From the NCBI GenBank assembly GCA_029780855.1, contig JAKOXV010000024.1, positions 1 to 41,274 of the forward strand: a stretch of 41,274 bases of DNA, given 5' to 3'. Of this stretch, positions 1 through 41,274 are shown one piece after another. A model generated the notes under the pieces. The model was given only the letters and a program-made list of their open reading frames with translations. It was not told where the DNA came from and ran no database searches. The translations under genes and the position numbers were made by a program. The stretch's first letter is position 1. Each line of letters opens with the position of its first letter. This stretch comes from a bacterium. GTDB lineage: Bacteria; Patescibacteriota; Saccharimonadia; Saccharimonadales; JAUPVS01.

Positions 1-471
1 CCGACTGTATGCCAGGAGGGGAACTACCGGAACTAACGTAAAGAACAAAATAGCCGCATTCGTTACTGCGCGGCCCACACCCATTCGTAGCAGCAACTTT
101 CTAAACAGTACTATGCCGAGCACAAACAAGGCGACGTTTATAAGCCGCATGGCGATAATCTGATACATTTCATTGGTAGTAAACTGACCTACTAACCGAT
201 ACGGAAAGCTCATAAGATAGTGGTGAATGTACGATGGGTCTCGGGTAAGCGTGCTATACATACCGGAATTTGGTGGTTGAGAAAGAAACAAGGGCCCCCA
301 CTGCTTGGCATACAGTCGGATAATACCCACATGATAAGCTTCGTCAAATGCCATCGGAAAGCGAGCAGACACTGCAATCCACACAGACTGAGCAGTGAAC
401 AATAGGATAGTTAGTAGATAGAAAAGGCGACTTTTTATGATTCTATAGGTTTTTGTATATAAGGAGCTCAT
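1..471 (-). CDS. Membrane glycosyltransferase, GT-C fold (ArnT/PMT/DUF2142-like); 5' part only, runs off window start
   Basis: Not in the ORF track. Hand translation from ATG at 471 gives MSSLYTKTYRIIKSRLFYLLTILLFTAQSVWIAVSARFPMAFDEAYHVGIIRLY...MRLINVALFVLGIVLFRKLL..., open to position 1. An N-terminal TM helix is followed by the DE..H loop motif typical of GT-C enzymes. Confidence 0.75.
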   Translation of the reverse strand, partial: MSSLYTKTYRIIKSRLFYLLTILLFTAQSVWIAVSARFPMAFDEAYHVGIIRLYAKQWGPLFLSQPPNSGMYSTLTRDPSYIHHYLMSFPYRLVGQFTTNEMYQIIAMRLINVALFVLGIVLFRKLLLRMGVGRAVTNAAILFFTLVPVVPLLAYSR

Positions 472-588
472 GCGTTTGCTCTTATGGTTTCACGTTTAAG
501 TATAGACTAGCCTTAAGTTAAAACAAAAAAAATATTTGAAATGCTTCGCTTCAAGGACTATGCTTATGGTAATAAGCAGAAACGTTTT

Positions 589-1269
589 ATGCCTAACATA
601 TTAGAACTCCGCGATCTTTCCAGAACATACAAATTAGGTGATGAAGTATTGAATGCCCTGGATCATGTTAGTCTTACGGTTGAAAAGGGACAATTCATTG
701 CGATCATTGGACCATCCGGTTCAGGCAAATCTACACTTGCGAACATCATTGGCGGCTTGGATAAGCCCAATAACGGTACGGTGCAGATAGATGGCCAGGA
801 TCTTTCCAAAGTACGCGATAACAAGCTATCTACCTACCGCAATCAACACATTGGCTTTGTATTCCAATCATTCAACCTCCAACCACATAACACCGCTTTA
901 GAGAACGTTATGCTGCCTCTAGTTTTTTCAAAACTTAAACGTTCAGAACGTAAAAAACGGGCAAAGGAATGCCTGGAAGCAGTAGGGCTTGGCGAACGAC
1001 TCAACCACAAACCTGATCAACTTTCTGGTGGTCAACGCCAACGCGTAGCCATTGCCCGAGCACTCGCAAATAATCCCTCAATTATTATTGCGGATGAGCC
1101 GACTGGGAATCTCGATTCAGCCAAAGGTGCCGAAATCATGGACTTACTAAAATCTTTAAGTAAACAGGGAATTACACTAATAGTCATTACGCATGACATG
1201 AACGTAGCTAAACAAGCTCAAAGAGTACTAGAAATGCGTGATGGTAAATTGACGGAACGGCGAGGGTAA
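589..1269 (+). CDS. ABC transporter ATP-binding protein (LolD/MacB family)
   Basis: Walker A GPSGSGKST, signature LSGGQRQR, Walker B IIIADEPTGNLD and H-loop ITHD. Start probably at 589 (MPNILEL) rather than 541. Confidence 0.93.
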   Translation: MPNILELRDLSRTYKLGDEVLNALDHVSLTVEKGQFIAIIGPSGSGKSTLANIIGGLDKPNNGTVQIDGQDLSKVRDNKLSTYRNQHIGFVFQSFNLQPHNTALENVMLPLVFSKLKRSERKKRAKECLEAVGLGERLNHKPDQLSGGQRQRVAIARALANNPSIIIADEPTGNLDSAKGAEIMDLLKSLSKQGITLIVITHDMNVAKQAQRVLEMRDGKLTERRG

Positions 1270-1276
1270 CTACTTT

Positions 1277-2698
1277 ATGAGGTTCTCAGATTACATTCTA
1301 ATTTCGTTACAAAATATATGGCGTCAAAAACTACGTTCCGCCCTCACCATATTCGCTGTTGTGATCGGCGCAACTTCAGTAACCATAATGCTAGCACTCG
1401 TAACCGGAGCAAAGGGCTTTTTCACGTCTCAATTTGAAGCAAATGGCGTTCTCCAACAGGTTGTTGTTTCGCCAAAAGCAGACATCACGAATTATGACGA
1501 AGCGCAGCACGGTGGCGGTGGAAACTGCGATAGTTGTGTAAAGTTAACCGATATCGTAGCCAACAAGATAGAGGCGTTGCCGCATGCGACCGGCTTGGCC
1601 AGAGTTTTAACATCTGGCTCAGTTGAAGCCATAAAACTTGGAGATAAGAAACTTACCGTTAACCAAGTTAAGGGCTATGATACAAACGGTGTTATAACCA
1701 GAACTATGGTTGCGGGCCGTGATTTGGATGGAAATGATAAAACCGGTGTCATAACAGTCTCTTCAGACTATGCGGACAAACTCGGGTTTAAATCTAATTA
1801 CGGCAGCCTAGTAGGTAAAAAGGTAGACCTCATCACACGCAATTGGTACACCGGCATCGGGGCAGATATACCAAAGCCACAGATGCAGCCAGGAGCTAAT
1901 AATGAGCCAAATAATAAGTCTACCGTTCTCAGCGCTACGGTTGTTGGTGTATCAGATTCTAATTCCGATTCACAGGTTGTACGTGCACCGCTGGACTGGG
2001 TGCATGGTATGAATATGAATCAAATGTGGCAGCCTGATGAAGCGTACAATCAAGCTGCGCAAGAAAAATGCCAACGACGAACACCAGGACCGTGTAATGT
2101 TGAACAAAAGTTGGTACTGGTTTCTCAAGATATGGTTGAACGAAATGGCTATGATAGTTTTGTAGTAAAAGCTGATGCCACTAGCAATACCGCCGGCTTG
2201 GTAACCGAGATCAAAAAGCTAGGCGTAGGGGCCGCTGATGCACAAAGCTACATTCAAAGTCAGATTCAGATATTTAACATAGTCGGTCTAGTACTAGGCG
2301 GTATAGGCGGTATCGCACTTCTTGTAGCAGCGATTGGCGTTATAAACACTATGGTAATGGCAATACTTGAACGTACCCGCGAAATCGGAGTTATGCGAGC
2401 CTGTGGCGCAAAAAGGAGCACGGTTCGCGCACTTTTTACCTTTGAAGCGTCCTTACTAGGATTTTTGGGTGGCATAGTTGGTATTGCAGTAGGATATGGT
2501 TTAACTCGAATTGCAAATGTCTTCATAAATAAACAACTGGCTAGCAATAGCTTCCAGGTTCACAATATCATTGCCCTACCGTTATGGCTGATTGTTACCG
2601 TGATAGCTGCGACCACCGTTATCGGTTTCTTTGCAGGTTTGTATCCAGCTAGTAGAGCCGCTAGGCTGAACCCGGTAGATGCATTGAGATACGAATAA
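1277..2698 (+). CDS. ABC transporter permease (MacB/FtsX family)
   Basis: N-terminal RSALTIFAVVIG TM, large extracytoplasmic loop, ERTREIGVMRACGA motif, C-terminal PASRAARLNPVDALRYE. Confidence 0.93.
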   Translation: MRFSDYILISLQNIWRQKLRSALTIFAVVIGATSVTIMLALVTGAKGFFTSQFEANGVLQQVVVSPKADITNYDEAQHGGGGNCDSCVKLTDIVANKIEALPHATGLARVLTSGSVEAIKLGDKKLTVNQVKGYDTNGVITRTMVAGRDLDGNDKTGVITVSSDYADKLGFKSNYGSLVGKKVDLITRNWYTGIGADIPKPQMQPGANNEPNNKSTVLSATVVGVSDSNSDSQVVRAPLDWVHGMNMNQMWQPDEAYNQAAQEKCQRRTPGPCNVEQKLVLVSQDMVERNGYDSFVVKADATSNTAGLVTEIKKLGVGAADAQSYIQSQIQIFNIVGLVLGGIGGIALLVAAIGVINTMVMAILERTREIGVMRACGAKRSTVRALFTFEASLLGFLGGIVGIAVGYGLTRIANVFINKQLASNSFQVHNIIALPLWLIVTVIAATTVIGFFAGLYPASRAARLNPVDALRYE

Positions 2699-2700
2699 CA

Positions 2701-3924
2701 CTACTCCCGGCGGAGCGCATCTATTGGATTGATGTGTGCAGCTCGTCGGGAAGGGAAGAATACTACTAGTAGACCGACGATAACCATAAACCCTATCATC
2801 AACGCCACTAACCAAAGTGGCGTAGCGAAAAGCGTAAAGTTTTGGGATACGCCGCGATGGTGGGCATAGTTGTTAAGAATTACATTTAGGACCTTTCCAA
2901 CAATAACTGCACCGATGATTCCAATGATTGCTCCGGCGATGGAGAGTAGTACTGCTTCAAAAATAAATAGCTTACGCATATCACGGTTTCTACCCCCCAA
3001 TGCCATCATCAGACCAATCTCTCGCGTTCGCTCAAGTAGAGATATGGTCAGGGTATTAAACATACCCAGCACAGCAACAATCATGCCAATAGCACCAAAC
3101 CCAACGAGGATAAAGTTAAAGAACTTAAATATTTGGTTTACTTGATCCACCGTGTCAATTGGTGAACTGGTAGCAAAACCAAGGCTCTCAATCTGTCTCC
3201 GCAGCGGGTTAACGTTTTCACTTTTATCTGCCTCTATCTTGATCTGGTTATACACTTTGACACCAGCCACCTGAAACTCAGCGTTAGGCATGAACACTTC
3301 ACTACCAGATCCGGAATCAATTACGCCTATTACCGTGTAGGTATCACTCATCTCTGTTTTGTCTGCACTTCCACTTCTTAGGGGGATCCTAATTTCCAAC
3401 TTTTTATTGATCGCATTTTTGGCGTCTTTAATTCCTATGGATTCAAGCAAACTGTTATTTACTAGCACTGATTTTGTATCGGTTTTCTTCAAAAGTCGCC
3501 CCTTTGAAACACTCAGATTGGACATAACCTGGTAGTTTTCATCCACACCGTACACGATCGTATCTACTTCGCTACCTTGTAACTTTAAACTACCAGGGAA
3601 GGAGTAAGATGCACCGATGGTACCCACGTGCGGTAGGTTCTTTACTTTGTTGAAACTATCTTGATCCAGCTTCAGGATTCTCGAATTGGGAGTAGAGATA
3701 TCAATGGATTTTATTGATTGATTACCAATAATCTGGCTCGTCACTAGGTTTTGCAAACCTAACCCAAAGGATAGAAGAAAGAAAATTGCACCGATTCCAA
3801 TGACTACTCCAAAAATCGTTAAGAACGTTCTGAGCTTCTTATTGACCAGATTTCTAAATGCAATATGGGTCAGCACTCGGAATGAGATGCTTCCTTTTTT
3901 CGCTTTTTTTTCTTGCTCAGCCAT
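2701..3924 (-). CDS. ABC transporter permease (MacB/FtsX family)
   Basis: RTFLTIFGVVIGIG, ERTREIGLMMALG and PSRRAAHINPIDALRRE motifs. Confidence 0.93.
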   Translation of the reverse strand: MAEQEKKAKKGSISFRVLTHIAFRNLVNKKLRTFLTIFGVVIGIGAIFFLLSFGLGLQNLVTSQIIGNQSIKSIDISTPNSRILKLDQDSFNKVKNLPHVGTIGASYSFPGSLKLQGSEVDTIVYGVDENYQVMSNLSVSKGRLLKKTDTKSVLVNNSLLESIGIKDAKNAINKKLEIRIPLRSGSADKTEMSDTYTVIGVIDSGSGSEVFMPNAEFQVAGVKVYNQIKIEADKSENVNPLRRQIESLGFATSSPIDTVDQVNQIFKFFNFILVGFGAIGMIVAVLGMFNTLTISLLERTREIGLMMALGGRNRDMRKLFIFEAVLLSIAGAIIGIIGAVIVGKVLNVILNNYAHHRGVSQNFTLFATPLWLVALMIGFMVIVGLLVVFFPSRRAAHINPIDALRRE

Positions 3925-4717
3925 CTACCTTAACTCCCGTACTCTTCTTTTGTTTAGTTACTGAAAGGCGATCAATTCGGTCCTTCATATCCTGCATTAA
4001 TGCAGCGGTTGTTGACTGTATAGAATCGTGTTTCAGTTCCTCTACCTGTCCGTCAGAAATATGCAGCAGGTGATCGGCGAGCGGGAGGTACTCCATGTTA
4101 TGCGTCACTAGGATAATAGTACGACGGTACTCAGACTGGTATCGTTGCAACAAATCCATAATCATATCGCCGTTCTTACTATCCAAGCTTCCGGTAGGTT
4201 CATCAGCGATCAGAATCATCGGATCGTTAACCACTGCCCGAGCCATAGCAATTCTTTGTTGCTCACCTCCGGATAGTAGAATCGGATATTTTTTCGCATA
4301 ATTCTCCATACCGATGCGTTCCAGTGCAAGTTTAGCGAGGTCATTAGCCTCGGATCGTTTATAGCCAAGAAAATAGAGTGGCATAGAAACATTCTCGATA
4401 ACATTCAAACTATTGACCCAGAAGTTTTGTTGGTACACGATACCGATCCGGTGAGCCCTAAAGCGCGCCAGTTTATCTGGTTTAAACTGGTATACATCTT
4501 CGTCATTAAAGAGGATATTACCTTCTGATGGCCGCTGTAGACCAGTTAGGATGTTTAGGAGTGTCGACTTACCAGAGCCAGAAGGGCCGTATACTATATT
4601 GAAGGTATTGTTCGTAATCGCAAAGTTTACATCTTTTAGAACATGTATGGTTTCATCGCCAACGTGAAACGATTGAAAGATGTTTGTAGCTTTAATGAGG
4701 GTTTTGTTTAAATCCAT
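3917..4717 (-). CDS. ABC transporter ATP-binding protein (LolD/MacB family)
   Basis: GPSGSGKST, LSGGEQQR and ADEPTGSLD. True start probably MDLNKTL at 4717, right after the stop of the giant protein; the longer ORF call overlaps that gene. Confidence 0.92.
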   Translation of the reverse strand: MDLNKTLIKATNIFQSFHVGDETIHVLKDVNFAITNNTFNIVYGPSGSGKSTLLNILTGLQRPSEGNILFNDEDVYQFKPDKLARFRAHRIGIVYQQNFWVNSLNVIENVSMPLYFLGYKRSEANDLAKLALERIGMENYAKKYPILLSGGEQQRIAMARAVVNDPMILIADEPTGSLDSKNGDMIMDLLQRYQSEYRRTIILVTHNMEYLPLADHLLHISDGQVEELKHDSIQSTTAALMQDMKDRIDRLSVTKQKKSTGVKVDG

Positions 4718-4718
4718 A

Positions 4719-7700
4719 CTACAGCCCAAACACCTTTCTGAGCGTATTGATAACAATAGTAAGCACACTATCAGATGCTCGGCCAATAATTGCCGACTGC
4801 GGATCACCGGTGCCGGCGTTACCGGATTTATCTCTTGAAATTGGCTGCACGCTATACACCTTGGACGTCGGTAGGTCAGATACGATAACGATATGCTCAA
4901 AGGACAGCCCAGAGTCTTCGGCAGTTTTGCTGTTAAACACTGTCGCCCCGGAACCCTCAGCATACGCTACTTGGCTTGTTGAAAGTTCATCAGTATGCCA
5001 GGAAACAACAATCTGTCCACGCGCCTCCGCTCCGGTTCCGCGGATTGATGTTTCTACCGAAACATTACTGATCTTTGGCGGGCGAGTATCAAGTGCTGTA
5101 TGGAACGTTTGGCGATCAGACACAGCCAGGTTGCCATCTTTATCTCTAGATTGCGCCAAAACAAAATACTCACTATCGTCTTCAAGGTCCCTAATGACGA
5201 TTTCATGATTGGTAGTCAAATCAGAAGAGAGGGAATCCGTGCCGTTTGTTCCCACCTTACCGTAGGTGATAGTACTGGTGGATGGTACGTTTGTTACCCA
5301 TGACACCTTCTGAGTGCTGGTGGGCTCTCCCGCAACGGGTTGGAAGGTAAAGTTACTTATTTTAGGTCGCGGCGGGGTAGTAAAGGTGTACACATTGCCC
5401 GTATAGGCATTACCCTCGCTATCGTATGACGTCAAGGTATAGAAGTATTTAGCGCCATCGTCCAGTCCCGAGAGGTCCACATTATACGTTGATTCGGATT
5501 TTGATGTGTTCACCGTTTGTATACCACCGTAAGCTTCGCTTTTTCCGAATAGTACGCTCACCTTGTATGCATCACTAGACGTAAACTGAATGGTGACATT
5601 GGATAGACCTACTTTTGGTGTAGTTACCTCTTTAATTGATGGTGCGGGAGAAGTTTTGAACGTGTACTCTTGGCTAGTGCCGATGTTGCCGTCTTCATCG
5701 GTCCATTTAGCAACAAAATAGTAGGTGGTTCCAGCACTGAGGTTATCGAGCTGCACGGTATGGGCACTTACTTGGTCAGATACCGCTACTTCAGCGGAAC
5801 TATACTTACCGCTCGCTGTTCCAAAGGCGATTTTAGAATCACTTCCACGATCAGTACTCCAAGTAATCGTCGCCTTACGAGTCGTAATGCCACCAACCGC
5901 CGGTTCCGATACCAGATTCGCTGGCGAAGTAAACTTACCGGTAGGCAATAAGTGTACAGTTGTACTATCGGCACCACAATTATTGGTACTATCACATGCT
6001 TTTACTTTGTAGTAGTAGGTTTGTTGAGACAATCTGGCGTCTATATACGTGGTGCTGGAACTACTACCAACCAAACTAAAGTTAGTGTTATCGGTAGAAC
6101 GGTAAATCTTGTAAGACGCTATGCCCGCACCAGTATCCGTTGGCTCATCCCACGTTATTGCGAGACGCCAGTTACTGGTTGCTTTTATGGACACGTCGAC
6201 TATGTCGGCATTTCCTGGAATGCCCGGAGCAGGTGTATTGGCAGAGAAATTAATCTGTCCATAGCTTGAGTAATTTATATTTCCCGACTCGTCTTTAGCT
6301 GCGATATAAAACGTATTTGTGCCCGGTTGGGTGGCGTACGGTCCAGCTCCCAAACTCGTAACGCCAGGACTCGTATACGTACAGTTTGTGCTTGATGGCA
6401 CAACATTAACCGTATAGCAGTAGGTAATTGCGTTCACGTTGCCAACGTAGCTAGAAGGAGCCGACCAGCTAAACGCAAAGGCATTGGTCGTGTTAGATGA
6501 AGGCGTGGCGACCACATTTTGCGGCTCACTTGGGGCTCCCGTGGTGTTTATTTTTAGTGTTGCGGTCGTATAGGTAGTTGTAACGTTTCCGGCTTGATCC
6601 CAAGTTCTGAAATAGACCGTATTAACACCTTCAGCGATGTTATTGTAATCCGGCGGATCTACTGTTATGTAGCTTCCATCATTTGTAAGAAGGTCTCCTG
6701 AATCGCCGGTGCCGGTATGACTATCACCGTACCAAGGCGAACCTTCAATCCTATATTGCAAACCTGCTAAACCGGAATTAGGATCGCTTGGTGCTCCCGT
6801 ACCAACCGTTGGCCATGAAAGAGTTATTTGCTTGTCGTTCACAAAGCCCGATGGACCGGAAATGTAGCCCGGGTTAGTTGGTGGCGTGTTATCAAACTTG
6901 AAATCAAACTGGGCAGTTGTAGCGCTCAGATTACCAGCATTGTCAATTGCTTTGATACGTAGGTAATATGAAGAATTGGAAGTGGTTAGCGGTGTTGCAA
7001 TATACCCAGCAGAAGACATATCTACATTCGTTCCCGAAACAATGAACTGACAGTTGCCACCTGTCGCAACCGGACTGTTTCCTAAGAGACCCTTAGTCGT
7101 AGCCGGATCAGCAGTATTATCTGTTCCTAGGTACAAACAATAGCCCTTCACACCGGAATCGGCATCACTGCCAGCTGTCCAGCTAAAGTACGGAGAGCTG
7201 CCGTTAGTCCACGAACTAGCACTAAGCGTCGTACCGCCGGCAGCTTTTAGTGCGGTAATGGAACTTGCATTAGTACTTGGAGCGGTAGTGTCTGAAGTTG
7301 CGGTTGCGTTCACGGAATTCAGAGTGACTCGCTGGTTACCATCACTTTGAAGTATCGCCTGCCACTTCAGCCCGCTAAACGTGACAGGGAAGGTAGCCAT
7401 GTTTGCATTAATAACCGCAGCTGAATTAGCCTCACTAGTATTGTTTGAGGTTACCCACGCTGTACCATTCCAATACTTCCATGTTGTTCCATTGTCATCC
7501 GAAAGTCGGTATATGATTGTGCCGCCATTTGTCGATTCATTAGTAGTAAACCCGTCCCAGTGCCAGACACCGCTCGTCCTTACCGAGCTGGAAGGGGTAA
7601 TGGTCTGTGAAGTCATAGTGTATGGTTTAGTTGTGAATGAGGATCGGGCAGTGTCACTTACTCGGATCTCGTCTAGTGTACCATCAAAGCTGGCTACTGG

Positions 7701-10700
7701 CTTACCATACTCACGACCCCCGTAACCCGAACCGATAATTAATGATTTTGTTGAATCAGGGATAAGTACGTTGGTAGTTGTGGATGCATCTTGAACCCCA
7801 TCAATAAACAGTTTCATAGTAGTCCCATCGTAGGTAGCAGCAACGTGATGCCAGTTTGTATCAAATGAAGCTGTGGAGGATTCAAGATAGGCGTTATTTC
7901 CCCAGCTATAGACCAGACCATCGACATTCGTTGAATAGCCTAATCCAACATATAGTTTGCCTTTGTATGGACTAAAAGATTCTACCTCTTCGATTGTTGA
8001 GGCCCAACCATTATTCAGACCGTTACCACCTATTTTAGTCCAACTACCATCTGCATATTTCCAGACTTCACCGTCGCCTGTACTATTTCCCAAACCAGCG
8101 TAAAGATCACCGTTATATACAGCGAGCGTCTTGACCTTTTCATACGTTCCTGTTGTCCAGCTTGCATTCACATCGTCACCACCGATTTGGGTCCAGTTAG
8201 TTCCGTCGTATTCCCATAGGGTTGCGTCACCTGTCGACGAACCTAGTCCAGCATAAAGCTTGCCGTTAAAGGGCATTAAGCTCTCAATGTCTTCAATCGT
8301 TGCGGTCGCCCCCCAGCTGGTATTTACGGCATCGCCGCCAACTTTTGTCCATATAGTGCCGTCCCATTTCCAGACTTCACCATCTCCCGCACTCCGCCCC
8401 AGACCAGCGTAAAGTTCACCGTTATAAACCGCCATTGCATAGACGTTTTCTGCGTAAGTTGTCCAGCCACTGTTTAAACTATCACCACCGATTTGCGTCC
8501 AGTTAGTACCATCATATCGCCACACTTCTCCATCAGTACTGCTCGCTCCTAAGCCTGCGTAGAGATACCCTCCATAGGCCGCTAATGAATCGACTTCGCC
8601 GTGACGGCTTGCCTGGTTCCAACTGGTATTGAGTCCGTCACCACCCACCTGAGTCCACGTACTTCCATCCCACATCCAAACATCACCATCTTGGTCAGTG
8701 CTAGAGGCAGTGGTTCCAAGCCCCACATAAAGCTTTCCCCCGTAACTAGCCATACTGATAACTTGCTCGTACGTATTAGGAGCCCAGCTATTATTAAGTC
8801 CCTGACCACCGACAATCTGCCAAGAAGTACCATTAAACCGAAATACAAGGGCCGCCCCAGTAGTGTTTCCGGTGCCTGCATAGAGATACCCTCCCTGTGA
8901 TTGCATTACCTGCATGGCACTAATGCCATAAAAGCCCCAGCTATTATTTACATAGTCGCCACCAATTTGCGTCCAGGCTGTACCGTTCCATGTGTACGCC
9001 AATCCGGCACCGGCAGAATCATATGTACCGGCATACAGTGTTCCGCTGTCGTAAAGCAGGGTATTAACTAGGTCTCCTTGATTGGTCGACCAGCCGCCAT
9101 TTAGTCCATCGCCACCAATTTGCGTCCAGGCTGTACCGTTCCACTTCCAGACCTCTCCGTCTCCGTTTCCTGTACCGAGTCCTGCGTAAAGATTGGTGCC
9201 ATCATACGCAAACGCCCCGACTTGTTCATAGGTTGTGTTTGCCCAGCTGCTGTTTACCGCGTCACCGCCGATCCTAGTCCAGGCTGTGCCGTTCCATTCC
9301 CATACTTCTGCATCTCCAGATGAATCGCCGAGCCCAGCGTACAATTTAGTACCAAAATATCTAAGCGACCGGACTGTTTCAAACGTACTATTTGCCCAGC
9401 TGCTGTTTACCGCGTCACCGCCGATCCTCGTCCACGCACTACCGTTCCACTTCCATACTTCCGCGTCGCCGGCACTCGCGCCCAAACTAGCGTACAGGTT
9501 CGTTCCGTCATTAGTTAACGCTGCAACGTCTTCAAAGCTGGTGGTCCAACCACTATTAATACTATCACCGCCTATCTTGCTCCACGCCGTGCCGTTCCAT
9601 TCCCATACCTCCGCGTCGTTGGCGGACGATCCTAGCCCGGCATACAGTTTGCCGCCAAAGTAATCTAAGGACCACACCTCTTCAAAGGTGCTGATGGCCC
9701 ATCCACTATTGATACCATCACCACCTATTTTGCTCCAGTTGCTACCGTTCCACTTCCATACTTCCGCGTCGCCGGCACTAAGTCCTAGCCCGGCGTATAA
9801 GTTTGTTCCATCGGTTGAAAGCGAATAGACCCCCTCAAACGTCTGAGATGCCCAGCTGCTGTTTACCGAAGACGGCCCTCCGCCGATCAAGGTCCAGGTT
9901 GTTCCATCCCACTTCCATACTTCCGCGTCGCCCGTGTCCACACCAATACCGGCATACACATTCGATCCCATTTTGATATATGCATTGACTGACCTTTTTC
10001 CGTTTTGGTCCCAGCCTCCGTTAACATCATTTCCACCCTCTAACGTCCAAGAATTGGCATTTTTATCAGCCAGCTCATAGGTAACTTTTCCCGTTTCATT
10101 GTCATAATACAGCTGATAGTCACCTTTATCGAGTATGCCTTCGCGATGAGACTTGGTCCCTGCAGAAAAATTGTTATTAAATTTCGTCCATGCCTCTAAG
10201 CTATTCTGTTGAGACAACGAGAGAGAAGGGGAGTCAAGAACAGTAACGGAAGACGTTGAGCCATTAAATGCCAGTCCATTATTTAGGTTTGCTGCACCAA
10301 ACGTTCCGTTTGCTACCGTACCGTTATTATTGTTGCCTGAACTATCTGCAGCCGCGGTACCACTAGTTTCATCAAAATGGTACAGCGCCTTTGTATTCGC
10401 ATCGGTAGAGTAGTTTTGTGCTTTCATCCGAGCAGTCGTACCGCTTGTCTCCAGACCCGAATCCAGGCTGTAATTTGCAGGTGTAGTAAAGTCCCAACTA
10501 TTGGTTAGGTCAGAAAGAGCCTGGGTTATTTTGTAGGCGTTTAGCATCATAAAGCCTACCCCTAGTACATAAGCGGCAAGCACTGCGTAATGTACCTTTT
10601 TGTGCCGCTCCCATTCGTGCCACGCCTTATACCAGGCAACCCGACTCATCAGGAAATAATGTGGACGGCTTGCTACATGATGATGAGATAAACGAGCAGT

Positions 10701-10862
10701 TCTTATGCCGGAACGGAAAACCGACTGACTAGTCCGCTTAGAATGTTTAGCTAGTGGACGAGCACCAGAATGGTAAAGGTATTTTAAGGGACGCCTAGAC
10801 AACGCAAGCAACGGTGCTACGAGCTGAAGCCGGCAAAATTGAAAAAACTTCCTTACCCTCAT
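4719..10862 (-). CDS. Giant surface protein: N-terminal TM anchor, LamG domain with inserted beta-propeller repeats, multiple Fn3/Ig-like domains
   Basis: 2047 aa. Basic N-terminus then a hydrophobic helix (YAVLAAYVLGVGFMML). LamG motifs (LYHFDE..G..A.DSSG; WHHVAATYDGTTMKLFIDG; FDGTLDEIRVS), 14 Trp-rich repeats, and Fn3-like motifs (ITWSTD...H.V.L.NL.AGTTYYF). Confidence 0.85.
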   Translation of the reverse strand: MRVRKFFQFCRLQLVAPLLALSRRPLKYLYHSGARPLAKHSKRTSQSVFRSGIRTARLSHHHVASRPHYFLMSRVAWYKAWHEWERHKKVHYAVLAAYVLGVGFMMLNAYKITQALSDLTNSWDFTTPANYSLDSGLETSGTTARMKAQNYSTDANTKALYHFDETSGTAAADSSGNNNNGTVANGTFGAANLNNGLAFNGSTSSVTVLDSPSLSLSQQNSLEAWTKFNNNFSAGTKSHREGILDKGDYQLYYDNETGKVTYELADKNANSWTLEGGNDVNGGWDQNGKRSVNAYIKMGSNVYAGIGVDTGDAEVWKWDGTTWTLIGGGPSSVNSSWASQTFEGVYSLSTDGTNLYAGLGLSAGDAEVWKWNGSNWSKIGGDGINSGWAISTFEEVWSLDYFGGKLYAGLGSSANDAEVWEWNGTAWSKIGGDSINSGWTTSFEDVAALTNDGTNLYASLGASAGDAEVWKWNGSAWTRIGGDAVNSSWANSTFETVRSLRYFGTKLYAGLGDSSGDAEVWEWNGTAWTRIGGDAVNSSWANTTYEQVGAFAYDGTNLYAGLGTGNGDGEVWKWNGTAWTQIGGDGLNGGWSTNQGDLVNTLLYDSGTLYAGTYDSAGAGLAYTWNGTAWTQIGGDYVNNSWGFYGISAMQVMQSQGGYLYAGTGNTTGAALVFRFNGTSWQIVGGQGLNNSWAPNTYEQVISMASYGGKLYVGLGTTASSTDQDGDVWMWDGSTWTQVGGDGLNTSWNQASRHGEVDSLAAYGGYLYAGLGASSTDGEVWRYDGTNWTQIGGDSLNSGWTTYAENVYAMAVYNGELYAGLGRSAGDGEVWKWDGTIWTKVGGDAVNTSWGATATIEDIESLMPFNGKLYAGLGSSTGDATLWEYDGTNWTQIGGDDVNASWTTGTYEKVKTLAVYNGDLYAGLGNSTGDGEVWKYADGSWTKIGGNGLNNGWASTIEEVESFSPYKGKLYVGLGYSTNVDGLVYSWGNNAYLESSTASFDTNWHHVAATYDGTTMKLFIDGVQDASTTTNVLIPDSTKSLIIGSGYGGREYGKPVASFDGTLDEIRVSDTARSSFTTKPYTMTSQTITPSSSVRTSGVWHWDGFTTNESTNGGTIIYRLSDDNGTTWKYWNGTAWVTSNNTSEANSAAVINANMATFPVTFSGLKWQAILQSDGNQRVTLNSVNATATSDTTAPSTNASSITALKAAGGTTLSASSWTNGSSPYFSWTAGSDADSGVKGYCLYLGTDNTADPATTKGLLGNSPVATGGNCQFIVSGTNVDMSSAGYIATPLTTSNSSYYLRIKAIDNAGNLSATTAQFDFKFDNTPPTNPGYISGPSGFVNDKQITLSWPTVGTGAPSDPNSGLAGLQYRIEGSPWYGDSHTGTGDSGDLLTNDGSYITVDPPDYNNIAEGVNTVYFRTWDQAGNVTTTYTTATLKINTTGAPSEPQNVVATPSSNTTNAFAFSWSAPSSYVGNVNAITYCYTVNVVPSSTNCTYTSPGVTSLGAGPYATQPGTNTFYIAAKDESGNINYSSYGQINFSANTPAPGIPGNADIVDVSIKATSNWRLAITWDEPTDTGAGIASYKIYRSTDNTNFSLVGSSSSTTYIDARLSQQTYYYKVKACDSTNNCGADSTTVHLLPTGKFTSPANLVSEPAVGGITTRKATITWSTDRGSDSKIAFGTASGKYSSAEVAVSDQVSAHTVQLDNLSAGTTYYFVAKWTDEDGNIGTSQEYTFKTSPAPSIKEVTTPKVGLSNVTIQFTSSDAYKVSVLFGKSEAYGGIQTVNTSKSESTYNVDLSGLDDGAKYFYTLTSYDSEGNAYTGNVYTFTTPPRPKISNFTFQPVAGEPTSTQKVSWVTNVPSTSTITYGKVGTNGTDSLSSDLTTNHEIVIRDLEDDSEYFVLAQSRDKDGNLAVSDRQTFHTALDTRPPKISNVSVETSIRGTGAEARGQIVVSWHTDELSTSQVAYAEGSGATVFNSKTAEDSGLSFEHIVIVSDLPTSKVYSVQPISRDKSGNAGTGDPQSAIIGRASDSVLTIVINTLRKVFGL
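7900..10055 (-). repeat. 14 tandem ~51-aa coding repeats (WTxIGGDxxNxxW...LYAGLG...DxEVWxWxG), probable beta-propeller blades
   Basis: Counted in the translation. Near-identical DNA copies are also visible, e.g. tttgcccagctgctgtttaccgcgtcaccgccgatcct near 9238 and 9391. Boundaries approximate. Confidence 0.85.
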
Positions 10863-11063
10863 AGTAAATAAATGTTGGTGTTTTCCTTTTATTTTCCTCT
10901 CTCAATTACACTGAAGTATAGCATAAGTTTTATAGGGTAATTGTAATTATGCACAACATTTTATTGTTTTACTGACATCAGATTCTCAGCTAATAGCAAA
11001 ATAGCTTCGATTTGCTATAGTGAAAGCAAAAGTAAGACTATGTATGCCATATAAGGAGGGTTC

Positions 11064-13211
11064 ATGTTAAAAAAAATTGCGAGGTTTTCGTACCGGTATC
11101 GCTGGATGGTGGTTGCATTTTGGCTAGGAATACTGGTAAGTATTTCGTTTTTGGCCAACAAATACGGCGATGCTTTTGCAACTGAGGTGCGTACCAAAAA
11201 CTCCGAATCACAAAATGCCGCCGATTTGCTCCAAAATAGATTTACAGCCCGCTCCGGAAGCACCGGGAACATTGTAATAAAGAGCAGCAAACCAATAACA
11301 GACCCAGAGGTGCGCGCTTCATTAGAAAAGCTTTTTGCTGAAGTGTCCCAGATACCTCATGTCAAAGAAGTCCGCGGGCCTTATGCTGCCCTTGGCAAAA
11401 ACCAGGTAGCGCCTAGTGGCAAGATCGCCTATGCGGAAATACAGTTTGATAGAGGGTTTCAAACGCTTCCAAGCTCATCAACAGACGAGGTTTCCGCCGA
11501 CGTAAACAAGGCAAACATTTCAGGAGTGCAGCTAGAATTAGGGGGTGATGTGTTTGGGAACAAAGTAGCCCCAGGCAGCACCGAAGCTATCGGCATTGTA
11601 GCTGCAATTATTATCCTGCTCATTAGTTTTGGTTCGCTGCTGGCAGCAGGTTTGCCGATTGCGATGGCTCTGTTCGGAATTGGCATAGGTATTGCATTCG
11701 TCAAACTACTATCTCATGTCTACAGCTTGCCTGATATTACCATCCAACTAGCCAGTATGATCGGTATTGGTGTTGGCATAGATTATGCATTGTTTATCGT
11801 CACCAGATACCGCCAAGAACTGCGGCGTGGTAAAAATCCGGAAAATGCGACTATCACCGCGATCAATACGGCGGGGAGATCGGTTCTTTTTGCCGGCACG
11901 ACCGTAGTGGTATCACTACTTGGCATGATACTTATTGGCATCAGTTTTATCAGCGGGATGGGAATCGGGGCAGCTTCCGTGGTGGCTATCACTATGGCAG
12001 CTTCGGTGACGCTATTACCTGCCATCCTGGGTTTTGCCGGCAAAAATATCGATAAGCTAAAGCTACCGTTCGTGGGCAAAGAAAAGCCCAAAAACAAAAG
12101 TTTCTGGTATCAGTGGAGCATGGGGCTACAACGTCGGCCATGGGTAGGATTCATTGGTGGACTGAGCATACTGGTGCTACTAGCACTCCCGTTTTTCTCA
12201 ATGAGACTCGGCTCGTCGGATGCGAGCAGCCGGCCAACTTCGGACACGACCCGTAGAGCATACGATATTATGGCAGAGGGGTTTGGTCCTGGTTCTAACG
12301 GTCCACTCATTTTAGTATCTGAAATAAGTAGCAGAAAAGATCTATACACCCTGCAAACACTCACAAAGAAACTGAACGAAACACCAGGAGTAGCCTATGC
12401 TTCTGTCGCCATTCCAAACCAGCAGTTAAACGCTGCAGTGCTGCAAGTAATACCAACCACTGCACCGCAGGATGAAGCAACAAGCCAGCTCATTAGCAAA
12501 ATCCGAAGTTCCATTATTCCAGAAGTCACCAAAGACACTGACATAAAAATATATGTTGGCGGCCTGACCGCTGCTTTTGACGATCTCGCAGACACCCTAA
12601 ACGCCCGCCTACCGCTTTTTATTGGCATCGTACTTGCGCTTAGCTTTTTGCTGCTCTTGTTTGTATTTAGATCCATACTTGTGCCCGTAAAAGCAGTGAT
12701 CATGAATCTACTGTCAATCGGCGCTGCCTATGGCGTGCTAGTAGCAATTTTTCAATGGGGGTACGGTAAACACCTCCTAGGCCTGGGGGGGACGGGTCCG
12801 ATAGAGAGCTTCGTGCCCATGATCATGTTCGCCATTCTCTTTGGCCTTTCTATGGACTATGAGGTGTTCTTACTGTCCAGAATCAAGGAGGAGTACGACC
12901 AAACAGGCGATAACGGCAAGTCAGTAGCAGAAGGACTGAATCACACAGCGCGAGTAATAACCGCAGCCGCTCTCATCATGGTAACGGTATTTGCAACCTT
13001 TATCCTCGACAGTAACCGGGTGATTAAGGAATTTGGTCTTGGCTTGGCTGCCGCCATACTTATCGATGCCACAATCGTGCGTATGATACTCGTTCCCTCA
13101 ACAATGGAACTTCTCGGTAAAGCAAACTGGTGGTTCCCAAAGTGGTTAAACTGGCTGCCTCAGGCCCATCTTGAGCCAGAAGAAGCACCTAAAACTACCA
13201 AGAAGAAGTAG
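11064..13211 (+). CDS. MMPL/RND-family transporter
   Basis: Two repeats of TM, loop and 5 TM, with GIGVGIDYALFIVTRYRQE and FGLSMDYEVFLLSRIKE motifs. C-terminal LLGKANWWFPKWL; SD AAGGAGG upstream. Confidence 0.92.
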   Translation: MLKKIARFSYRYRWMVVAFWLGILVSISFLANKYGDAFATEVRTKNSESQNAADLLQNRFTARSGSTGNIVIKSSKPITDPEVRASLEKLFAEVSQIPHVKEVRGPYAALGKNQVAPSGKIAYAEIQFDRGFQTLPSSSTDEVSADVNKANISGVQLELGGDVFGNKVAPGSTEAIGIVAAIIILLISFGSLLAAGLPIAMALFGIGIGIAFVKLLSHVYSLPDITIQLASMIGIGVGIDYALFIVTRYRQELRRGKNPENATITAINTAGRSVLFAGTTVVVSLLGMILIGISFISGMGIGAASVVAITMAASVTLLPAILGFAGKNIDKLKLPFVGKEKPKNKSFWYQWSMGLQRRPWVGFIGGLSILVLLALPFFSMRLGSSDASSRPTSDTTRRAYDIMAEGFGPGSNGPLILVSEISSRKDLYTLQTLTKKLNETPGVAYASVAIPNQQLNAAVLQVIPTTAPQDEATSQLISKIRSSIIPEVTKDTDIKIYVGGLTAAFDDLADTLNARLPLFIGIVLALSFLLLLFVFRSILVPVKAVIMNLLSIGAAYGVLVAIFQWGYGKHLLGLGGTGPIESFVPMIMFAILFGLSMDYEVFLLSRIKEEYDQTGDNGKSVAEGLNHTARVITAAALIMVTVFATFILDSNRVIKEFGLGLAAAILIDATIVRMILVPSTMELLGKANWWFPKWLNWLPQAHLEPEEAPKTTKKK

Positions 13212-13212
13212 T

Positions 13213-15591
13213 CTACTTACTGATCGTTAAACCGGTTTTTGTGTCCACTACGGTTTTTTTTGTTTCAGCAATTGCAGCAGATGTTTGAGCTATCTGTTCC
13301 TTGGTTGCTAATGGCAGGGTAAAACTAAATACCGAACCTCTTCCAGGAGCAGAAGACTCTAGTTTTATTTCGCCACCCATATTTTCGGTAAGCATCCGTG
13401 AAATATATAATCCCAGACCCGTACCCCTTGTAGTATCCCTCGTGAGCAGACTTTCGCCAGCCTGCTGGAATTTATGGAATAGTAGCTGCTTGCTTTCCGG
13501 CGTCAAGCCCCTCCCGGTATCGGCTACCGTCACATATAGATACTTGTTATCCTTGACTTCAGCGGAGACCGAGATACCGCCTTGGTCTGTAAACTTCGCT
13601 GCGTTACCGATTAAGTTATACAGTATTTGTTTTGTGCGCTCTTGGTCAGCATATACCTGAGGTAGACTCGCAATTGTCTTAGTATCAGTTTTCAGGTATA
13701 GTTTCTTTTCTTTTATCACCGCGTGCATTTCGTAGATTACGTGTTCAATTACTTTTTCTATTTCGAAGGCCATTTTGTTATAGGCCACTTTTCCTTGTTC
13801 AATTCTAGATACATCCAGAAAGTCAGTGACAATCTCAATTAGTTGGATGCTAGAATTCTGTATATCCCTTATCATTTGTTTCAAATCAGGCTCTTTTTCC
13901 ATAGTTTTTTTGTAGAAATCAAGCATCATACCCGCGTTTCCTCTGATCGCGGTAAGGGGCGTTCGTAACTCATGTGAAGCAATCGAGAAGAATTCATCCT
14001 TGCTCCGCTGAAGTATTCGCTCTTCTGTTACGTCGTTAAGCAGTATCACGTTTCCTATAATTTCTTCATTTTGGATAATCGGTGAAATGAATACACTTAG
14101 AATCCGATCTCCGTGGGTGGCTTCATTGAAAACCATAGACTCCCGATGCTTAAAGCTCTGTTTGATTTGTTCGGGCAAGCGTTTATGGTGTGCTACCGGC
14201 ATATCAAGATCTTCGATGTCGAGCGTTCGCTTGTTGCCTTGGTTCAGTATTTTGCGAGCCGCGGCGTTTGTAGTCAAAACCTTAAACTGCTTGTCAGTCA
14301 TTATGAACCCTTGCTGCAAGCTACCGATAGAGGCCAGCAGACGGGCCTGTGTACTGGCCAGTTGTTGGGTGCGCTCGCGAACCTTGCGGTCAACATTAGC
14401 TTTTTCGTCCTGAAGCTCAAGGTATGAAAGTTTAAGCGGGGTTACGTCTGTGATGGCTAACACATATCCTAGCAGCCCCCCTTCTGAAGAGGTCCGGGAA
14501 ATAGAGATGCGCAAGTACCTCGTTTTACCGGCATGGTGAAAATTTACTTCATTTACAACTTTTGTTTTCACCGAGTCTTTGGCGGCCTGGAAGCCCTTAC
14601 GTAATGCCTCTTGCTGGTCATCGCCAAAAGAGGCGAACAGTGATTGGTGGGATAGCTGTGAAAACGATTTTCCAAGTAGCTGTTCGGCACTATCGTTCAT
14701 AAGTTCAATTTCATATTTTTCGTTTAACACTAACACCGATTCACTCATGGTGTTGAGTATTTCTTGGGAGATAGAAGCTGGAGTCACCTTAAAAAACTGG
14801 TACCGCTTCATACCATAGAGAATCATGAAAGCCATGATGGTGCTCAAAAAACTATGAGATGGTGGTAATTTTAGGCCAATCGCAGGACCGATACCATCAG
14901 TTATGAACCCCCCTATAATTGGCACGCTTATTGCTAGTAAAAAAATGGTTGCTTGTTTTTTTAATACTGGGCTAGTCACTTTGCGTCGGTAAAAAAACAT
15001 GATAAAAATCGCAACGACGCCAAAGAGCGAATACCAGGCGAGGTTAAAGAAATATGCTGGTCCTACTTCATTGTTATAGCCCCACGGCATCAAAAAGGTA
15101 TGCGATAGCTCATTGTAAAAAATTAACGGTCCATTTGCGTTAAAGAAAGTAATGACGCTGGCCCCTATCAGTAAGCTAGCCAACATAACAGCATTTCGTT
15201 TAGACGGGTTTACCAGTGTGAGGATAAACATCAATATGAGTAGCGGTTCAAGTGCCAAACCGATAGTGCTAAATTGTGCCCAAAAAACCGCCGCTTGTGG
15301 CGTGGCGGACAAACGCATCATACATTCTGTAAAAGAGAACAGAGTAATAGACGTTAAGAATACCAAGTACCACGATGTTTCCTCATTAGATAGCTTGCTA
15401 CGCCACAAGTAGAAAAAGAAAATAATATTGGCCAGACCTCCAATAAACGACATAACTGCATATCCGTTGAACCGCAGATTAAAAATATCGATCGGACCAA
15501 ACTTCTGTTGGGATAGAAGCAAACCGGCAATCATAAAAATCATCCATGCCACCGCTATTCTGACGACCCATTTCGTATTAATAGTGTTCAC
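13213..15591 (-). CDS. Sensor histidine kinase (multi-TM N-terminus, two PAS-like domains, HisKA, HATPase)
   Basis: H-box FFSIASHELRTPL, N-box QILYNLIGNAAKFT, DTGRG and GTGLGL motifs. Hydrophobic N-terminal ~260 aa resembles HisKA_7TM sensors. Confidence 0.92.
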   Translation of the reverse strand: MNTINTKWVVRIAVAWMIFMIAGLLLSQQKFGPIDIFNLRFNGYAVMSFIGGLANIIFFFYLWRSKLSNEETSWYLVFLTSITLFSFTECMMRLSATPQAAVFWAQFSTIGLALEPLLILMFILTLVNPSKRNAVMLASLLIGASVITFFNANGPLIFYNELSHTFLMPWGYNNEVGPAYFFNLAWYSLFGVVAIFIMFFYRRKVTSPVLKKQATIFLLAISVPIIGGFITDGIGPAIGLKLPPSHSFLSTIMAFMILYGMKRYQFFKVTPASISQEILNTMSESVLVLNEKYEIELMNDSAEQLLGKSFSQLSHQSLFASFGDDQQEALRKGFQAAKDSVKTKVVNEVNFHHAGKTRYLRISISRTSSEGGLLGYVLAITDVTPLKLSYLELQDEKANVDRKVRERTQQLASTQARLLASIGSLQQGFIMTDKQFKVLTTNAAARKILNQGNKRTLDIEDLDMPVAHHKRLPEQIKQSFKHRESMVFNEATHGDRILSVFISPIIQNEEIIGNVILLNDVTEERILQRSKDEFFSIASHELRTPLTAIRGNAGMMLDFYKKTMEKEPDLKQMIRDIQNSSIQLIEIVTDFLDVSRIEQGKVAYNKMAFEIEKVIEHVIYEMHAVIKEKKLYLKTDTKTIASLPQVYADQERTKQILYNLIGNAAKFTDQGGISVSAEVKDNKYLYVTVADTGRGLTPESKQLLFHKFQQAGESLLTRDTTRGTGLGLYISRMLTENMGGEIKLESSAPGRGSVFSFTLPLATKEQIAQTSAAIAETKKTVVDTKTGLTISK

Positions 15592-15603
15592 TAAAGCCCT
15601 GAC

Positions 15604-16545
15604 TTATCGTTTGCCTTTAGCAGAGATAAAATATAACCGAGTGAAAAGGAAAAAACCGAGGGCAATTATGGGAAAGATTGCCGCTAAACCGATTATTGCC
15701 GCTGCTCCATATGCTTCGGCGCCATATGAAGGTTGTATCTGAAGATTGGGGAAAGCCAAGTATGGAACATTTGAAAAAGCTAACAGCACTGGGGTGACAA
15801 GTGTTAGTAGCGCAAAATACATCCACAACATTTGCAGTTTTTTATAAAGCACTGTGAGCGCTATGGTTATGAACGATAGAATGACTAAACCACTCCAAAA
15901 CAGAAACGGCCAACTGATGAGCCGGTCGTCTACACTGTGTGTCGATATCTGAATTGTAACAGCAGCAAGTATGCTATACATAAGCGCAACGAACATACAT
16001 ATTTGGTACAGGAAAATGTGCTGGTCTTTTCTGTGTATGTAGAGAGCAAAGCTGGTTGCAAGTGTGAGTAAGCCAGCAACGGAAGTTAAAATCAGCGACC
16101 AGCCCATGTTGTTGCAATAGAACTGCTTACCGGTAAGCAGTGTTATGCCTGCTGCAGTGAACGACAACGGCACCGTTATGCTGCTTAGTACGAACAGAAT
16201 ATTAGCGGTGGTAATGCCCTGGGAATTTTTATAGTAGTAACCATAGAGAACAACTGCAGCACGAATAAGTAGGGCGGTGAGTCCTACTCCCAAAACTGTC
16301 AGAACGAGCTCACTGATTGGTACAACAGCTCGGTTAAAGAAAACCACAAAACTGGTAAATCCGAACACCAGAAAGACGTTGGTTATTTCCCATATAGGCG
16401 TGAAGTATTGTTTGTTTTTGTCAGCTAGTTTGGCGTTTCCGGGGAGTAACTTTAGCAGTGCAATACTTAATTCAAACGCACTAAGGGATGCATAGCAGCC
16501 GAACAACAGCATGACTAAAAATAGCGCAATATTAATGACTGGCAT
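15604..16545 (-). CDS. cydB: Cytochrome bd ubiquinol oxidase subunit II
   Basis: Polytopic membrane protein with PIWEITNVFLVF (CydB PxWDxNxVW-like motif); overlaps the end of cydA. Confidence 0.8.
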   Translation of the reverse strand: MPVINIALFLVMLLFGCYASLSAFELSIALLKLLPGNAKLADKNKQYFTPIWEITNVFLVFGFTSFVVFFNRAVVPISELVLTVLGVGLTALLIRAAVVLYGYYYKNSQGITTANILFVLSSITVPLSFTAAGITLLTGKQFYCNNMGWSLILTSVAGLLTLATSFALYIHRKDQHIFLYQICMFVALMYSILAAVTIQISTHSVDDRLISWPFLFWSGLVILSFITIALTVLYKKLQMLWMYFALLTLVTPVLLAFSNVPYLAFPNLQIQPSYGAEAYGAAAIIGLAAIFPIIALGFFLFTRLYFISAKGKR

Positions 16546-17845
16546 TTGTTACCCCATTGTGATTCATCGTTCTTCTAAGGATAGCTACCCCCAAGGTTAT
16601 GAGAGCTAGGTACATCAGGGGAAAGATAAAACCATAACGGATTACCGCATCATTGTTGGTGAGAGCTTCTGCTGTAGTTAGGTAGCCATATACGACATAC
16701 GGTTGTCGGCCTAGTTCCGTGAGGAGCCATCCAAACTCAGTAGCCAATACACCAAGAAGTCCGCAGGCCACCAGAGCATACAACATCGGTTTTGAAAAAG
16801 CCCATTTCTTTCTCCAAAAATACAGCCCCAAAAAGATCAGGGGAAATCCGACGATTAGCATGCCGGCTGCAACCATTCCATCAAAAAAGTAATGTACCAC
16901 CAGTGAAGGGCGGGTGTACTTGGGGTACTCGTTCAAGCCTTTTACTTCAGCGCCAAAATCGTTCGCTGCCAAAAAACTCAGTAAGCTAGGGATCTTAATG
17001 CCATACTTAATTTGATCACCTTGGACAATTCCACCTACTACCAAAGGTGCGTTTTTCTGTGTTTCCATCAATCCTTCAGCTGCTGCGAGCTTGTATGGTT
17101 CATGCGTAGCCAGATACTTTCCAGAGCGATCACCCAACCCGGCAACCGCAATACCACTCAGCAAACCGACGATAGCAAGCCCAACAATAACGTTGCCCAT
17201 CCACGAGCGATCCTGAACATGTTGCTTCTTCATATATAGCCAGGCGTATACAGCCATGAATACCAACGCACATGCACAAATATAAGCCATAATAGAGTGG
17301 CTCAGCTGTGTAGCAGTAGCCGGATTGATGAGCGCCTTCCAAACATTAATATTGGTTGGCTGGCCGTCAGCTCCAATCGTAAAACCTTGCGGCTGATTCA
17401 TGAATGTATTAACGGAAGTGATAAAGATTGCCGAACCAATAGATCCTACCCAGATAGGGATACTACAGAGCCAGTGATATATGGGTTTGAACCTATCCCA
17501 AGAAAGCATGTAAACACTCAGGAAAACCGCCTCAATCATAAACATGGTACCTTCTAGGGCAAAGGCGATCCCAACCGGTTTGGTCACAAACTCCATAAAC
17601 CGGGGCCAGAACAGATTGAATTGCATGCTAATAATTGTTCCCGAAACAGCACCGACGATAAATAAGATGACCAAAGCTTTAGACCAGGTTCTCGCTAGAG
17701 CTCGGGCCCGTGGACGGTGCGTTACAATCCCGTACAGTTCCAGTCCAGAAATGAGCAGAGGCAAGGCCACTCCAAAAATGATAAAAATTAGGTGAAAGCC
17801 AAGGCTATCCCCCATAAGTGCTCGGCCTGCTGGTATTCTTTCCAT
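16532..17845 (-). CDS. cydA: Cytochrome bd ubiquinol oxidase subunit I (short Q-loop type)
   Basis: GFHLIF (heme b595 His), GAVSGT, FALEG..F.IE, LSHS (b558 His), PYKLAAAEG, GMV (Met ligand) and GWLLTELGRQPY. Confidence 0.93.
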   Translation of the reverse strand: MERIPAGRALMGDSLGFHLIFIIFGVALPLLISGLELYGIVTHRPRARALARTWSKALVILFIVGAVSGTIISMQFNLFWPRFMEFVTKPVGIAFALEGTMFMIEAVFLSVYMLSWDRFKPIYHWLCSIPIWVGSIGSAIFITSVNTFMNQPQGFTIGADGQPTNINVWKALINPATATQLSHSIMAYICACALVFMAVYAWLYMKKQHVQDRSWMGNVIVGLAIVGLLSGIAVAGLGDRSGKYLATHEPYKLAAAEGLMETQKNAPLVVGGIVQGDQIKYGIKIPSLLSFLAANDFGAEVKGLNEYPKYTRPSLVVHYFFDGMVAAGMLIVGFPLIFLGLYFWRKKWAFSKPMLYALVACGLLGVLATEFGWLLTELGRQPYVVYGYLTTAEALTNNDAVIRYGFIFPLMYLALITLGVAILRRTMNHNGVTNASH

Positions 17846-17916
17846 GATCTTATTGCTGTTTCTCTTATGTTTATTAGCAGTATAGCGTAGCTATTAGGAA
17901 TTTACTACGAGTCCAC

Positions 17917-19569
17917 CTAGAAAGAGTTGCGGATATGGGAAAAGCTATAGTCCCAATCGGCATTGGCTTTTTTATGGGGATTGAATATATCCTCCGGATC
18001 AAATATTGCTTTGGTCTCGCGGAAGAGCTTGACGATGTGCTTTCCGTACATCTGTTCTAACCATGGCCCGCGGACTAATCCATCGTTATGCTCACCAGAA
18101 AGGGAACCGTGGTATTTCAGAACCAGATCATTTACTTCTTTCATAGCTGGTGTAAGTTTTGCCCGTTCTTTGGGGTCTTCCAGCTTCATGAGCGGTATAA
18201 CATGAAAGTTCCCGTCACCCATATGACCGGCAACGGTGGCCATAAGCTTATACTTATTGATAACTGTGCGTAGTTTGGGCAAGAACTCCGGAAGATACCG
18301 AAGAGGTACTACCAGATCATCAATAAACGGAGCAGTGTGCTTATCTTTGACTTTTTTCCGTAACAAGTTAAAACTTTCACGGCGCATGATTCGGAACTTC
18401 CAGGCTTTTTCTTCCGTATTATCACCCTCAAGTGCTTCCAGGTGAAAATGTTTGAGATCATTCTGCATCGCATCTATCTTTCGGTCTACTTCCTCCTGAC
18501 TTGCACCGGTAAACTCTATCAACAGAATGAGTTTGGGTACGCCCCTAAATAACACCAGTGCATCAGGAATAAGCTGAAGACCAAGCTTGATAAGTTTTTT
18601 CCAGCCCAAAGTCTTGTGAAAGTAAAAGAAGAACTTAATCGATAAATTGAGGGTATAGTTATCAAACGATTCAAAGGTAGCCGGCTTATGCTCCATCACG
18701 GTGTTAATAACGTCACCAAGTCCATCAATAGATTTCATGAAAGCTACCAGCACGCCTGAATATTTCTTGTCCGCAACTAATTTGAAATCTATATCCGTTA
18801 CCAACCCTAGCGTACCTTGCGACCCGACGATCAATTGCGTAAGGTCAAAGATGCCGGTTTCCCGGTCCCAAACGTTCCACAGATTGTATCCTGTTGAATT
18901 CTTACTGACGTCTGGCTTAGCTTTCTTAATCTCATCATAATTATCTTCAATCAAGGTAAAGATCTTTTTATAGAGCTTGCCCTCATAATCCTTCTGGGCC
19001 ATTTTCTTAATTAGTTCCCGACGATTGAGTGGTTTGACGACATACTCGTGACCATCGGCAAAAACAACTTTCAACTGATTAATGAACTTCTCGGTTTTCC
19101 CGTATTCTAATGATTTCTCTCCACCGGAATTGTTCGCGACCATTCCACCAACCGTACATAGCTCCCGGCTGGCAGGAAAACTTGGTAACAACGCATGATG
19201 CTTCAGGGTCTGAGGTTCAAAATCCCGATAATACACCCCTGGCTGAACCCGAGCACGGTGGGCATTCACATAAGAAATAGTTTTGAAATGTTTGGTAAAA
19301 TCAACGATTAGCGAATCATTAATCGCTCCCCCAGACATATCGGTACCAGCACTGCGAGCGGTGAGCGACAGCTGGCGCTCCTTTTTCTTGGCTTGTGCGG
19401 TCATAGAAACGAGTAGCTGGACATCAGTAGAATCTTTTGGCGCCACAATAGCCTGTGGCTTAAGTTCAAACATTGAAGCATCGTGGCTATAAAAATCTAA
19501 GCTTGCCTCATCGGTGTCAATTTCACCCTTAAACCCATTTTGTTTTAGTTTTAGTAGCAATTCATCCAT
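17917..19569 (-). CDS. FAD-binding oxidoreductase (GlcD/D-lactate dehydrogenase-like, VAO fold)
   Basis: RSAGTDMSGG, CTVGGMVANNSGG, GSQGTLG, GHMGDGNFH, GSLSGEHNDG and FDPEDIFNPHK. Start uncertain (19569, 19575 or 19644). Confidence 0.88.
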   Translation of the reverse strand: MDELLLKLKQNGFKGEIDTDEASLDFYSHDASMFELKPQAIVAPKDSTDVQLLVSMTAQAKKKERQLSLTARSAGTDMSGGAINDSLIVDFTKHFKTISYVNAHRARVQPGVYYRDFEPQTLKHHALLPSFPASRELCTVGGMVANNSGGEKSLEYGKTEKFINQLKVVFADGHEYVVKPLNRRELIKKMAQKDYEGKLYKKIFTLIEDNYDEIKKAKPDVSKNSTGYNLWNVWDRETGIFDLTQLIVGSQGTLGLVTDIDFKLVADKKYSGVLVAFMKSIDGLGDVINTVMEHKPATFESFDNYTLNLSIKFFFYFHKTLGWKKLIKLGLQLIPDALVLFRGVPKLILLIEFTGASQEEVDRKIDAMQNDLKHFHLEALEGDNTEEKAWKFRIMRRESFNLLRKKVKDKHTAPFIDDLVVPLRYLPEFLPKLRTVINKYKLMATVAGHMGDGNFHVIPLMKLEDPKERAKLTPAMKEVNDLVLKYHGSLSGEHNDGLVRGPWLEQMYGKHIVKLFRETKAIFDPEDIFNPHKKANADWDYSFSHIRNSF

Positions 19570-19662
19570 TCCCATAAGCTTAACCAATAACGCATTTTGT
19601 ATCAATATTTTGTATACTAGGCCCATATGCATAAGAACAAACATGGATGCTAAGGAGTGCCG

Positions 19663-20841
19663 ATGAGAAAACGGAAAGTTCTAATTCTCGGTGGCGGGTT
19701 TGCCGGTATTAAAGCGGCTCAAGACCTCAGTACGGATAGGCGTTTTGATATCACACTCGTTAGCGAAGAGGATCATTTTAGATTTTATCCGGCCCTATAC
19801 CATACGGCCACGGGGGGTGCTAGAAAACTTTCCCAAATTTCGCTGAGCGAACTTTTTAGTAAAACATCAGTACGAGTGTTGAGGGCTAGGGCAGAGACAG
19901 TCCACCGAACAACCAAAACAGTACACACAAAAGGAGCGGGCACTATTTCGTACGATACGCTCCTCATTGCCCTCGGCATGACGACAAACTATTTTGGAAT
20001 CCCGGGATTAGAGCAGTATTCATATGGCATTAAGTCCGTAGATGAAGCCGAACGATTTAAGAAACATCTGCATGACCAAATACTCAGAGATAAAAAACCC
20101 GATCTGCATTATGTCATTGTTGGTGGAGGTCCTACGGGGGTAGAACTCGCCGGCATGCTCCCGAGCTACCTCTCGCAGATTATGAAACACCATGGAATAA
20201 AACATAAGCGAGCACATGTAGAGCTAATCGAAGCAGCACCACGCATTCTTCCGCGATTACCAAAAGATGTATCCAAGGCAACTGCCAGGCAGCTCCGAAA
20301 ACTCGGAGTTGCGGTACGCACTAATCAAAAAGTTGAAGCCGAGACAGCTGATGCCCTGATGATAAACGGCAAGCCCCTAAAGAGTCATACCGTGGTCTGG
20401 ACAGCTGGAGTAGCCTGCAATTCTTTCTTTTTACAGAATAATTTCACCATGAGTGAACATCATAAGGTTGTAGTTAATAATTATCTGCAGGTGGAAGGAA
20501 ACATATATGTCATGGGGGATAATGCCGATACCCCCTATAGTGGAGTCGCCCAAACTGCACTGTATGATGCCCGGTTTGTGGCACGCAACCTAAAGCTTAT
20601 AGCAAGCGGTCGCCCACCTAAACAGTACAAACCCAAACTTCCGTTGTACGTAACACCCACCGGTCCAGGCTGGGCTACGCTCGTTTGGGGCAAACTTCAC
20701 CTACATGGCTGGCTTGCCGGCGCAGTACGCAAACTTGCTGATTTAATTGCCTACCACGATTACCAACCATGGTGGTCCGCTTCAAAACGCTGGTTAGCCG
20801 AAGAAGCTCACGAAGAACCGTGTTTCATGTGCAATGACTAG
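19663..20841 (+). CDS. ndh: Type II NADH:quinone oxidoreductase family FAD-dependent oxidoreductase
   Basis: Two Rossmann motifs (ILGGGFAG; IVGGGPTGVELAG), WTAGV and GD...AQ.A. SD AAGGAG spacing favours the ATG at 19663. Confidence 0.8.
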   Translation: MRKRKVLILGGGFAGIKAAQDLSTDRRFDITLVSEEDHFRFYPALYHTATGGARKLSQISLSELFSKTSVRVLRARAETVHRTTKTVHTKGAGTISYDTLLIALGMTTNYFGIPGLEQYSYGIKSVDEAERFKKHLHDQILRDKKPDLHYVIVGGGPTGVELAGMLPSYLSQIMKHHGIKHKRAHVELIEAAPRILPRLPKDVSKATARQLRKLGVAVRTNQKVEAETADALMINGKPLKSHTVVWTAGVACNSFFLQNNFTMSEHHKVVVNNYLQVEGNIYVMGDNADTPYSGVAQTALYDARFVARNLKLIASGRPPKQYKPKLPLYVTPTGPGWATLVWGKLHLHGWLAGAVRKLADLIAYHDYQPWWSASKRWLAEEAHEEPCFMCND

Positions 20842-20879
20842 TTCAGCGGCCCCTAAGTACTTCATGACATAATGTACGT

Positions 20880-21476
20880 ATGGCCAAACATTTTAGTACC
20901 GAACTTGAATACTGGGTAAACAACACCAAGCACAAAACCATCGCCTCACTCAACGAGTTAGCTGATGAAAAAGGTTTTGCTATTCTTTTTTTACTCTTAA
21001 TGTCGATTCCGGCATTGCCGCTTCCTACCGGCGGCGTAACACATTTGTTTGAACTCATAGTTATGATTATCTGTTTGGAGCTTATCATCGGGAGACGATC
21101 ATTATGGTTACCTAAGAAATGGCAAAAACGGAAACTACCGAAAACCATAGAGACCAAGACTATTCCTTTTTTAATAAAAATTATCCGTTGGTTTGAACGC
21201 TATTCGCGACCTCGACTTGCCGGCTTGCTCAAACATCGCTTATTCTCTCCCATTATTGGCCTGATTGTATTCGGATTTACGCTTGGAGCTTTCTTGGCTC
21301 CACCTTTCTCAGGCTTGGACACGCTGCCTTCTTTAGGCGTCGTTTTCCTTTCTATAGGTCTGATACTGGAAGATACGGCAATTTTGCTCTTTGGGATCTT
21401 GGTCGGTTTATTAGGAGTACTTTTAGAAATCGGGCTCAGTAGCATTATCGTGCATCAGTTATCTCGTTTGTTTTAA
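20880..21476 (+). CDS. Exopolysaccharide synthesis ExoD-family membrane protein
   Basis: GFAILFLLLMSIPALPLP, LWLPK, RWFERYSRPRL, PF..DTLP and GLILED pattern matches the ExoD family. Confidence 0.82.
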   Translation: MAKHFSTELEYWVNNTKHKTIASLNELADEKGFAILFLLLMSIPALPLPTGGVTHLFELIVMIICLELIIGRRSLWLPKKWQKRKLPKTIETKTIPFLIKIIRWFERYSRPRLAGLLKHRLFSPIIGLIVFGFTLGAFLAPPFSGLDTLPSLGVVFLSIGLILEDTAILLFGILVGLLGVLLEIGLSSIIVHQLSRLF

Positions 21477-21514
21477 TTTTTCTGATATACTTCGTATTAA
21501 GCTAACGTATATAC

Positions 21515-22933
21515 ATGGCAGAAAATACACAAACACCTAACGGTACCGATCCGATCCTGCCGCAGAAACCGCGGAAGGATTTGATTACGCGTACATCTGA
21601 AGCACCTGCTCAGATGCTTGAAAAGACGATCGAAGAAGCTCAAAAAGTAGCTAATAAAGTTCCTGCCACAAAAGCACTTAAAAAGGGTAAAGATTACTGG
21701 CACATGCTAGGACCAGGCTTAACTACCGGAGCGTCTGACGATGATCCATCTGGTATTGCAACTTACTCTCAAACGGGCGCTCAGTTTGGGTTCCAGTTTC
21801 TGTGGCTGTCGGTCGTAACATTCCCACTTATGTCAATCGTACAGGAAATGTGTGCGCGCATCGGCTTAGTAACCGGAAGGGGACTGGCCGGTAATATCCG
21901 TTTACATTTTCCTAAGCGAGTACTTTACTGGAGTGCGCTCCTTCTATTTGCCGCGAATACTTTTAATATTGGGGCTGATTTAGGAGCGATGGCCAAGGGA
22001 GTTCAGCTACTTCTACCAGGATGGAACTTTGCCGTTTTAGTCATCGGTTTTACTCTTTTGAGTTTATTTTTACAGATTTTTACTCCTTACGCCCGGTATG
22101 CTAAATATCTTAAGTGGCTCGCTTTAGTACTTTTTTCATATGTTTTATCGGCATTGCTCGCAAACTTAAATTGGGGTCAGATATTGAAAGAAGGCTTAGT
22201 CCCTAGCATGCAGTTTAATAAAGAACAGCTACTGTTACTTGCCGCAATCCTTGGTACCACCATTTCGCCCTACCTTTTTTTCTGGCAGACCTCTCAAGAA
22301 GTGGAAGAGCAAATCGTACAGGGAAAAACTTCAATTGCACTACGCCGCGAAACATCTCCGGACGATATGAAAAATATGCGTGTAGATGTATGGTCGGGCA
22401 TGCTTCTTTCTAATGTTGTTATGTTCTTCATTATTGCTGCGTGTGGAGCATTACTATTCAAAAACGGAATTACCAATATCACCACCGCGTCACAAGCAGC
22501 AGAAGCACTACGACCTTTTGCCGGCGATTCAGCGTACCTGCTTTTTGCCATCGGAATAATAGGAACCGGCCTACTCGCCATACCAGTACTTGCAGGATCT
22601 AGTTCGTATGCGCTAGCAGAAAGTTTTCGCTGGAGAGGTGGCCTAAACAGCAACCTCAAGCAAGCCCATGCATTTTACGGTGTGATTATTATTTCCATGC
22701 TGGTGGGAATGGGATTGAACTTTGTGGGTCTAGATCCCATCAAAGCGCTAATCTACTCCGCCGTCTCAAACGCGATCGTGGCACCGCTGGTACTTATGCT
22801 AATAGTTCTCCTCAGTAGCAACAAACGGGTAATGGGCGAGTGGGTCAACAAACCATTTGTCACCTTTATGGGATGGACAGTTACTGTAGTAATGCTGCTT
22901 GCTGGCCTCGGTGCCATCTGGTCGCTATTCTAG
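21515..22933 (+). CDS. NRAMP-family divalent metal transporter
   Basis: LGPGLTTGASDDDPSGIATYSQ.GA, GTTISPYLFFWQ and about 11 TM helices. Confidence 0.9.
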   Translation: MAENTQTPNGTDPILPQKPRKDLITRTSEAPAQMLEKTIEEAQKVANKVPATKALKKGKDYWHMLGPGLTTGASDDDPSGIATYSQTGAQFGFQFLWLSVVTFPLMSIVQEMCARIGLVTGRGLAGNIRLHFPKRVLYWSALLLFAANTFNIGADLGAMAKGVQLLLPGWNFAVLVIGFTLLSLFLQIFTPYARYAKYLKWLALVLFSYVLSALLANLNWGQILKEGLVPSMQFNKEQLLLLAAILGTTISPYLFFWQTSQEVEEQIVQGKTSIALRRETSPDDMKNMRVDVWSGMLLSNVVMFFIIAACGALLFKNGITNITTASQAAEALRPFAGDSAYLLFAIGIIGTGLLAIPVLAGSSSYALAESFRWRGGLNSNLKQAHAFYGVIIISMLVGMGLNFVGLDPIKALIYSAVSNAIVAPLVLMLIVLLSSNKRVMGEWVNKPFVTFMGWTVTVVMLLAGLGAIWSLF

Positions 22934-23734
22934 AAATTCAGCTCTGTCATAATGGTATTCTACAAGATGATCAAGAGAGTCGAGCTCTGAATCAGTCAGG
23001 TTGAACATTTGGGCATCCCAGTTTTCCTGAAGGTGTTCAGCACTGGTAGCTTTCGGAATAGGTATAGCTCCGGTGGCTATAGACCAGCGCAATAACACCT
23101 GAGCCGTAGATTTATGATGATTTTCAGCGATCCTTTCTAGCAACGGATAGGAAAGATCGTGCGCTCGAGTAAGTGGGGAATAAGCCATTACTGCTATGTT
23201 GCGTCGCAGGCAGTAGCGAAATAACTGGTTTTGATTCACAAAGGGATTAAACTCAATCTGATTTACCGCCGGACGAACCGTGCCTTCTTCCAACATTTCG
23301 TCCAGGTACTCTATGTCGTAATTACTAACTCCAATACTGCGACAGAGCCCCTGTTTTTGTGCACCCTCCAATCCTTGCCACATATCTATACGATTACCGT
23401 CCATAGGGGGCCAGTGAATGAGTAGCAGATCAACATACTCGAGCTGTAGCTCTTTCAGGTGATCTTGAAGCCGTTCGGTTACACCATGAGGTATCTGAGA
23501 GGGCATCAGTTTGGTGACAATGAAGAGTTCGTTTCGATTTACATCACTGGACTTGATCGCCTCACCAATCTGCCTTGCGTTGTTATACATGACCGCCGTA
23601 TCAATCAAACGGTAGCCAATTTTAAGCGCCCTAGCCACCACCTCTTTTGCCTGGGTGCCTTTGAGCTGGCTTGTCCCCAATCCAATGACCGGCATAGTAT
23701 TACCATCATTTAACGTGACGGTTTCTTTTTTCAT
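22925..23734 (-). CDS. Aldo/keto reductase
   Basis: MPVIGLGT, GYRLIDTA.MY, LFIVTK, YVDLLLIHWP, SIGVSNY, VNQIEF, AYSPL and IPK motifs. Confidence 0.93.
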   Translation of the reverse strand: MKKETVTLNDGNTMPVIGLGTSQLKGTQAKEVVARALKIGYRLIDTAVMYNNARQIGEAIKSSDVNRNELFIVTKLMPSQIPHGVTERLQDHLKELQLEYVDLLLIHWPPMDGNRIDMWQGLEGAQKQGLCRSIGVSNYDIEYLDEMLEEGTVRPAVNQIEFNPFVNQNQLFRYCLRRNIAVMAYSPLTRAHDLSYPLLERIAENHHKSTAQVLLRWSIATGAIPIPKATSAEHLQENWDAQMFNLTDSELDSLDHLVEYHYDRAEFLE

Positions 23735-23916
23735 AAAACCTCCCTGAATCTTTCCATGATACCGCCAACCACTATACGTCCGCTGTAACCCCGTTACTAT
23801 TAGAAAACCCGCACACTACAATACTGTGGATATTTTTGATGTGAAATATTTCGTAGTAAGCATTTCAGGAACGGAGTATGCTGAGGGCGTAACTAATAGG
23901 TAAGGAGGAAGTGGTA

Positions 23917-24252
23917 ATGAATGACAAAGCTAAACTAGTCCTGTTTTCTCTCGCCGGAGCAGCGGCAGGCGTTGCAGCAGGTGTGCTTCTTGCTCCTCAG
24001 AGTGGCAAAAAAACTAGACAGCAAATAGCCAGTACCGCGGAAGAAGCGAGTAGCAGGGCCAAAGATAAAATGCACGAAGGCATGGAAGAAGCAAAAGGAA
24101 AGTTAGACGATAGCCTCAAGCATGCCCAAGAACTACGAAACCAGCTGGCAGAAACTATCCGGCTCAGCAAAGATGAAGCTCAGCAAAAGAAGGAAGATGC
24201 AAAAAACCAGTTTAAAAATCGACTGCGCGAAGCGACCGATGAGGAGGACTAA
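23917..24252 (+). CDS. YtxH-domain (general stress) protein
   Basis: GAAAGVAAGVLLAPQSGKKTR signature followed by a coiled coil. SD AAGGAGG fits the ATG at 23917. Confidence 0.85.
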   Translation: MNDKAKLVLFSLAGAAAGVAAGVLLAPQSGKKTRQQIASTAEEASSRAKDKMHEGMEEAKGKLDDSLKHAQELRNQLAETIRLSKDEAQQKKEDAKNQFKNRLREATDEED

Positions 24253-24255
24253 GCT

Positions 24256-24522
24256 ATGAGTATTATTTTATGGATTATATTTGGTGCATTGGTAGGCTGG
24301 ATTGCCTCATTAATCATGAAGACTGATGAAGAACAGGGAATGATAGGCAATATAGTCGTGGGAATTGTCGGTGCGTTTCTTGGTGGATTTATTTCTGGAC
24401 TATTTGGAGGACCATCAGTAACGGGATTCAATCTGGTAAGTATTTTAGTCGCCATTGTGGGCGCCGTAGTATTGCTATTCATTGTTAAGCTTTTCACGGG
24501 GAGAAGTTCATCTTCAATCTAA
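24256..24522 (+). CDS. GlsB/YeaQ/YmgE-family stress response membrane protein
   Basis: WIIFGALVGWIASLIM...NIVVGIVGAFLGG...AIVGAVVLL. Confidence 0.9.
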   Translation: MSIILWIIFGALVGWIASLIMKTDEEQGMIGNIVVGIVGAFLGGFISGLFGGPSVTGFNLVSILVAIVGAVVLLFIVKLFTGRSSSSI

Positions 24523-24931
24523 AATTGTGCTGATTATCACACGATTGCTGTGAGATATTTCCTAGCAGCCTGCTGCCAACCTATATTAAGCTATAAGCGT
24601 TAATGAGGAGAGGGTAGAATATGAGAAGATCCGGGGTAAAAACACGAAAGTTATCCAAAGGTGAACTACAATATTTAGCAAGCAATAAACCATAGCGATG
24701 GTCGACGCTTGTGGTCATGGAGGGGAGGCTACATGCATACAAATGAAGATAGCGTAGTGGGACCGCCACCATTCGATCCGGCAATGCCGATAAAGTAGCG
24801 GTACCACGCACAGGAGAAGTTTCTTATCCACAAATGCCGAATCCTTACGAGGATGGGACTTACCCAACCGCCAGAGAGGCGGGTACATAGAGCAGGGTAT
24901 AGCAGACCAAAATCGTAGGGATTTTTCTATT

Positions 24932-26152
24932 TTATTCGTACCGTAGCGCTTCGATAGGGTCTTTGCGTGCAGCAATTGCGGCCGGCATAACTCCAAAAAT
25001 TATACCGATACACCACGCCGCTCCCGTTGCACCCACAATAACCGGAACGGTAATAACAGGGTGTAGGTTCGTACCGATTCTAATCCCAAAGTTAACGAGC
25101 AGCGCAACTGAAACGCCAACTAGTCCGCCAAAGAAACTGAGTACCGCCGCCTCTACTAAAAATTGATTGAGAATCTGCCGATTCGTCGCGCCGATCGCTT
25201 TTCTGATTCCGATTTCTCGGGTTCGCTCTGTAACCGAAACCAACATTATATTCATAATTCCAATTCCTCCCACGAGTAGAGCGATACCTGCAACCGCCGT
25301 AACTAACTGGGTTATGAGATCGACACTTTGCTGGGCGCTCGCTAAGTTTTGGGCTTGGGTAAGTACCGTAAAATCTTGTTGACCGGCATGTGATACAAAC
25401 AGACGATGATTAATATCCTGAGCAAAGGCATCGGCCTGTTTACTATCCTCCAGCTTCACAATAATGTCGGAAATTGGCACCGGTGCGTCAGCAAGCTGTT
25501 TGCTAACGTTATAGGGAATAAATATAGCTTTGTTGAGGTCTGCACCCGGAAGTAACGTATCGCTCCCAAAATCTTCAAATACTCCCCGTACAATAAAATC
25601 CTGACCACGTAGTTGGAGCGTCCTACCAATAGGTACGTTTTCCTTAAATAATTGTTCGGCAACCGATTTTCCTATAACCACAACCTCACGGTTATTCTCG
25701 CCGGTGCTAAAAAATACCCCGAACTCAACCTTATGCCCGATTGCAGTGGCAAATTCGTCAGTAGTGGCAATAACCGTACTCCCGGGTAATGTTTTGCCGT
25801 CTACCTCAGGAGTTCCACTACCTGCACCAACCGGCACGGCAGCCGAAACTCCTGGAGTTTGTGATACGACTGAAAGATCTTTTTCTGAAAGTGAAGCATT
25901 TCCCTTTGAAAAAACATTATTTGTAGCGAGACTTGGAAGTGGCTGCTCTGCAGGGGCCCCACTTTTAACAATAACCAGATCTTTTCCAAAAGAATTGATC
26001 TGCTTAGATACTTCATTTTTGACACCCTCACCTAAGCTCACCGTAGTAACTACTGATACAATTCCAATAATTATCCCTAGCATTGTCAGAAAACTGCGCC
26101 ACTTGGAGGTACGCAATGAAGCGATGGCAATTTTTACGTCACCTTGCATCAT
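24932..26152 (-). CDS. ABC transporter permease (MacB family)
   Basis: RSFLTMLGIIIGI, GGIGIMNIMLVSVTERTREIGIRKAIGA and DPIEALRYE. Confidence 0.93.
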   Translation of the reverse strand: MMQGDVKIAIASLRTSKWRSFLTMLGIIIGIVSVVTTVSLGEGVKNEVSKQINSFGKDLVIVKSGAPAEQPLPSLATNNVFSKGNASLSEKDLSVVSQTPGVSAAVPVGAGSGTPEVDGKTLPGSTVIATTDEFATAIGHKVEFGVFFSTGENNREVVVIGKSVAEQLFKENVPIGRTLQLRGQDFIVRGVFEDFGSDTLLPGADLNKAIFIPYNVSKQLADAPVPISDIIVKLEDSKQADAFAQDINHRLFVSHAGQQDFTVLTQAQNLASAQQSVDLITQLVTAVAGIALLVGGIGIMNIMLVSVTERTREIGIRKAIGATNRQILNQFLVEAAVLSFFGGLVGVSVALLVNFGIRIGTNLHPVITVPVIVGATGAAWCIGIIFGVMPAAIAARKDPIEALRYE

Positions 26153-27012
26153 AGCTTTCTGTTCCTTTGCTTTGCCGAGGAGCGCTTTTTGGTAGTTTTA
26201 CGTTTGCGAGTTTTAGGTTGCTTACCAGGCAGAGCGTTCATGAGCGCTGAAACGCCCGCCAGATCATCTTCTTCTGTCTTTTTCTGAACGCTAAAAATAA
26301 ATCGTTTTGCTCGCGCAGGCACTTTGCCGACATCAGTCTGTTCGTCATGCATAATCATGCCATCTTGCATATAGATAACTCGACTAGCGTAGCGAGTGAG
26401 GTTCGGGTTGTGTGTTACAAGTAAAATAGTGTTGCCGCTCTTATGGATATCACTCAGCAGTTCCATAACTAGCAAGCTTGCGGCGGTATCGAGGTTGCCG
26501 GTTGGTTCATCGGCGATAATGACATCCGGATTATTGACGAGCGCTCGGGCAATGGCTACCCGTTGCATCTGTCCACCACTCAGTTGTCGAGGAAAATAGT
26601 ACTCTCGATCTTCCAGTCCGACACGCTCCATAACAACGCTTGCTTGCTTCAATCTCCGACCATGCAGCATGCCTTTGTACGCAAGCGGTAGAGCGACATT
26701 TTCTAACGCCGTGAGCTTAGGCAAAAGATTAAAGGACTGGAATACAAAACCGATTTTATCTCGACGTATTTTGGCCTGGCGTGAAGCGCGCAAACGGGCG
26801 ACTGAGCGGCTGTTAAAGTTGTACTGCCCATGCGTCGGTCGATCTAGCATGCCGATTATATTCATCAGCGTAGATTTACCGGAACCGCTTGGTCCCATAA
26901 TTGCCACAAACTCTCCTTTTTCTATAGAAATGGAAATTTCATCCAAAGCTACGGTTGTGGCATCGCCGAAGCCGTACAGTTTACTGACGTCTTTCAATTC
27001 AATAATTGGCAT
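26149..27012 (-). CDS. ABC transporter ATP-binding protein (MacB/LolD family) with basic C-terminal tail
   Basis: GPSGSGKST, LSGGQMQR and ADEPTGNLD. Start probably MPIIELK at 27012. Confidence 0.92.
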   Translation of the reverse strand: MPIIELKDVSKLYGFGDATTVALDEISISIEKGEFVAIMGPSGSGKSTLMNIIGMLDRPTHGQYNFNSRSVARLRASRQAKIRRDKIGFVFQSFNLLPKLTALENVALPLAYKGMLHGRRLKQASVVMERVGLEDREYYFPRQLSGGQMQRVAIARALVNNPDVIIADEPTGNLDTAASLLVMELLSDIHKSGNTILLVTHNPNLTRYASRVIYMQDGMIMHDEQTDVGKVPARAKRFIFSVQKKTEEDDLAGVSALMNALPGKQPKTRKRKTTKKRSSAKQRNRKL

Positions 27013-27098
27013 ACTTTGTCTAGTGTACCTCTGATCCAACAGATTGCACAAGGTGTTTTTGTAGTAAAATTTCAGTTATAATGGTCGGGTTACACTGA

Positions 27099-27188
27099 GG
27101 AGAGGTGTCCGAGTGGCTGAAGGAGCACGCTTGGAAAGCGTGTGTGCGGGCAACCGTACCGCGGGTTCGAATCCCGCTCTCTCCGCCA
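27099..27188 (+). tRNA. tRNA-Ser(GGA)
   Basis: GGAGAGG acceptor stem, anticodon arm CACGC-TTGGAAA-GCGTG, long variable arm, GGTTCGAATCC T-loop and encoded CCA. Confidence 0.97.
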
Positions 27189-27229
27189 TTAGGAATATAT
27201 ACTATAATGTTGTGTGATATAGTTAAGCT

Positions 27230-27553
27230 ATGACTGAATATGCTGAACGCTTTTATGCGATAGCTCAAGAACAACAGCACACTCCTAGACGCGCACATCC
27301 AGGTGTACCGGCATTTATTGCTCGGCTTTTTAGGTCCCAGCGACAGTGCGAGCTTGATGCCGTCCACCAATCACTTAATACTAAGAAAAATGAACTGTGG
27401 CAAAACCTATCGTCAGAGGAAAAGGATTACTATGACCCGTTAGCCGTGCTCATTGGCCCGCATGGTCCTGGCATTCCATCCGAAGGCTGGTCCGACACCT
27501 TCGATGAAGAAACGGCACGCAAGATACTCGAATTTCTTCCTGAAGAAGATTAG
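27230..27553 (+). CDS. Hypothetical protein (107 aa)
   Basis: Clean ORF with TGnTATAGT 6 nt upstream of the ATG; no family recognised. Confidence 0.6.
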
Positions 27554-27568
27554 CAACAGAACGAAGTG

Positions 27569-27624
27569 ACGCAGTTTCGTCGTTTACGACTCGTCAGCAT
27601 GATTCATGTACTCATGGACTGCGT
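27569..27624 (-). ncRNA. Type III hammerhead ribozyme (HHR1)
   Basis: Minus strand reads ACGCAGUC^CAUGA-guacaugaa-UCAUG-CUGACGA-GUCG-uaaa-CGAC-GAAACUGCGU. Complete CUGANGA and GAAA core, GUC triplet, perfect stems I (5 bp), II (4 bp) and III (7 bp). Predicted cut between 27617 and 27616. Confidence 0.92.
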
Positions 27625-27809
27625 AGGTGAGAAGAGGTAATGGGATCGCGTGAGCGATCAACCAATAGAGTTCTCCTCACAGGAGATTAGCGTTCTCCCG
27701 AACGGGTTGTTTTGTTATAGGCACTACGACGCCCAAACACGTACACCGAACCACCGGCGGCTCAAGTTTACTTGTTTTATTAGCCTTGAGTAGCTAGCAC
27801 ATCATCCGA

Positions 27810-28505
27810 TCAGTCCGACGTCTCTCCGTCATCGATGACGGCAGTCGCCTGACCGTTGGAGCCATGGCCGTTCATGGAGCCGTTGCCGAGGCTCTTCATG
27901 AGCATGGCTCCGAGTCCACCGACGATGTCCTGGTTGCCCTGTGGGGTGATGTGCATCACCTTGAGCTCCATCGGGTCGACTTGTTGCATCGCCGTCTCCG
28001 TGCCGTGGGAGATGATCTCTCCGAACGTCTCGGTGGGGGTGATGACAACGAAGCCGATGGGATGGATGGGGGCAGTCGTGCCTGGCGGCAGAACGGGACG
28101 CTGGACACCTCGCATGCCGCCGTTGTACAGGAAGTGGCGGACGTCCTCGAAGTTGCCGAACTCCGCCTTGTAGGTGGCGGACTTGGCGCCCGTCGGAAGC
28201 GGCACCCCGACCTGCGAGATGACCAACCCGATGTGATCAGGGGGGACCTGAACCCACGGGTAGCGCTTGACCGAGTAGAACGGCCAGACCTTGATGCGCA
28301 TGCCGGGCATGAGCAGGTCGGCCTGGTAGCCGGCCTCACCGTTGAGGGCGATCAGGCTGTTGCTCTTCTTGCCGAAGCGCTTGGTGACGAGACCGACCTG
28401 GCTCGGGTCGATCGCGTGGAATGAATTCTTGAGCACCAGCAACACGAGGAGTGCCACCAGTACTACGGGGATGATGATTTGGAAAGGAACGCTGTCCAGG
28501 TTCAT
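27810..28505 (-). CDS. GC-rich flotillin/SPFH-family-related membrane protein, apparently internally deleted (231 aa)
   Basis: Start MNLDSV at 28505 behind AGAGAAAGAGG. TM helix, then VGLVTKRFG, IALNGEAGYQADLLMPG and RGVQRPVLPPG as recalled for N-termini of long flotillin-like proteins. No Band-7 core or coiled coil visible. A sample line is 41/60 GC. Confidence 0.7.
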   Translation of the reverse strand: MNLDSVPFQIIIPVVLVALLVLLVLKNSFHAIDPSQVGLVTKRFGKKSNSLIALNGEAGYQADLLMPGMRIKVWPFYSVKRYPWVQVPPDHIGLVISQVGVPLPTGAKSATYKAEFGNFEDVRHFLYNGGMRGVQRPVLPPGTTAPIHPIGFVVITPTETFGEIISHGTETAMQQVDPMELKVMHITPQGNQDIVGGLGAMLMKSLGNGSMNGHGSNGQATAVIDDGETSD

Positions 28506-28547
28506 TGAACCTCTTTCTCTGTTGGTGAATGGAGGACAAGCTAAAAA

Positions 28548-28576
28548 ATTATAGTATCTTTTTGTAATATAGTCAA
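28548..28576 (-). promoter_or_regulatory. Near-consensus sigma70 promoter TTGACT-N17-TATAAT for the SPFH-like gene
   Basis: -35 at 28576-28571, -10 at 28553-28548, spacer exactly 17 nt. Confidence 0.85.
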
Positions 28577-28649
28577 TATAATGTGCCTCATACAATACAG
28601 CTTCCGCTTCCTTAGCAGCACAGCCTGAAGCTGCTATACTTTTGCATAT

Positions 28650-29447
28650 ATGAAGATTTATAGTTGGAATGTAAACGGCATACGTGCCGTAGTGCGCAAA
28701 GAAGCACTCGAACCGTTTATCAAGAAGCACCAGCCAGACATCCTATGTCTCCAAGAAACAAAGGCAGAGCAGGGTCAGGCGGTAATTGATCTGCCCGAGT
28801 ACGAGGAATACTGGAACTCATCTAAGACCAAGAAAGGTTACTCCGGAACGGCGATATTCACAAAAATCAAGCCGATTTCCGTCCACAACGATATTCCAGA
28901 AAAGTTTGTAAAGTCAGCCGGACTGCTTGCCGATAGTTATGGTCATAGCAATGACGAAGGACGGGTGATGACAGCAGAGTTTAAAGACTTTTTTCTCGTT
29001 ACTGCATATACACCAAATGCCAAGGATGACCTAACCCGCATCCCGTTACGAGAAAAATGGGATCAGGCGATGATAGCGTACTGTGCAGACCTGCAAAAAA
29101 AGAAACCTGTCGTGTACTGTGGAGATATGAATGTGGCGCATACGGAAGACGACCTAGCTAACCCAAAGCCAAATATTGGCAAAAAAGGGTTTACCGCAGA
29201 AGAACGTTCAGGTTTTGACGACTGGCTGGCAGCTGGGTTTGTTGACACGTTCCGTATGTTTAAACAAGGAAATGGCTACTACACCTGGTGGAGCCATTTT
29301 GCCAATGCTCGCGCTCGTAACGTTGGCTGGCGGATAGACTACTTCCTCGTTTCCGATGCGCTCAAAAGCAACGTAAAGACCGCTGATATTCACCCCGACA
29401 TTACCGGCTCGGACCACTGTCCGGTCAGTATAGAATTGGAGATATGA
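28650..29447 (+). CDS. xth: Exodeoxyribonuclease III / AP endonuclease
   Basis: SWNVNGIRA, LCLQETK, GYSGTA, GDMNVAH, GWRIDYF and GSDHCP. Confidence 0.95.
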   Translation: MKIYSWNVNGIRAVVRKEALEPFIKKHQPDILCLQETKAEQGQAVIDLPEYEEYWNSSKTKKGYSGTAIFTKIKPISVHNDIPEKFVKSAGLLADSYGHSNDEGRVMTAEFKDFFLVTAYTPNAKDDLTRIPLREKWDQAMIAYCADLQKKKPVVYCGDMNVAHTEDDLANPKPNIGKKGFTAEERSGFDDWLAAGFVDTFRMFKQGNGYYTWWSHFANARARNVGWRIDYFLVSDALKSNVKTADIHPDITGSDHCPVSIELEI

Positions 29448-29929
29448 TGGACACCAAGGAATGTTCGTTAGTATTCTTGCGTCGAGACGACGAAATACTC
29501 TTAGCCATGAAAAAACGTGGTTTTGGAGCAGGTCGCTACAACGGCGTTGGAGGCAAGCTTGACCCTGGCGAATCGGTTGAGCAGACCATGATCCGAGAAT
29601 GCGAGGAGGAAATCGTCGTAACACCTACCGAATACGAAAAGGTAGCCTATCATGATTTTGTCGGTGAAGATGAGGAGGGTAACAAATGGCGGATGTTAGT
29701 ACATGCTTTTGTCGCCACAGCCTGGCAAGGTGATCCTGTTGAAACAGAAGAAATGGCACCTGAATGGTTTAAGCTCAGCAATATACCATACGACAGTATG
29801 TGGTCAGATGATCGCTACTGGCTACCACAAGTTTTGGCGGGAAAATACGTAATGGGAAGATTCACGTTCAACAAAGACGATGAGATGCTCGATAAACAGG
29901 TGGAAGTAGTCGAACACTTAGAGAGCTAG
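29444..29929 (+). CDS. NUDIX hydrolase (8-oxo-dGTP diphosphatase, NUDT1/MutT-like)
   Basis: LLAMKKRGFGAG..NG.GGK...GE......IRECEEE Nudix box; EEMAPEWF and IPY..MW.DD.YW. Confidence 0.9.
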   Translation: MMDTKECSLVFLRRDDEILLAMKKRGFGAGRYNGVGGKLDPGESVEQTMIRECEEEIVVTPTEYEKVAYHDFVGEDEEGNKWRMLVHAFVATAWQGDPVETEEMAPEWFKLSNIPYDSMWSDDRYWLPQVLAGKYVMGRFTFNKDDEMLDKQVEVVEHLES

Positions 29930-29961
29930 CGCAATCCGCGGCGAGTGCTACACTGGTACGT

Positions 29962-30630
29962 ATGAGAGAAAATGTCGCCGCAGGACAATGGAATACGACC
30001 TGTGAAGAAGTAGAATCGGAGATTGCACCACCGGTTACCTTTGTGGAATCGATTCTTTTTCATCTTTCCAAACACGCCAATGCGCGAGGACTGCACATCG
30101 GGTGCGACGACGGTAGAAATTTCTTCCCACTGCTGGATGCGGGGATAGATATCTCAGGCGTTGACGTTTCAGATTCGGCCGTGCAGCAGTTGCGCCAAAG
30201 TCGTCCTGACCTTGCAGATAAAATCAGTTGTATCAATGTTCTCGAAATTAGCTCCGAACAATACGATTTTTTGGTCTCCATAGAGGCGTTCCAGCACGGC
30301 AGTTGGGAAGTCGTCGAACAGTATTTTGAAAAGTGCGACGAGCTGCTGAAGGCGGGAGGATTACTGTTCTTACGCGTTAACGCATGTAATACAGAATTGA
30401 ATCGTCAGCACACCGTTACGCAGATGAGCCCGAGCGGCAGCTTCACGGTACGTTGCTTAGAAGGCGAAGAATCGGGTCAAGAAATCCACTTTTTTTCCCA
30501 ACAAGAGCTGGGTTTTCTAGCCGAAGATTTTGGGTTTGATATTCTCTCGCCACCGCAGGAGATACAGAGCGTCAGAGGGGATGGAACGACTAGCAGTCAA
30601 TGGGAGACCGTATGGCAAAAGTGCATATGA
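29962..30630 (+). CDS. Class I SAM-dependent methyltransferase
   Basis: LHIGCDDGRN (motif I variant), GVDVS, YDFLVS and LKAGGLLF. Confidence 0.8.
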   Translation: MRENVAAGQWNTTCEEVESEIAPPVTFVESILFHLSKHANARGLHIGCDDGRNFFPLLDAGIDISGVDVSDSAVQQLRQSRPDLADKISCINVLEISSEQYDFLVSIEAFQHGSWEVVEQYFEKCDELLKAGGLLFLRVNACNTELNRQHTVTQMSPSGSFTVRCLEGEESGQEIHFFSQQELGFLAEDFGFDILSPPQEIQSVRGDGTTSSQWETVWQKCI

Positions 30631-31337
30631 AGAAATTCGCCGTATTTGATATCGATGGCACGCTTATCAGGTGGCAGCTGTACCATGCCGTAGTCGATCG
30701 ACTCGCAAAACGCGAATTGCTTGGTAGCGGCGCTAGTGAATCACTTCGTGAAGCTCGGATGAAATGGAAGCGCCGTGAGCATAGCGAAGCGTTTAAAGAG
30801 TACGAAAAGGCTCTGATAACTATCTATGAATCTGCGTTAAAGCAGCTACCAGTCTCTGAGTTTGACGAAGCGGTACACGACATCGCTAAGGAGTACAAAG
30901 AACAAACATACACCTATACTCGCGATCTTATTGCTGAGCTTAAATCAAAAGATTATTTTTTGCTGGCTATTTCCGGTTCTCAAACGGAAATCGTTGAGCA
31001 GATTGCCCAAATGTACGGATTTGATGATTTCGTCGGCACTATCTATGAAAGATCCAGCGGTGCATTCACCGGCAAGAGCTTTATTGCGAGCCTGAACAAA
31101 CGGCAGGTTCTAGAAGCGCTTATAAAAAAACATGGCTTACGCACAGAAGGCAGTATTGCGGTAGGCGATAGCTTAAGCGACGTAGCAATGCTCGAAATGG
31201 TGGAGCGCCCAATTGCCTTTAATCCAGATACGCAGCTGTTCAGTGAGGCAAAAGTGCGACACTGGCCAATCATCATTGAGCGAAAAAATGTAATCTACCA
31301 TTTGGAGTACCGAAATGGAAGCTACGTATTGGCATAG
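30627..31337 (+). CDS. HAD-IB family hydrolase (SerB-like)
   Basis: FDIDGTL, ISGS, K and GDSLSD..ML motifs. ATGA overlap with the upstream gene supports the 30627 start. Confidence 0.88.
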   Translation: MKKFAVFDIDGTLIRWQLYHAVVDRLAKRELLGSGASESLREARMKWKRREHSEAFKEYEKALITIYESALKQLPVSEFDEAVHDIAKEYKEQTYTYTRDLIAELKSKDYFLLAISGSQTEIVEQIAQMYGFDDFVGTIYERSSGAFTGKSFIASLNKRQVLEALIKKHGLRTEGSIAVGDSLSDVAMLEMVERPIAFNPDTQLFSEAKVRHWPIIIERKNVIYHLEYRNGSYVLA

Positions 31338-32112
31338 ACAAACACTGGAAACACCGCTATTTGACGACATGCTCTGGAGCCGTCCTGAAAACAAACGGCA
31401 TGCTGGTAAATTACTGATTATCGGCGGTAACTTGCACGGTTTTTCCGCTCCGGCACAGGCATACTCGGATTGCGTAAAAGCCGGTGCCGGTACGGCAAAA
31501 GTTCTACTTCCCAACGCTCTCCAAAAAACGGTTAGTTCTATCCTAGAAAACGGCGACTACGCACCGAGTACTCCGAGCGGCAGCTTTTCTCGTCAAGCTA
31601 TGGCCACATGGATCGATGCTGCAGCTTGGGCCGATGGTACATTACTCGCAGGGGATCTTGGAAGAAACAGTGAAACTGCCATAACGATCGAGCAATTCTG
31701 CACAAAATATACGGGACCACTGACTATAACCAAGGATGCCATAGACTACTTTTATACGAACCCCTCCGTAATACTAGACCGCCCAAATACGGCTCTGGTA
31801 CTTTCACTGGCGCAACTGCAGAAGCTCTGTCAGACGGCTAAGTGGCCGGATCCGGTTACCTTTGGCATGGATCTGCTGCAACTAGTCGATCTACTGCATG
31901 CCCTCACCAGCCAGAAATCACTGACTATAGTTGTATATCATCTGGAATCAATACTGGTTGCCAGCAGGGGAATGGTAAGTTCTACCCGGGTAGGTAGCCG
32001 TGATAGCTGGCGGAGTATTACCGCCTCTTATGCAACAGTATGGTGGATCCAAAACCAGCAAAAACCGTTTGAGGCCATAACTACAAGCATTTTTGACGCG
32101 TTTGGTCCATAA
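31315..32112 (+). CDS. YjeF C-terminal / NnrD-like (ribokinase-fold) protein, divergent
   Basis: RPENK...GKLLIIGG....F.AP......AGAG matches the NnrD N-terminus; the C-terminal nucleotide-binding motif is not recognisable. Confidence 0.65.
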   Translation: MEATYWHRQTLETPLFDDMLWSRPENKRHAGKLLIIGGNLHGFSAPAQAYSDCVKAGAGTAKVLLPNALQKTVSSILENGDYAPSTPSGSFSRQAMATWIDAAAWADGTLLAGDLGRNSETAITIEQFCTKYTGPLTITKDAIDYFYTNPSVILDRPNTALVLSLAQLQKLCQTAKWPDPVTFGMDLLQLVDLLHALTSQKSLTIVVYHLESILVASRGMVSSTRVGSRDSWRSITASYATVWWIQNQQKPFEAITTSIFDAFGP

Positions 32113-32154
32113 TGAATGCTGGTAATTTTTATAAAAATATTGTATAAATAAGGT

Positions 32155-33171
32155 ATGTCTTCGCAAGAATACAGTCCGTCATTTTTTGGCGCAGACCGCA
32201 ACCGGGAAGATCTATCTCCTGAGCAACAGTTCGCACACTACTATCTCCAATGTGGAGATCTTAGTTTACGGGCTGATTTGTTGCGCCATGTTGGTGATGT
32301 GCTCGTTAACTCAAAAGACCATGACCTACGCTATTTAGGTGCTTGGGCGTACTTGGAGGCTGCCCAGCCTGGTCTGTTTAGTATGGAAGAACCTGCCCAG
32401 ACTAACCAATCAGATACCAGTACCGCAGAACTAAATACCCGAGCATTTGACGTATTTTCTGCACTGCAACGCCGAACTCCTTACGTTGTAGAACCAGAGG
32501 ATATGGCACGGAGAAGTATTAATAACTATTTTTTCGGCATTAGAGCACAGCTTACAGGAAACCTAAAGCCTAGCTTTAGCACACCAGACAGGTACCGAAA
32601 CGGTCAAATAACCCAAAAAGTGGCTGAAAACTATGCCCAAACGGCCGTAGAACTGCGCCGCCAGGATGAGCGCTTGACAGCTATCCGAAGAAATTTATCG
32701 GCAAATGATGGTGAAATATTCGAAAAAACTGCTGAATTACAGGGAAGAACCCGCGGTCTGGAAGTCGAAAACATGCTGCTTGGGCTCAGTTGGACGGATC
32801 TTTCTAACGGCGGCGATTTATTGCTTTTGCCAGCATCACCTCGCCTAGATTTTGCGTTCAAAGAGGGGAGTGAACCGGTCGACATCATAGCGATCGATCG
32901 CCAGACAGAAGAACACCTTGGAATATCCACCAAACGAGATGCCTACTATTCACGCAAAAATGGCTATCAGGCCCCCGAAGATCGGAGAATTTTGGAACTC
33001 TACGGAGATAGGGACTTAGGTTTAGAGCCAATGATTAGCCGATTCCTCTATGAACCGGGTGAATTTACCGGTTTTGACCCTAGACTCGCCCGAAGGGTTA
33101 TGACGATCTTAGAACGCCGGTTTGAAGAAATCAGAGCCGAAACACCAGCTACCACAGCTTCTACCACGTAA
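32155..33171 (+). CDS. Hypothetical protein, possible C-terminal PD-(D/E)xK-like fold
   Basis: 338-aa ORF with E...D...PVDII...LGISTK pattern. Confidence 0.55.
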   Translation: MSSQEYSPSFFGADRNREDLSPEQQFAHYYLQCGDLSLRADLLRHVGDVLVNSKDHDLRYLGAWAYLEAAQPGLFSMEEPAQTNQSDTSTAELNTRAFDVFSALQRRTPYVVEPEDMARRSINNYFFGIRAQLTGNLKPSFSTPDRYRNGQITQKVAENYAQTAVELRRQDERLTAIRRNLSANDGEIFEKTAELQGRTRGLEVENMLLGLSWTDLSNGGDLLLLPASPRLDFAFKEGSEPVDIIAIDRQTEEHLGISTKRDAYYSRKNGYQAPEDRRILELYGDRDLGLEPMISRFLYEPGEFTGFDPRLARRVMTILERRFEEIRAETPATTASTT

Positions 33172-33200
33172 AACACCCCAGCGATGCTAGGGTGTTTTAC
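33168..33200. terminator. Bidirectional intrinsic terminator between the 338-aa ORF and tRNA-Leu
   Basis: GTAAAACACCC...GGGTGTTTTAC 11-bp inverted repeat with A and T tracts at both ends. Confidence 0.8.
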
Positions 33201-33202
33201 TT

Positions 33203-33287
33203 TGGTGGGCAAGGAGGGAATCGAACCCTCACTCCTTGCGGAACACGATTTTGAGTCGTGCGCGTATACCAGTTCCGCCACTTGCCC
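33203..33287 (-). tRNA. tRNA-Leu(CAA)
   Basis: Reverse complement GGGCAAGTGGCGGAACTGGTATACGCG-CACGA-CTCAAAA-TCGTG-...-GGTTCGATTCC-...-CTTGCCCACCA. Confidence 0.97.
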
Positions 33288-33362
33288 AGGGTAGATACGG
33301 GTGGGATATCGGGGAGTATTGTACTATACTTTAATCTGTTAAGGCTAGTATAAGCACTATCA

Positions 33363-34553
33363 ATGGATCCTAGAGATAACCCAATAACCAGCGACAATCA
33401 AACTGAACCACAATCATCTGATGGTCAGTTAGCTGCTGATGTAATACGGCACAAGATTGATTCACTGTATGATTCTGAACCGAATGCTGCAGAAGAACAG
33501 CAGGAGGTCAAACTAGTTACCCCACGCTCCAAGCATCAACAGTTCATGTACGAGCTCACCAACTCTGGTAAATCTCTTGCAGAAATCCAAACCGACTGGC
33601 ATAACTACTATGAAAACCTACCGGATAACGAAAAGCATGAGGTCTGGCAGGAGTTCTACGCAAATCACGCCAAAGCGAAGGAAGCTGTCAAAACCGCTTC
33701 TTTAAAACAAACAGCCGAACCCGTTTCAGTTCTTGAACAACCTCCCTCTACTCCAGACACGCGGAGAACCGACAAACGGAGCGTAGAATCCATAAAGGAG
33801 CAGATTCTTGGAACCGTCAATGCCCGCGGTAAATTGAGCGCCAAACACCACCTACAGTCGCTGCTTTTCGGCCTGGGAGTAGGCACAATCGTGGTTCTTA
33901 TATTTCTGTTTGGATTTTTCAACGAACGGTTTATCGCGCCATTCATCACCCCAAGCCGTACGGTAAGCAATACGCCGATTATTATTGATCCTAACAATAC
34001 TGCTGTCAGTAATAAGCCAGAAGTTATCATTCCAAAAATTAACGTTGAGATTCCGGTGATCTATGAACAAAAGAGCGTCGATGAAGAGTCAATCCAAAAA
34101 GCTCTCGAAGACGGCGTGGTCCACTATTCCACAACCTCAAGTCCCGGTGAAGTAGGAAATACAGTAATTTTTGGCCACTCTAGCAACAATATACTAAACA
34201 AGGGCAAGTATAAGTTTGCATTTGTGCTACTGCATAAACTCGAAATAGGCGATACGTTCATGCTTACCAAAGACGGAAAGCGGTATGTGTATAAGGTATA
34301 CGAGAAAAAGGTAATCCCCCCAACCGACGTATCGGTACTGGGGCCAACCGATAAAACTGCCACCGCAACCCTCATCACCTGTGATCCACCCGGCACGTCA
34401 ATAAACCGATTGGTGGTAATCGGCGAACAAATCACTCCTGATCCGAGCACCAACACGGCGAGCACCGCCATACACTCCAACAAAACACCGACAATCGTCC
34501 CAAGTAACGCACCAAGCTTATGGCAGCGGATACTTGACTGGTTCCGTCGGTAG
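33363..34553 (+). CDS. Sortase with long N-terminal cytoplasmic extension
   Basis: TM helix near aa 165-185, then IPKINV..PV, GNTVIFGHSS (His), TLITC (Cys) and RLVV (Arg). Confidence 0.9.
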   Translation: MDPRDNPITSDNQTEPQSSDGQLAADVIRHKIDSLYDSEPNAAEEQQEVKLVTPRSKHQQFMYELTNSGKSLAEIQTDWHNYYENLPDNEKHEVWQEFYANHAKAKEAVKTASLKQTAEPVSVLEQPPSTPDTRRTDKRSVESIKEQILGTVNARGKLSAKHHLQSLLFGLGVGTIVVLIFLFGFFNERFIAPFITPSRTVSNTPIIIDPNNTAVSNKPEVIIPKINVEIPVIYEQKSVDEESIQKALEDGVVHYSTTSSPGEVGNTVIFGHSSNNILNKGKYKFAFVLLHKLEIGDTFMLTKDGKRYVYKVYEKKVIPPTDVSVLGPTDKTATATLITCDPPGTSINRLVVIGEQITPDPSTNTASTAIHSNKTPTIVPSNAPSLWQRILDWFRR

Positions 34554-34556
34554 CAG

Positions 34557-36035
34557 CTACTTAACCAGAGACAAATCTAGATCGGTTTTTGTAAGCGCAA
34601 ACTGCCCCGGAGTGCTCACCGAAGGACTCACGGTATACAACCTACGGTAATCACGATCAAAGAAGACCTTAAAGCCTGGATTGTTGGCGGTTAGGGTCTG
34701 GACATTTATTCCATCGTAATCAAACACTACGAGCTTACCTCCGCTCGTAATATACATACGGTGACCATCCATCCAATAGGCATGCATTCCGCCATCTAGG
34801 GGCAGGGCAAGTTCATAGCGGAAGTTTCGCTTACTTTCAGCATCATACACTGCAAACTTGCTTCCGCCCTCCGCCACCATAAACCGAGCGTTCTCCGAAA
34901 ACGCGGCATATGTCGGTTGTTCAGCCCTCAACACTGCCACAATCCGGAGCGGATTTGAAGTCTGGTGCTTAAGGGCGTCCCAGGCATTGAGATAGACATA
35001 CACCTTATTTTCGGCTTTGGAACCGGCCATCATATACCAGTCACCATCAAACTTAGCTACATCCAGAAGGTACACGTCGCTTGCTGCTACCTCTCTAAGT
35101 AAATAGTTACCGCTACCATCTTTTACCATTACGCGCGTCATACCCGGAGCAGCTTTTTGGGTAGTGGCGAACAGCAGCACATCATTACCATATGATTTGA
35201 AATCTAAAACGCTTTCAACTATCGGCGTTACCAGCTTGTCCTTCAGTTCGGCAGTCGAAAGTTTTTGCGTGGTAGCATCGTAGAAATAGTAGCGGTCATA
35301 ACTTTTATCCCGGAGCGATACTTTGGTTGGATTCACCAAAAAAGTCTTGTTTATGTTGAATGAATTCGCCGGTGTATCACGATCAATTAGCAGAAATTCA
35401 GAACCACCGCTAAAATCATGTCGCAAAAGGACGTGTTTGTTATCGGTAGACCATTCGACCGCCGTAAGGCTGCCCGTAGACGGAGCAGTTTCGATATCTG
35501 CTGGGATAGTAATGGCAGTCGGTGCCTTTTTTGGATCGTTGGCATCATAGACATCAAATATCGTGGTTTGCCCCGGCTTTTGGACGAGAATCCAGTGCCG
35601 GTCTGGGCTTTGGGTAGCCAACTGCGGAGTCGTGGGATATACCTGTTCGTCCGCAGTATTTAGGTTAACCGGGAACAAGAACGGGTACACAAACCGTTCA
35701 ATTGTTCCGCCAACCAAACTGAACGTTCGTTGCCACGGGCGGTAGCCGTCCCTTTTTAGTTCTAGTTTATAAATATCAGACGGCAGGACCAGACGTGCTC
35801 CAGAATTTGTTTTATAAAGCTTGTTGTTCAGGTAAATACTAGCTTGCTGTGGTTGTGCAGAAACAAACACTAACCCGTTCTGAATGATATCGCCAGTTTT
35901 TCGGTTGAGGTCATAGCCACGCGATTGAAAAATCAGAATAAGACTGCCTAAACCGATCATTACGGCTATCAGGAAATAACCGACGAATAATCGTATCTTA
36001 TGAGCTCGTTTTTTGGCGGGGTCTAAAAAATCCAT
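34557..36035 (-). CDS. PEGA-domain membrane-anchored protein with probable beta-propeller
   Basis: N-terminal TM, GLVFVSAQPQQASIYLN...YKLELKRDGYRPW (PEGA-like), then SPD/WS/FS turn repeats. Start probably MDFL at 36035. Confidence 0.75.
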   Translation of the reverse strand: MDFLDPAKKRAHKIRLFVGYFLIAVMIGLGSLILIFQSRGYDLNRKTGDIIQNGLVFVSAQPQQASIYLNNKLYKTNSGARLVLPSDIYKLELKRDGYRPWQRTFSLVGGTIERFVYPFLFPVNLNTADEQVYPTTPQLATQSPDRHWILVQKPGQTTIFDVYDANDPKKAPTAITIPADIETAPSTGSLTAVEWSTDNKHVLLRHDFSGGSEFLLIDRDTPANSFNINKTFLVNPTKVSLRDKSYDRYYFYDATTQKLSTAELKDKLVTPIVESVLDFKSYGNDVLLFATTQKAAPGMTRVMVKDGSGNYLLREVAASDVYLLDVAKFDGDWYMMAGSKAENKVYVYLNAWDALKHQTSNPLRIVAVLRAEQPTYAAFSENARFMVAEGGSKFAVYDAESKRNFRYELALPLDGGMHAYWMDGHRMYITSGGKLVVFDYDGINVQTLTANNPGFKVFFDRDYRRLYTVSPSVSTPGQFALTKTDLDLSLVK

Positions 36036-36206
36036 ATATATTTTTGATGTAGCACTTCCAGTTATACCACGGATACGCCACACCGTCACGTAAGTATACG
36101 CTTTTTAGCTGAGAAATATCCCTTGCAATAACAGGGGAGTTAGGGGTACTATTAAACAAGTAGGTACCATAAGCGATATTCGGTACAACATGTAAGAGGG
36201 TAGAAC

Positions 36207-37280
36207 GTGCGAAAAACCAACACAATCATTGAGCTTAACGGCAAGCATTACGATGCACATACCGGCCGGCTGCTCCATAGCAAAGACTCTGGTGAAACAA
36301 AGCCAGCGGCATCGCACACTCCCAAAAAAGGCACGAATATGGATGGCTTCGTACGCGCCAAGCCACGAACCAGCTCAACCGCGCGGCGGCAGCCCACTGT
36401 CGCTCAGCGCAAAAGAGAGCACTCAAAAACACTAATGCGCCATGTTGTCCAAAAACCAAAAGCCGCACAAAAAACCCCAACCGCCGCACATTCCGCCACA
36501 AAAACCACCGCTCTACCCGCTATAACAACCCCGGCGGACCTGTTTGCGCTCCGTGATAAACGAGCATTTAGTATCAAAAAAAGCCCACTCATCAGCCGTT
36601 TTGGCGAACCGGCGCATGCTGCACCAGTTAATAAAAAATACGCTCCGCTTGCCGTCACACCAGCACCAGAACACAAAAAAGTTGCAACACACAAGCACCC
36701 GGCACGAACCCACACTTCTCATTCAGACCACATTGCGAAGGCGTTAACCAACGCTTCTAGCCACAAAGCCAACAAAATCCGGAAAAAGCGGATTCATCAT
36801 CGCGTCGCTAAAAAGCTAGGAATCAGCGCCACGGCAGTTAGTGTTTCAGCCGCCGCTTTGGCATTTGTCATGCTTGGTGGGTTTTATGCCTACCAAAATG
36901 TCCCGAACATAGCCATGCGCGTAGCCGCTAGTAAGGCGGGCTTTAACGCTTCAATGCCGGGGTACGTTCCATCTGGTTTTGCAATGAACGGTAAGATCCA
37001 AGCAGCTTCTGGGCGCATTACGGTTAGTTTCTCGTCGCGTACTGATAACCGAAACTTTCAGCTGATCCAAGAGCCATCAGACTGGAACAGTAAATCACTA
37101 CTTGATAACTACGTGGCCAGTGCGAGCAAAAACTATCAGTCCGTAGAATCAAAAGGGAATACCATCTACATTTACGATGGATCAAATGCCACCTGGGTAA
37201 ATCAGGGCATATGGTATCAAATACACGGCAGCTCCGATCTCAATAGCCAGCAGCTACTCAATATCGCTTCAAGCATGTAG
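36207..37280 (+). CDS. Membrane protein with basic disordered N-terminus and DUF4367-like extracellular domain
   Basis: K/H/A/P-rich ~200 aa, one TM, then P.YVPSGF...ATWVNQGIWYQI.G..L....LL.IA.SM. Confidence 0.7.
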   Translation: MRKTNTIIELNGKHYDAHTGRLLHSKDSGETKPAASHTPKKGTNMDGFVRAKPRTSSTARRQPTVAQRKREHSKTLMRHVVQKPKAAQKTPTAAHSATKTTALPAITTPADLFALRDKRAFSIKKSPLISRFGEPAHAAPVNKKYAPLAVTPAPEHKKVATHKHPARTHTSHSDHIAKALTNASSHKANKIRKKRIHHRVAKKLGISATAVSVSAAALAFVMLGGFYAYQNVPNIAMRVAASKAGFNASMPGYVPSGFAMNGKIQAASGRITVSFSSRTDNRNFQLIQEPSDWNSKSLLDNYVASASKNYQSVESKGNTIYIYDGSNATWVNQGIWYQIHGSSDLNSQQLLNIASSM

Positions 37281-37312
37281 ATATTTGTGCGATTTTATGA
37301 TTTAATATATCT

Positions 37313-37483
37313 ATGAGCTTTTTTGAAGAAAGCAATGCTCTAACCAACGAACTGATAGTCGCCACCGAACAAATGGGTGTATTCCTGGGAGCCGTAGCGC
37401 TCGCCGGGTACGGTGCATATAAAGCGATAAAAGCGGTACACGACTCCGCTCAAACACCACCGGATAATTACCCCGAAAATTAA
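37313..37483 (+). CDS. Small single-pass membrane protein (56 aa), below ORF-track cutoff
   Basis: MSFFEESNALTNELIVATEQMGVFLGAVALAGYGAYKAIKAVHDSAQTPPDNYPEN fills the intergenic gap; an AT-rich -10-like element lies just upstream. Confidence 0.55.
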   Translation: MSFFEESNALTNELIVATEQMGVFLGAVALAGYGAYKAIKAVHDSAQTPPDNYPEN

Positions 37484-37503
37484 ATATCAGATACAATACA
37501 GCT

Positions 37504-38931
37504 ATGTCCAAAACCCGTACCAGATTCGCTCCAAGCCCGACCGGTTATTTACACGTCGGTGGAATTCGTACCGCACTATTTGCGTTTCTTTTGGCTCGTC
37601 AAAACAAAGGTCAGTTTATACTGCGATTAGAGGATACTGACCAGAAACGAGAGGTTAAAGGTGCAGACCAGCACATTATTGATAGTCTGCATGCGTTATG
37701 GATCGAGTACGACGAAGGACCAGACAGCGGTGGGCCACACGCCCCGTACCGCCAAAGCGAACGGCTGGAAATATATAAGAAATGGGCCCAAAAACTTATC
37801 CAATCTGGTAGGGCATATGCCGATCCTTATACACCACAAGAAGTTCAGGCCTTCAGGGAACAAGCGCAAAAGGACAAGAAGCCTTTTCTGTATCGGAATC
37901 ATCGGCCGAAAAATCCTCCGGCATGGGACGGGAGTCAACCATTACGATTTAAATCAGAGCCAAAGCCGTACCAATGGAACGATGCGGTAATGGGAGAACT
38001 GTCTACCGGACCAGAAGTGATTGATGATTTTATACTAGTAAAAAGCGATGGTTTTCCTACCTATAACTTCGCCCACATTGTGGATGATGCGGACATGCAG
38101 GTAAGCCACGTAATCCGCGGGCAGGAATTCTTGGCAAGCGTGCCAAACTACCTCAACCTCTACGAAGCGCTCGATATTACACCGCCCGTTCTTGCTACCA
38201 TGCCGCACATTTTAGGCACGGACGGAAATAAAAAACTTTCCAAACGTGACGGTGCCAAAGACGTGCTGGATTATATAAGAGAAGGGTACTTACCCGAAGC
38301 GCTTATAAGCTTCATTGCCACATTAGGGTGGAATGATGGAACTACCCAAGAAGTGTTTACGCTGGAAGAGCTTATCAAAAAATTCAGCTTAGAGCGGGTT
38401 GGACGGTCTGGTGCACATTTTGACGAGCGACGCCTGCAATGGGTTAACGGCCACTTTATCAGAACTATTGACAGCGGTGCTTTATACACCCTGTGTCAAG
38501 AGTTCTGGCCAAAAGAGGCTACCGACTACGATGACGAATACAAAAAGTCAGTGCTTGAACTAATAAAAGAGCGGATGAAGTTTTTGGCTGAACTTCCAGA
38601 GCTTTCGCGCTTCTTTTTTGTAGATCTACCAGTAGACGAAACGTTGATTAGCTCACACAAGCAGCTAAAAAAGATGGACTCCGACGAACTCAAAACGCTT
38701 CTTAACGCTGCTAAGGCAGAGCTTGCAGAAAGCGATTTCAGTGCCACAGATCTCACGAACCGGCTCAATGGGCTACTTACCATCACACATACCAAACCAG
38801 CCGTCCTCTTCAGCCTCATTCGTATCGCTACGACCCAAGCAGCAGCTAGTCCCGGCCTCGCCGAAACTCTCCACGTACTGGGGAAAGAACGATCGCTAGA
38901 CCGCATTGACACACAGCTTGAAGCGCTCTAA
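37504..38931 (+). CDS. gltX: Glutamate--tRNA ligase
   Basis: RTRFAPSPTGYLHVGG (HIGH), LRLEDTD, PYRQSER, PTYNFA..VDD, HVIRG and KLSKR. Confidence 0.97.
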   Translation: MSKTRTRFAPSPTGYLHVGGIRTALFAFLLARQNKGQFILRLEDTDQKREVKGADQHIIDSLHALWIEYDEGPDSGGPHAPYRQSERLEIYKKWAQKLIQSGRAYADPYTPQEVQAFREQAQKDKKPFLYRNHRPKNPPAWDGSQPLRFKSEPKPYQWNDAVMGELSTGPEVIDDFILVKSDGFPTYNFAHIVDDADMQVSHVIRGQEFLASVPNYLNLYEALDITPPVLATMPHILGTDGNKKLSKRDGAKDVLDYIREGYLPEALISFIATLGWNDGTTQEVFTLEELIKKFSLERVGRSGAHFDERRLQWVNGHFIRTIDSGALYTLCQEFWPKEATDYDDEYKKSVLELIKERMKFLAELPELSRFFFVDLPVDETLISSHKQLKKMDSDELKTLLNAAKAELAESDFSATDLTNRLNGLLTITHTKPAVLFSLIRIATTQAAASPGLAETLHVLGKERSLDRIDTQLEAL

Positions 38932-38934
38932 AAC

Positions 38935-38964
38935 AAAAAAACTCCACGCAACGATACCGTAGAG
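38935..38964 (-). terminator. Intrinsic terminator for the GC-rich 114-aa gene
   Basis: Minus strand CUCUACG-N9-CGUGGAG (one G-U) followed by U7. Confidence 0.7.
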
Positions 38965-39020
38965 CATACTGTTTGTCATGTAAGTAAAAATGGCAGATGA
39001 GTTTGGAGAGCGATACGCAA

Positions 39021-39084
39021 GTGGTGGCAGGGAAGCCGATTGTTTGTCGCGACTGCAACGAAAACTTTGGCTCCCTGCCACCAC
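39021..39084. other. Long 3'-UTR hairpin with 13-bp perfect stem
   Basis: GTGGTGGCAGGGA (39021-39033) pairs with TCCCTGCCACCAC (39072-39084), 11 nt downstream of the minus-strand stop codon. Confidence 0.75.
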
Positions 39085-39095
39085 CATGGATCTGC

Positions 39096-39440
39096 TCAGA
39101 CCACGAGCGGCGGATCGAGCACGAAGCCCTTCACGCGCAGGATCTCGTGCGCCTCGCGGATGAAGAGCATCAGCTGACGGACGGACCGGCTGGTCTTGAT
39201 GGCCAGGTTGCCGGGCTCGGCTCCCTTCAGGGTGAGGGAGAACTCCGTGACGTCTCCGAGATCGAAGATCTCCCGGATGGCCTCGCGGATCGGGCCGGGC
39301 ATGCGCTCGCCGCTCTCGTTGGGACGATCGAGCGAGGTGAAGTGGCCGTGTCCGGTCACGTAGTTGCCGTCGAGGGGGATATGAACCCATCCTCCACGCC
39401 AGAGTCTCACCCGTGGTTTCACTGCGGTGCTTCCTGACAT
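39096..39440 (-). CDS. GC-rich hypothetical protein (114 aa)
   Basis: Start MSGSTAVK at 39440 behind GAGAAAGG. Codons are mostly G/C-ending (sample line 40/60 GC). Has its own promoter and terminator; no family recognised. Confidence 0.7.
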   Translation of the reverse strand: MSGSTAVKPRVRLWRGGWVHIPLDGNYVTGHGHFTSLDRPNESGERMPGPIREAIREIFDLGDVTEFSLTLKGAEPGNLAIKTSRSVRQLMLFIREAHEILRVKGFVLDPPLVV

Positions 39441-39468
39441 AGTCGGGGTACCTTTCTCTCGCATTGTA

Positions 39469-39519
39469 TGGCTACAGCTACCACCGGTAAGGGAACAGTA
39501 CCAGTAATAGCTATAGCCA
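39469..39519 (-). promoter_or_regulatory. 21-bp 5'-UTR hairpin
   Basis: UGGCUAUAGCUAUUACUGGUA pairs with UACCGGUGGUAGCUGUAGCCA. All four non-Watson-Crick positions are G-U on the minus strand, which points to an RNA-level structure on that strand. Confidence 0.75.
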
Positions 39520-39577
39520 ACACACTCATCTGCCAAGGTGCGTTTGAGAGCTTAAAACTCAATCAAACTTGAACTTT

Positions 39578-39606
39578 ATTATACTTTATTTTTTAGTATT
39601 AGTCAA
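39578..39606 (-). promoter_or_regulatory. Near-consensus sigma70 promoter TTGACT-N17-TATAAT for the 114-aa gene
   Basis: -35 at 39606-39601, -10 at 39583-39578, spacer exactly 17 nt. Same hexamers as the promoter at 28548-28576. Confidence 0.85.
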
Positions 39607-39626
39607 GCAATTCATAAGCGGTATAG

Positions 39627-39854
39627 CTACGCTTGAGCCTCAAAACGCTGGACTGCATCGGTGACATCTTTAGCTAATCGGTCTATCTTTTGTTCTAGCA
39701 GTTCAATCTCATCTTCTACATGGGCTAGCTTGGCGAGCGACGTCGCGGTCATACTCTTCAGCTTCTCGGCTTGGGCATTGGCGTCGTTAAGCCGAGCTTC
39801 GCTTTCATAAGGATCCCAAAAACTAAATTGTTCTTCATCAAAATTATCTGTCAT
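39627..39854 (-). CDS. Small coiled-coil hypothetical protein (75 aa), backbone-like GC
   Basis: MTDNFDEEQFSFWDPY...LAHVEDEIELLEQKIDRLAKDV heptads. The ATG directly follows HHR2; the longer 39995 start would run through the structured RNA. Confidence 0.55.
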   Translation of the reverse strand: MTDNFDEEQFSFWDPYESEARLNDANAQAEKLKSMTATSLAKLAHVEDEIELLEQKIDRLAKDVTDAVQRFEAQA

Positions 39855-39857
39855 TTT

Positions 39858-39915
39858 TGCTACCTTTCGTCCTTTTGGACTCATCAGCGTAAGCACACAC
39901 TTACGGAGGATAGCA
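39858..39915 (-). ncRNA. Type III hammerhead ribozyme (HHR2)
   Basis: Minus strand reads UGCUA-u-CCUC^CGUAAG-ugugug-CUUACG-CUGAUGA-GUCC-aaaa-GGAC-GAAAGG-UAGCA. Complete core, CUC triplet, stem I 6 bp, stem II 4 bp, stem III 8 bp with one bulged U. Predicted cut between 39906 and 39905. Confidence 0.92.
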
Positions 39916-40046
39916 CGGAGTGGTTGATTCAGAAGAGGGAAGAGTCTTACGCTGGAGGCGTAATGCTCGATTCCATTCTGAACCAACACACTCACGTGAC
40001 CTGAAATTCAGGATTTGTGAACGGATGTTCCGTTCAGGAGGGAAGG

Positions 40047-40295
40047 TCAGCCGTTGGCGACCTTCCCGGCGACGACGACGACGGCACCCGGCTCGAGCTG
40101 GTCGTCGGGCTCGATCTGGCGGCCGTTGGCCGTGATGGCCTTGCCGCCGGAGATGTCCACCCCCGCCTTGTCCAGGTACCCACCGGCGGTGAGCCCCGGC
40201 TCGTAGTCGAGGGTCTGGCTGTCACCGCCGAACTCGGCGATCCGAACCGTCCCGGCCGGGACGACCTCGTCCGGCGTCAACACGTCTGCTGCCAT
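40047..40295 (-). CDS. Ubiquitin-like (beta-grasp, ThiS/MoaD-like) protein ending in Gly
   Basis: 82 aa with beta-grasp pattern (T....L...G.......ITANG......QL.PG.VVVV) and C-terminus KVANG. SD AAGGAG; directly downstream of an E1-like gene. Confidence 0.8.
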   Translation of the reverse strand: MAADVLTPDEVVPAGTVRIAEFGGDSQTLDYEPGLTAGGYLDKAGVDISGGKAITANGRQIEPDDQLEPGAVVVVAGKVANG

Positions 40296-40308
40296 GATGC
40301 ACTCCTTC

Positions 40309-40965
40309 TCACGTTGTTGAGAACTGCATGGTCTTGAGGTCCGACATGATGTTGCTTCGGTACGACTCCTTTCTAATGAAGAGGGTGAGCTGCGCCACCA
40401 TCAGTCCCGCGAGGGTGGTGGGTGGATGAATCACCGTCCGGGCTGCACAAGGCAGCTCGGCCGCTTCCTCATCCGGGAAGAGCCACTGCTCGTACTCCGC
40501 CTGGGCATCGAAGTCCGACGGATTGAGTGACAGTAGCTGGAACTGCTCGCCACCGATGCGACCGTCCATGAAGAACGGCACCAGTGGGTTGAACTTCACC
40601 GCCTGCCAGATGCCCATACGGCTGGCCATGGAATCCACACCGGCGATCACCACACCACTGAGTTCTGACGTCGAGGTGACGTGCTCCTCGTGGATGGTGA
40701 CCTCACAGGTGGAACCCTGGCGCTCGACAAAATCCATGGCCGCTTTGGCCTTGGACATGCCGATGTCGTCGGGACGGTAGATGAGCTGGGCCGGGATGTT
40801 GTGCGGCTCCACCTCATCACTGTCCCAGAGCACCAGATCCTTGATGCCGAGCTTCATCAGCGGCAGCAGTACGGCAGAGCCGATACCGCCCAGGCCGACG
40901 AGGTGCACCGGCCAAGCGAAGGCCTCGGGATCGAAGATCTTCAACTGATCACCGTAGTCGATCAT
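40309..40965 (-). CDS. ThiF/MoeB/E1-family adenylyltransferase
   Basis: VGLGGIGS, WDSDEVEPHNIPAQ, IG.SKA, GVDSM.SR and DGRIGG. Candidate catalytic Cys in AELPCAAR; no CxxC zinc sites. Confidence 0.9.
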   Translation of the reverse strand: MIDYGDQLKIFDPEAFAWPVHLVGLGGIGSAVLLPLMKLGIKDLVLWDSDEVEPHNIPAQLIYRPDDIGMSKAKAAMDFVERQGSTCEVTIHEEHVTSTSELSGVVIAGVDSMASRMGIWQAVKFNPLVPFFMDGRIGGEQFQLLSLNPSDFDAQAEYEQWLFPDEEAAELPCAARTVIHPPTTLAGLMVAQLTLFIRKESYRSNIMSDLKTMQFSTT

Positions 40966-41274
40966 CAGTCATCACCGACCCTCAGAGCAAGCGGCTCCAG
41001 GGAACCGGCGAACAGCAGCACATCATCCTGCCTCACCGAACGGTTGGGCAGGAGCGGACGGTGCTGCTTGACCTTCCGGGCGATCTCCCGCCGGCACTCG
41101 TCCTGGATGAGGACATCCGAGGGAACCCGCACCCGCAGCTGGAGCGGCGTCCAAGCCCTGTAGGGCCTGAACATGTCCAGACGCAGATCGAACTCCCCGC
41201 GCTTGTTCAGCACCAAGCTGACCATCCAGTCCGCCTGGTAGTCCTCGATGTTCCGAAGATCCACCGAGGAGAAG
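40965..41274 (-). CDS. JAB/MPN-domain metallopeptidase, 3' part only (runs off window end)
   Basis: The frame is open to the window edge and begins FSSVDLRNI...WMVSLVLNKRGE. This fits the S-x2-D tail of the JAMM motif and the following strand. The HxH lies outside the window. TGATG overlap with the E1 start. Confidence 0.65.
   Translation of the reverse strand, partial: FSSVDLRNIEDYQADWMVSLVLNKRGEFDLRLDMFRPYRAWTPLQLRVRVPSDVLIQDECRREIARKVKQHRPLLPNRSVRQDDVLLFAGSLEPLALRVGDD

Follow-up and report, generated by a model that had tools for sequence, protein, structure and literature searches.

Hammerhead ribozymes downstream of GC3-rich accessory gene units in Saccharimonadales

Gene-flanking hammerheads and end-paired mRNAs

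According to Perreault et al. 2011 (PMC3088659), intergenic hammerheads of prophages and phages flank one gene or a short block, the identity of which varies, occur several on one strand and are proposed to cut long transcripts into gene-length mRNAs. The same intergenic, gene-flanking position and the occurrence of several ribozymes per strand characterise the gene units described here, which were detected in the window, i.e. the whole stretch of 41,274 nt that was analysed (positions 1-41,274 of contig C15 in the 872-kb genome G000), and in related genomes. Compared to the prophage cases as portrayed in that text, our units mostly possess their own near-consensus promoter and a cargo with GC3 above that of its neighbours, the stretch preceding the ribozyme often pairs with the own 5' leader, and the units are chromosomal without phage genes or an integrase nearby. 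While prophage gene-flanking hammerheads have been known since 2011, no description was found of a promoter for each unit, of a clamp between the 5' and 3' ends or of the GC3 excess.

Pairing of 5' and 3' UTRs is known from icaR of Staphylococcus aureus (PMC3868564) and hbs of Bacillus subtilis (PMC5737220). The units resemble both mRNAs in a 3' UTR element complementary to the own 5' leader or Shine-Dalgarno (SD) site, with a CU-rich anti-SD sequence in several units, and a corresponding effect on translation and RNase access would be expected. In contrast to icaR and hbs, the 3' arm is located directly before a self-cleaving ribozyme and the design is found on many unrelated cargos.

Retrozymes and other hammerhead circular RNAs (cf. 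PMC7761336) contain hammerhead copies flanking a segment, similar to unit uB beyond the window which lies between two identical ribozymes. Unlike in retrozymes, the uB promoter follows the upstream ribozyme, and the genome-wide search of G000 revealed neither a reverse transcriptase (no RVT_1 match) nor an RtcB ligase. The sequence-only reading had noted the absence of integrase, transposase and reverse transcriptase from the window; the genome-wide search bore this out for the reverse transcriptase, and its single Phage_integrase match is located on contig C9.

The hok-type mRNAs, which code for a harmful small membrane protein, fold back with the 5' end onto the 3' end and are thereby compact and stable but poorly translated, the 3' end being trimmed slowly by exonucleases. 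End pairing and many small membrane protein cargos are shared by our units, but they comprise a much wider variety of cargos, their 3' end would be made by a ribozyme and an antisense RNA gene was not seen. Phage morons are independent units of promoter, gene and terminator that lie between resident genes and deviate in base composition; here, in contrast, the units are GC-richer instead of AT-richer, with a helix and a hammerhead in place of the terminator.

Anatomy and cargo of the units

The units consist of a near-consensus sigma-70 promoter, a structured 5' leader, one to four GC3-enriched ORFs and a 3' UTR ending in a strong helix, which in many units is directly followed by a type III hammerhead. 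All features of the window given below are located on the minus strand.

Unit 1 comprises the promoter (28548-28576), a leader with SD site (GAAAGAGG, 28506-28541, transcript start predicted), an ORF of 231 aa (27810-28505), a 3' UTR with hairpins and, before the ribozyme, a CU-rich stretch (27625-27809), and hammerhead 1 (27569-27624) with cleavage predicted after 27617 (GUC). According to its alignment the ORF is what an in-frame deletion has left of a 681-aa SPFH/Band 7 membrane protein, since it shares 62% identity with residues 6-202 and a match to residues 639-658 of the homologue in genome G020 and lacks the segment carrying the Band_7 match (65 bits at residues 332-513). Part of its 3' UTR together with the ribozyme is 72% identical to G020:C25:10688-10822. 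Unit 2 consists of the promoter (39578-39606), a 131-nt leader including a 5' arm (GGCAGATGAGTGTGTTGG, 39517-39534), an ORF of 114 aa (39096-39440) for which the family search revealed no known family, and a 3' arm (CCAAACTCATCTGCC, 38992-39006) followed by AUUUUUA; a hammerhead is absent from this unit.

As claimed in the sequence-only reading, both visible 5' ends carry TTGACT-N17-TATAAT exactly (28576-28548 and 39606-39578), and purine-rich SD-like runs can be read in the sequence 5' of the unit starts. The two promoters are the top two promoter-like sites of positions 27000-41274 (11/12 matches) and represent two of the four exact sites in the whole genome. A scan of the minus strand of the three 3' UTRs for terminator-like sites listed none.

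Unit 3 is led by the gene of a 438-aa membrane protein outside the window (C15:41585-42901), followed by a JAB-like gene (C15:40965-41585, 206 aa, of which the 3' part, 40965-41274, lies in the window), the gene of an E1-like adenylyltransferase (ThiF) of 218 aa (40309-40965) and, placed after the E1 gene, that of a putative ubiquitin-like protein (Ubl) of 82 aa with the end ...ANG (40047-40295). The combination of E1, JAB-like protein and ubiquitin-like candidate in one operon is reminiscent of Bil/Bub-type operons, from which unit 3 differs by the leading membrane protein, the lack of a recognised E2 and a JAB match below the cut-off (Prok-JAB 19.1 bits, cut-off 25). The E1 assignment is based on a ThiF match of 81.7 bits and a PADLOC match to BilD (2.4e-12); for the 82-aa protein a family profile search gave no match, and it is 42% identical to its counterpart in G020. 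The same operon with a hammerhead after the Ubl gene was detected in G000, G020 and G213 (E1 identity 65% and 62%); of 29 metagenome loci that share at least 40% identity and extend far enough downstream, 10 show this arrangement as well. The 3' UTR of unit 3 contains a 93-nt module with a long hairpin (39913-40005), identical to that of the neighbouring 372-aa/HTH unit (C15, ~43.15-43.24 kb), the identity ending at the boundary of hammerhead 2 (39859-39913, cleavage predicted after 39906 (CUC), one bulge in stem III).

The cargo is varied, including the membrane protein/JAB/E1/ubiquitin-like operon, the SPFH remnant and many ORFans. Small membrane proteins are frequent among the cargos.

Hammerhead 1 is recognised by the Rfam model Hammerhead_3 with 48.9 bits (gathering score 48.5), hammerhead 2 below gathering with 29.2 bits (39865-39907, E 0.0087); model R1, built from 20 related hammerheads, scores them with 60.5 and 68 bits. 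The earlier description of complete type III hammerheads proved correct, including the distances of 193 and 141 nt between stop and predicted cleavage site. The additional claim that the two ribozymes differ in all stems applies to stems I and III, whereas stem II differs in one pair only. In the alignment of the 20 sequences, which derive from 13 genomes, pairing extends to 89.7% of cells and double changes occur in 15 of 18 pairs; the covariation score is reached by none of 500 shuffles. By these patterns they are real ribozymes. The contig beyond the window harbours two further units of the same type, uA and uB. The promoter following the uA ribozyme begins 8 nt beyond it.

Recurrence and base composition

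GC in 500-nt windows amounts to 0.40-0.51 in most of the window and rises to 0.624 at 28001-28500, 0.612 at 39001-39500 and 0.636 and 0.604 at 40001-41000. The GC elevation of the three patches reported earlier was thus reproduced, but the reported 67-73% were not, total GC of the GC-rich ORFs being ~0.60-0.71 by ORF. The excess resides mainly in GC3, with 0.85 in unit 1, 0.83 in unit 2, 0.93 in Ubl, 0.80 in E1 and 0.83 in JAB against a G000 background of 0.455 on average (sd 0.068, 884 crude ORFs, only 16 of which reach at least 0.62). It is limited to the ORFs, promoters and UTRs being at native GC. The sharp GC boundaries are the only feature that would point to an assembly chimera of high-GC reads joined to a Saccharibacteria contig. 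This explanation has a negligible probability in our view, as the boundaries coincide with start and stop codons and the order of promoter, ORF, UTR and ribozyme recurs in metagenomes and in independent assemblies, which argues against an artefact and bears out the recurrent dedicated class proposed in the sequence-only reading.

Of 151 genomes of the order, 58 contain matches of R1, the maximum being 14 in one genome. In G000 the model finds four hammerheads, all of which follow ORFs with GC3 of at least 0.78. Forty-six hammerheads in 40 loci served as an independent sample. Here GC3 of the ORF immediately 5' of the ribozyme was above the local value in 38 of 41 cases (by +0.20 on average), above that of the nearest upstream neighbour in 37 of 41 and above that of the downstream neighbour in 34 of 40, the upstream and downstream neighbours differing by only -0.002. 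The genome-wide link between GC3 and hammerheads for which the sequence-only reading had proposed a test is present. The GC excess does not need the ribozyme, however, because several GC3-rich units of G000 carry no hammerhead (unit 2, C15:70800, C10, C17, C9, C2). Overall, the units look like a recurrent class across the order Saccharimonadales dedicated to a special expression of acquired accessory genes. They are often located beside topA in the chromosome.

A recent horizontal transfer from high-GC Actinobacteria hosts, with the genes placed behind resident promoters, could account for cargo GC3 values of 0.80-0.93, which are within the actinobacterial range, and members of the E1 family do occur on high-GC contigs (e.g. 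L092, 48% identity, flank GC 0.63). Nevertheless, it seems improbable. The E1 relatives share at most 73% identity, and the named ones all belong to Saccharibacteria/Saccharimonadales apart from one Binatia MAG; no close match was found on plasmids. UTRs and ribozyme are common to other Saccharibacteria units at 65% and 42% protein identity. The cargo contains 8.1% Ala (background 8.5%) and 5.3% Arg, which resembles Saccharibacteria and not Actinobacteria, and its GC3 tracks the resident genome (r 0.48, slope 0.56), falling to 0.30-0.43 in low-GC genomes. The 'host-like codon usage' inferred from the sequence alone is not supported by these observations, and neither is the simple recent transfer named as its alternative.

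In G000 the genes of EF-Tu, EF-G and ribosomal proteins show a GC3 of 0.395, and the GC-ending cargo codons are the opposite, i.e. codon use is non-optimal. This contrast, together with RNAs predicted to be compact and end-protected, is what could be expected if the units produced stabilised mRNAs of host-like codon usage for export into, and translation in, the host cell. Such export is very improbable, considering that cargo GC3 varies with the resident genome, that the same ribozyme type occurs in phages and that the units are not linked to any export signal or machinery. The integral membrane proteins among the cargo and its conjugation-like operon of several genes with bacterial SD sites furthermore fit a use in cis. 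An export of messages to the host is not supported by any sign in the sequence.

End pairing and the proposed fate of the transcripts

Complementarity between the own 5' leader or SD site and the sequence immediately preceding the ribozyme is frequent. When own and cross complementarity were compared, the own pairing ranked first in 5 of 22 units and, in the independent sample, in 8 of 44 (binomial p 6e-6), with 22 of 44 in the top quarter and 22 of 44 ranking no better than chance. Anchored helices of at least 10 bp were detected in 16 of 68 units, one position showing all four Watson-Crick pairs. Whole-transcript MFE folds contain the 5'-3' helix in unit 2, where the two arms named above pair, and in uA and uB. 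In unit 1 the leader could pair, leaving one bulge, with ACCTCTTCTC located immediately 5' of the ribozyme, and the helix is absent from the whole-transcript MFE fold. Altogether, it is clear in only about a third to half of the units. Compared to dinucleotide shuffles, z-scores are -4.3 for unit 1, -6.0 for unit 2 and -4.5 and -7.5 for two further units, and -2.3, 0.0, -3.6 and -1.5 for native genes, a comparison comprising only four units and four control genes.

The units might also be ordinary phage-derived, moron-like units, in which the hammerheads act as the known intercistronic processing sites, the GC content reflects an ameliorating foreign pool and the 5'-3' complementarity is functionless. 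The exact ribozyme core is present in 36 IMG/VR contigs (63 R1 matches), often in several copies on the same strand of a contig, each preceded by a hairpin and followed after 20-40 nt by the next ATG; an arrangement around single genes or short blocks is described for prophages as well. Some cargos show phage-type matches (Phage_lysozyme2, several PHROGs), and cargo GC3 is only partly coupled to the resident genome. The E1 operon has a patchy occurrence (5 of 401 genomes) and exceeds its flank in GC3 in no more than about half of the closer loci, the latter being equally compatible with a foreign gene pool under amelioration and with selection. Considering that AT enrichment relative to the host is the rule for acquired genes and mobile elements, the GC excess in one direction in 38 of 41 cases is difficult to reconcile with this origin, as are its restriction to ORFs with a barely shifted amino-acid composition, the own complementarity well above chance and the lack of phage structural genes or an integrase beside the units. 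On the other hand, GC upstream of this ribozyme is only slightly elevated in the phage contigs that carry it, a point against the cassette interpretation given below. We regard a purely phage-derived nature as possible, though doubtful.

Our preferred interpretation, to which we assign an even chance, is that the units are autonomous accessory-gene cassettes giving rise to ribozyme-terminated, end-clamped and throttled mRNAs of mobile accessory genes. We infer that the nascent RNA is cut by the ribozyme in vivo, which would set the mRNA 3' end a few bases past the helix, formed either as a local hairpin or by long-range pairing with the own 5' leader. The cut would replace an intrinsic terminator and uncouple the next unit; for Rho, no profile match at cut-off was found in G000. 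In Bacillus subtilis the downstream fragment of the glmS ribozyme has a 5'-OH end and is open to RNase J. By analogy, the downstream fragment here may be degraded likewise, and an RNase J gene is present in G000 (477 bits). The product would be a compact and presumably stabilised mRNA whose ends are both base-paired and which carries a 2',3'-cyclic phosphate. A 3' arm acting as anti-SD sequence would additionally throttle translation, and the GC-ending codons may add structure and probably reduce translation further. The outcome would be a long-lived, low-output expression of acquired, possibly harmful accessory genes such as the membrane protein/JAB/E1/Ubl operon, small membrane proteins and ORFans.

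Downstream of hammerhead 2, an ORF of 75 aa with ordinary GC (39627-39854), which has only weak, coiled-coil-type Pfam matches, begins 5 nt past the ribozyme. Its SD-like sequence GAAAGG is located inside the 3' strand of the hammerhead.

Hammerheads and GC3-rich units

The relatives obtained in protein searches with the 872-kb genome (46% GC, 97.8% complete), whose contig C15 begins with the 41274 bases of the window, carry the names Candidatus Saccharibacteria or Saccharimonadales. The GC-rich patches described in the sequence-only reading were confirmed by the GC profile of the window, the excess lying mainly at third codon positions. On the minus strand, GC3 amounts to 0.85 in the ORF of unit 1 (27810-28505), 0.83 in the ORF of unit 2 (39096-39440) and 0.80-0.93 in three genes of unit 3 (C15:40047-41585), compared with a genomic mean of 0.455 (sd 0.068, 884 crude ORFs). 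The two exact TTGACT-N17-TATAAT motifs, previously taken for consensus promoters, are the top promoter-like sites of the region and represent two of only four genome-wide, and no terminator-like site was listed in the three 3' UTRs of the window units. GC is also raised (0.49-0.54) at window positions 8001-10000, where the GC skew is strongly negative (-0.23 to -0.29), unlike in the surroundings, and where no Rfam match was obtained.

Both hammerheads of the window are of type III and lie on the minus strand. Hammerhead 1 (27569-27624) reached 48.9 bits with the Rfam model RF00008, against a gathering threshold of 48.5, and hammerhead 2 (Rfam match at 39865-39907) 29.2 bits, below gathering. 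Their predicted cleavage sites (window 27617 and 39906) are located 193 and 141 nt past the stops, in agreement with the earlier reading. Two further units on the plus strand of C15, uA and uB, end in hammerheads of identical sequence (C15:67365-67419 and C15:68078-68132) that both score 20.9 bits with Rfam; the ORFs preceding them have a GC3 of 0.81 and 0.78, and the uB promoter begins 8 nt past the uA ribozyme. The core CUGANGA ... GAAA is present in all four copies, with GUC, CUC, UUC and UUC as triplets at the predicted cleavage sites.

An alignment of 20 hammerheads from 13 genomes, with one row from the unpublished genome G040, yielded three helices with stem III open, in which 15 of 18 pairs vary on both sides. 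Paired cells make up 89.7% (34-46% in slid controls), and the covariation score was reached by none of 500 shuffles. With R1, the lineage covariance model built from these sequences, all four copies score 60-77 bits, which holds by construction since three of them are in the seed and the fourth is sequence-identical to one of these. R1 finds exactly four hammerheads in the genome, each of them after a GC3 outlier, so that the proposed genome-wide link between ribozymes and GC3 is borne out. Matches were furthermore detected in 58 of 151 genomes of the order (E <= 0.001), with up to 14 per genome, and, in a sample of 151 genomes taken across the phylum, in 15 that do not belong to the order (E <= 1e-6), while the Rfam model had no match in eight same-family genomes. 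Judged by their sequences, the predicted ribozymes are genuine and widespread within the order, and the dedicated class of ribozyme-linked units postulated for the window stands and recurs well beyond it.

GC3-rich units without a ribozyme also occur, namely unit 2, C15:70800-71210 and islands on contigs C2, C9, C10 and C17. ORFs with a GC3 of 0.76-0.92 and no hammerhead are located at C10:17475-18212, C17:149376-151254, C9:166077-166529, C2:27637-28284 and C15:44100-45218; the GC3-rich gene on C10 adjoins an ORF that by eye resembles a signal peptidase.

Third-position GC excess across the order

The GC3 excess was evaluated in an independent sample of 46 hammerheads in 40 loci, none of which had been used in forming the idea. 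The ORF just 5' of the ribozyme exceeded the local background in 38 of 41 cases (mean +0.20), the comparison having lost five of the 46 (four without usable background, one without an upstream ORF). Of the two closest neighbours, the upstream one had a lower GC3 than the cargo in 37 of 41 cases and the downstream one in 34 of 40; the GC3 difference between upstream and downstream neighbours was -0.002.

Cargo GC3 partly tracks that of the resident genome (r 0.48, slope 0.56). In the cargo of the present genome GC1 and GC2 rise slightly (0.62 and 0.42 versus 0.55 and 0.39) and the amino-acid make-up barely shifts; native composition is retained in promoters and UTRs. Partial tracking, little-moved amino acids and native UTRs oppose a recent import from Actinobacteria, which had been considered as an alternative. 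The idea of host-like codons and export of the mRNAs to an actinobacterial host finds no support, since cargo GC3 partly follows the resident genome and the named kin of the unit 3 E1 enzyme are, with one exception, Saccharibacterial. For annotation this means that GC-rich islands in Saccharibacteria are not automatically host gene transfer.

Translational optimisation as the cause of the high GC3 was rejected, since the translation genes of this genome have a GC3 of 0.395 and the cargo codons are consequently the non-preferred ones.

Acquired genes are usually AT-richer than their hosts. Contrary to this rule, GC3 is consistently raised in the cargo, by +0.20 relative to both neighbours in 34-38 of 40-41 cases. 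This calls for explanation, candidates being selection for RNA structure, throttling through codon choice, biased gene conversion and a hidden GC-rich reservoir. The excess may stem from a foreign gene pool under amelioration, an option that stays alive since the family of the unit 3 E1 exceeds its flank in only about half of the closer loci. It may also result from selection at synonymous sites or from biased gene conversion.

Transcript architecture and cassette sites

The units provide many natural replicates with the ribozyme at a fixed place, in the order promoter, leader, ORF, helix and ribozyme. In unit 2, uA and uB the pre-ribozyme stretch (in unit 2 the stretch before AUUUUUA) shows complementarity to the leader of the same unit, and the helix of this 5'-3' clamp is contained in the whole-transcript MFE fold of these three of four units with 7 or more, 11 and 14 pairs, respectively; it is absent from the fold of unit 1. 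The arm sequences vary from unit to unit. The clamp was assessed by an ungapped complementarity score of own versus cross pairs, RNAduplex-type energies over 1.4 kb upstream having been set aside as too noisy because they allow large internal loops. In 5 of 22 units the own pair takes the first rank, as it does in 8 of the 44 units of the independent sample (p 6e-6); it falls into the top quarter in 22 of the 44, and in half of these units complementarity is not above chance. Of 68 units, 16 have helices of at least 10 bp on a shared ACAAG/CTTGT core; one position in them shows all four Watson-Crick pairs, and an SD-like GGAG is present in six of the 5' arms. This list was chosen for pairing and thus illustrates the clamp without testing it.

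Units of different families share the leader (arm A, local hairpin, arm B) and the trailer (B', A', ribozyme) around unrelated cargo. Relative to dinucleotide shuffles, the four transcripts of the present genome have structure z-scores of -4.3 to -7.5 and four native genes 0 to -3.6, in a small sample. Precedents for pairing between a 3' UTR and an SD sequence are icaR (PMC3868564) and hbs (PMC5737220), and the trait shared with mRNAs of the icaR, hbs and hok type is a complementarity of the 3' UTR to the own leader or SD beyond chance.

A ribozyme straight after a helix would produce a base-paired 3' end for which a U tract is unnecessary. The downstream fragment with its 5'-OH would pass to RNase J, which is present in the genome, as is the case for the downstream fragment of the glmS ribozyme in Bacillus subtilis. 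For Rho no match at cut-off was found in the genome. A concrete role of hammerheads between genes becomes testable in these units, which would be 3'-end formation and insulation in a Rho-less genome plus 5'-3' closure of the mRNA. Retro-mobility and circularisation via RtcB were rejected for this genome (97.8% complete), as neither RVT_1 nor RtcB was detected in it. In this respect the units differ from retrozyme-like circular RNAs, whose reverse transcriptase source and RNA ligase were not found here.

Concerning their location, topA was present within about 2.5 kb at 9 of 58 hammerhead loci of other genomes (L019, L024, L026, L027, L185, L187, L194, L205 and L211), five of them in the dprA-topA spacer. 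In the present genome (C15:65918-71300) uA and uB lie in the dprA-topA spacer and another GC-rich unit follows straight after topA. The topA neighbourhood looks like a conserved cassette site. The window contains tRNA genes at 27099-27185 and 33206-33287, the first of which, tRNA-Ser(GGA), is about 380 nt away from hammerhead 1. Across five same-family genomes the content of the gap between tRNA-Ser(GGA) and the next conserved gene varies; no clean empty site for unit 1 was found in them, the gap containing pyrH and other genes.

Upstream of unit 3 lies a unit that codes for a protein of 372 aa (GC3 0.92) and an HTH-like protein, and 93 nt of this unit's 3' UTR (C15 ~43148-43240; L001 ~5148-5240) are identical to the 3' UTR of unit 3 (window 39913-40005). 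The match breaks off precisely where the unit 3 hammerhead starts, and there the 372-aa/HTH unit has an unrelated plain hairpin, whereas its homologue in genome G020 does bear a hammerhead. The shared stretch suggests recent conversion or module swapping.

A joint reading, which we regard as rather unlikely, would see in the units a Saccharimonadales chassis for acquired genes, consisting of a consensus promoter, a conserved clamping leader and trailer and a hammerhead for 3'-end formation. The synonymous GC of the cargo would then have been selected, or have arisen through biased gene conversion as cassettes are exchanged at conserved flanks, for compact, nuclease-resistant and weakly translated mRNAs. 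If this were true, base composition would be a product of design at the RNA level instead of a donor mark, and a recombination platform for cassette turnover would be provided by the flanks conserved next to topA and dprA.

Cargo genes and phage hammerheads

The four genes of unit 3 encode a 438-aa membrane protein, a JAB-like protein (Prok-JAB 19.1 bits, Pfam cut-off 25), a ThiF-type E1 and an 82-aa candidate ubiquitin-like protein (Ubl). The E1 adenylation domain was recognised by ThiF (81.7 bits) and by BilD of PADLOC (2.4e-12). The candidate Ubl ends in ...ANG and its counterpart in G020 in ...ING; no family match was obtained for it. The ESM Atlas clusters obtained with the C-terminal portion of the 438-aa protein were all unnamed and in part phage-linked. 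The operon shares the E1 domain with Bil/Bub operons; since no E2-like enzyme was recognised among the four proteins with Pfam and PADLOC, it was not filed as a Bil/Bub system.

At E <= 1e-20, 147 relatives of the E1 were retrieved (best 73% identity), and those with names all belong to Saccharibacteria or Saccharimonadales, with the exception of one Binatia MAG. A profile search of genome contigs with a two-sequence E1 alignment detected two loci, both in Saccharibacteria. According to tblastn searches against plasmids, the relatives of the E1 have at most 31% identity and are annotated as MoeB or HesA/MoeB/ThiF family, and the 372-aa protein retrieved nothing. The operon is patchily distributed (5 of 401 genomes of the order). 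The Ubl gene is followed by a hammerhead in the present genome and in G020 and G213 (E1 identity 65% and 62%), and likewise in 10 of 29 metagenome loci whose identity is 40% or more and which offer 650 nt or more downstream; none was found in 26 loci of 30-40% identity or in 15 viral loci. In genome G128 the E1 operon is present in three diverged copies (L074, L077 and L078; 57%, 56% and 44% identity to the query), with no hammerhead detected in the fetched flanks and eight elsewhere in the genome.

Unit 1 codes for 231 aa that remain, after an in-frame deletion, of an SPFH/Band 7 membrane protein of 681 aa; the unit has lost this domain yet kept promoter, UTR and ribozyme. Its 681-aa homologue in G020 retains Band 7 and has its own hammerhead 190 nt past the stop. 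An ESM Atlas query with the unit 2 protein had no usable outcome. The cargo at other hammerheads mostly comprises small membrane proteins and ORFans. Among 43 cargo proteins scanned, 11 Pfam families were found with one member each (seven beta-propeller/WD-type, two helix-turn-helix), and few proteins were thus matched, since most of the families are overlapping beta-propeller-type ones.

The association of ribozymes with genes is itself of a known kind, described between bacterial and phage genes since 2011. In Perreault et al. 2011 (PMC3088659), prophage hammerheads flank genes or short gene blocks, and their proposed role is the processing of long transcripts. The units share the trait of ribozymes flanking one gene or a short block of genes that vary in identity. 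A location in a prophage or near an integrase was not found for them from the neighbouring genes and a Phage_integrase search: their neighbours are tRNA genes, topA, dprA and other resident genes, and the only Phage_integrase match of the genome, a single tyrosine recombinase, is on another contig (C9). No paper tying hammerhead or other self-cleaving ribozymes to Saccharibacteria, Patescibacteria or CPR was found in the literature searched; the supplementary list of all hammerheads of Perreault et al. may hold Saccharibacteria-like metagenome cases. In the same literature we did not find a description of Saccharimonadales units that combine a consensus promoter each, an ORF-confined GC3 excess, a 5'-3' clamp and conserved sites in the chromosome.

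The core, including stem II, is present in exact form in 36 IMG/VR contigs, and R1 gave 63 matches. These hammerheads often lie several on one strand, each preceded immediately by a hairpin and followed by a start codon after 20-40 nt, which agrees with the prophage description in PMC3088659. Five phage contigs of 30-50% GC (L037, L041, L049, L061 and L069) have three to five hammerheads on one strand, 0.3-3 kb apart. In the window, a 75-aa ORF of ordinary GC (39627-39854, minus strand) starts 5 nt past hammerhead 2, and its SD-like GAAAGG sits within the 3' strand of the ribozyme. Cleavage would leave the ribozyme body as the 5' leader of this ORF, as in the phage contigs.

Follow-up and report, generated by a model that had tools for sequence, protein, structure and literature searches.

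The stretch of DNA examined here (the window) corresponds to positions 1-41,274 of contig C15 from a bacterial genome of 872 kb in 24 contigs (G000), with a GC content of ~46% and a completeness of 97.8%, whose named relatives, as far as recovered, belong to Candidatus Saccharibacteria. The gene content of the window is bacterial, a Pfam scan of its ORFs returning ABC/FtsX transporters, MMPL, cytochrome bd, sortase, and GltX, and no phage or integrase Pfam families were found among the 33 ORFs scanned. A whole-window Rfam cmscan at gathering thresholds gave three matches, namely two tRNAs and Hammerhead_3 (RF00008). An additional sub-threshold match to “Plastid-psbl-rps4” proved to be the antisense of tRNA-Ser and, the gene content being bacterial, a plastid or mitochondrial origin was rejected. 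The hammerhead, designated HHR1, lies on the minus strand behind a GC-rich gene with a long, structured 3′ UTR, and faces an ORF on the opposite strand:

27099..27188, plus strand: tRNA-Ser(GGA), bounding a variable slot that holds ORF107 and the cassette
27230..27553, plus strand: convergent orphan ORF of 107 aa (ORF107), stop codon 15 nt from the ribozyme, no Pfam match
27569..27624, minus strand: type III hammerhead ribozyme HHR1 (RF00008, model R1, MFE fold, and clade covariation)
27624-27618 / 27575-27569, minus strand: HHR1 stem III, ACGCAGU / ACUGCGU
27616-27612 / 27602-27598, minus strand: HHR1 stem I, CAUGA / UCAUG, with a loop I of 9 nt
27597-27591, minus strand: HHR1 core CUGACGA
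27590-27579, minus strand: HHR1 stem II, GUCG-UAAA-CGAC, with a UAAA loop
27578-27576, minus strand: HHR1 GAA
27627..27680, minus strand: long GUGAGGAGA...UCUUCUCAC hairpin with an inner GAUCGC-ucac-GCGAUC stem, directly before HHR1
27681..27699, minus strand: GGGAGA/UCUCC hairpin, read from the sequence and invariant in four homologous UTRs
27691-27704, plus strand: terminator-like hairpin with a T-rich tail, inside the UTR and overlapping the GGGAGA/UCUCC hairpin
27744..27759, minus strand: CGCCG/CGGUG hairpin, from the sequence and RNAalifold
27761..27790, minus strand: CUCAAG/CUUGAG hairpin, from the sequence
27810..28505, minus strand: GC-rich ORF of 231 aa, an in-frame internally deleted Band_7/flotillin-like gene
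28548..28576, minus strand: sigma-70-type promoter TTGACT-17-TATAAT in AT-rich DNA, with 11 of 12 consensus matches

HHR1 starts 185 nt past the stop codon of the GC-rich gene (27812-27810), on its sense strand. It aligns with RF00008 over model positions 1-54 of 54 at 48.9 bits (E 6.5e-8), clearing the gathering cut-off of 48.5 by a marginal 0.4 bits, and scores 60.6 bits with R1, a covariance model that we built from a MAFFT alignment of 18 hammerheads from related genomes of the order. The conserved core, C3-U4-G5-A6-N7-G8-A9 together with G12-A13-A14, is present as CUGACGA and GAA, the G10.1-C11.1 pair is in place, and C17 falls at 27617 within a GUC site, in agreement with the NUH rule. 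The A15.1-U16.1 pair, which serves as a criterion for rejecting hammerhead matches in the passages of Perreault et al. (2011, PMC3088659) drawn on here, is formed by A27575 with U27618. Folded alone, the element adopts the hammerhead fold as both its MFE and its centroid structure (-14.6 kcal/mol), at an energy that is ordinary for such a molecule (z = -1.29; 23/200 shuffles as good), and the MFE structure of a 253-nt context retains all three stems. The three-helix junction, open at stem III, is furthermore backed by covariation. By these criteria of sequence and structure, HHR1 is a genuine type III hammerhead, which bears out the initial annotation of a complete ribozyme with a GUC site on the sense strand of the gene; a chance match is ruled out by covariation, recurrence, and the homologous UTRs described below. 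Cleavage is predicted to occur after C27617 and the 5′ product to end at 27617, the very position anticipated for the product end, as this is where C17 stands.

The gene upstream has a GC content of 60-67%, compared with 46% for the genome. Alignment of its 231-aa product identified the N-terminal ~199 aa of a ~680-aa protein fused in frame to the last ~33 aa, a deletion of ~450 aa having spared the N-terminal TM segment and the C-terminal tail. In a full-length relative, Band_7 spans aa 332-513, within the part deleted from the window gene, and the 231-aa protein gave no Pfam match even at E 0.1, which leaves it outside Band_7 membership. The label “SPFH-like” previously attached to this gene is, therefore, true by descent only: the remnant is homologous to Band_7 proteins, but the SPFH/Band_7 domain itself is gone. 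Being a deletion remnant devoid of Band_7, the capped gene also suggests that the unit may be decaying. A PADLOC search gave no match for the Band_7 proteins.

Homologues of the 231-aa ORF were found in three of 200 other sampled genomes of the order (G020, G088, and G128), as open frames of 678-695 aa with 53-63% identity over residues 1-198 to 1-200. The similarity extends beyond the coding sequence, in that the ~240 nt of UTR and ribozyme can be aligned with the DNA that follows the full-length genes in all three genomes, with GGGAGA..AAUCUCCUGUGAG and CUCACCUAC as invariant blocks. RNAalifold applied to these homologous UTRs and ribozymes predicted 45 pairs; compensatory changes affect 12 of these, among them pairs in the outer stem of the long hairpin. 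The ribozyme stems covary with those of HHR1, stem III reading ACCGA/UCGGU or ACACA/UGUGU in the relatives and stem I CACGG/CCGUG or CAUGG/CCAUG. The flanking genes differ in all four genomes carrying the cassette, which thus occupies non-syntenic sites, a promoter-like site of its own occupies the corresponding place in every homologous cassette, and similarity stops right after stem III; taken together, these observations define the shared unit as running from promoter to ribozyme. In place of the canonical A15.1-U16.1 pair, the hammerheads of G020, G088, and G128 have U15.1-A16.1 and an “AC” site, leaving HHR1 as the only copy of the Band_7 cassette type with A15.1-U16.1 and a GUC site.

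The sequences closest to the full-length protein in the genome collection come from Acidimicrobiales, Microthrixaceae, and Iamia, with 67-77% identity to the G020 row, compared with 55-63% for the other Saccharibacteria copies. A maximum-likelihood tree, from which L087 and L088 were left out because of internal stops, groups the hammerhead-type Saccharibacteria copies with those from Acidimicrobiia in a single clade (98/99) but does not order them relative to each other; the Saccharibacteria branches are long, that of the window gene measuring 0.71. The high GC content of the gene in a 46% GC genome suggests that Saccharibacteria were the recipients, and we infer a transfer from Actinobacteria, base composition being the sole basis for this direction. 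Among the 80 loci listed as carrying the gene, R1 matches four of the five from Saccharibacteria (three of these duplicate G020, G088, and G128) and 0/75 from other phyla at E<=1, and a sensitive Rfam scan of 11 actinobacterial loci revealed no ribozyme of any Rfam family. In one Saccharibacteria locus (L081), the UTR is unrelated and the hammerhead, which has U-U at 10.1/11.1, belongs to the type common in the clade. The fifth copy from Saccharibacteria (L083) ends instead in a classical terminator, a hairpin with a U-tract directly after the stop codon. The distribution of R1 matches, the ribozyme-free actinobacterial loci, and the terminator of L083 together indicate that the ribozyme ending is a Saccharibacteria addition, interchangeable with a terminator.

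Four hairpins, including a long one abutting the ribozyme, had been described in the 3′ UTR, and all are indeed present on the minus strand. The long hairpin (27680-27627) is exceptionally stable, at -22.5 kcal/mol (z = -4.96; 0/200 shuffles as stable); its 3′ arm is the CU-rich tract UCUUCUCAC, and its outer stem is preserved by compensatory changes in G020, G088, and G128. All six pairs of the GGGAGA/UCUCC hairpin are invariant across the four homologous UTRs, and the CGCCG/CGGUG hairpin, with compensatory changes at two of its five pairs, is predicted by RNAalifold. The CUCAAG/CUUGAG stem was not predicted by RNAalifold; at its place the relatives have AUCCG/CGGAU, UUUCG/CGAAA, and GUUCGC/GUGAAC, as read from the alignment. 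No U-tract or terminator-like site was detected on the minus strand between the stop codon (27810) and 27569, so that the earlier statement that a U-tract terminator is lacking between gene and ribozyme stands, and of the two parts of an intrinsic terminator, a GC-rich hairpin followed by a U-tract, only the hairpin is present.

On the far side of the ribozyme lies the variable slot between tRNA-Ser and xth, which in family kin holds an amino-acid-kinase (pyrH-like) gene. In a search of 5.8 billion proteins ORF107 retrieved only itself, and a single weak match (E 7e-7) was found in 1/200 other genomes of the order. No remnants were found in 27100-28700 either of pyrH or of the 255-aa gene located after the ribozyme in G088 and G128. 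Past HHR1, the minus strand is antisense to ORF107 and to the tRNA and contains no credible ORF. The initial annotation had proposed that self-cleavage removes the overlap with the gene at 27230-27553; this part of the proposal finds no support here. Cleavage does not halt RNA polymerase and would not by itself remove an overlap, and the plus-strand terminator-like hairpin at 27691-27704 lies inside the UTR, so the two transcripts would overlap anyway. A search for RNA data sets containing 27200-28700 listed none. Comparison of three DNA runs and one metatranscriptome run (contigs only) with positions 26000-30000 showed no joints, ends, or variants within the ribozyme; over this interval the contigs of the metatranscriptome run covered the tRNA alone, which bears neither way on expression.

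HHR1 is one of exactly four hammerheads in the 872-kb genome, all of them on C15. A loose core regex gave 18 matches genome-wide, and the same four were found by the covariance model as well. The three others are:

39860..39913, minus strand: second hammerhead of the window, HHR2 (29.2 bits with RF00008, 64.2 bits with R1)
C15:67365-67419, plus strand: hammerhead found with the covariance model
C15:68078-68132, plus strand: hammerhead, 2-4 nt before an ATG

The four are located within ~41 kb of each other, two of them 713 nt apart and HHR1 on its own, 12 kb from the next, and each stands behind a GC-rich ORF or operon of the same orientation. HHR2 ends a GC-rich operon, and the ATG of a small ORF of low GC content comes 5 nt after it. 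With RF00008 at E<=0.01, matches were obtained in 18 of 61 relatives, and only the genome of the window itself (1/61) passes the Rfam cut-off, which implies that annotation at gathering thresholds would miss the copies of this clade. Support for a selected RNA structure comes from the 18-hammerhead alignment, in which 90.4% of cells pair, compared with 64.6% in shuffles, a level reached by 0/500 of them; 15 of the 18 pairs change on both sides, in all three stems, and slid controls pair at 34-47%. At E<=0.001, R1 found hammerheads in 58/151 sampled genomes of the order (49/131 high-quality ones), with up to 14 per genome and often in tandem, and in 19/151 genomes of a phylum-wide sample, counting G000 and two genomes of the same order. 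The closest family-level kin gave no hammerheads, either with RF00008 (0/8) or with R1 (0/3).

The genomic contexts of these elements were compared across 56-57 non-duplicate cases, including the genome's own four; they come from related genomes, so that the counts are not independent, and their ORFs were called crudely, from stop to stop, so that the figures should be taken as descriptive of a pattern, with no statistical testing implied. One row (L006) derives from an unpublished genome (G040), and nothing rests on it alone. In 57/57 contexts, a same-strand open frame of at least 60 codons ends no more than 600 nt upstream of the ribozyme, with a median gap of 93 nt. Median GC over these 57 contexts is 56% in the upstream frame and 49% in the locus, and it is 40% over the 150 nt immediately past the ribozyme. 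The stretches of 90 nt that precede the ribozyme fold with a median z of -4.5, and 84% of them lie below -2, compared with -0.63 and 11% for control windows; their final 40 nt have a pyrimidine content of 62-69%, and CU motifs number 2.43, compared with 0.53 in controls. A convergent open frame ends within 200 nt downstream in 27/56 contexts, so the convergent layout seen in the window recurs, and a promoter-like site was found downstream in 10/56. Same-strand ORF starts within 40 nt after the ribozyme occur in 9/56, from which it follows that some hammerheads stand between cistrons and not at unit ends; a run of at least five T within 40 nt after the ribozyme is seen in only 5/56. A recurrent module thus emerges from these contexts, consisting of a GC-rich ORF, a stable hairpin, a CU-rich tract, and a hammerhead, followed by AT-rich DNA.

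In our best reading, HHR1 closes a self-contained transcription unit that was acquired horizontally, and we assign a probability of roughly 0.55 to the proposition that the long hairpin and HHR1 act as a self-cleaving unit which forms the 3′ end of the mRNA and insulates it from read-through. The unit would comprise its own sigma-70 promoter, the GC-rich ORF, a ~190-nt structured 3′ UTR, the stable CU-armed hairpin, and the hammerhead, beyond which unrelated AT-richer DNA begins. HHR1 would fold during transcription and cut after C27617, leaving an mRNA that terminates in the long hairpin plus ~10 nt and a 2′,3′-cyclic phosphate. Hairpin-closed ends with a 2′,3′-cyclic phosphate are poor substrates for the phosphorolytic PNPase, and the mRNA end made in this way would probably resist it; PNPase is the only one found of the two 3′ exonuclease families searched. 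Among RNA enzymes, the genome encodes PNPase, RNase J, and RNase Y, and searches of it for Rho_RNA_bind, RNB (RNase R/II), and RtcB were negative. Read-through RNA, in turn, would acquire a 5′-OH end carrying the ribozyme body and may thereby be open to RNase J, as is the 5′-OH RNA produced by self-cleavage of glmS in Bacillus. The module would in this manner do the work of an intrinsic terminator, defining and stabilising the 3′ end, and would uncouple the foreign gene from antisense read-through into ORF107 and tRNA-Ser. More generally, the combination of hairpin and hammerhead looks like a standard “ending” on acquired genes in Saccharibacteria.

That self-cleavage sets the mRNA 3′ end had been suggested from the start. 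The suggestion is strengthened by the position of the ribozyme directly after a very stable hairpin that lacks a U-tract, by the matching UTR and ribozyme behind the full-length homologues of three other genomes, by L083, in which a terminator takes that place, and by the convergent layout that recurs in 27/56 contexts. Several observations argue against such a 3′-end function. Cleavage leaves the polymerase running, the body of a type III hammerhead remains on the downstream fragment, and HHR1 alone is neither unusually stable (z = -1.29) nor far above the Rfam cut-off, given the margin of 0.4 bits. Moreover, if the copies with U15.1-A16.1 are inactive, something other than cleavage has to account for the conserved module.

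A bolder version of the proposal, which we regard as a long shot, is that such elements are “ribozyme terminators”, in which hairpin and type III hammerhead make up a transferable part that ends acquired actinobacterial host-derived genes by a torpedo mechanism. Co-transcriptional cleavage would cap the mRNA with a cyclic phosphate and hand the nascent 5′-OH RNA to RNase J, which would then chase and dislodge the polymerase, in a lineage where no Rho was found. If true, ribozyme-triggered termination of this kind would give chromosomal bacterial hammerheads a function.

Other explanations give RNA cleavage a different role, or none. The hairpin and hammerhead might be an end-recognition, recombination, or packaging site of a mobile cassette system, much like attC in integrons, or of a phage or plasmid vehicle, with RNA cleavage being secondary. 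The promoter-to-ribozyme unit at four non-syntenic sites, with homology ending exactly at the ribozyme, a gene of foreign composition, the different gene in the tRNA-Ser/xth slot of family kin, and the tandem units in several genomes are all what this explanation predicts, but the machinery and the boundaries fit it poorly. Phage_integrase, Resolvase, rve, and RVT_1 gave no match on C15, so that tyrosine and serine recombinases, rve integrases, and reverse transcriptases are all wanting from the contig, as are phage or integrase families among the 33 window ORFs scanned. The genome's sole Phage_integrase match is on C9, its Resolvase matches are on C10 and C17, and RVT_1 and rve have no match anywhere in the genome. 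Neither direct repeats nor a conserved 5′ boundary beyond a promoter were found. The strictly conserved catalytic core and the RNA-type covariation of the stems point to selection on RNA, and we consider a site acting at the DNA level unlikely. A functionless relic, in which HHR1 merely persists from a once-functional Band_7 cassette that is now a decaying pseudogene, seems to us improbable to much the same degree. Such decay would agree with the in-frame loss of ~450 aa including Band_7, with the long branch of the window gene (0.71), and with the family kin, which have neither the gene (0/5) nor hammerheads (0/8; 0/3); yet the reading frame, the promoter (11/12), the UTR hairpins, and the canonical core are all intact, and it is HHR1 alone among cassettes of its type that has the canonical A15.1-U16.1 pair with GUC.

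Less probable again is that HHR1 serves the RNA downstream, providing it with a 5′ end that is both defined and structured or uncovering a ribosome-binding site, comparable to an intercistronic processing site or to the synthetic RiboJ insulator. For some other hammerhead copies 5′-end making is real: HHR2 and the hammerhead at C15:68078-68132 lie 5 nt and 2-4 nt before an ATG, the 255-aa ORF of G088 and G128 begins 17-23 nt past the ribozyme, and the 9/56 contexts with a same-strand start within 40 nt belong here too. HHR1 itself has no downstream ORF, being followed by antisense of ORF107 and tRNA only, and comparison of the four homologous cassettes shows the ribozyme linked throughout to the gene before it, next to downstream DNA that is not shared. 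Hardly credible at all is a circular-RNA or retrozyme-like element arising by cleavage and subsequent ligation. Type III hammerheads do drive circular-RNA and retrozyme elements in plants and animals, and tandem hammerheads 713 nt apart occur further along C15, but the HHR1 unit has a single ribozyme, and searches of the genome for RtcB ligase and reverse transcriptase were negative. In addition, spliced or circular products of clustered bacterial hammerheads were not detected according to the sections of Perreault et al. (2011, PMC3088659) consulted.

The same sections of that paper describe hundreds of bacterial hammerheads known since 2010-2011, call their function unclear, and place many of them near integrases and prophages, often flanking single genes or short blocks, with the processing of long phage transcripts into gene-length mRNAs as a suggested role (PMC3088659). 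The elements reported here resemble those prophage clusters, as portrayed there, in lying between or after genes of variable identity. They differ in that HHR1 has no prophage or integrase context, in the host, which is an ultra-small Saccharibacteria chromosome, in the stereotyped module of own promoter, GC-rich foreign ORF, CU-armed hairpin, and hammerhead, and in a gene family that has no ribozyme in its actinobacterial relatives. With the RF00008 hammerheads of viroids, satellites, and retrozymes the module shares the core, the three-way junction open at stem III, and GUC; unlike them, hammerheads of the Saccharibacteria clade have short loops (loop I mostly 4-5 nt; loop II AAAA or UAAA), and the HHR1-type element is chromosomal, single-copy per unit, and outside circular replicons. 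Placement after a stop codon and a stable GC-containing hairpin are features in common with intrinsic terminators, from which the module differs in that a ribozyme replaces the U-tract and the 3′ end would come from RNA cleavage and not from polymerase release. Self-cleavage followed by RNase J1 decay in glmS, and likewise RiboJ, provide precedents in which a 5′-OH is made available to RNase J and the fates of co-transcribed segments are separated; both act in 5′ UTRs, while HHR1 is at the 3′ end of its unit and has no known ligand. An integron gene cassette ending in attC is an unlikely description, the genome's only tyrosine recombinase match being on another contig and the end of the cassette being a hammerhead.

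A full-text literature search found no paper linking hammerheads with Saccharibacteria. The literature joining “hammerhead” and “Patescibacteria” was unrelated, and a search combining hammerhead, gene cassette, bacterial, and self-cleaving returned nothing relevant, both as judged by title and the start of the abstract. What is new, then, is a stereotyped hammerhead module on chromosomal, acquired genes in Saccharibacteria, together with a natural series behind one gene family that extends from a canonical hammerhead through a variant hammerhead and a terminator to nothing. The hammerhead is tied to a precise and repeated position, closing self-contained acquired units of high GC content, and this in a genome that is reduced and in which no Rho was found. 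The series of canonical, non-canonical, terminator, and ribozyme-free endings makes the function of bacterial hammerheads directly testable, and the system would illustrate how foreign genes become connected to the expression machinery of an ultra-small symbiont.

We also observed that the 5′ UTR of the window gene, near the Shine-Dalgarno sequence, can pair with the CU tract before HHR1 at -15.3 kcal/mol, a value matched by 4/300 shuffled UTRs. Pairing of the two ends is strong in the cassette at C15:66856 (-23.9; 0/300 shuffles) and weak in that at C15:67720 (z = -0.77), the cleavage site used being a few nt off in both cases, and none was detected in the three homologous Band_7 cassettes (z = +0.2 to +1.3, with uncertain start codons in G020 and G088). 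As covariation preserves a local hairpin that has the CU tract for its 3′ arm, this hairpin is favoured over pairing between the ends.

In the genome that holds the window, tRNA-Ser(GGA) and xth flank a slot (27189-28649) that is occupied by ORF107, a convergent 107-aa orphan ORF, together with the GC-rich cassette that ends in the type III hammerhead HHR1. In family-level kin (loci L146-L153), the same slot is filled by an amino-acid-kinase gene (pyrH-like, ~237 aa), and tRNA-Ser(GGA) itself is present in two of these eight loci. A tblastn search with two pyrH-like queries returned no such gene from any of the 24 contigs of the window genome. The UTR of the HHR1 cassette additionally carries an element on the opposite strand:

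27691-27704, plus strand, hairpin resembling a terminator, T-rich tail, ORF107 stop 138 nt upstream

This element shares sequence with the GGGAGA/UCUCC hairpin, in the latter's 5' arm and loop. Given that it lies after ORF107 and inside the UTR, this UTR may serve both convergent transcripts.

Three other Saccharibacteria genomes carry a hammerhead behind a full-length Band_7 gene:

L039 3773-3830, hammerhead, genome G020
L040 1243-1300, minus strand, hammerhead, genome G128
L041 2173-2229, minus strand, hammerhead, genome G088

All three display U15.1-A16.1 and an "AC" cleavage site, as opposed to the canonical A15.1-U16.1 and NUH, and covariation is retained in stems I and III despite this exchange. 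They are either a natural active variant of the ribozyme or a conserved inactive fold.

The Band_7 gene can also end in other ways. Downstream of the ORF in the Saccharibacteria locus L083, a textbook hairpin and U-tract terminator stands at the place taken by the hammerhead in other copies. Another locus contains a hammerhead that may be a degenerate copy:

L081 2886-2940, common-clade-type hammerhead with U-U at 10.1/11.1 (CUGAUGAU...UGAAA)

In two actinobacterial loci the Band_7 homologue is followed, ~270 nt further on, by a tRNA gene (L067 3606-3677 and L069 2818-2889), and a third (L070, ~3557-3611) gave only sub-threshold tRNA-like matches (tmRNA 3' part, Plastid-psbl-rps4).

The second hammerhead of the window, HHR2, scored with the order-specific covariance model R1, forms the end of a GC-rich minus-strand operon of four genes (window 40047-41274; locus L154 1048-3902):

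39860-39913, minus strand, HHR2 hammerhead, 64.2 bits
operon, minus strand, 438-aa protein
same operon, minus strand, 206-aa protein, weak Prok-JAB match
same operon, minus strand, 218-aa ThiF/E1-like protein, weak BilD match (PADLOC)
same operon, minus strand, 82-aa protein

The encoded proteins suggest a ubiquitin-like conjugation or defence set. Downstream, 5 nt separate HHR2 from the start of a small coiled-coil-like ORF of low GC content, whose ATG is at 39853. A further GC-rich island (38951-39550, ~58% GC) separates gltX from the HHR2 unit, its ORFs, none with a Pfam match, overlapping one another on both strands.

Follow-up and report, generated by a model that had tools for sequence, protein, structure and literature searches.

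What does a hammerhead ribozyme motif do at the end of a bacterial operon that encodes a ubiquitin-like (Ubl) protein? The purpose of the hammerheads found in bacterial genomes is an old question, and a 2019 review describes it as still undefined and in need of more work (PMC6765202). Perreault et al. (2011, PMC3088659) describe prophage hammerheads that flank single genes or short blocks, and propose that transcripts are cut by them into gene- or operon-length mRNAs. A literature search, which did not extend to the locus lists in the supplements of PMC3088659, found no report of hammerheads in Saccharibacteria or of cassettes that end in a ribozyme.

The locus discussed here is one in which such a motif, HHR2, stands behind the last gene of a Ubl operon. 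The window, by which we mean the whole stretch of DNA that was analysed, starts at base 1 of a contig of 116,975 bases and covers 41,274 of them; the genome measures 872 kb (approximately 46% GC, 97.8% complete). In public records, homologous genes appear under titles that name Saccharibacteria or Saccharimonadales. The window genes recognised by Pfam are ordinary cellular ones (ABC transporters, cytochrome bd, MMPL, sortase and gltX), and a Pfam scan of the window ORFs found no phage genes. The features referred to below are collected in Table 1.

Table 1. Features of the locus and of its relatives on the same contig; numbering is that of the contig, whose first base is also the first base of the window.
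Feature	Position	Strand	Basis and remarks
HHR1, sister hammerhead	27569-27624	minus	Rfam 48.9 bits, above cut-off
Next cassette	39096-39606	minus	Same strand as the operon; promoter-like site 39606-39578 (11/12 matches), GC-rich ORF 39440-39096, U-less hairpin
75-codon ORF	39627-39854	minus	Native GC, 0.46; AUG 4 nt past HHR2 stem III
HHR2, type III hammerhead	39859-39914	minus	Sequence reading, fold, covariance models
Direct repeat, 93 nt, exact	39913-40005; second copy 43158-43250 (beyond window)	minus	blastn against genome, 100% over 93 nt
Long imperfect hairpin, GAGUG-u-GUUGGUUCAGAA pairing with UUCUGAAUCAACCACUC	39998-39914	minus	Minimum-energy fold
Hairpin 2, CCUGA-auu-UCAGG	40012-40000	minus	Reading and minimum-energy fold
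Hairpin 1, UGAACGGA-aca-UCCGUUCA	40036-40018	minus	Reading and minimum-energy fold
Ubl gene, 82 aa	40047-40295	minus	C-terminus -ANG; stop TGA 40049-40047
E1-like adenylyltransferase, short, 218 aa	40309-40965	minus	Pfam ThiF 5.8e-23; GC3 0.79
JAB/JAMM peptidase gene, 206 aa	40965-41274 (3' part, in window); runs to 41585	minus	Pfam Prok-JAB 0.0012, below cut-off
First operon gene, 438-aa membrane protein	41585-42901 (beyond window)	minus	
HHR3, hammerhead	67373-67412 (beyond window)		Genome scan
HHR4, hammerhead	68086-68125 (beyond window)		Genome scan

The hammerhead motif and the operon in front of it

The original prediction, made from the sequence of the window, was of a full type III hammerhead closing the operon, and each of its elements can be located. 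Stem III pairs 39914-39907 with 39865-39859 (GCUA(U)CCU/AGGUAGC) as three base pairs, a single bulged U and four base pairs, stem I is CGUAAG/CUUACG with UGUGUG as its loop, and the core CUGAUGA is followed by stem II (GUCC/GGAC, loop AAAA) and then by GAAA. The cleavage triplet is CUC, which fits the NUH rule, and its C17 is 39906, so the predicted cut between 39906 and 39905 had been correctly placed. The base pairs next to the core (G10.1-C11.1, C1.1-G2.1 and A15.1-U16.1) are intact, with no mispair touching the core, and a fold prediction for the 61-nt piece alone returns the three-way junction, in which stems I and II are closed by loops and stem III is open.

Covariance models differ in how well they recognise this piece. 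The Rfam model Hammerhead_3 (RF00008) matches it at 39865-39907 with 29.2 bits (E 0.00043 when 701 bases are searched, 0.025 for the whole window), a score below the Rfam gathering score of 48.5 bits, which is a curated threshold and not a biochemical criterion; only model positions 7-48 take part in the match, because the bulged stem III is not aligned. A second model, which we call R2, was built from 27 hammerhead family members of other genomes, with the source genome left out, and under it HHR2 scores 64.9 bits (E 2.6e-16). At its barest the core can be written CTGANGAG-N8-24-CGAAA; the window holds this pattern at two places, HHR1 and HHR2, whereas 100 shuffled windows hold it 0.06 times on average and none of them as often as twice. 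That the motif is present is close to certain, and by its make-up HHR2 is probably a hammerhead of the working type, with self-cleavage predicted.

The three hairpins between the Ubl stop codon and HHR2 are exactly as first described, two small ones and a long one, and the minimum-energy fold of 39855-40046 contains all of them (-75.2 kcal/mol, z -7.2, 0/200 shuffles as stable). The long hairpin is directly 5' of HHR2 and has no U-tract. A scan of the window placed no terminator-like site anywhere from the Ubl stop to HHR2. Where the long hairpin meets HHR2, its final pairs run into the outer end of stem III, and in the fold the outermost stem III pair and the hairpin base are in competition.

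The operon itself has a GC content of 60-68% (GC3 0.79-0.83) and had been taken for a ubiquitin-like conjugation operon, a plausible identification that the ThiF, JAB and SAMP2/1RWS matches support. The 82-aa Ubl protein alone has no match in Pfam; among 20 members of its family, Pfam finds ThiS in 5/20 and SAMP2 in 3/20, and a profile of the 20 homologues aligns with PDB 1RWS (5e-9) and with SAMP2 (5LDA_B, 1.2e-8) up to the last residue. The alignment ends in -NG in 17/17 rows of the CPR type and in -RGG in 3/3 rows of the NC10 type. Judged by these profiles, the protein is one that bears the ThiS/MoaD/SAMP beta-grasp signature through its C-terminal glycine. The E1-like protein matches BilD in PADLOC (2.4e-12) over residues 20-121, which is the adenylation part only, and PADLOC has no match for the other three operon proteins, which leaves the operon outside its definition of BilABCD. 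In the translated JAB gene an E...HxH-x7-S-xx-D motif can be read, which we take to be the JAMM motif.

The first gene of the operon encodes a membrane protein for which the protein atlas has no usable match. Its C-terminal 150 residues contain an invariant Cys in YP.Y..FCFG, and the model of this domain (pLDDT 81) finds its best fold matches among RWD (Z 6.1-7.8) and E2 (Z 5-5.6) proteins. Foldseek returned nothing at E 0.001 or better for the domain and a PDB sequence profile nothing meaningful. These fold scores are middling and "E2-like" is therefore a lead only, under which the first gene would supply an E2/RWD-like candidate anchored in the membrane. With it, the ThiF-type E1, the JAB peptidase and the SAMP2/ThiS-like Ubl make up a plausible conjugation set.

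Downstream of HHR2 comes the 75-codon ORF, which would ride on the 3' cleavage product, since its AUG follows stem III so closely. It has no similarity to the ORF in the corresponding position of a related locus (L031), whose hammerhead follows a similar coupling-protein gene. The cassette beyond it carries no hammerhead and converges on gltX. Promoter-like sites were located upstream of cassettes, by a promoter scan and by eye.

The hammerhead family and its cassettes

HHR2 is one of four hammerheads in the source genome, all on the same contig. The resemblance to the layout of HHR1 that had been pointed out is real, both having a GC-rich ORF, a structured spacer of approximately 185 nt and then the ribozyme. 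HHR3 and HHR4 share 88% identity with HHR2 over the core region; compared by eye, the differences from it fall in stem III and at two stem I base pairs, and pairing is kept at each of them. RF00008 matches with E 0.01 or better occur in 27/101 genomes of the order, a tally that includes the source genome and G040 (the latter excluded from all other counts), and also in 1/14 control genomes; none was found in the 8 other genomes of the family to which the source genome belongs (0/8). Only HHR1 among the hammerheads of the 101 genomes passes the Rfam cut-off, so that standard annotation misses the family.

Alignment of 31 members shows that pairing is maintained by compensatory change: 91.5% of cells pair, as against 34-44% in slid controls, and 14/16 pairs change on both sides, figures that lean high because the rows were picked by a structure-aware model. 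The loop features singled out in the original prediction, a loop I beginning with UG and an A-rich loop II, recur in the family, in which loop I begins UGUG in 17/31 rows and loop II is AAAA in 18/31. Nearly every hammerhead is directly preceded by a long hairpin. At 39/45 hammerheads the GC content of the 600 nt upstream exceeds that of the 600 nt downstream (0.539 vs 0.478, in related genomes that are not independent of each other). The ribozyme is not special to Ubl operons: throughout the order it is a general module at the 3' ends of accessory cassettes that are rich in GC and bear promoters.

The recurrence of the arrangement after homologous operons was assessed through 150 relatives of the E1 protein, for which the named organisms are all of Saccharibacteria type with the exception of one MAG labelled Binatia. 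It had been suggested that a covariance-model scan downstream of homologous operons would be informative, and that their lack of the ribozyme, together with an absence of read-through transcription, would count against the idea. The scan, made with the family model on 34 homologous E1 loci, supports the idea: 8/34 carry a same-strand hammerhead 303-539 nt after the end of the E1 gene, and most (26/34) have none. These eight are among 22 low-GC loci of the CPR type (8/22), with 0/12 among the GC-rich loci, of which 11 are titled NC10/Methylomirabilota or Planctomycetota and one 'uncultured bacterium'.

The operon is found at varied sites: upstream of a clpX-like gene or of secA, in the grpE-dnaK interval, and in the one that separates greA from a P-type ATPase gene. 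In one homologous locus (L036) it follows the same coupling-protein gene as in the source genome (69% identity). The grpE-dnaK site allows the boundaries of the insert to be seen. In two relatives of the genome concerned (G101, locus L045) the spacer between the two genes measures 121-123 nt and has a CIRCE operator and no ribozyme, and in three other relatives only an antisense cassette is present, closed by a long hairpin and lacking a ribozyme. The G101 spacer contains the antisense cassette followed by JAB-E1-Ubl, a hairpin and a hammerhead that ends 12 nt before CIRCE. The ribozyme therefore belongs to the insert and lies at its 3' edge. Whole-genome scans of G101 and of a further genome, G102, found one hammerhead in each, the one after the Ubl gene. 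Within the family of the source genome an empty site could not be identified in this way, the adjoining coupling-protein gene having matches only at 36-38%, which is the level of paralogues.

Terminators, repeated end modules and the role of the ribozyme

If the hairpin and hammerhead form mRNA ends, operons without them may be expected to end in some other way. Terminator-like sites were defined as a perfect stem of at least five pairs followed by at least five T in eight bases, and six loci in which the Ubl stop was not pinned (L046, L048, L049, L052, L053 and L061) were left out of the comparison. Such a site, with stems of 7-20 pairs, follows the Ubl stop in 7/11 homologous operons that have no hammerhead; two further ones show bulged stems with a U-run by eye, and L039 and L044 (2/11) have neither terminator nor ribozyme. 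Among hammerhead-bearing Ubl operons, the source included, there is one terminator-like site (1/6), with a weak 5-pair stem, and among all hammerheads the 200 nt before the cut contain one in 4/45 cases. The same rule is positive at 30/238 gene ends of the source genome that have a following gap of at least 60 nt, so terminators in this genome are rare or atypical.

It is chiefly because homologues alternate between terminator and ribozyme that we read the hairpin and hammerhead as a stand-in for a terminator, and we lean, with moderate confidence, towards the view that self-cleavage forms the 3' end of the mRNA in place of one. RNA polymerase would pass the hairpins, because there is no U-tract to stop it, and the ribozyme would then fold and cut between C39906 and C39905. 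The operon mRNA would be freed, its 3' part consisting of a stable hairpin and a tail of 8 nt that finishes in a 2',3'-cyclic phosphate, and the body of the ribozyme would stay on the 5'-OH end of the downstream RNA, here that of the 75-codon ORF. The module would in this way do the job of an intrinsic terminator, forming a 3' end and uncoupling the operon from its neighbours, in a 97.8%-complete genome in which no Rho domain was found. The mechanism is plausible, and what we infer in it is the cleavage, what becomes of each product and any gain to the cell. Cleavage does not stop polymerase, so a substitute for a terminator is only half an explanation.

The end module is also duplicated as DNA, which brings in a different view of what it is for. 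The second copy of the 93-nt repeat separates the GC-rich cassette next door from the promoter-like site that precedes the Ubl operon and has no hammerhead behind it, so that the operon sits between two exact copies. The Ubl cassette of L042 likewise lies between direct repeats, in two blocks (80 nt at 93% identity and 83 nt at 90%), and the hammerhead falls within the second. Such duplication fits a model in which recombination at these modules stacks the cassettes. The hairpin-hammerhead block might, then, be mainly a junction or homology site at the level of DNA for stacking and swapping cassettes, like attC in function, with RNA cleavage secondary or serving the spread of the element. The position of the ribozyme at the very 3' edge of the insert, the patchy distribution of the family (27/101 genomes in the order and 0/8 in the source family) and the occurrence of the same operon at different sites all suit such an element, as does a single 260-nt contig from another study (depth 2.4) in which the Ubl end and the repeat are joined to the flank of the other copy. 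This contig may represent a circle, a tandem or a graph artefact, and the last could arise because the repeat exceeds the word of the assembler and the depth is so low. No integrase is found nearby, the only match in the genome to a tyrosine recombinase (PF00589) being on another contig, C9, and none among the window ORFs; a search of the genome turned up neither a reverse transcriptase (RVT_1) nor RtcB; and no attC-type family was matched in an Rfam scan of the region. Six of the seven other Ubl loci examined lack a convincing flanking repeat, three having no repeat of at least 16 nt and three only a mismatched pair of 16-18 nt, and the compensatory changes that keep core and helices point to selection on RNA. 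We consider a mainly DNA-level role rather unlikely.

It could also be that the ribozyme serves the gene behind it, trimming read-through transcripts to a defined 5' end in the manner of RiboJ. Here that gene would be the 75-codon ORF, with its AUG so close to stem III and the sequence GAAAGG in the core as a possible ribosome-binding site. In favour of this, start codons are found 6-11 nt past GAAA at four hammerheads (HHR2, HHR4, and those of L013 and L031). The next gene is co-directional after all hammerhead-bearing Ubl operons (8/8) and after 7 of 12 hammerhead-less ones, the other five being followed by a convergent gene (hypergeometric p approximately 0.05, computed by hand). A general bias of this kind downstream of hammerheads was rejected: across the family the next gene is co-directional in 29/45 cases (64%), against a baseline of 68% (533/780 adjacent pairs of the source genome). 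Several hammerheads abut the end of a convergent gene, and the ORFs that follow HHR2 and the L031 hammerhead are dissimilar, which makes this role improbable. That HHR2 is a chance motif, a decayed relic or a hammerhead misplaced behind the Ubl operon by assembly is very improbable. The sub-threshold Rfam score and the bulge in stem III might suggest the first two, and the join between operon and HHR2 does pass through the repeat, inside which the contigs of the source run break. In the probable source run the repeat unitig has a depth of 40.6 and its flanks 9.8 and 13.6; the repeat thus exceeds the sum of the flanks, which implies more copies in that community. The rarity of the core pattern, the R2 E-value and the same arrangement in eight independent assemblies all argue against chance or misplacement, and, given two direct repeats, no order other than the assembled one would pass through every segment exactly once.

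Some further relations within the cassettes were explored. A direct repeat shared by the 5' UTR and the 3' spacer was considered and rejected, since the longest shared word averages 6.8 nt in 27 cassettes and 6.7 nt in 702 mismatched pairs; for this reason we leave the 11-mer that 39517-39527 has in common with the 93-nt repeat without an explanation and do not take it for a rule. In 26 single-gene cassettes the 5' UTR pairs more strongly with the 30 nt that precede the cut than it does in mismatched combinations (-20.7 vs -17.0 kcal/mol; p 1e-4, with composition not controlled), and for the Ubl operon the value is no better (-18.6) than in controls (-18.7 and -16.0).

Known systems and the meaning of the locus

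The prophage hammerheads of PMC3088659 resemble the present ones in their consensus core and in standing between genes of changing identity. They differ in that the units described here have no phage genes or integrase around them, have a promoter of their own and carry cargo that is GC-rich relative to the host, nearly always include a U-less hairpin, alternate with intrinsic terminators and occur in a CPR host. With Rfam Hammerhead_3, HHR2 has in common the core, the three-helix type III topology and the NUH site, and differs in its score, which is below the cut-off.

Phage morons are units of promoter, gene and terminator with a deviant base composition. The cassettes are like them in being self-contained units of foreign-looking composition between native genes, and unlike them in lying on a cellular chromosome and not in a prophage, and in having a hairpin and ribozyme in place of the terminator. 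Integron attC cassettes provide a similar picture, in that an imperfect hairpin comes after variable cargo and the stacked units repeat their end modules; here there is no intI and no attI, the cassettes bear promoters, the end module contains a catalytic RNA, and attC-type core sites were not seen in a search by eye. RiboJ is a synthetic hammerhead insulator that makes upstream and downstream RNA parts independent of each other, unlike which HHR2 is natural and stands at the 3' end of a unit and not in a designed 5' UTR. A retrozyme-like or circular RNA element, which would call for a ribozyme on either flank and for a reverse transcriptase or RNA ligase, was also considered and rejected, the nearest same-strand hammerhead being 12 kb away in a genome in which RVT_1 and RtcB were not found.

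As for the cargo, it shares with the archaeal SAMP/UbaA/JAMM and the bacterial Bil (BilABCD) systems a Gly-ending beta-grasp Ubl, a ThiF-type E1, a JAB peptidase and possibly an E2-like protein. It differs from them in that the CPR Ubl ends in -NG and not in -GG and in the small size of the E1 (only 218 aa), and the E2-like call comes from fold scores of Z 5-7.8 alone.

A more far-reaching idea, which we hold with low confidence, is that these loci represent an undescribed cassette system of Saccharibacteria, made up of a promoter, GC-rich cargo, a U-less hairpin and a hammerhead. Its 3' module would be dual, forming the 3' end of the RNA and acting as a DNA homology or recombination site for stacking, duplication and exchange between genomes without an integron integrase.

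What the locus adds is a multi-gene Ubl cargo, the alternation of terminator and ribozyme, a comparison with empty sites and duplicated end modules. Bacterial genomic hammerheads are given by it a testable job, at the ends of GC-rich cassettes, and homologous operons that end either in a terminator or in a hairpin and hammerhead amount to a natural experiment on the ribozyme as a former of 3' ends. The locus also draws attention to a Ubl-E1-JAB system found across Saccharibacteria, with a possible membrane-bound E2. For CPR genomes more widely, the hammerhead family marks the edges of accessory cassettes and so helps in reading their mosaic pattern of GC content.

Repeated and GC-rich sequence around the Ubl cassette

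The cassette that ends in the hammerhead HHR2 is adjoined by a second GC-rich cassette, and the ends of both carry the same exact direct repeat (see table). The unitig containing this repeat has a depth of about 3-4 times that of its flanks in the source run, and in another study the Ubl end and the repeat are joined, in one low-depth contig, to the flank of the other repeat copy, a join that is what a circular or tandem form would give.

Features of the hammerhead-bearing contig
Feature	Coordinates	Strand	Content
ORF of 306 codons preceding HHR1	window 27810-28730	minus	mixed composition
Third GC-rich unit	window 39096-39606	minus	promoter-like site, 114-codon ORF and U-less hairpin
Direct repeat, exact, 93 nt	window 39913-40005 and contig 43158-43250 (L005 4158-4250)		ends of two adjacent GC-rich cassettes
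GC-rich cassette adjoining the Ubl cassette	contig 43333-45218 (L005 4333-6218)	minus	372-aa and 257-aa proteins

The larger protein of the adjoining cassette gives a faint match of the GmrSD_N/DUF262 type (E 0.058). The smaller has no known family and shares a short motif, recognised by reading, with a 260-aa ORF that precedes the hammerhead of locus L014. The third unit is without a hammerhead and is convergent with gltX; its ORF belongs to no known family, and the 11-mer GAGTGTGTTGG is common to its leader and the 93-nt repeat.

Surroundings of HHR1

The 5' part of the ORF preceding HHR1 lies in sequence of 45% GC and its 3' part in sequence of 64% GC, and its true start may be further in, or it may be a mosaic gene. 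A sub-threshold Rfam match to a plastid 3' UTR family on the minus strand (27143-27185; 39.8 bits vs 68) is most likely the mirror of a tRNA gene encoded on the opposite strand (27099-27185).

Gene content and homologous operons

Searches of the whole genome, which is 97.8% complete, found no Rho RNA-binding domain, RtcB or reverse transcriptase, and only one tyrosine recombinase. Among the loci with a homologous E1 (L036-L068), operons of the Saccharibacteria type encode a Ubl that ends in -NG. The homologues from Methylomirabilota (NC10), whose E1 proteins are 34-38% identical, have -RGG as their Ubl tail, and a single locus (L046) has -GRG.

The grpE-dnaK spacer

A Ubl cassette and hammerhead occupy the spacer between grpE and dnaK in the genome G101, and the corresponding loci of its relatives were compared (L098-L109). 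In seven genomes, G101 included, dnaK was not found within the approximately 1.5 kb of downstream sequence, and the spacer length in L099 is uncertain because a run of N (~1967-2050), representing masked or withheld bases, lies directly 3' of grpE. Two genomes have a spacer of 121-123 nt; in three others it extends to 734-839 nt and contains a long hairpin together with an ORF that is antisense and richer in GC. Across this set of loci the spacer is an insertion hot spot.

What the first reader, a model, noticed from the sequence alone, without database searches (positions are those of the whole stretch)
40047..41274. JAB-E1-Ubl bacterial ubiquitination-like operon with non-backbone (GC-rich) codon usage
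Seen: a JAB-like gene and a ThiF-like gene are translationally coupled (TGATG) and followed by a beta-grasp protein with an exposed single C-terminal Gly (VANG). The E1 has a candidate catalytic Cys and no Zn sites, and no thiamine, molybdopterin or sulfur-relay genes are nearby. Established: Ubl, E1, JAB (and E2) operons such as Bil, Bub and PRTRC-type loci are linked to protein conjugation, and Bil is anti-phage. Inference: a protein-tagging system, with an E2 expected upstream of the window. It could act in defence or on host proteins.
Basis: partly seen in the sequence, partly recalled or inferred. Interest (0 to 1): 0.75.

Follow-up and report, generated by a model that had tools for sequence, protein, structure and literature searches.

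The report
Membrane-anchored ubiquitin-like tagging cassette
A small mobile four-gene cassette in a tiny-genome (Saccharibacteria-type) bacterium encodes a full ubiquitin-like protein-tagging kit whose E2-type enzyme sits in the membrane; the kind is known from bacterial anti-phage systems, but this membrane-bound version has not been described in the papers I searched.

Summary
On the minus strand lie an 82-aa beta-grasp protein ending in Asn-Gly, a 218-aa ThiF-type E1 and a JAB peptidase cut by the window end. The contig continues. The JAB is complete (206 aa) with the E...HxH...S..D motif. The predicted upstream E2 exists as the C-terminal UBC-fold domain, with an invariant Cys, of a 438-aa membrane-anchored coiled-coil protein.

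The order E2-like, JAB, E1, Ubl recurs. All four genes are present in 29 of 37 related loci, 31 of them titled Saccharibacteria. No thiamine or molybdopterin genes were found in the neighbourhood or the genome.

The cassette is foreign here. GC is 58.5% against 48.5% in the flanks. It lies in a ~9-kb strain-specific insertion, between 93-bp exact direct repeats, with its own promoter and a hammerhead-like 3' end.

Best reading: a Bil/PRTRC-like Ubl conjugation system. It fails the membership tests of Bil, Bub and PRTRC, so I class it a new variant of a known kind. Its biological role (defence or other) is open. This scan noted the same cassette before on other DNA.

The parts
40047..40295 (-). 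Ubl: 82-aa ThiS/SAMP2-like beta-grasp protein ending in Asn-Gly with no extension
   Evidence: ORF. A profile of 20 homologues hits P. furiosus PF1061 (2e-4) and SAMP2 (5e-4) in PDB sequences. The C-terminal N-G is invariant. Of 36 Ubls in related loci, 30 end exactly at NG. The fold itself was not modelled.
40309..40965 (-). Minimal E1: 218-aa ThiF-type adenylating enzyme with crossover-loop Cys173 and no Zn site
   Evidence: Pfam ThiF 5.8e-23. Invariant GxGGIG, D50, K72, D111, R116 and C173. C173 aligns with ThiF Cys184, and the CxxC is absent.
40965..41274 (-). JAB/JAMM metallopeptidase, C-terminal ~102 residues. The whole gene is 206 aa and runs to contig C15 position 41585, in the same numbering as the window
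   Evidence: Full ORF. E36, H96, H98, S106 and D109 are invariant in 28 of 28. The profile hits Rpn11 at 3.6e-9 and P. furiosus JAMM1 at 1.1e-7. Pfam Prok-JAB scores only 19.1 bits, below its cut-off of 25.
41274..41274 (-). Marker for the parts that lie beyond the window end, given in contig C15 positions (same numbering as the window):
(a) 41585-42901, minus strand: 438-aa membrane-anchored coiled-coil protein with a C-terminal UBC/E2-fold domain (residues ~300-438, invariant Cys391).
(b) 43050-43078, minus strand: promoter-like TTGAAA-17-TATAAT, about 150 nt upstream of (a).
(c) 43158-43250: copy 2 of the 93-bp exact direct repeat.
   Evidence: (a) ORF. Its stop overlaps the JAB start as TAATG, and it has three hydrophobic segments. 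AF2 full-length model pLDDT 81.5; domain model pLDDT 94.9. Fold searches return E2/UEV/RWD chains. Invariant V324, D350, G352, R370 and C391.
(b): 11 of 12 consensus positions. 7 sites were found in the region, against a mean of 2.1 in shuffles. This is a consensus match only.
(c).
39913..40005 (.). 93-bp exact direct repeat, copy 1, just 3' of the Ubl gene
   Evidence: The genome holds exactly two copies.
39850..40046 (-). Structured 3' untranslated region: a hairpin after the Ubl stop, a long hairpin within the 93-nt repeat, and a hammerhead-like three-way junction (core 39865-39907)
   Evidence: The fold is -77.4 kcal/mol with z -7.8. Rfam Hammerhead_3 scores 29.2 bits, E 0.0041, below the gathering score of 48.5. 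A local fold shows stems I-III around CUGAUGA...GAAA.

Best explanation
The finding is the 3' three-quarters of a self-contained, horizontally mobile four-gene operon for ubiquitin-like protein conjugation.

Proposed mechanism; the steps are inferred from family chemistry and none is shown here:
1. The 218-aa ThiF-type E1 adenylates the exposed C-terminal Gly82 of the 82-aa Ubl and takes it onto its crossover-loop Cys173 as a thioester.
2. The Ubl passes to the invariant Cys391 of the UBC-fold domain at the C-terminus of the 438-aa membrane-anchored coiled-coil protein. That domain most likely faces the cytoplasm.
3. This E2-like enzyme attaches the Ubl to lysines of targets at or near the membrane, without a separate E3.
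4. The JAMM peptidase removes the tag. In the minority of relatives whose Ubl carries one or two extra residues, it also trims them.

My odds: conjugation machine about 0.7. As to its role, a conflict function (anti-phage or anti-mobile-element defence, by analogy with Bil) about 0.45, and control of some envelope process of the cell about 0.3.
For: Shown by tools:
- All four components are present, intact and translationally coupled.
- E1 catalytic residues and Cys173 are invariant, and Cys173 aligns with ThiF Cys184.
- The full JAMM motif is invariant in 28 of 28, and the JAB profile hits Rpn11 and JAMM1.
- The Ubl ends in an invariant Asn-Gly, and its profile hits SAMP2/PF1061.
- Ubl relatives on viral contigs pass Pfam ThiS, at 27.6 and 28.2 bits against a cut-off of 22.5.
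- The C-domain model has pLDDT 94.9 and the E2 order of elements: a1, beta-meander, a loop holding P-x-Y and then Cys 7 residues later, and three helices.
- In an unbiased scan of 48,161 chains, by their titles at least 46 of the 50 best rows are E2, UEV, UFC1 or RWD domains. They include the bacterial CdnG-E2 (Z 5.5, 119 aligned) and Cap2 (Z 5.3).
- 44 of 45 listed Foldseek rows are E2/UEV entries.
- All four genes occur together in 29 of 37 loci.
- No sulfur or cofactor genes lie beside the cassette in 9 loci. There is no ThiG or MoaE in the 97.8%-complete genome.
- Membrane anchoring is conserved: 121 of 130 family representatives of 350 aa or more have at least 2 hydrophobic segments.
Against: - The E2 assignment rests on fold only. 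Z is 4.4-6.5 and the Foldseek E-value is 0.03 or worse, a range in which the tool warns that a match may mean only a common arrangement.
- No E2 family appears among the Pfam or NCBIfam families shown for 26 members.
- PF14460 and TIGR03737 find nothing in the genome, and PDB profile searches find nothing for the domain.
- The HPN motif of classical E2s is absent, and no His is invariant.
- I could not obtain a residue-level superposition, so the equivalence of Cys391 to the E2 catalytic Cys is by topology only.
- Three hydrophobic segments with an N-in start would put the E2 domain outside the cell. Only the Arg/Lys cluster after the third segment argues for a cytoplasmic location.
- The Ubl fold was not modelled.
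- Defence context is weak: clear defence neighbours occur in 1 of 9 loci.
- Five of 37 loci lack the JAB, so it is dispensable in some lineages.
Confidence: 0.7

Rival explanations
1. E2-independent, SAMP-like conjugation. The E1 alone transfers the Ubl to targets, as archaeal UbaA does with SAMPs. The 438-aa membrane protein would then be a non-catalytic UEV/RWD-type adaptor, scaffold or main target that brings the system to the membrane.
For: - The JAB and Ubl profiles hit the archaeal JAMM1-SAMP2 pair best among small prokaryotic systems.
- The best single structural match of the domain is the catalytically dead UEV Mms2 (Z 6.5), and RWD domains score equally.
- There is no HPN motif and no sequence link to E2 families.
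Against: - Cys391 is invariant in 26 of 26 and 25 of 25 sequences, within a conserved F-C-F-G, at the topological place of the E2 cysteine. UEV and RWD domains lack such a Cys (from knowledge).
- The gene is translationally coupled to the JAB and present in 34 of 37 loci.
Confidence: 0.13
2. A sulfur-carrier system. The E1 activates the Ubl to a thiocarboxylate for the synthesis of a sulfur-containing metabolite, with the JAB as a processing peptidase, as in CysO-Mec or thioquinolobactin pathways.
For: - The E1's best single PDB hit is E. coli ThiF (1.5e-9), and its best NCBIfam rows are ThiF models.
- The Ubl family is ThiS-like.
Against: - All ThiF/MoeB NCBIfam scores are far below their cut-offs, for example 59.1 against 275.
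- There is no rhodanese domain or Zn site in the E1.
- No sulfurtransferase or biosynthetic gene lies beside the cassette in the own island or in 9 other loci.
- ThiG and MoaE are absent from the genome.
- Most Ubls need no processing.
- A conserved Cys-bearing UBC-fold partner has no role in such pathways.
Confidence: 0.05
3. The same conjugation chemistry, but serving a phage or other mobile element rather than the cell, for example by modifying virion, host or rival-element proteins. The chromosomal copies would then be remnants or cargo of such elements.
For: - E1 relatives (26-41% identity) lie on 17 IMG/VR viral contigs. JAB is found in 14, Ubl in 6 and an E2-domain protein in 5 of the 17.
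- The E1 matches PHROG 15670 over nearly its full length (2.5e-16).
- The nearest ESM-Atlas clusters and BFVD structures of the E2 domain are uncharacterised phage proteins.
- The own copy lies in a ~9-kb insertion that also holds a VirD4-type coupling-protein gene.
Against: - In a quick E1 tree, 16 of 17 viral rows sit across a 98% SH-aLRT branch from the 34 genome rows and the own E1. The Saccharibacteria cassettes are therefore a separate lineage.
- Flanks in 9 loci are mostly housekeeping genes, with no phage structural genes.
- VirD4 lies nearby in only 2 of 37 other loci.
Confidence: 0.1
4. Assembly or binning artefact: the GC-rich cassette belongs to another organism and was joined to this contig through the 93-bp repeat.
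For: In the probable source run, Logan contigs break at the repeat on both sides of the cassette, so no listed piece bridges backbone and cassette. The repeat alone has depth 40.6, against 9.8-13.6 for its flanks.
Against: - Depths of the cassette (13.6) and the neighbouring contigs (9.8, 12.8) are alike.
- Other GC-rich patches are physically continuous with backbone genes within single contigs.
- The cassette carries an AT-rich host-type promoter.
- Its closest relatives are all in Saccharibacteria genomes.
- The 93-bp repeat has only these two copies in the genome.
Confidence: 0.02

Closest known systems
Bil systems (BilABCD; row '6d', and '6c' for Type II, of Iyer, Burroughs and Aravind 2006). 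Anti-phage: they conjugate a Ubl to the phage central tail fibre
   Same: Four separate genes for Ubl, E2-like, JAB peptidase and E1. There is no E3, and the chemistry is Cys-based. The Ubl ends at, or one residue before, a conserved Gly. The cassette is mobile and sporadic. PADLOC BilD is the E1's best defence-model hit (2.4e-12). Sources: passages of PMC1779556 and of 10.1101/2023.09.26.559546; for 10.1101/2023.09.04.556158 only the abstract start in the listing.
   Different: - Gene order is E2-JAB-E1-Ubl here, against Ubl-E2-DUB-E1 in Bil.
- The E1 has 218 aa with no inserted CYS domain, and the BilD model matches only residues 20-121.
- The E2-like domain sits on a membrane anchor and coiled coil and lacks the conserved His after the Cys.
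- There are no PADLOC hits for the Ubl, JAB or E2.
PRTRC cassettes of plasmids and ICEs (NCBIfam TIGR03735-03742). Uncharacterised: 45 papers mention the name in the listing, none of which I read
   Same: A small ThiF (~245 aa model), a small JAB (PRTRC_A), an E2-like protein (PRTRC_B) and a small Ubl, all on mobile DNA. The sizes of E1 and JAB are closest to these. PRTRC_ThiF and PRTRC_A give weak hits.
   Different: - Scores are far below the curated cut-offs: 35.1 against 144.75, and 12.8 against 101.8.
- PRTRC_B finds nothing in the genome.
- No confirmed ParB partner is present.
- The host range is Saccharibacteria rather than Proteobacteria.
Archaeal SAMP / UbaA / JAMM1 sampylation
   Same: A ThiS-like Ubl and a small JAMM peptidase. 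The profile matches to P. furiosus SAMP2/PF1061 and JAMM1 are the best small-protein hits. The E1 is a simple MoeB/ThiF-type enzyme with a crossover-loop Cys.
   Different: Sampylation has no E2 (from knowledge), whereas here a conserved Cys-bearing UBC-fold protein is part of the operon. NCBIfam SAMP-activating E1 scores 42.1 against a cut-off of 450.
Type II CBASS Cap2/Cap3 and 6A-MBL
   Same: E1, E2 and JAB chemistry in bacterial defence. The Cap2 E2 domain and CdnG-E2 appear among the structural matches (Z 5.3 and 5.5). E1-E2 PADLOC models hit the E1's ATP-binding half.
   Different: In CBASS the E1 and E2 are fused and the 'Ubl' is the C-terminus of a CD-NTase. There is no free Ubl and no membrane anchor, and no cyclase or effector gene is present here.
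Bub (6E) pathways
   Same: A bacterial Ubl-E2-E1 conjugation pathway with a peptidase, suspected to be antiviral (passages of PMC11601596).
   Different: Bub uses Ubl-E2 and JAB-E1 (or E2-E1) fusions, a DUF6527 serine protease, and Tyr/Ser oxyester intermediates. Here the genes are separate, both catalytic positions hold invariant Cys, and no DUF6527 was found among the island's ORFs.

Membership tests
ThiF/MoeB/E1 superfamily (Pfam PF00899) | Score above the Pfam gathering cut-off; nucleotide-binding GxGxxG and catalytic Asp/Arg | tested here: met
   81.7 bits against 28.1. GxGGIG, D50, D111 and R116 are invariant in 22 of 22.
ThiF / MoeB equivalogs (sulfur-carrier adenylyltransferases) | NCBIfam equivalog cut-offs; Zn-binding CxxC pairs; partner biosynthetic genes | tested here: not met
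   Best scores are 59.1 against 275.25 (TIGR02356) and 54 against 159 (NF006395). The CxxC is absent. There is no ThiG or MoaE in the genome.
JAMM/JAB metallopeptidases | E...HxH...S..D zinc and catalytic motif | tested here: met
   E36, H96, H98, S106 and D109 are invariant in 28 of 28. The profile hits Rpn11 at 3.6e-9.
Pfam Prok-JAB (PF14464) | Gathering score of 25 bits | tested here: not met
   19.1 bits, E 0.0012, matching the motif region only.
UBC/E2 superfold | a1, four-strand meander, active-site loop, then C-terminal helices | tested here: met
   Domain model at pLDDT 94.9. By title, at least 46 of the 50 best of 48,161 chains are E2/UEV/UFC1/RWD, and 44 of 45 Foldseek rows are too. 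Scores are modest: Z up to 6.5 and E 0.03 or worse.
Catalytic E2 enzymes | Invariant Cys in the loop before helix 2 | tested here: inconclusive
   Cys391 is invariant and lies between the last strand and helix 2, seven residues after a conserved P-x-Y. No residue-level superposition was available.
Classical E2 (Pfam UQ_con) and Prok-E2_A-E | HPN motif, or a match to the family models | tested here: not met
   No E2 family appears among the 25 families shown for 26 members, and any family not shown was matched by at most one member. PF14460 finds nothing in the own genome. The HPN motif is absent.
Bil (BilABCD) | Separate Ubl, E2, JAB and E1 genes | tested here: met
Bil (BilABCD) | Gene order Ubl-E2-DUB-E1; multidomain E1 with a CYS domain; E2 with Cys plus a conserved downstream His | tested here: not met
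   The order is E2-JAB-E1-Ubl. The E1 has 218 aa and the BilD model matches residues 20-121 only. No His is invariant in the E2 domain. There are no PADLOC hits for the other three proteins.
Bil (BilABCD) | Anti-phage activity by Ubl conjugation to phage proteins | not testable with these tools
PRTRC system | NCBIfam cut-offs for PRTRC_ThiF, PRTRC_A and PRTRC_B | tested here: not met
   35.1 against 144.75. 12.8 against 101.8. TIGR03737 gives no match in the genome.
PRTRC system | Associated ParB-family protein | tested here: inconclusive
   The neighbouring 372-aa ORF gives only GmrSD_N at E 0.058. Of 120 listed homologues, 1 carries PF03235.
Bub (6E) | Ubl-E2 and JAB-E1 (or E2-E1) fusions, a DUF6527 protease, and Tyr/Ser catalytic residues | tested here: not met
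   The genes are separate and both sites hold invariant Cys. DUF6527 is not among the Pfam hits of the island's ORFs.
ThiS/MoaD/SAMP beta-grasp Ubls | Beta-grasp fold with a C-terminal Gly | tested here: inconclusive
   The C-terminal Gly is invariant. The profile hits PF1061 and SAMP2 at 2e-4 and 5e-4. The own protein has no Pfam hit, though viral relatives pass Pfam ThiS. The fold was not modelled.
Hammerhead ribozyme type III (Rfam RF00008) | Gathering score of 48.5 bits | tested here: not met
   29.2 bits, E 0.0041. The core CUGAUGA...GAAA and three stems do fold.

The most novel reading that the evidence does not exclude
Saccharibacteria and other small-genome bacteria carry a family of Ubl-conjugation machines whose E2 is built into the cell membrane on a coiled-coil stalk. 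The machine would tag proteins at the envelope, either incoming phage parts or the cell's own secretion, pilus or host-contact apparatus.

In this genome it travels as a discrete gene cassette with its own promoter, bounded by 93-bp recombination repeats and ended by a self-cleaving ribozyme. That would be an integron-like way of moving whole operons.
Probability: 0.2. Interest if true: 0.8.

Novelty: new variant of a known kind. Interest (0 to 1): 0.5.

Why it matters
Bacterial Ubl-E1-E2-JAB operons have recently been shown to be real conjugation systems, and at least one (Bil) is antiviral. All characterised ones are soluble.

This is a compact version: the E1 has only 218 aa, the Ubl is ready-made, and the E2-type domain matches no current Pfam, NCBIfam or PADLOC model and is tethered to the membrane. 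The domain family is sizeable, with 903 cluster representatives at E 1e-3 or better. It is common in Saccharibacteria, organisms that live attached to host bacteria and whose envelope biology and phage defence are poorly known.

If it conjugates, it offers a minimal system for E1-to-E2 transfer without a CYS or UFD domain. It would also be a first case of membrane-localised Ubl tagging in bacteria.

Tried and rejected
- Complex prediction of E1, Ubl and the E2-like domain (job accepted, collected): no verdict (score 0.02, mark 0.32). It counts neither for nor against binding.
- Expression: no RNA holder was listed for the stretch. Nothing was laid from two metatranscriptome runs of the probable source study.
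- tRNA as an integration site: ARAGORN found none in 16 kb. The 93-bp repeat is not a tRNA.
- Rfam at gathering score on L005 and 9 other cassette loci: only 4 tRNAs and no hammerhead. A ribozyme end is therefore not a shown feature of the cassette elsewhere.
- My own regex scan for hammerhead cores in the genome returned 0 because the stem test was badly written. I disregard it.
- The search for related loci with the E2-domain alignment failed for lack of a conserved stretch. I used the E1 alignment instead.
- Plasmid tblastn with the E1: 232 records, all under 60% identity. The 30 listed are annotated MoeB/ThiF/HesA and none is labelled PRTRC; 202 were not listed.
- PDB sequence-profile searches for the membrane protein and for its C-domain found nothing meaningful.
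- VirD4 linkage: found in only 2 of 37 other loci, so I rejected it as a conserved partner.
- HGT from a high-GC actinobacterial host: considered at first and dropped, because every close homologue is from Saccharibacteria-type genomes.
- The careful maximum-likelihood tree did not finish, so only the quick tree is reported. In that tree the one E1 ORF under 150 aa was left out and long ORFs were cut to their last 235 residues.
They are now described under a marker at the window's last base.
Full report
WHAT IS IN THE WINDOW.
On the minus strand at the window's right end lie three ORFs:
- 40047-40295: 82 aa, ending ...V-A-N-G-stop.
- 40309-40965: 218 aa.
- 40965-41273: open at the window end.

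The last two overlap by one base (TGATG), and an AAGGAG precedes the first. GC is 0.62 in 40001-41000, against 0.41-0.53 in the other 1-kb bins. The 218-aa protein is a clear ThiF-family member (Pfam 5.8e-23). The other two have no Pfam, NCBIfam, PADLOC or PHROG hit on their own.

BEYOND THE WINDOW.
The window is bases 1-41274 of a 116,975-base contig of an 872-kb genome that is 97.8% complete. I fetched 36001-52000 as L005. L005 coordinate plus 36000 gives window numbering.

The cut ORF is a 206-aa protein holding W-H-S-H...S..D, and upstream of that motif a Glu. A further 438-aa ORF precedes it and overlaps it by one base (TAATG). So the operon has four translationally linked genes, at 40047-42901.

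THE FOUR PROTEINS.
E1:
- In 22 aligned homologues the GxGGIG loop, D50, K72, D111, R116 and Cys173 (in L-P-C-A-A-R) are invariant.
- The printed alignment to E. coli ThiF puts Cys173 on the ThiF Cys that I count as residue 184. That this is the crossover-loop Cys which bonds ThiS is recalled, not tested.
- The alignment shows A-E-Y-E-Q where ThiF has its G-C-Y-R-C zinc motif.
- All ThiF/MoeB/UbaA/PRTRC NCBIfam scores are far below their cut-offs.

JAB:
- E36, H96, H98, S106 and D109 are invariant in 28 of 28.
- The profile finds Rpn11 (3.6e-9) and P. furiosus JAMM1 (1.1e-7) among PDB sequences.
- The single protein stays under the Prok-JAB cut-off, at 19.1 against 25 bits.

Ubl:
- The C-terminal Asn-Gly is invariant.
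- The profile finds PF1061 and SAMP2 (2e-4, 5e-4).
- Ubl relatives on viral contigs pass Pfam ThiS.
- I did not model its fold.

The 438-aa protein:
- It has three hydrophobic segments (about 26-56, 143-166 and 179-202) and an Arg/Lys cluster after the third.
- The AF2 model (pLDDT 81.5) shows a long helix at 235-297 and a compact C-terminal domain.
- Folded alone with 25 homologues, that domain reaches pLDDT 94.9. Its order of elements is helix, beta-meander, a loop containing P-x-Y and seven residues later the invariant Cys (F-C-F-G), then three helices.

IS IT AN E2?
For:
- Foldseek against the PDB lists 45 rows. All but one (a designed protein) are E2 or UEV entries or complexes that contain one. 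The E-values are 0.033 or worse, and the best TM-scores are 0.42-0.46, to TSG101 UEV.
- A scan that does not lean on Foldseek, over 48,161 chains, gives 50 rows. By their titles at least 46 are E2, UEV, UFC1 or RWD-type domains. That RWD and kinetochore RWD-like domains share the UBC-like fold is from my knowledge.
- The best rows are Mms2 (Z 6.5, rmsd 3.8, 115 aligned) and Knl1 RWD (Z 6.5). The bacterial CdnG-E2 (Z 5.5, 119 aligned) and Cap2 (Z 5.3) are present.
- The full-length model gave the same picture.

Against:
- Every Z is under 8, a range the tool says can reflect only a common arrangement.
- No sequence method links the domain to a known E2 family.
- There is no HPN motif and no invariant His.

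I therefore take the fold as established. The catalytic role of Cys391 is a strong inference from its invariance and its place in the fold.

CONSERVATION.
- The E1 has at least 150 homologues at 43-73% identity. Of the 8 listed rows that carry an organism name, 7 name Saccharibacteria-type taxa and 1 names Binatia.
- A scan of one genome per species gave 37 loci. By title 31 are Saccharibacteria-type, and 6 are other (Nomurabacteria 2, Parcubacteria 1, Binatia 1, 'Gammaproteobacteria' MAGs 2).
- With profiles of my alignments, all four genes are present in 29 of the 37 loci. The E2 domain is in 34, the JAB in 30 and the Ubl in 35.
- The usual order is E2-JAB-E1-Ubl. Five loci have E2-E1, four of them followed by a Ubl, with no JAB. 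One locus has two cassettes in tandem.
- Of 36 Ubls, 30 end at Asn-Gly, 4 have one more residue, 1 has two more, and 1 differs.
- The E2-domain profile finds 903 cluster representatives at E 1e-3 or better, and 164 at 1e-30 or better.
- Of the best 150 representatives, 130 have 350 aa or more. Of those, 121 have at least two hydrophobic segments. The membrane anchor is therefore part of the family.

CONTEXT AND MOBILITY.
- Distribution. The E2-domain profile is found in only 1 of 40 related genomes, and in 0 of 8 of the same family.
- Insertion. In three same-family genomes, gltX is followed within 0.14-1.5 kb by homologues of the genes that here lie 9 kb further on. Contig positions ~38.9-48.1 kb are thus an insertion, which also holds a VirD4-type gene.
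- Composition. Cassette GC is 0.585 against 0.485 in the flanks. The cassette is GC-richer than its flanks in 32 of 37 other loci.
- Repeats. An exact 93-bp direct repeat lies just 3' of the Ubl gene (39913-40005) and again 5' of the cassette's promoter (43158-43250). These are its only two copies in the genome.
- Promoter. A near-consensus promoter lies at 43050-43078.
- 3' end. The 3' UTR is unusually stable (z -7.8). It ends in a hammerhead-like motif that scores 29.2 bits, under Rfam's gathering score. That motif resembles two sites 27 kb away which earlier notes of this scan call hammerheads.
- Reads. In the probable source run, independent contigs break at the repeat. One 3,212-bp contig is the cassette alone, and depths are alike at 9.8-13.6.
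- A possible circle. A low-depth 260-bp contig of another study joins the cassette's two ends through one repeat, as a circle or tandem copy would. Because the repeat (93 bp) is longer than the assembler's word, this may be a false path.
- Neighbours elsewhere. In 9 other loci the flanking genes are mostly housekeeping. None is for sulfur transfer or cofactor synthesis. Clear defence neighbours (AbiTii, a Fic-type gene) appear in one locus.
- Own genome. It lacks ThiG and MoaE.

VIRAL RELATIVES.
- E1 relatives at 26-41% identity lie on 17 IMG/VR contigs, with JAB in 14, Ubl in 6 and E2-domain proteins in 5.
- The nearest ESM-Atlas clusters and BFVD models of the E2 domain are uncharacterised phage proteins of similar length.
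- In a quick tree, 16 of the 17 viral E1s lie across a well-supported branch from the Saccharibacteria group. The own E1 pairs with L006.

MECHANISM AND RIVALS.
The parts fit a thioester relay: E1 Cys173, then E2-like Cys391, then target lysine, with the JAB as eraser. This is inferred from the known chemistry of the families, and nothing here shows conjugation. The rivals, with my odds:
- E2-independent sampylation, with the membrane protein as adaptor (0.13).
- Use by a phage or other mobile element (0.10).
- A sulfur carrier (0.05).
- An assembly artefact (0.02).

COMPARISON WITH WHAT IS KNOWN.
The kind (Ubl, E2, JAB, E1 operons) was predicted in 2006 (passages of PMC1779556). It has since been shown to conjugate and to defend against phage in Bil (passages of 10.1101/2023.09.26.559546; for 10.1101/2023.09.04.556158 only the abstract start). 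A diverged form is Bub (passages of PMC11601596).

This cassette meets the component list. It fails Bil's gene order, E1 architecture, E2 His and models. It fails Bub's fusions and Ser/Tyr chemistry, and it fails PRTRC's curated cut-offs.

Searches for it in print found nothing on point:
- Saccharibacteria with ubiquitin-like: 2 papers, neither about it.
- Patescibacteria with ubiquitin and ThiF: 0 papers.
- Candidate phyla radiation with ubiquitin-like or JAB: the three top papers that hold the CPR term were not read.

Supplementary operon tables of the Bil and Bub papers were not seen and could list such operons.

Earlier notes of this scan describe the same four-gene cassette and its membrane-anchored E2 on other genomes. 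So the scan has found this before. One note's link to Prok-E2_D/PRTRC_B was not reproduced by my sequence tests.

VERDICT.
This is a new variant of a known kind, of moderate interest.

Noticed in passing
window 39913-40005, and contig C15 43158-43250 (L005 3913-4005 and 7158-7250): A 93-bp exact direct repeat brackets the cassette. Each copy sits at the 3' end of a GC-rich transcription unit and contains a long hairpin. The genome holds only these two copies.
   Followed up: partly
window 39865-39907, minus strand: A hammerhead type III-like motif (CUGAUGA, stem II, GAAA, three stems) lies right after repeat copy 1. It scores 29.2 bits, below Rfam's gathering score. It shares a 24-nt exact core with two sites at C15 ~67.4 and ~68.1 kb that earlier notes call hammerheads.
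   Followed up: partly
L005 7079-7157 joined to 3913-4093 (run X2): One 260-bp low-depth contig from another study joins the cassette's two ends head to tail through a single repeat, as a 3,245-bp circle or tandem copy would. It may be a false de Bruijn path, because the repeat is longer than the assembler's word.
   Followed up: partly
contig C15 ~38,932-48,081: A ~9.1-kb strain-specific insertion lies between gltX and a conserved gene block, and the site is empty in three same-family genomes. It holds the cassette, three other GC-rich patches and a VirD4/TraG-type coupling-protein gene of backbone composition.
   Followed up: yes
contig C15 44100-45218 and 43333-44100, minus strand: This is a GC-rich gene pair. 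The ~354-372-aa protein belongs to a large family of unnamed proteins (621 hits), with named members from Saccharibacteria, Uhrbacteria and Parcubacteria. Its only family hint is a faint GmrSD_N/DUF262 match. The 255-aa partner has no family. Homologues of both lie downstream of the cassette in L006 only.
   Followed up: partly
window 39050-39500: A separate GC-rich patch (62-65% GC) has 146-aa ORFs on both strands and no family match. I could not tell which strand codes.
   Followed up: no
window 39627-39857, minus strand: A small low-GC ORF (about 76 aa from the internal ATG), predicted coiled coil, starts a few bases after the hammerhead-like motif. The longer 122-aa reading would run through the ribozyme motif and the repeat.
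   Followed up: no
L013 (two cassettes in tandem); L012 and several representatives (two E2-like domains in one protein); L039 (two E2-like genes, Ubl first): The cassette or its E2-like domain is duplicated in some genomes.
   Followed up: no
L028, L030, L034, L040, L042: These are JAB-less variants. The E2-like proteins are shorter in four of the five loci (264-284 aa). All four Ubls found there end exactly at Asn-Gly; no Ubl was found in L040.
   Followed up: no
L006 116-1816: Next to a related cassette lies a 566-aa protein with prokaryotic phospholipase A2 and ricin-type lectin domains.
   Followed up: no
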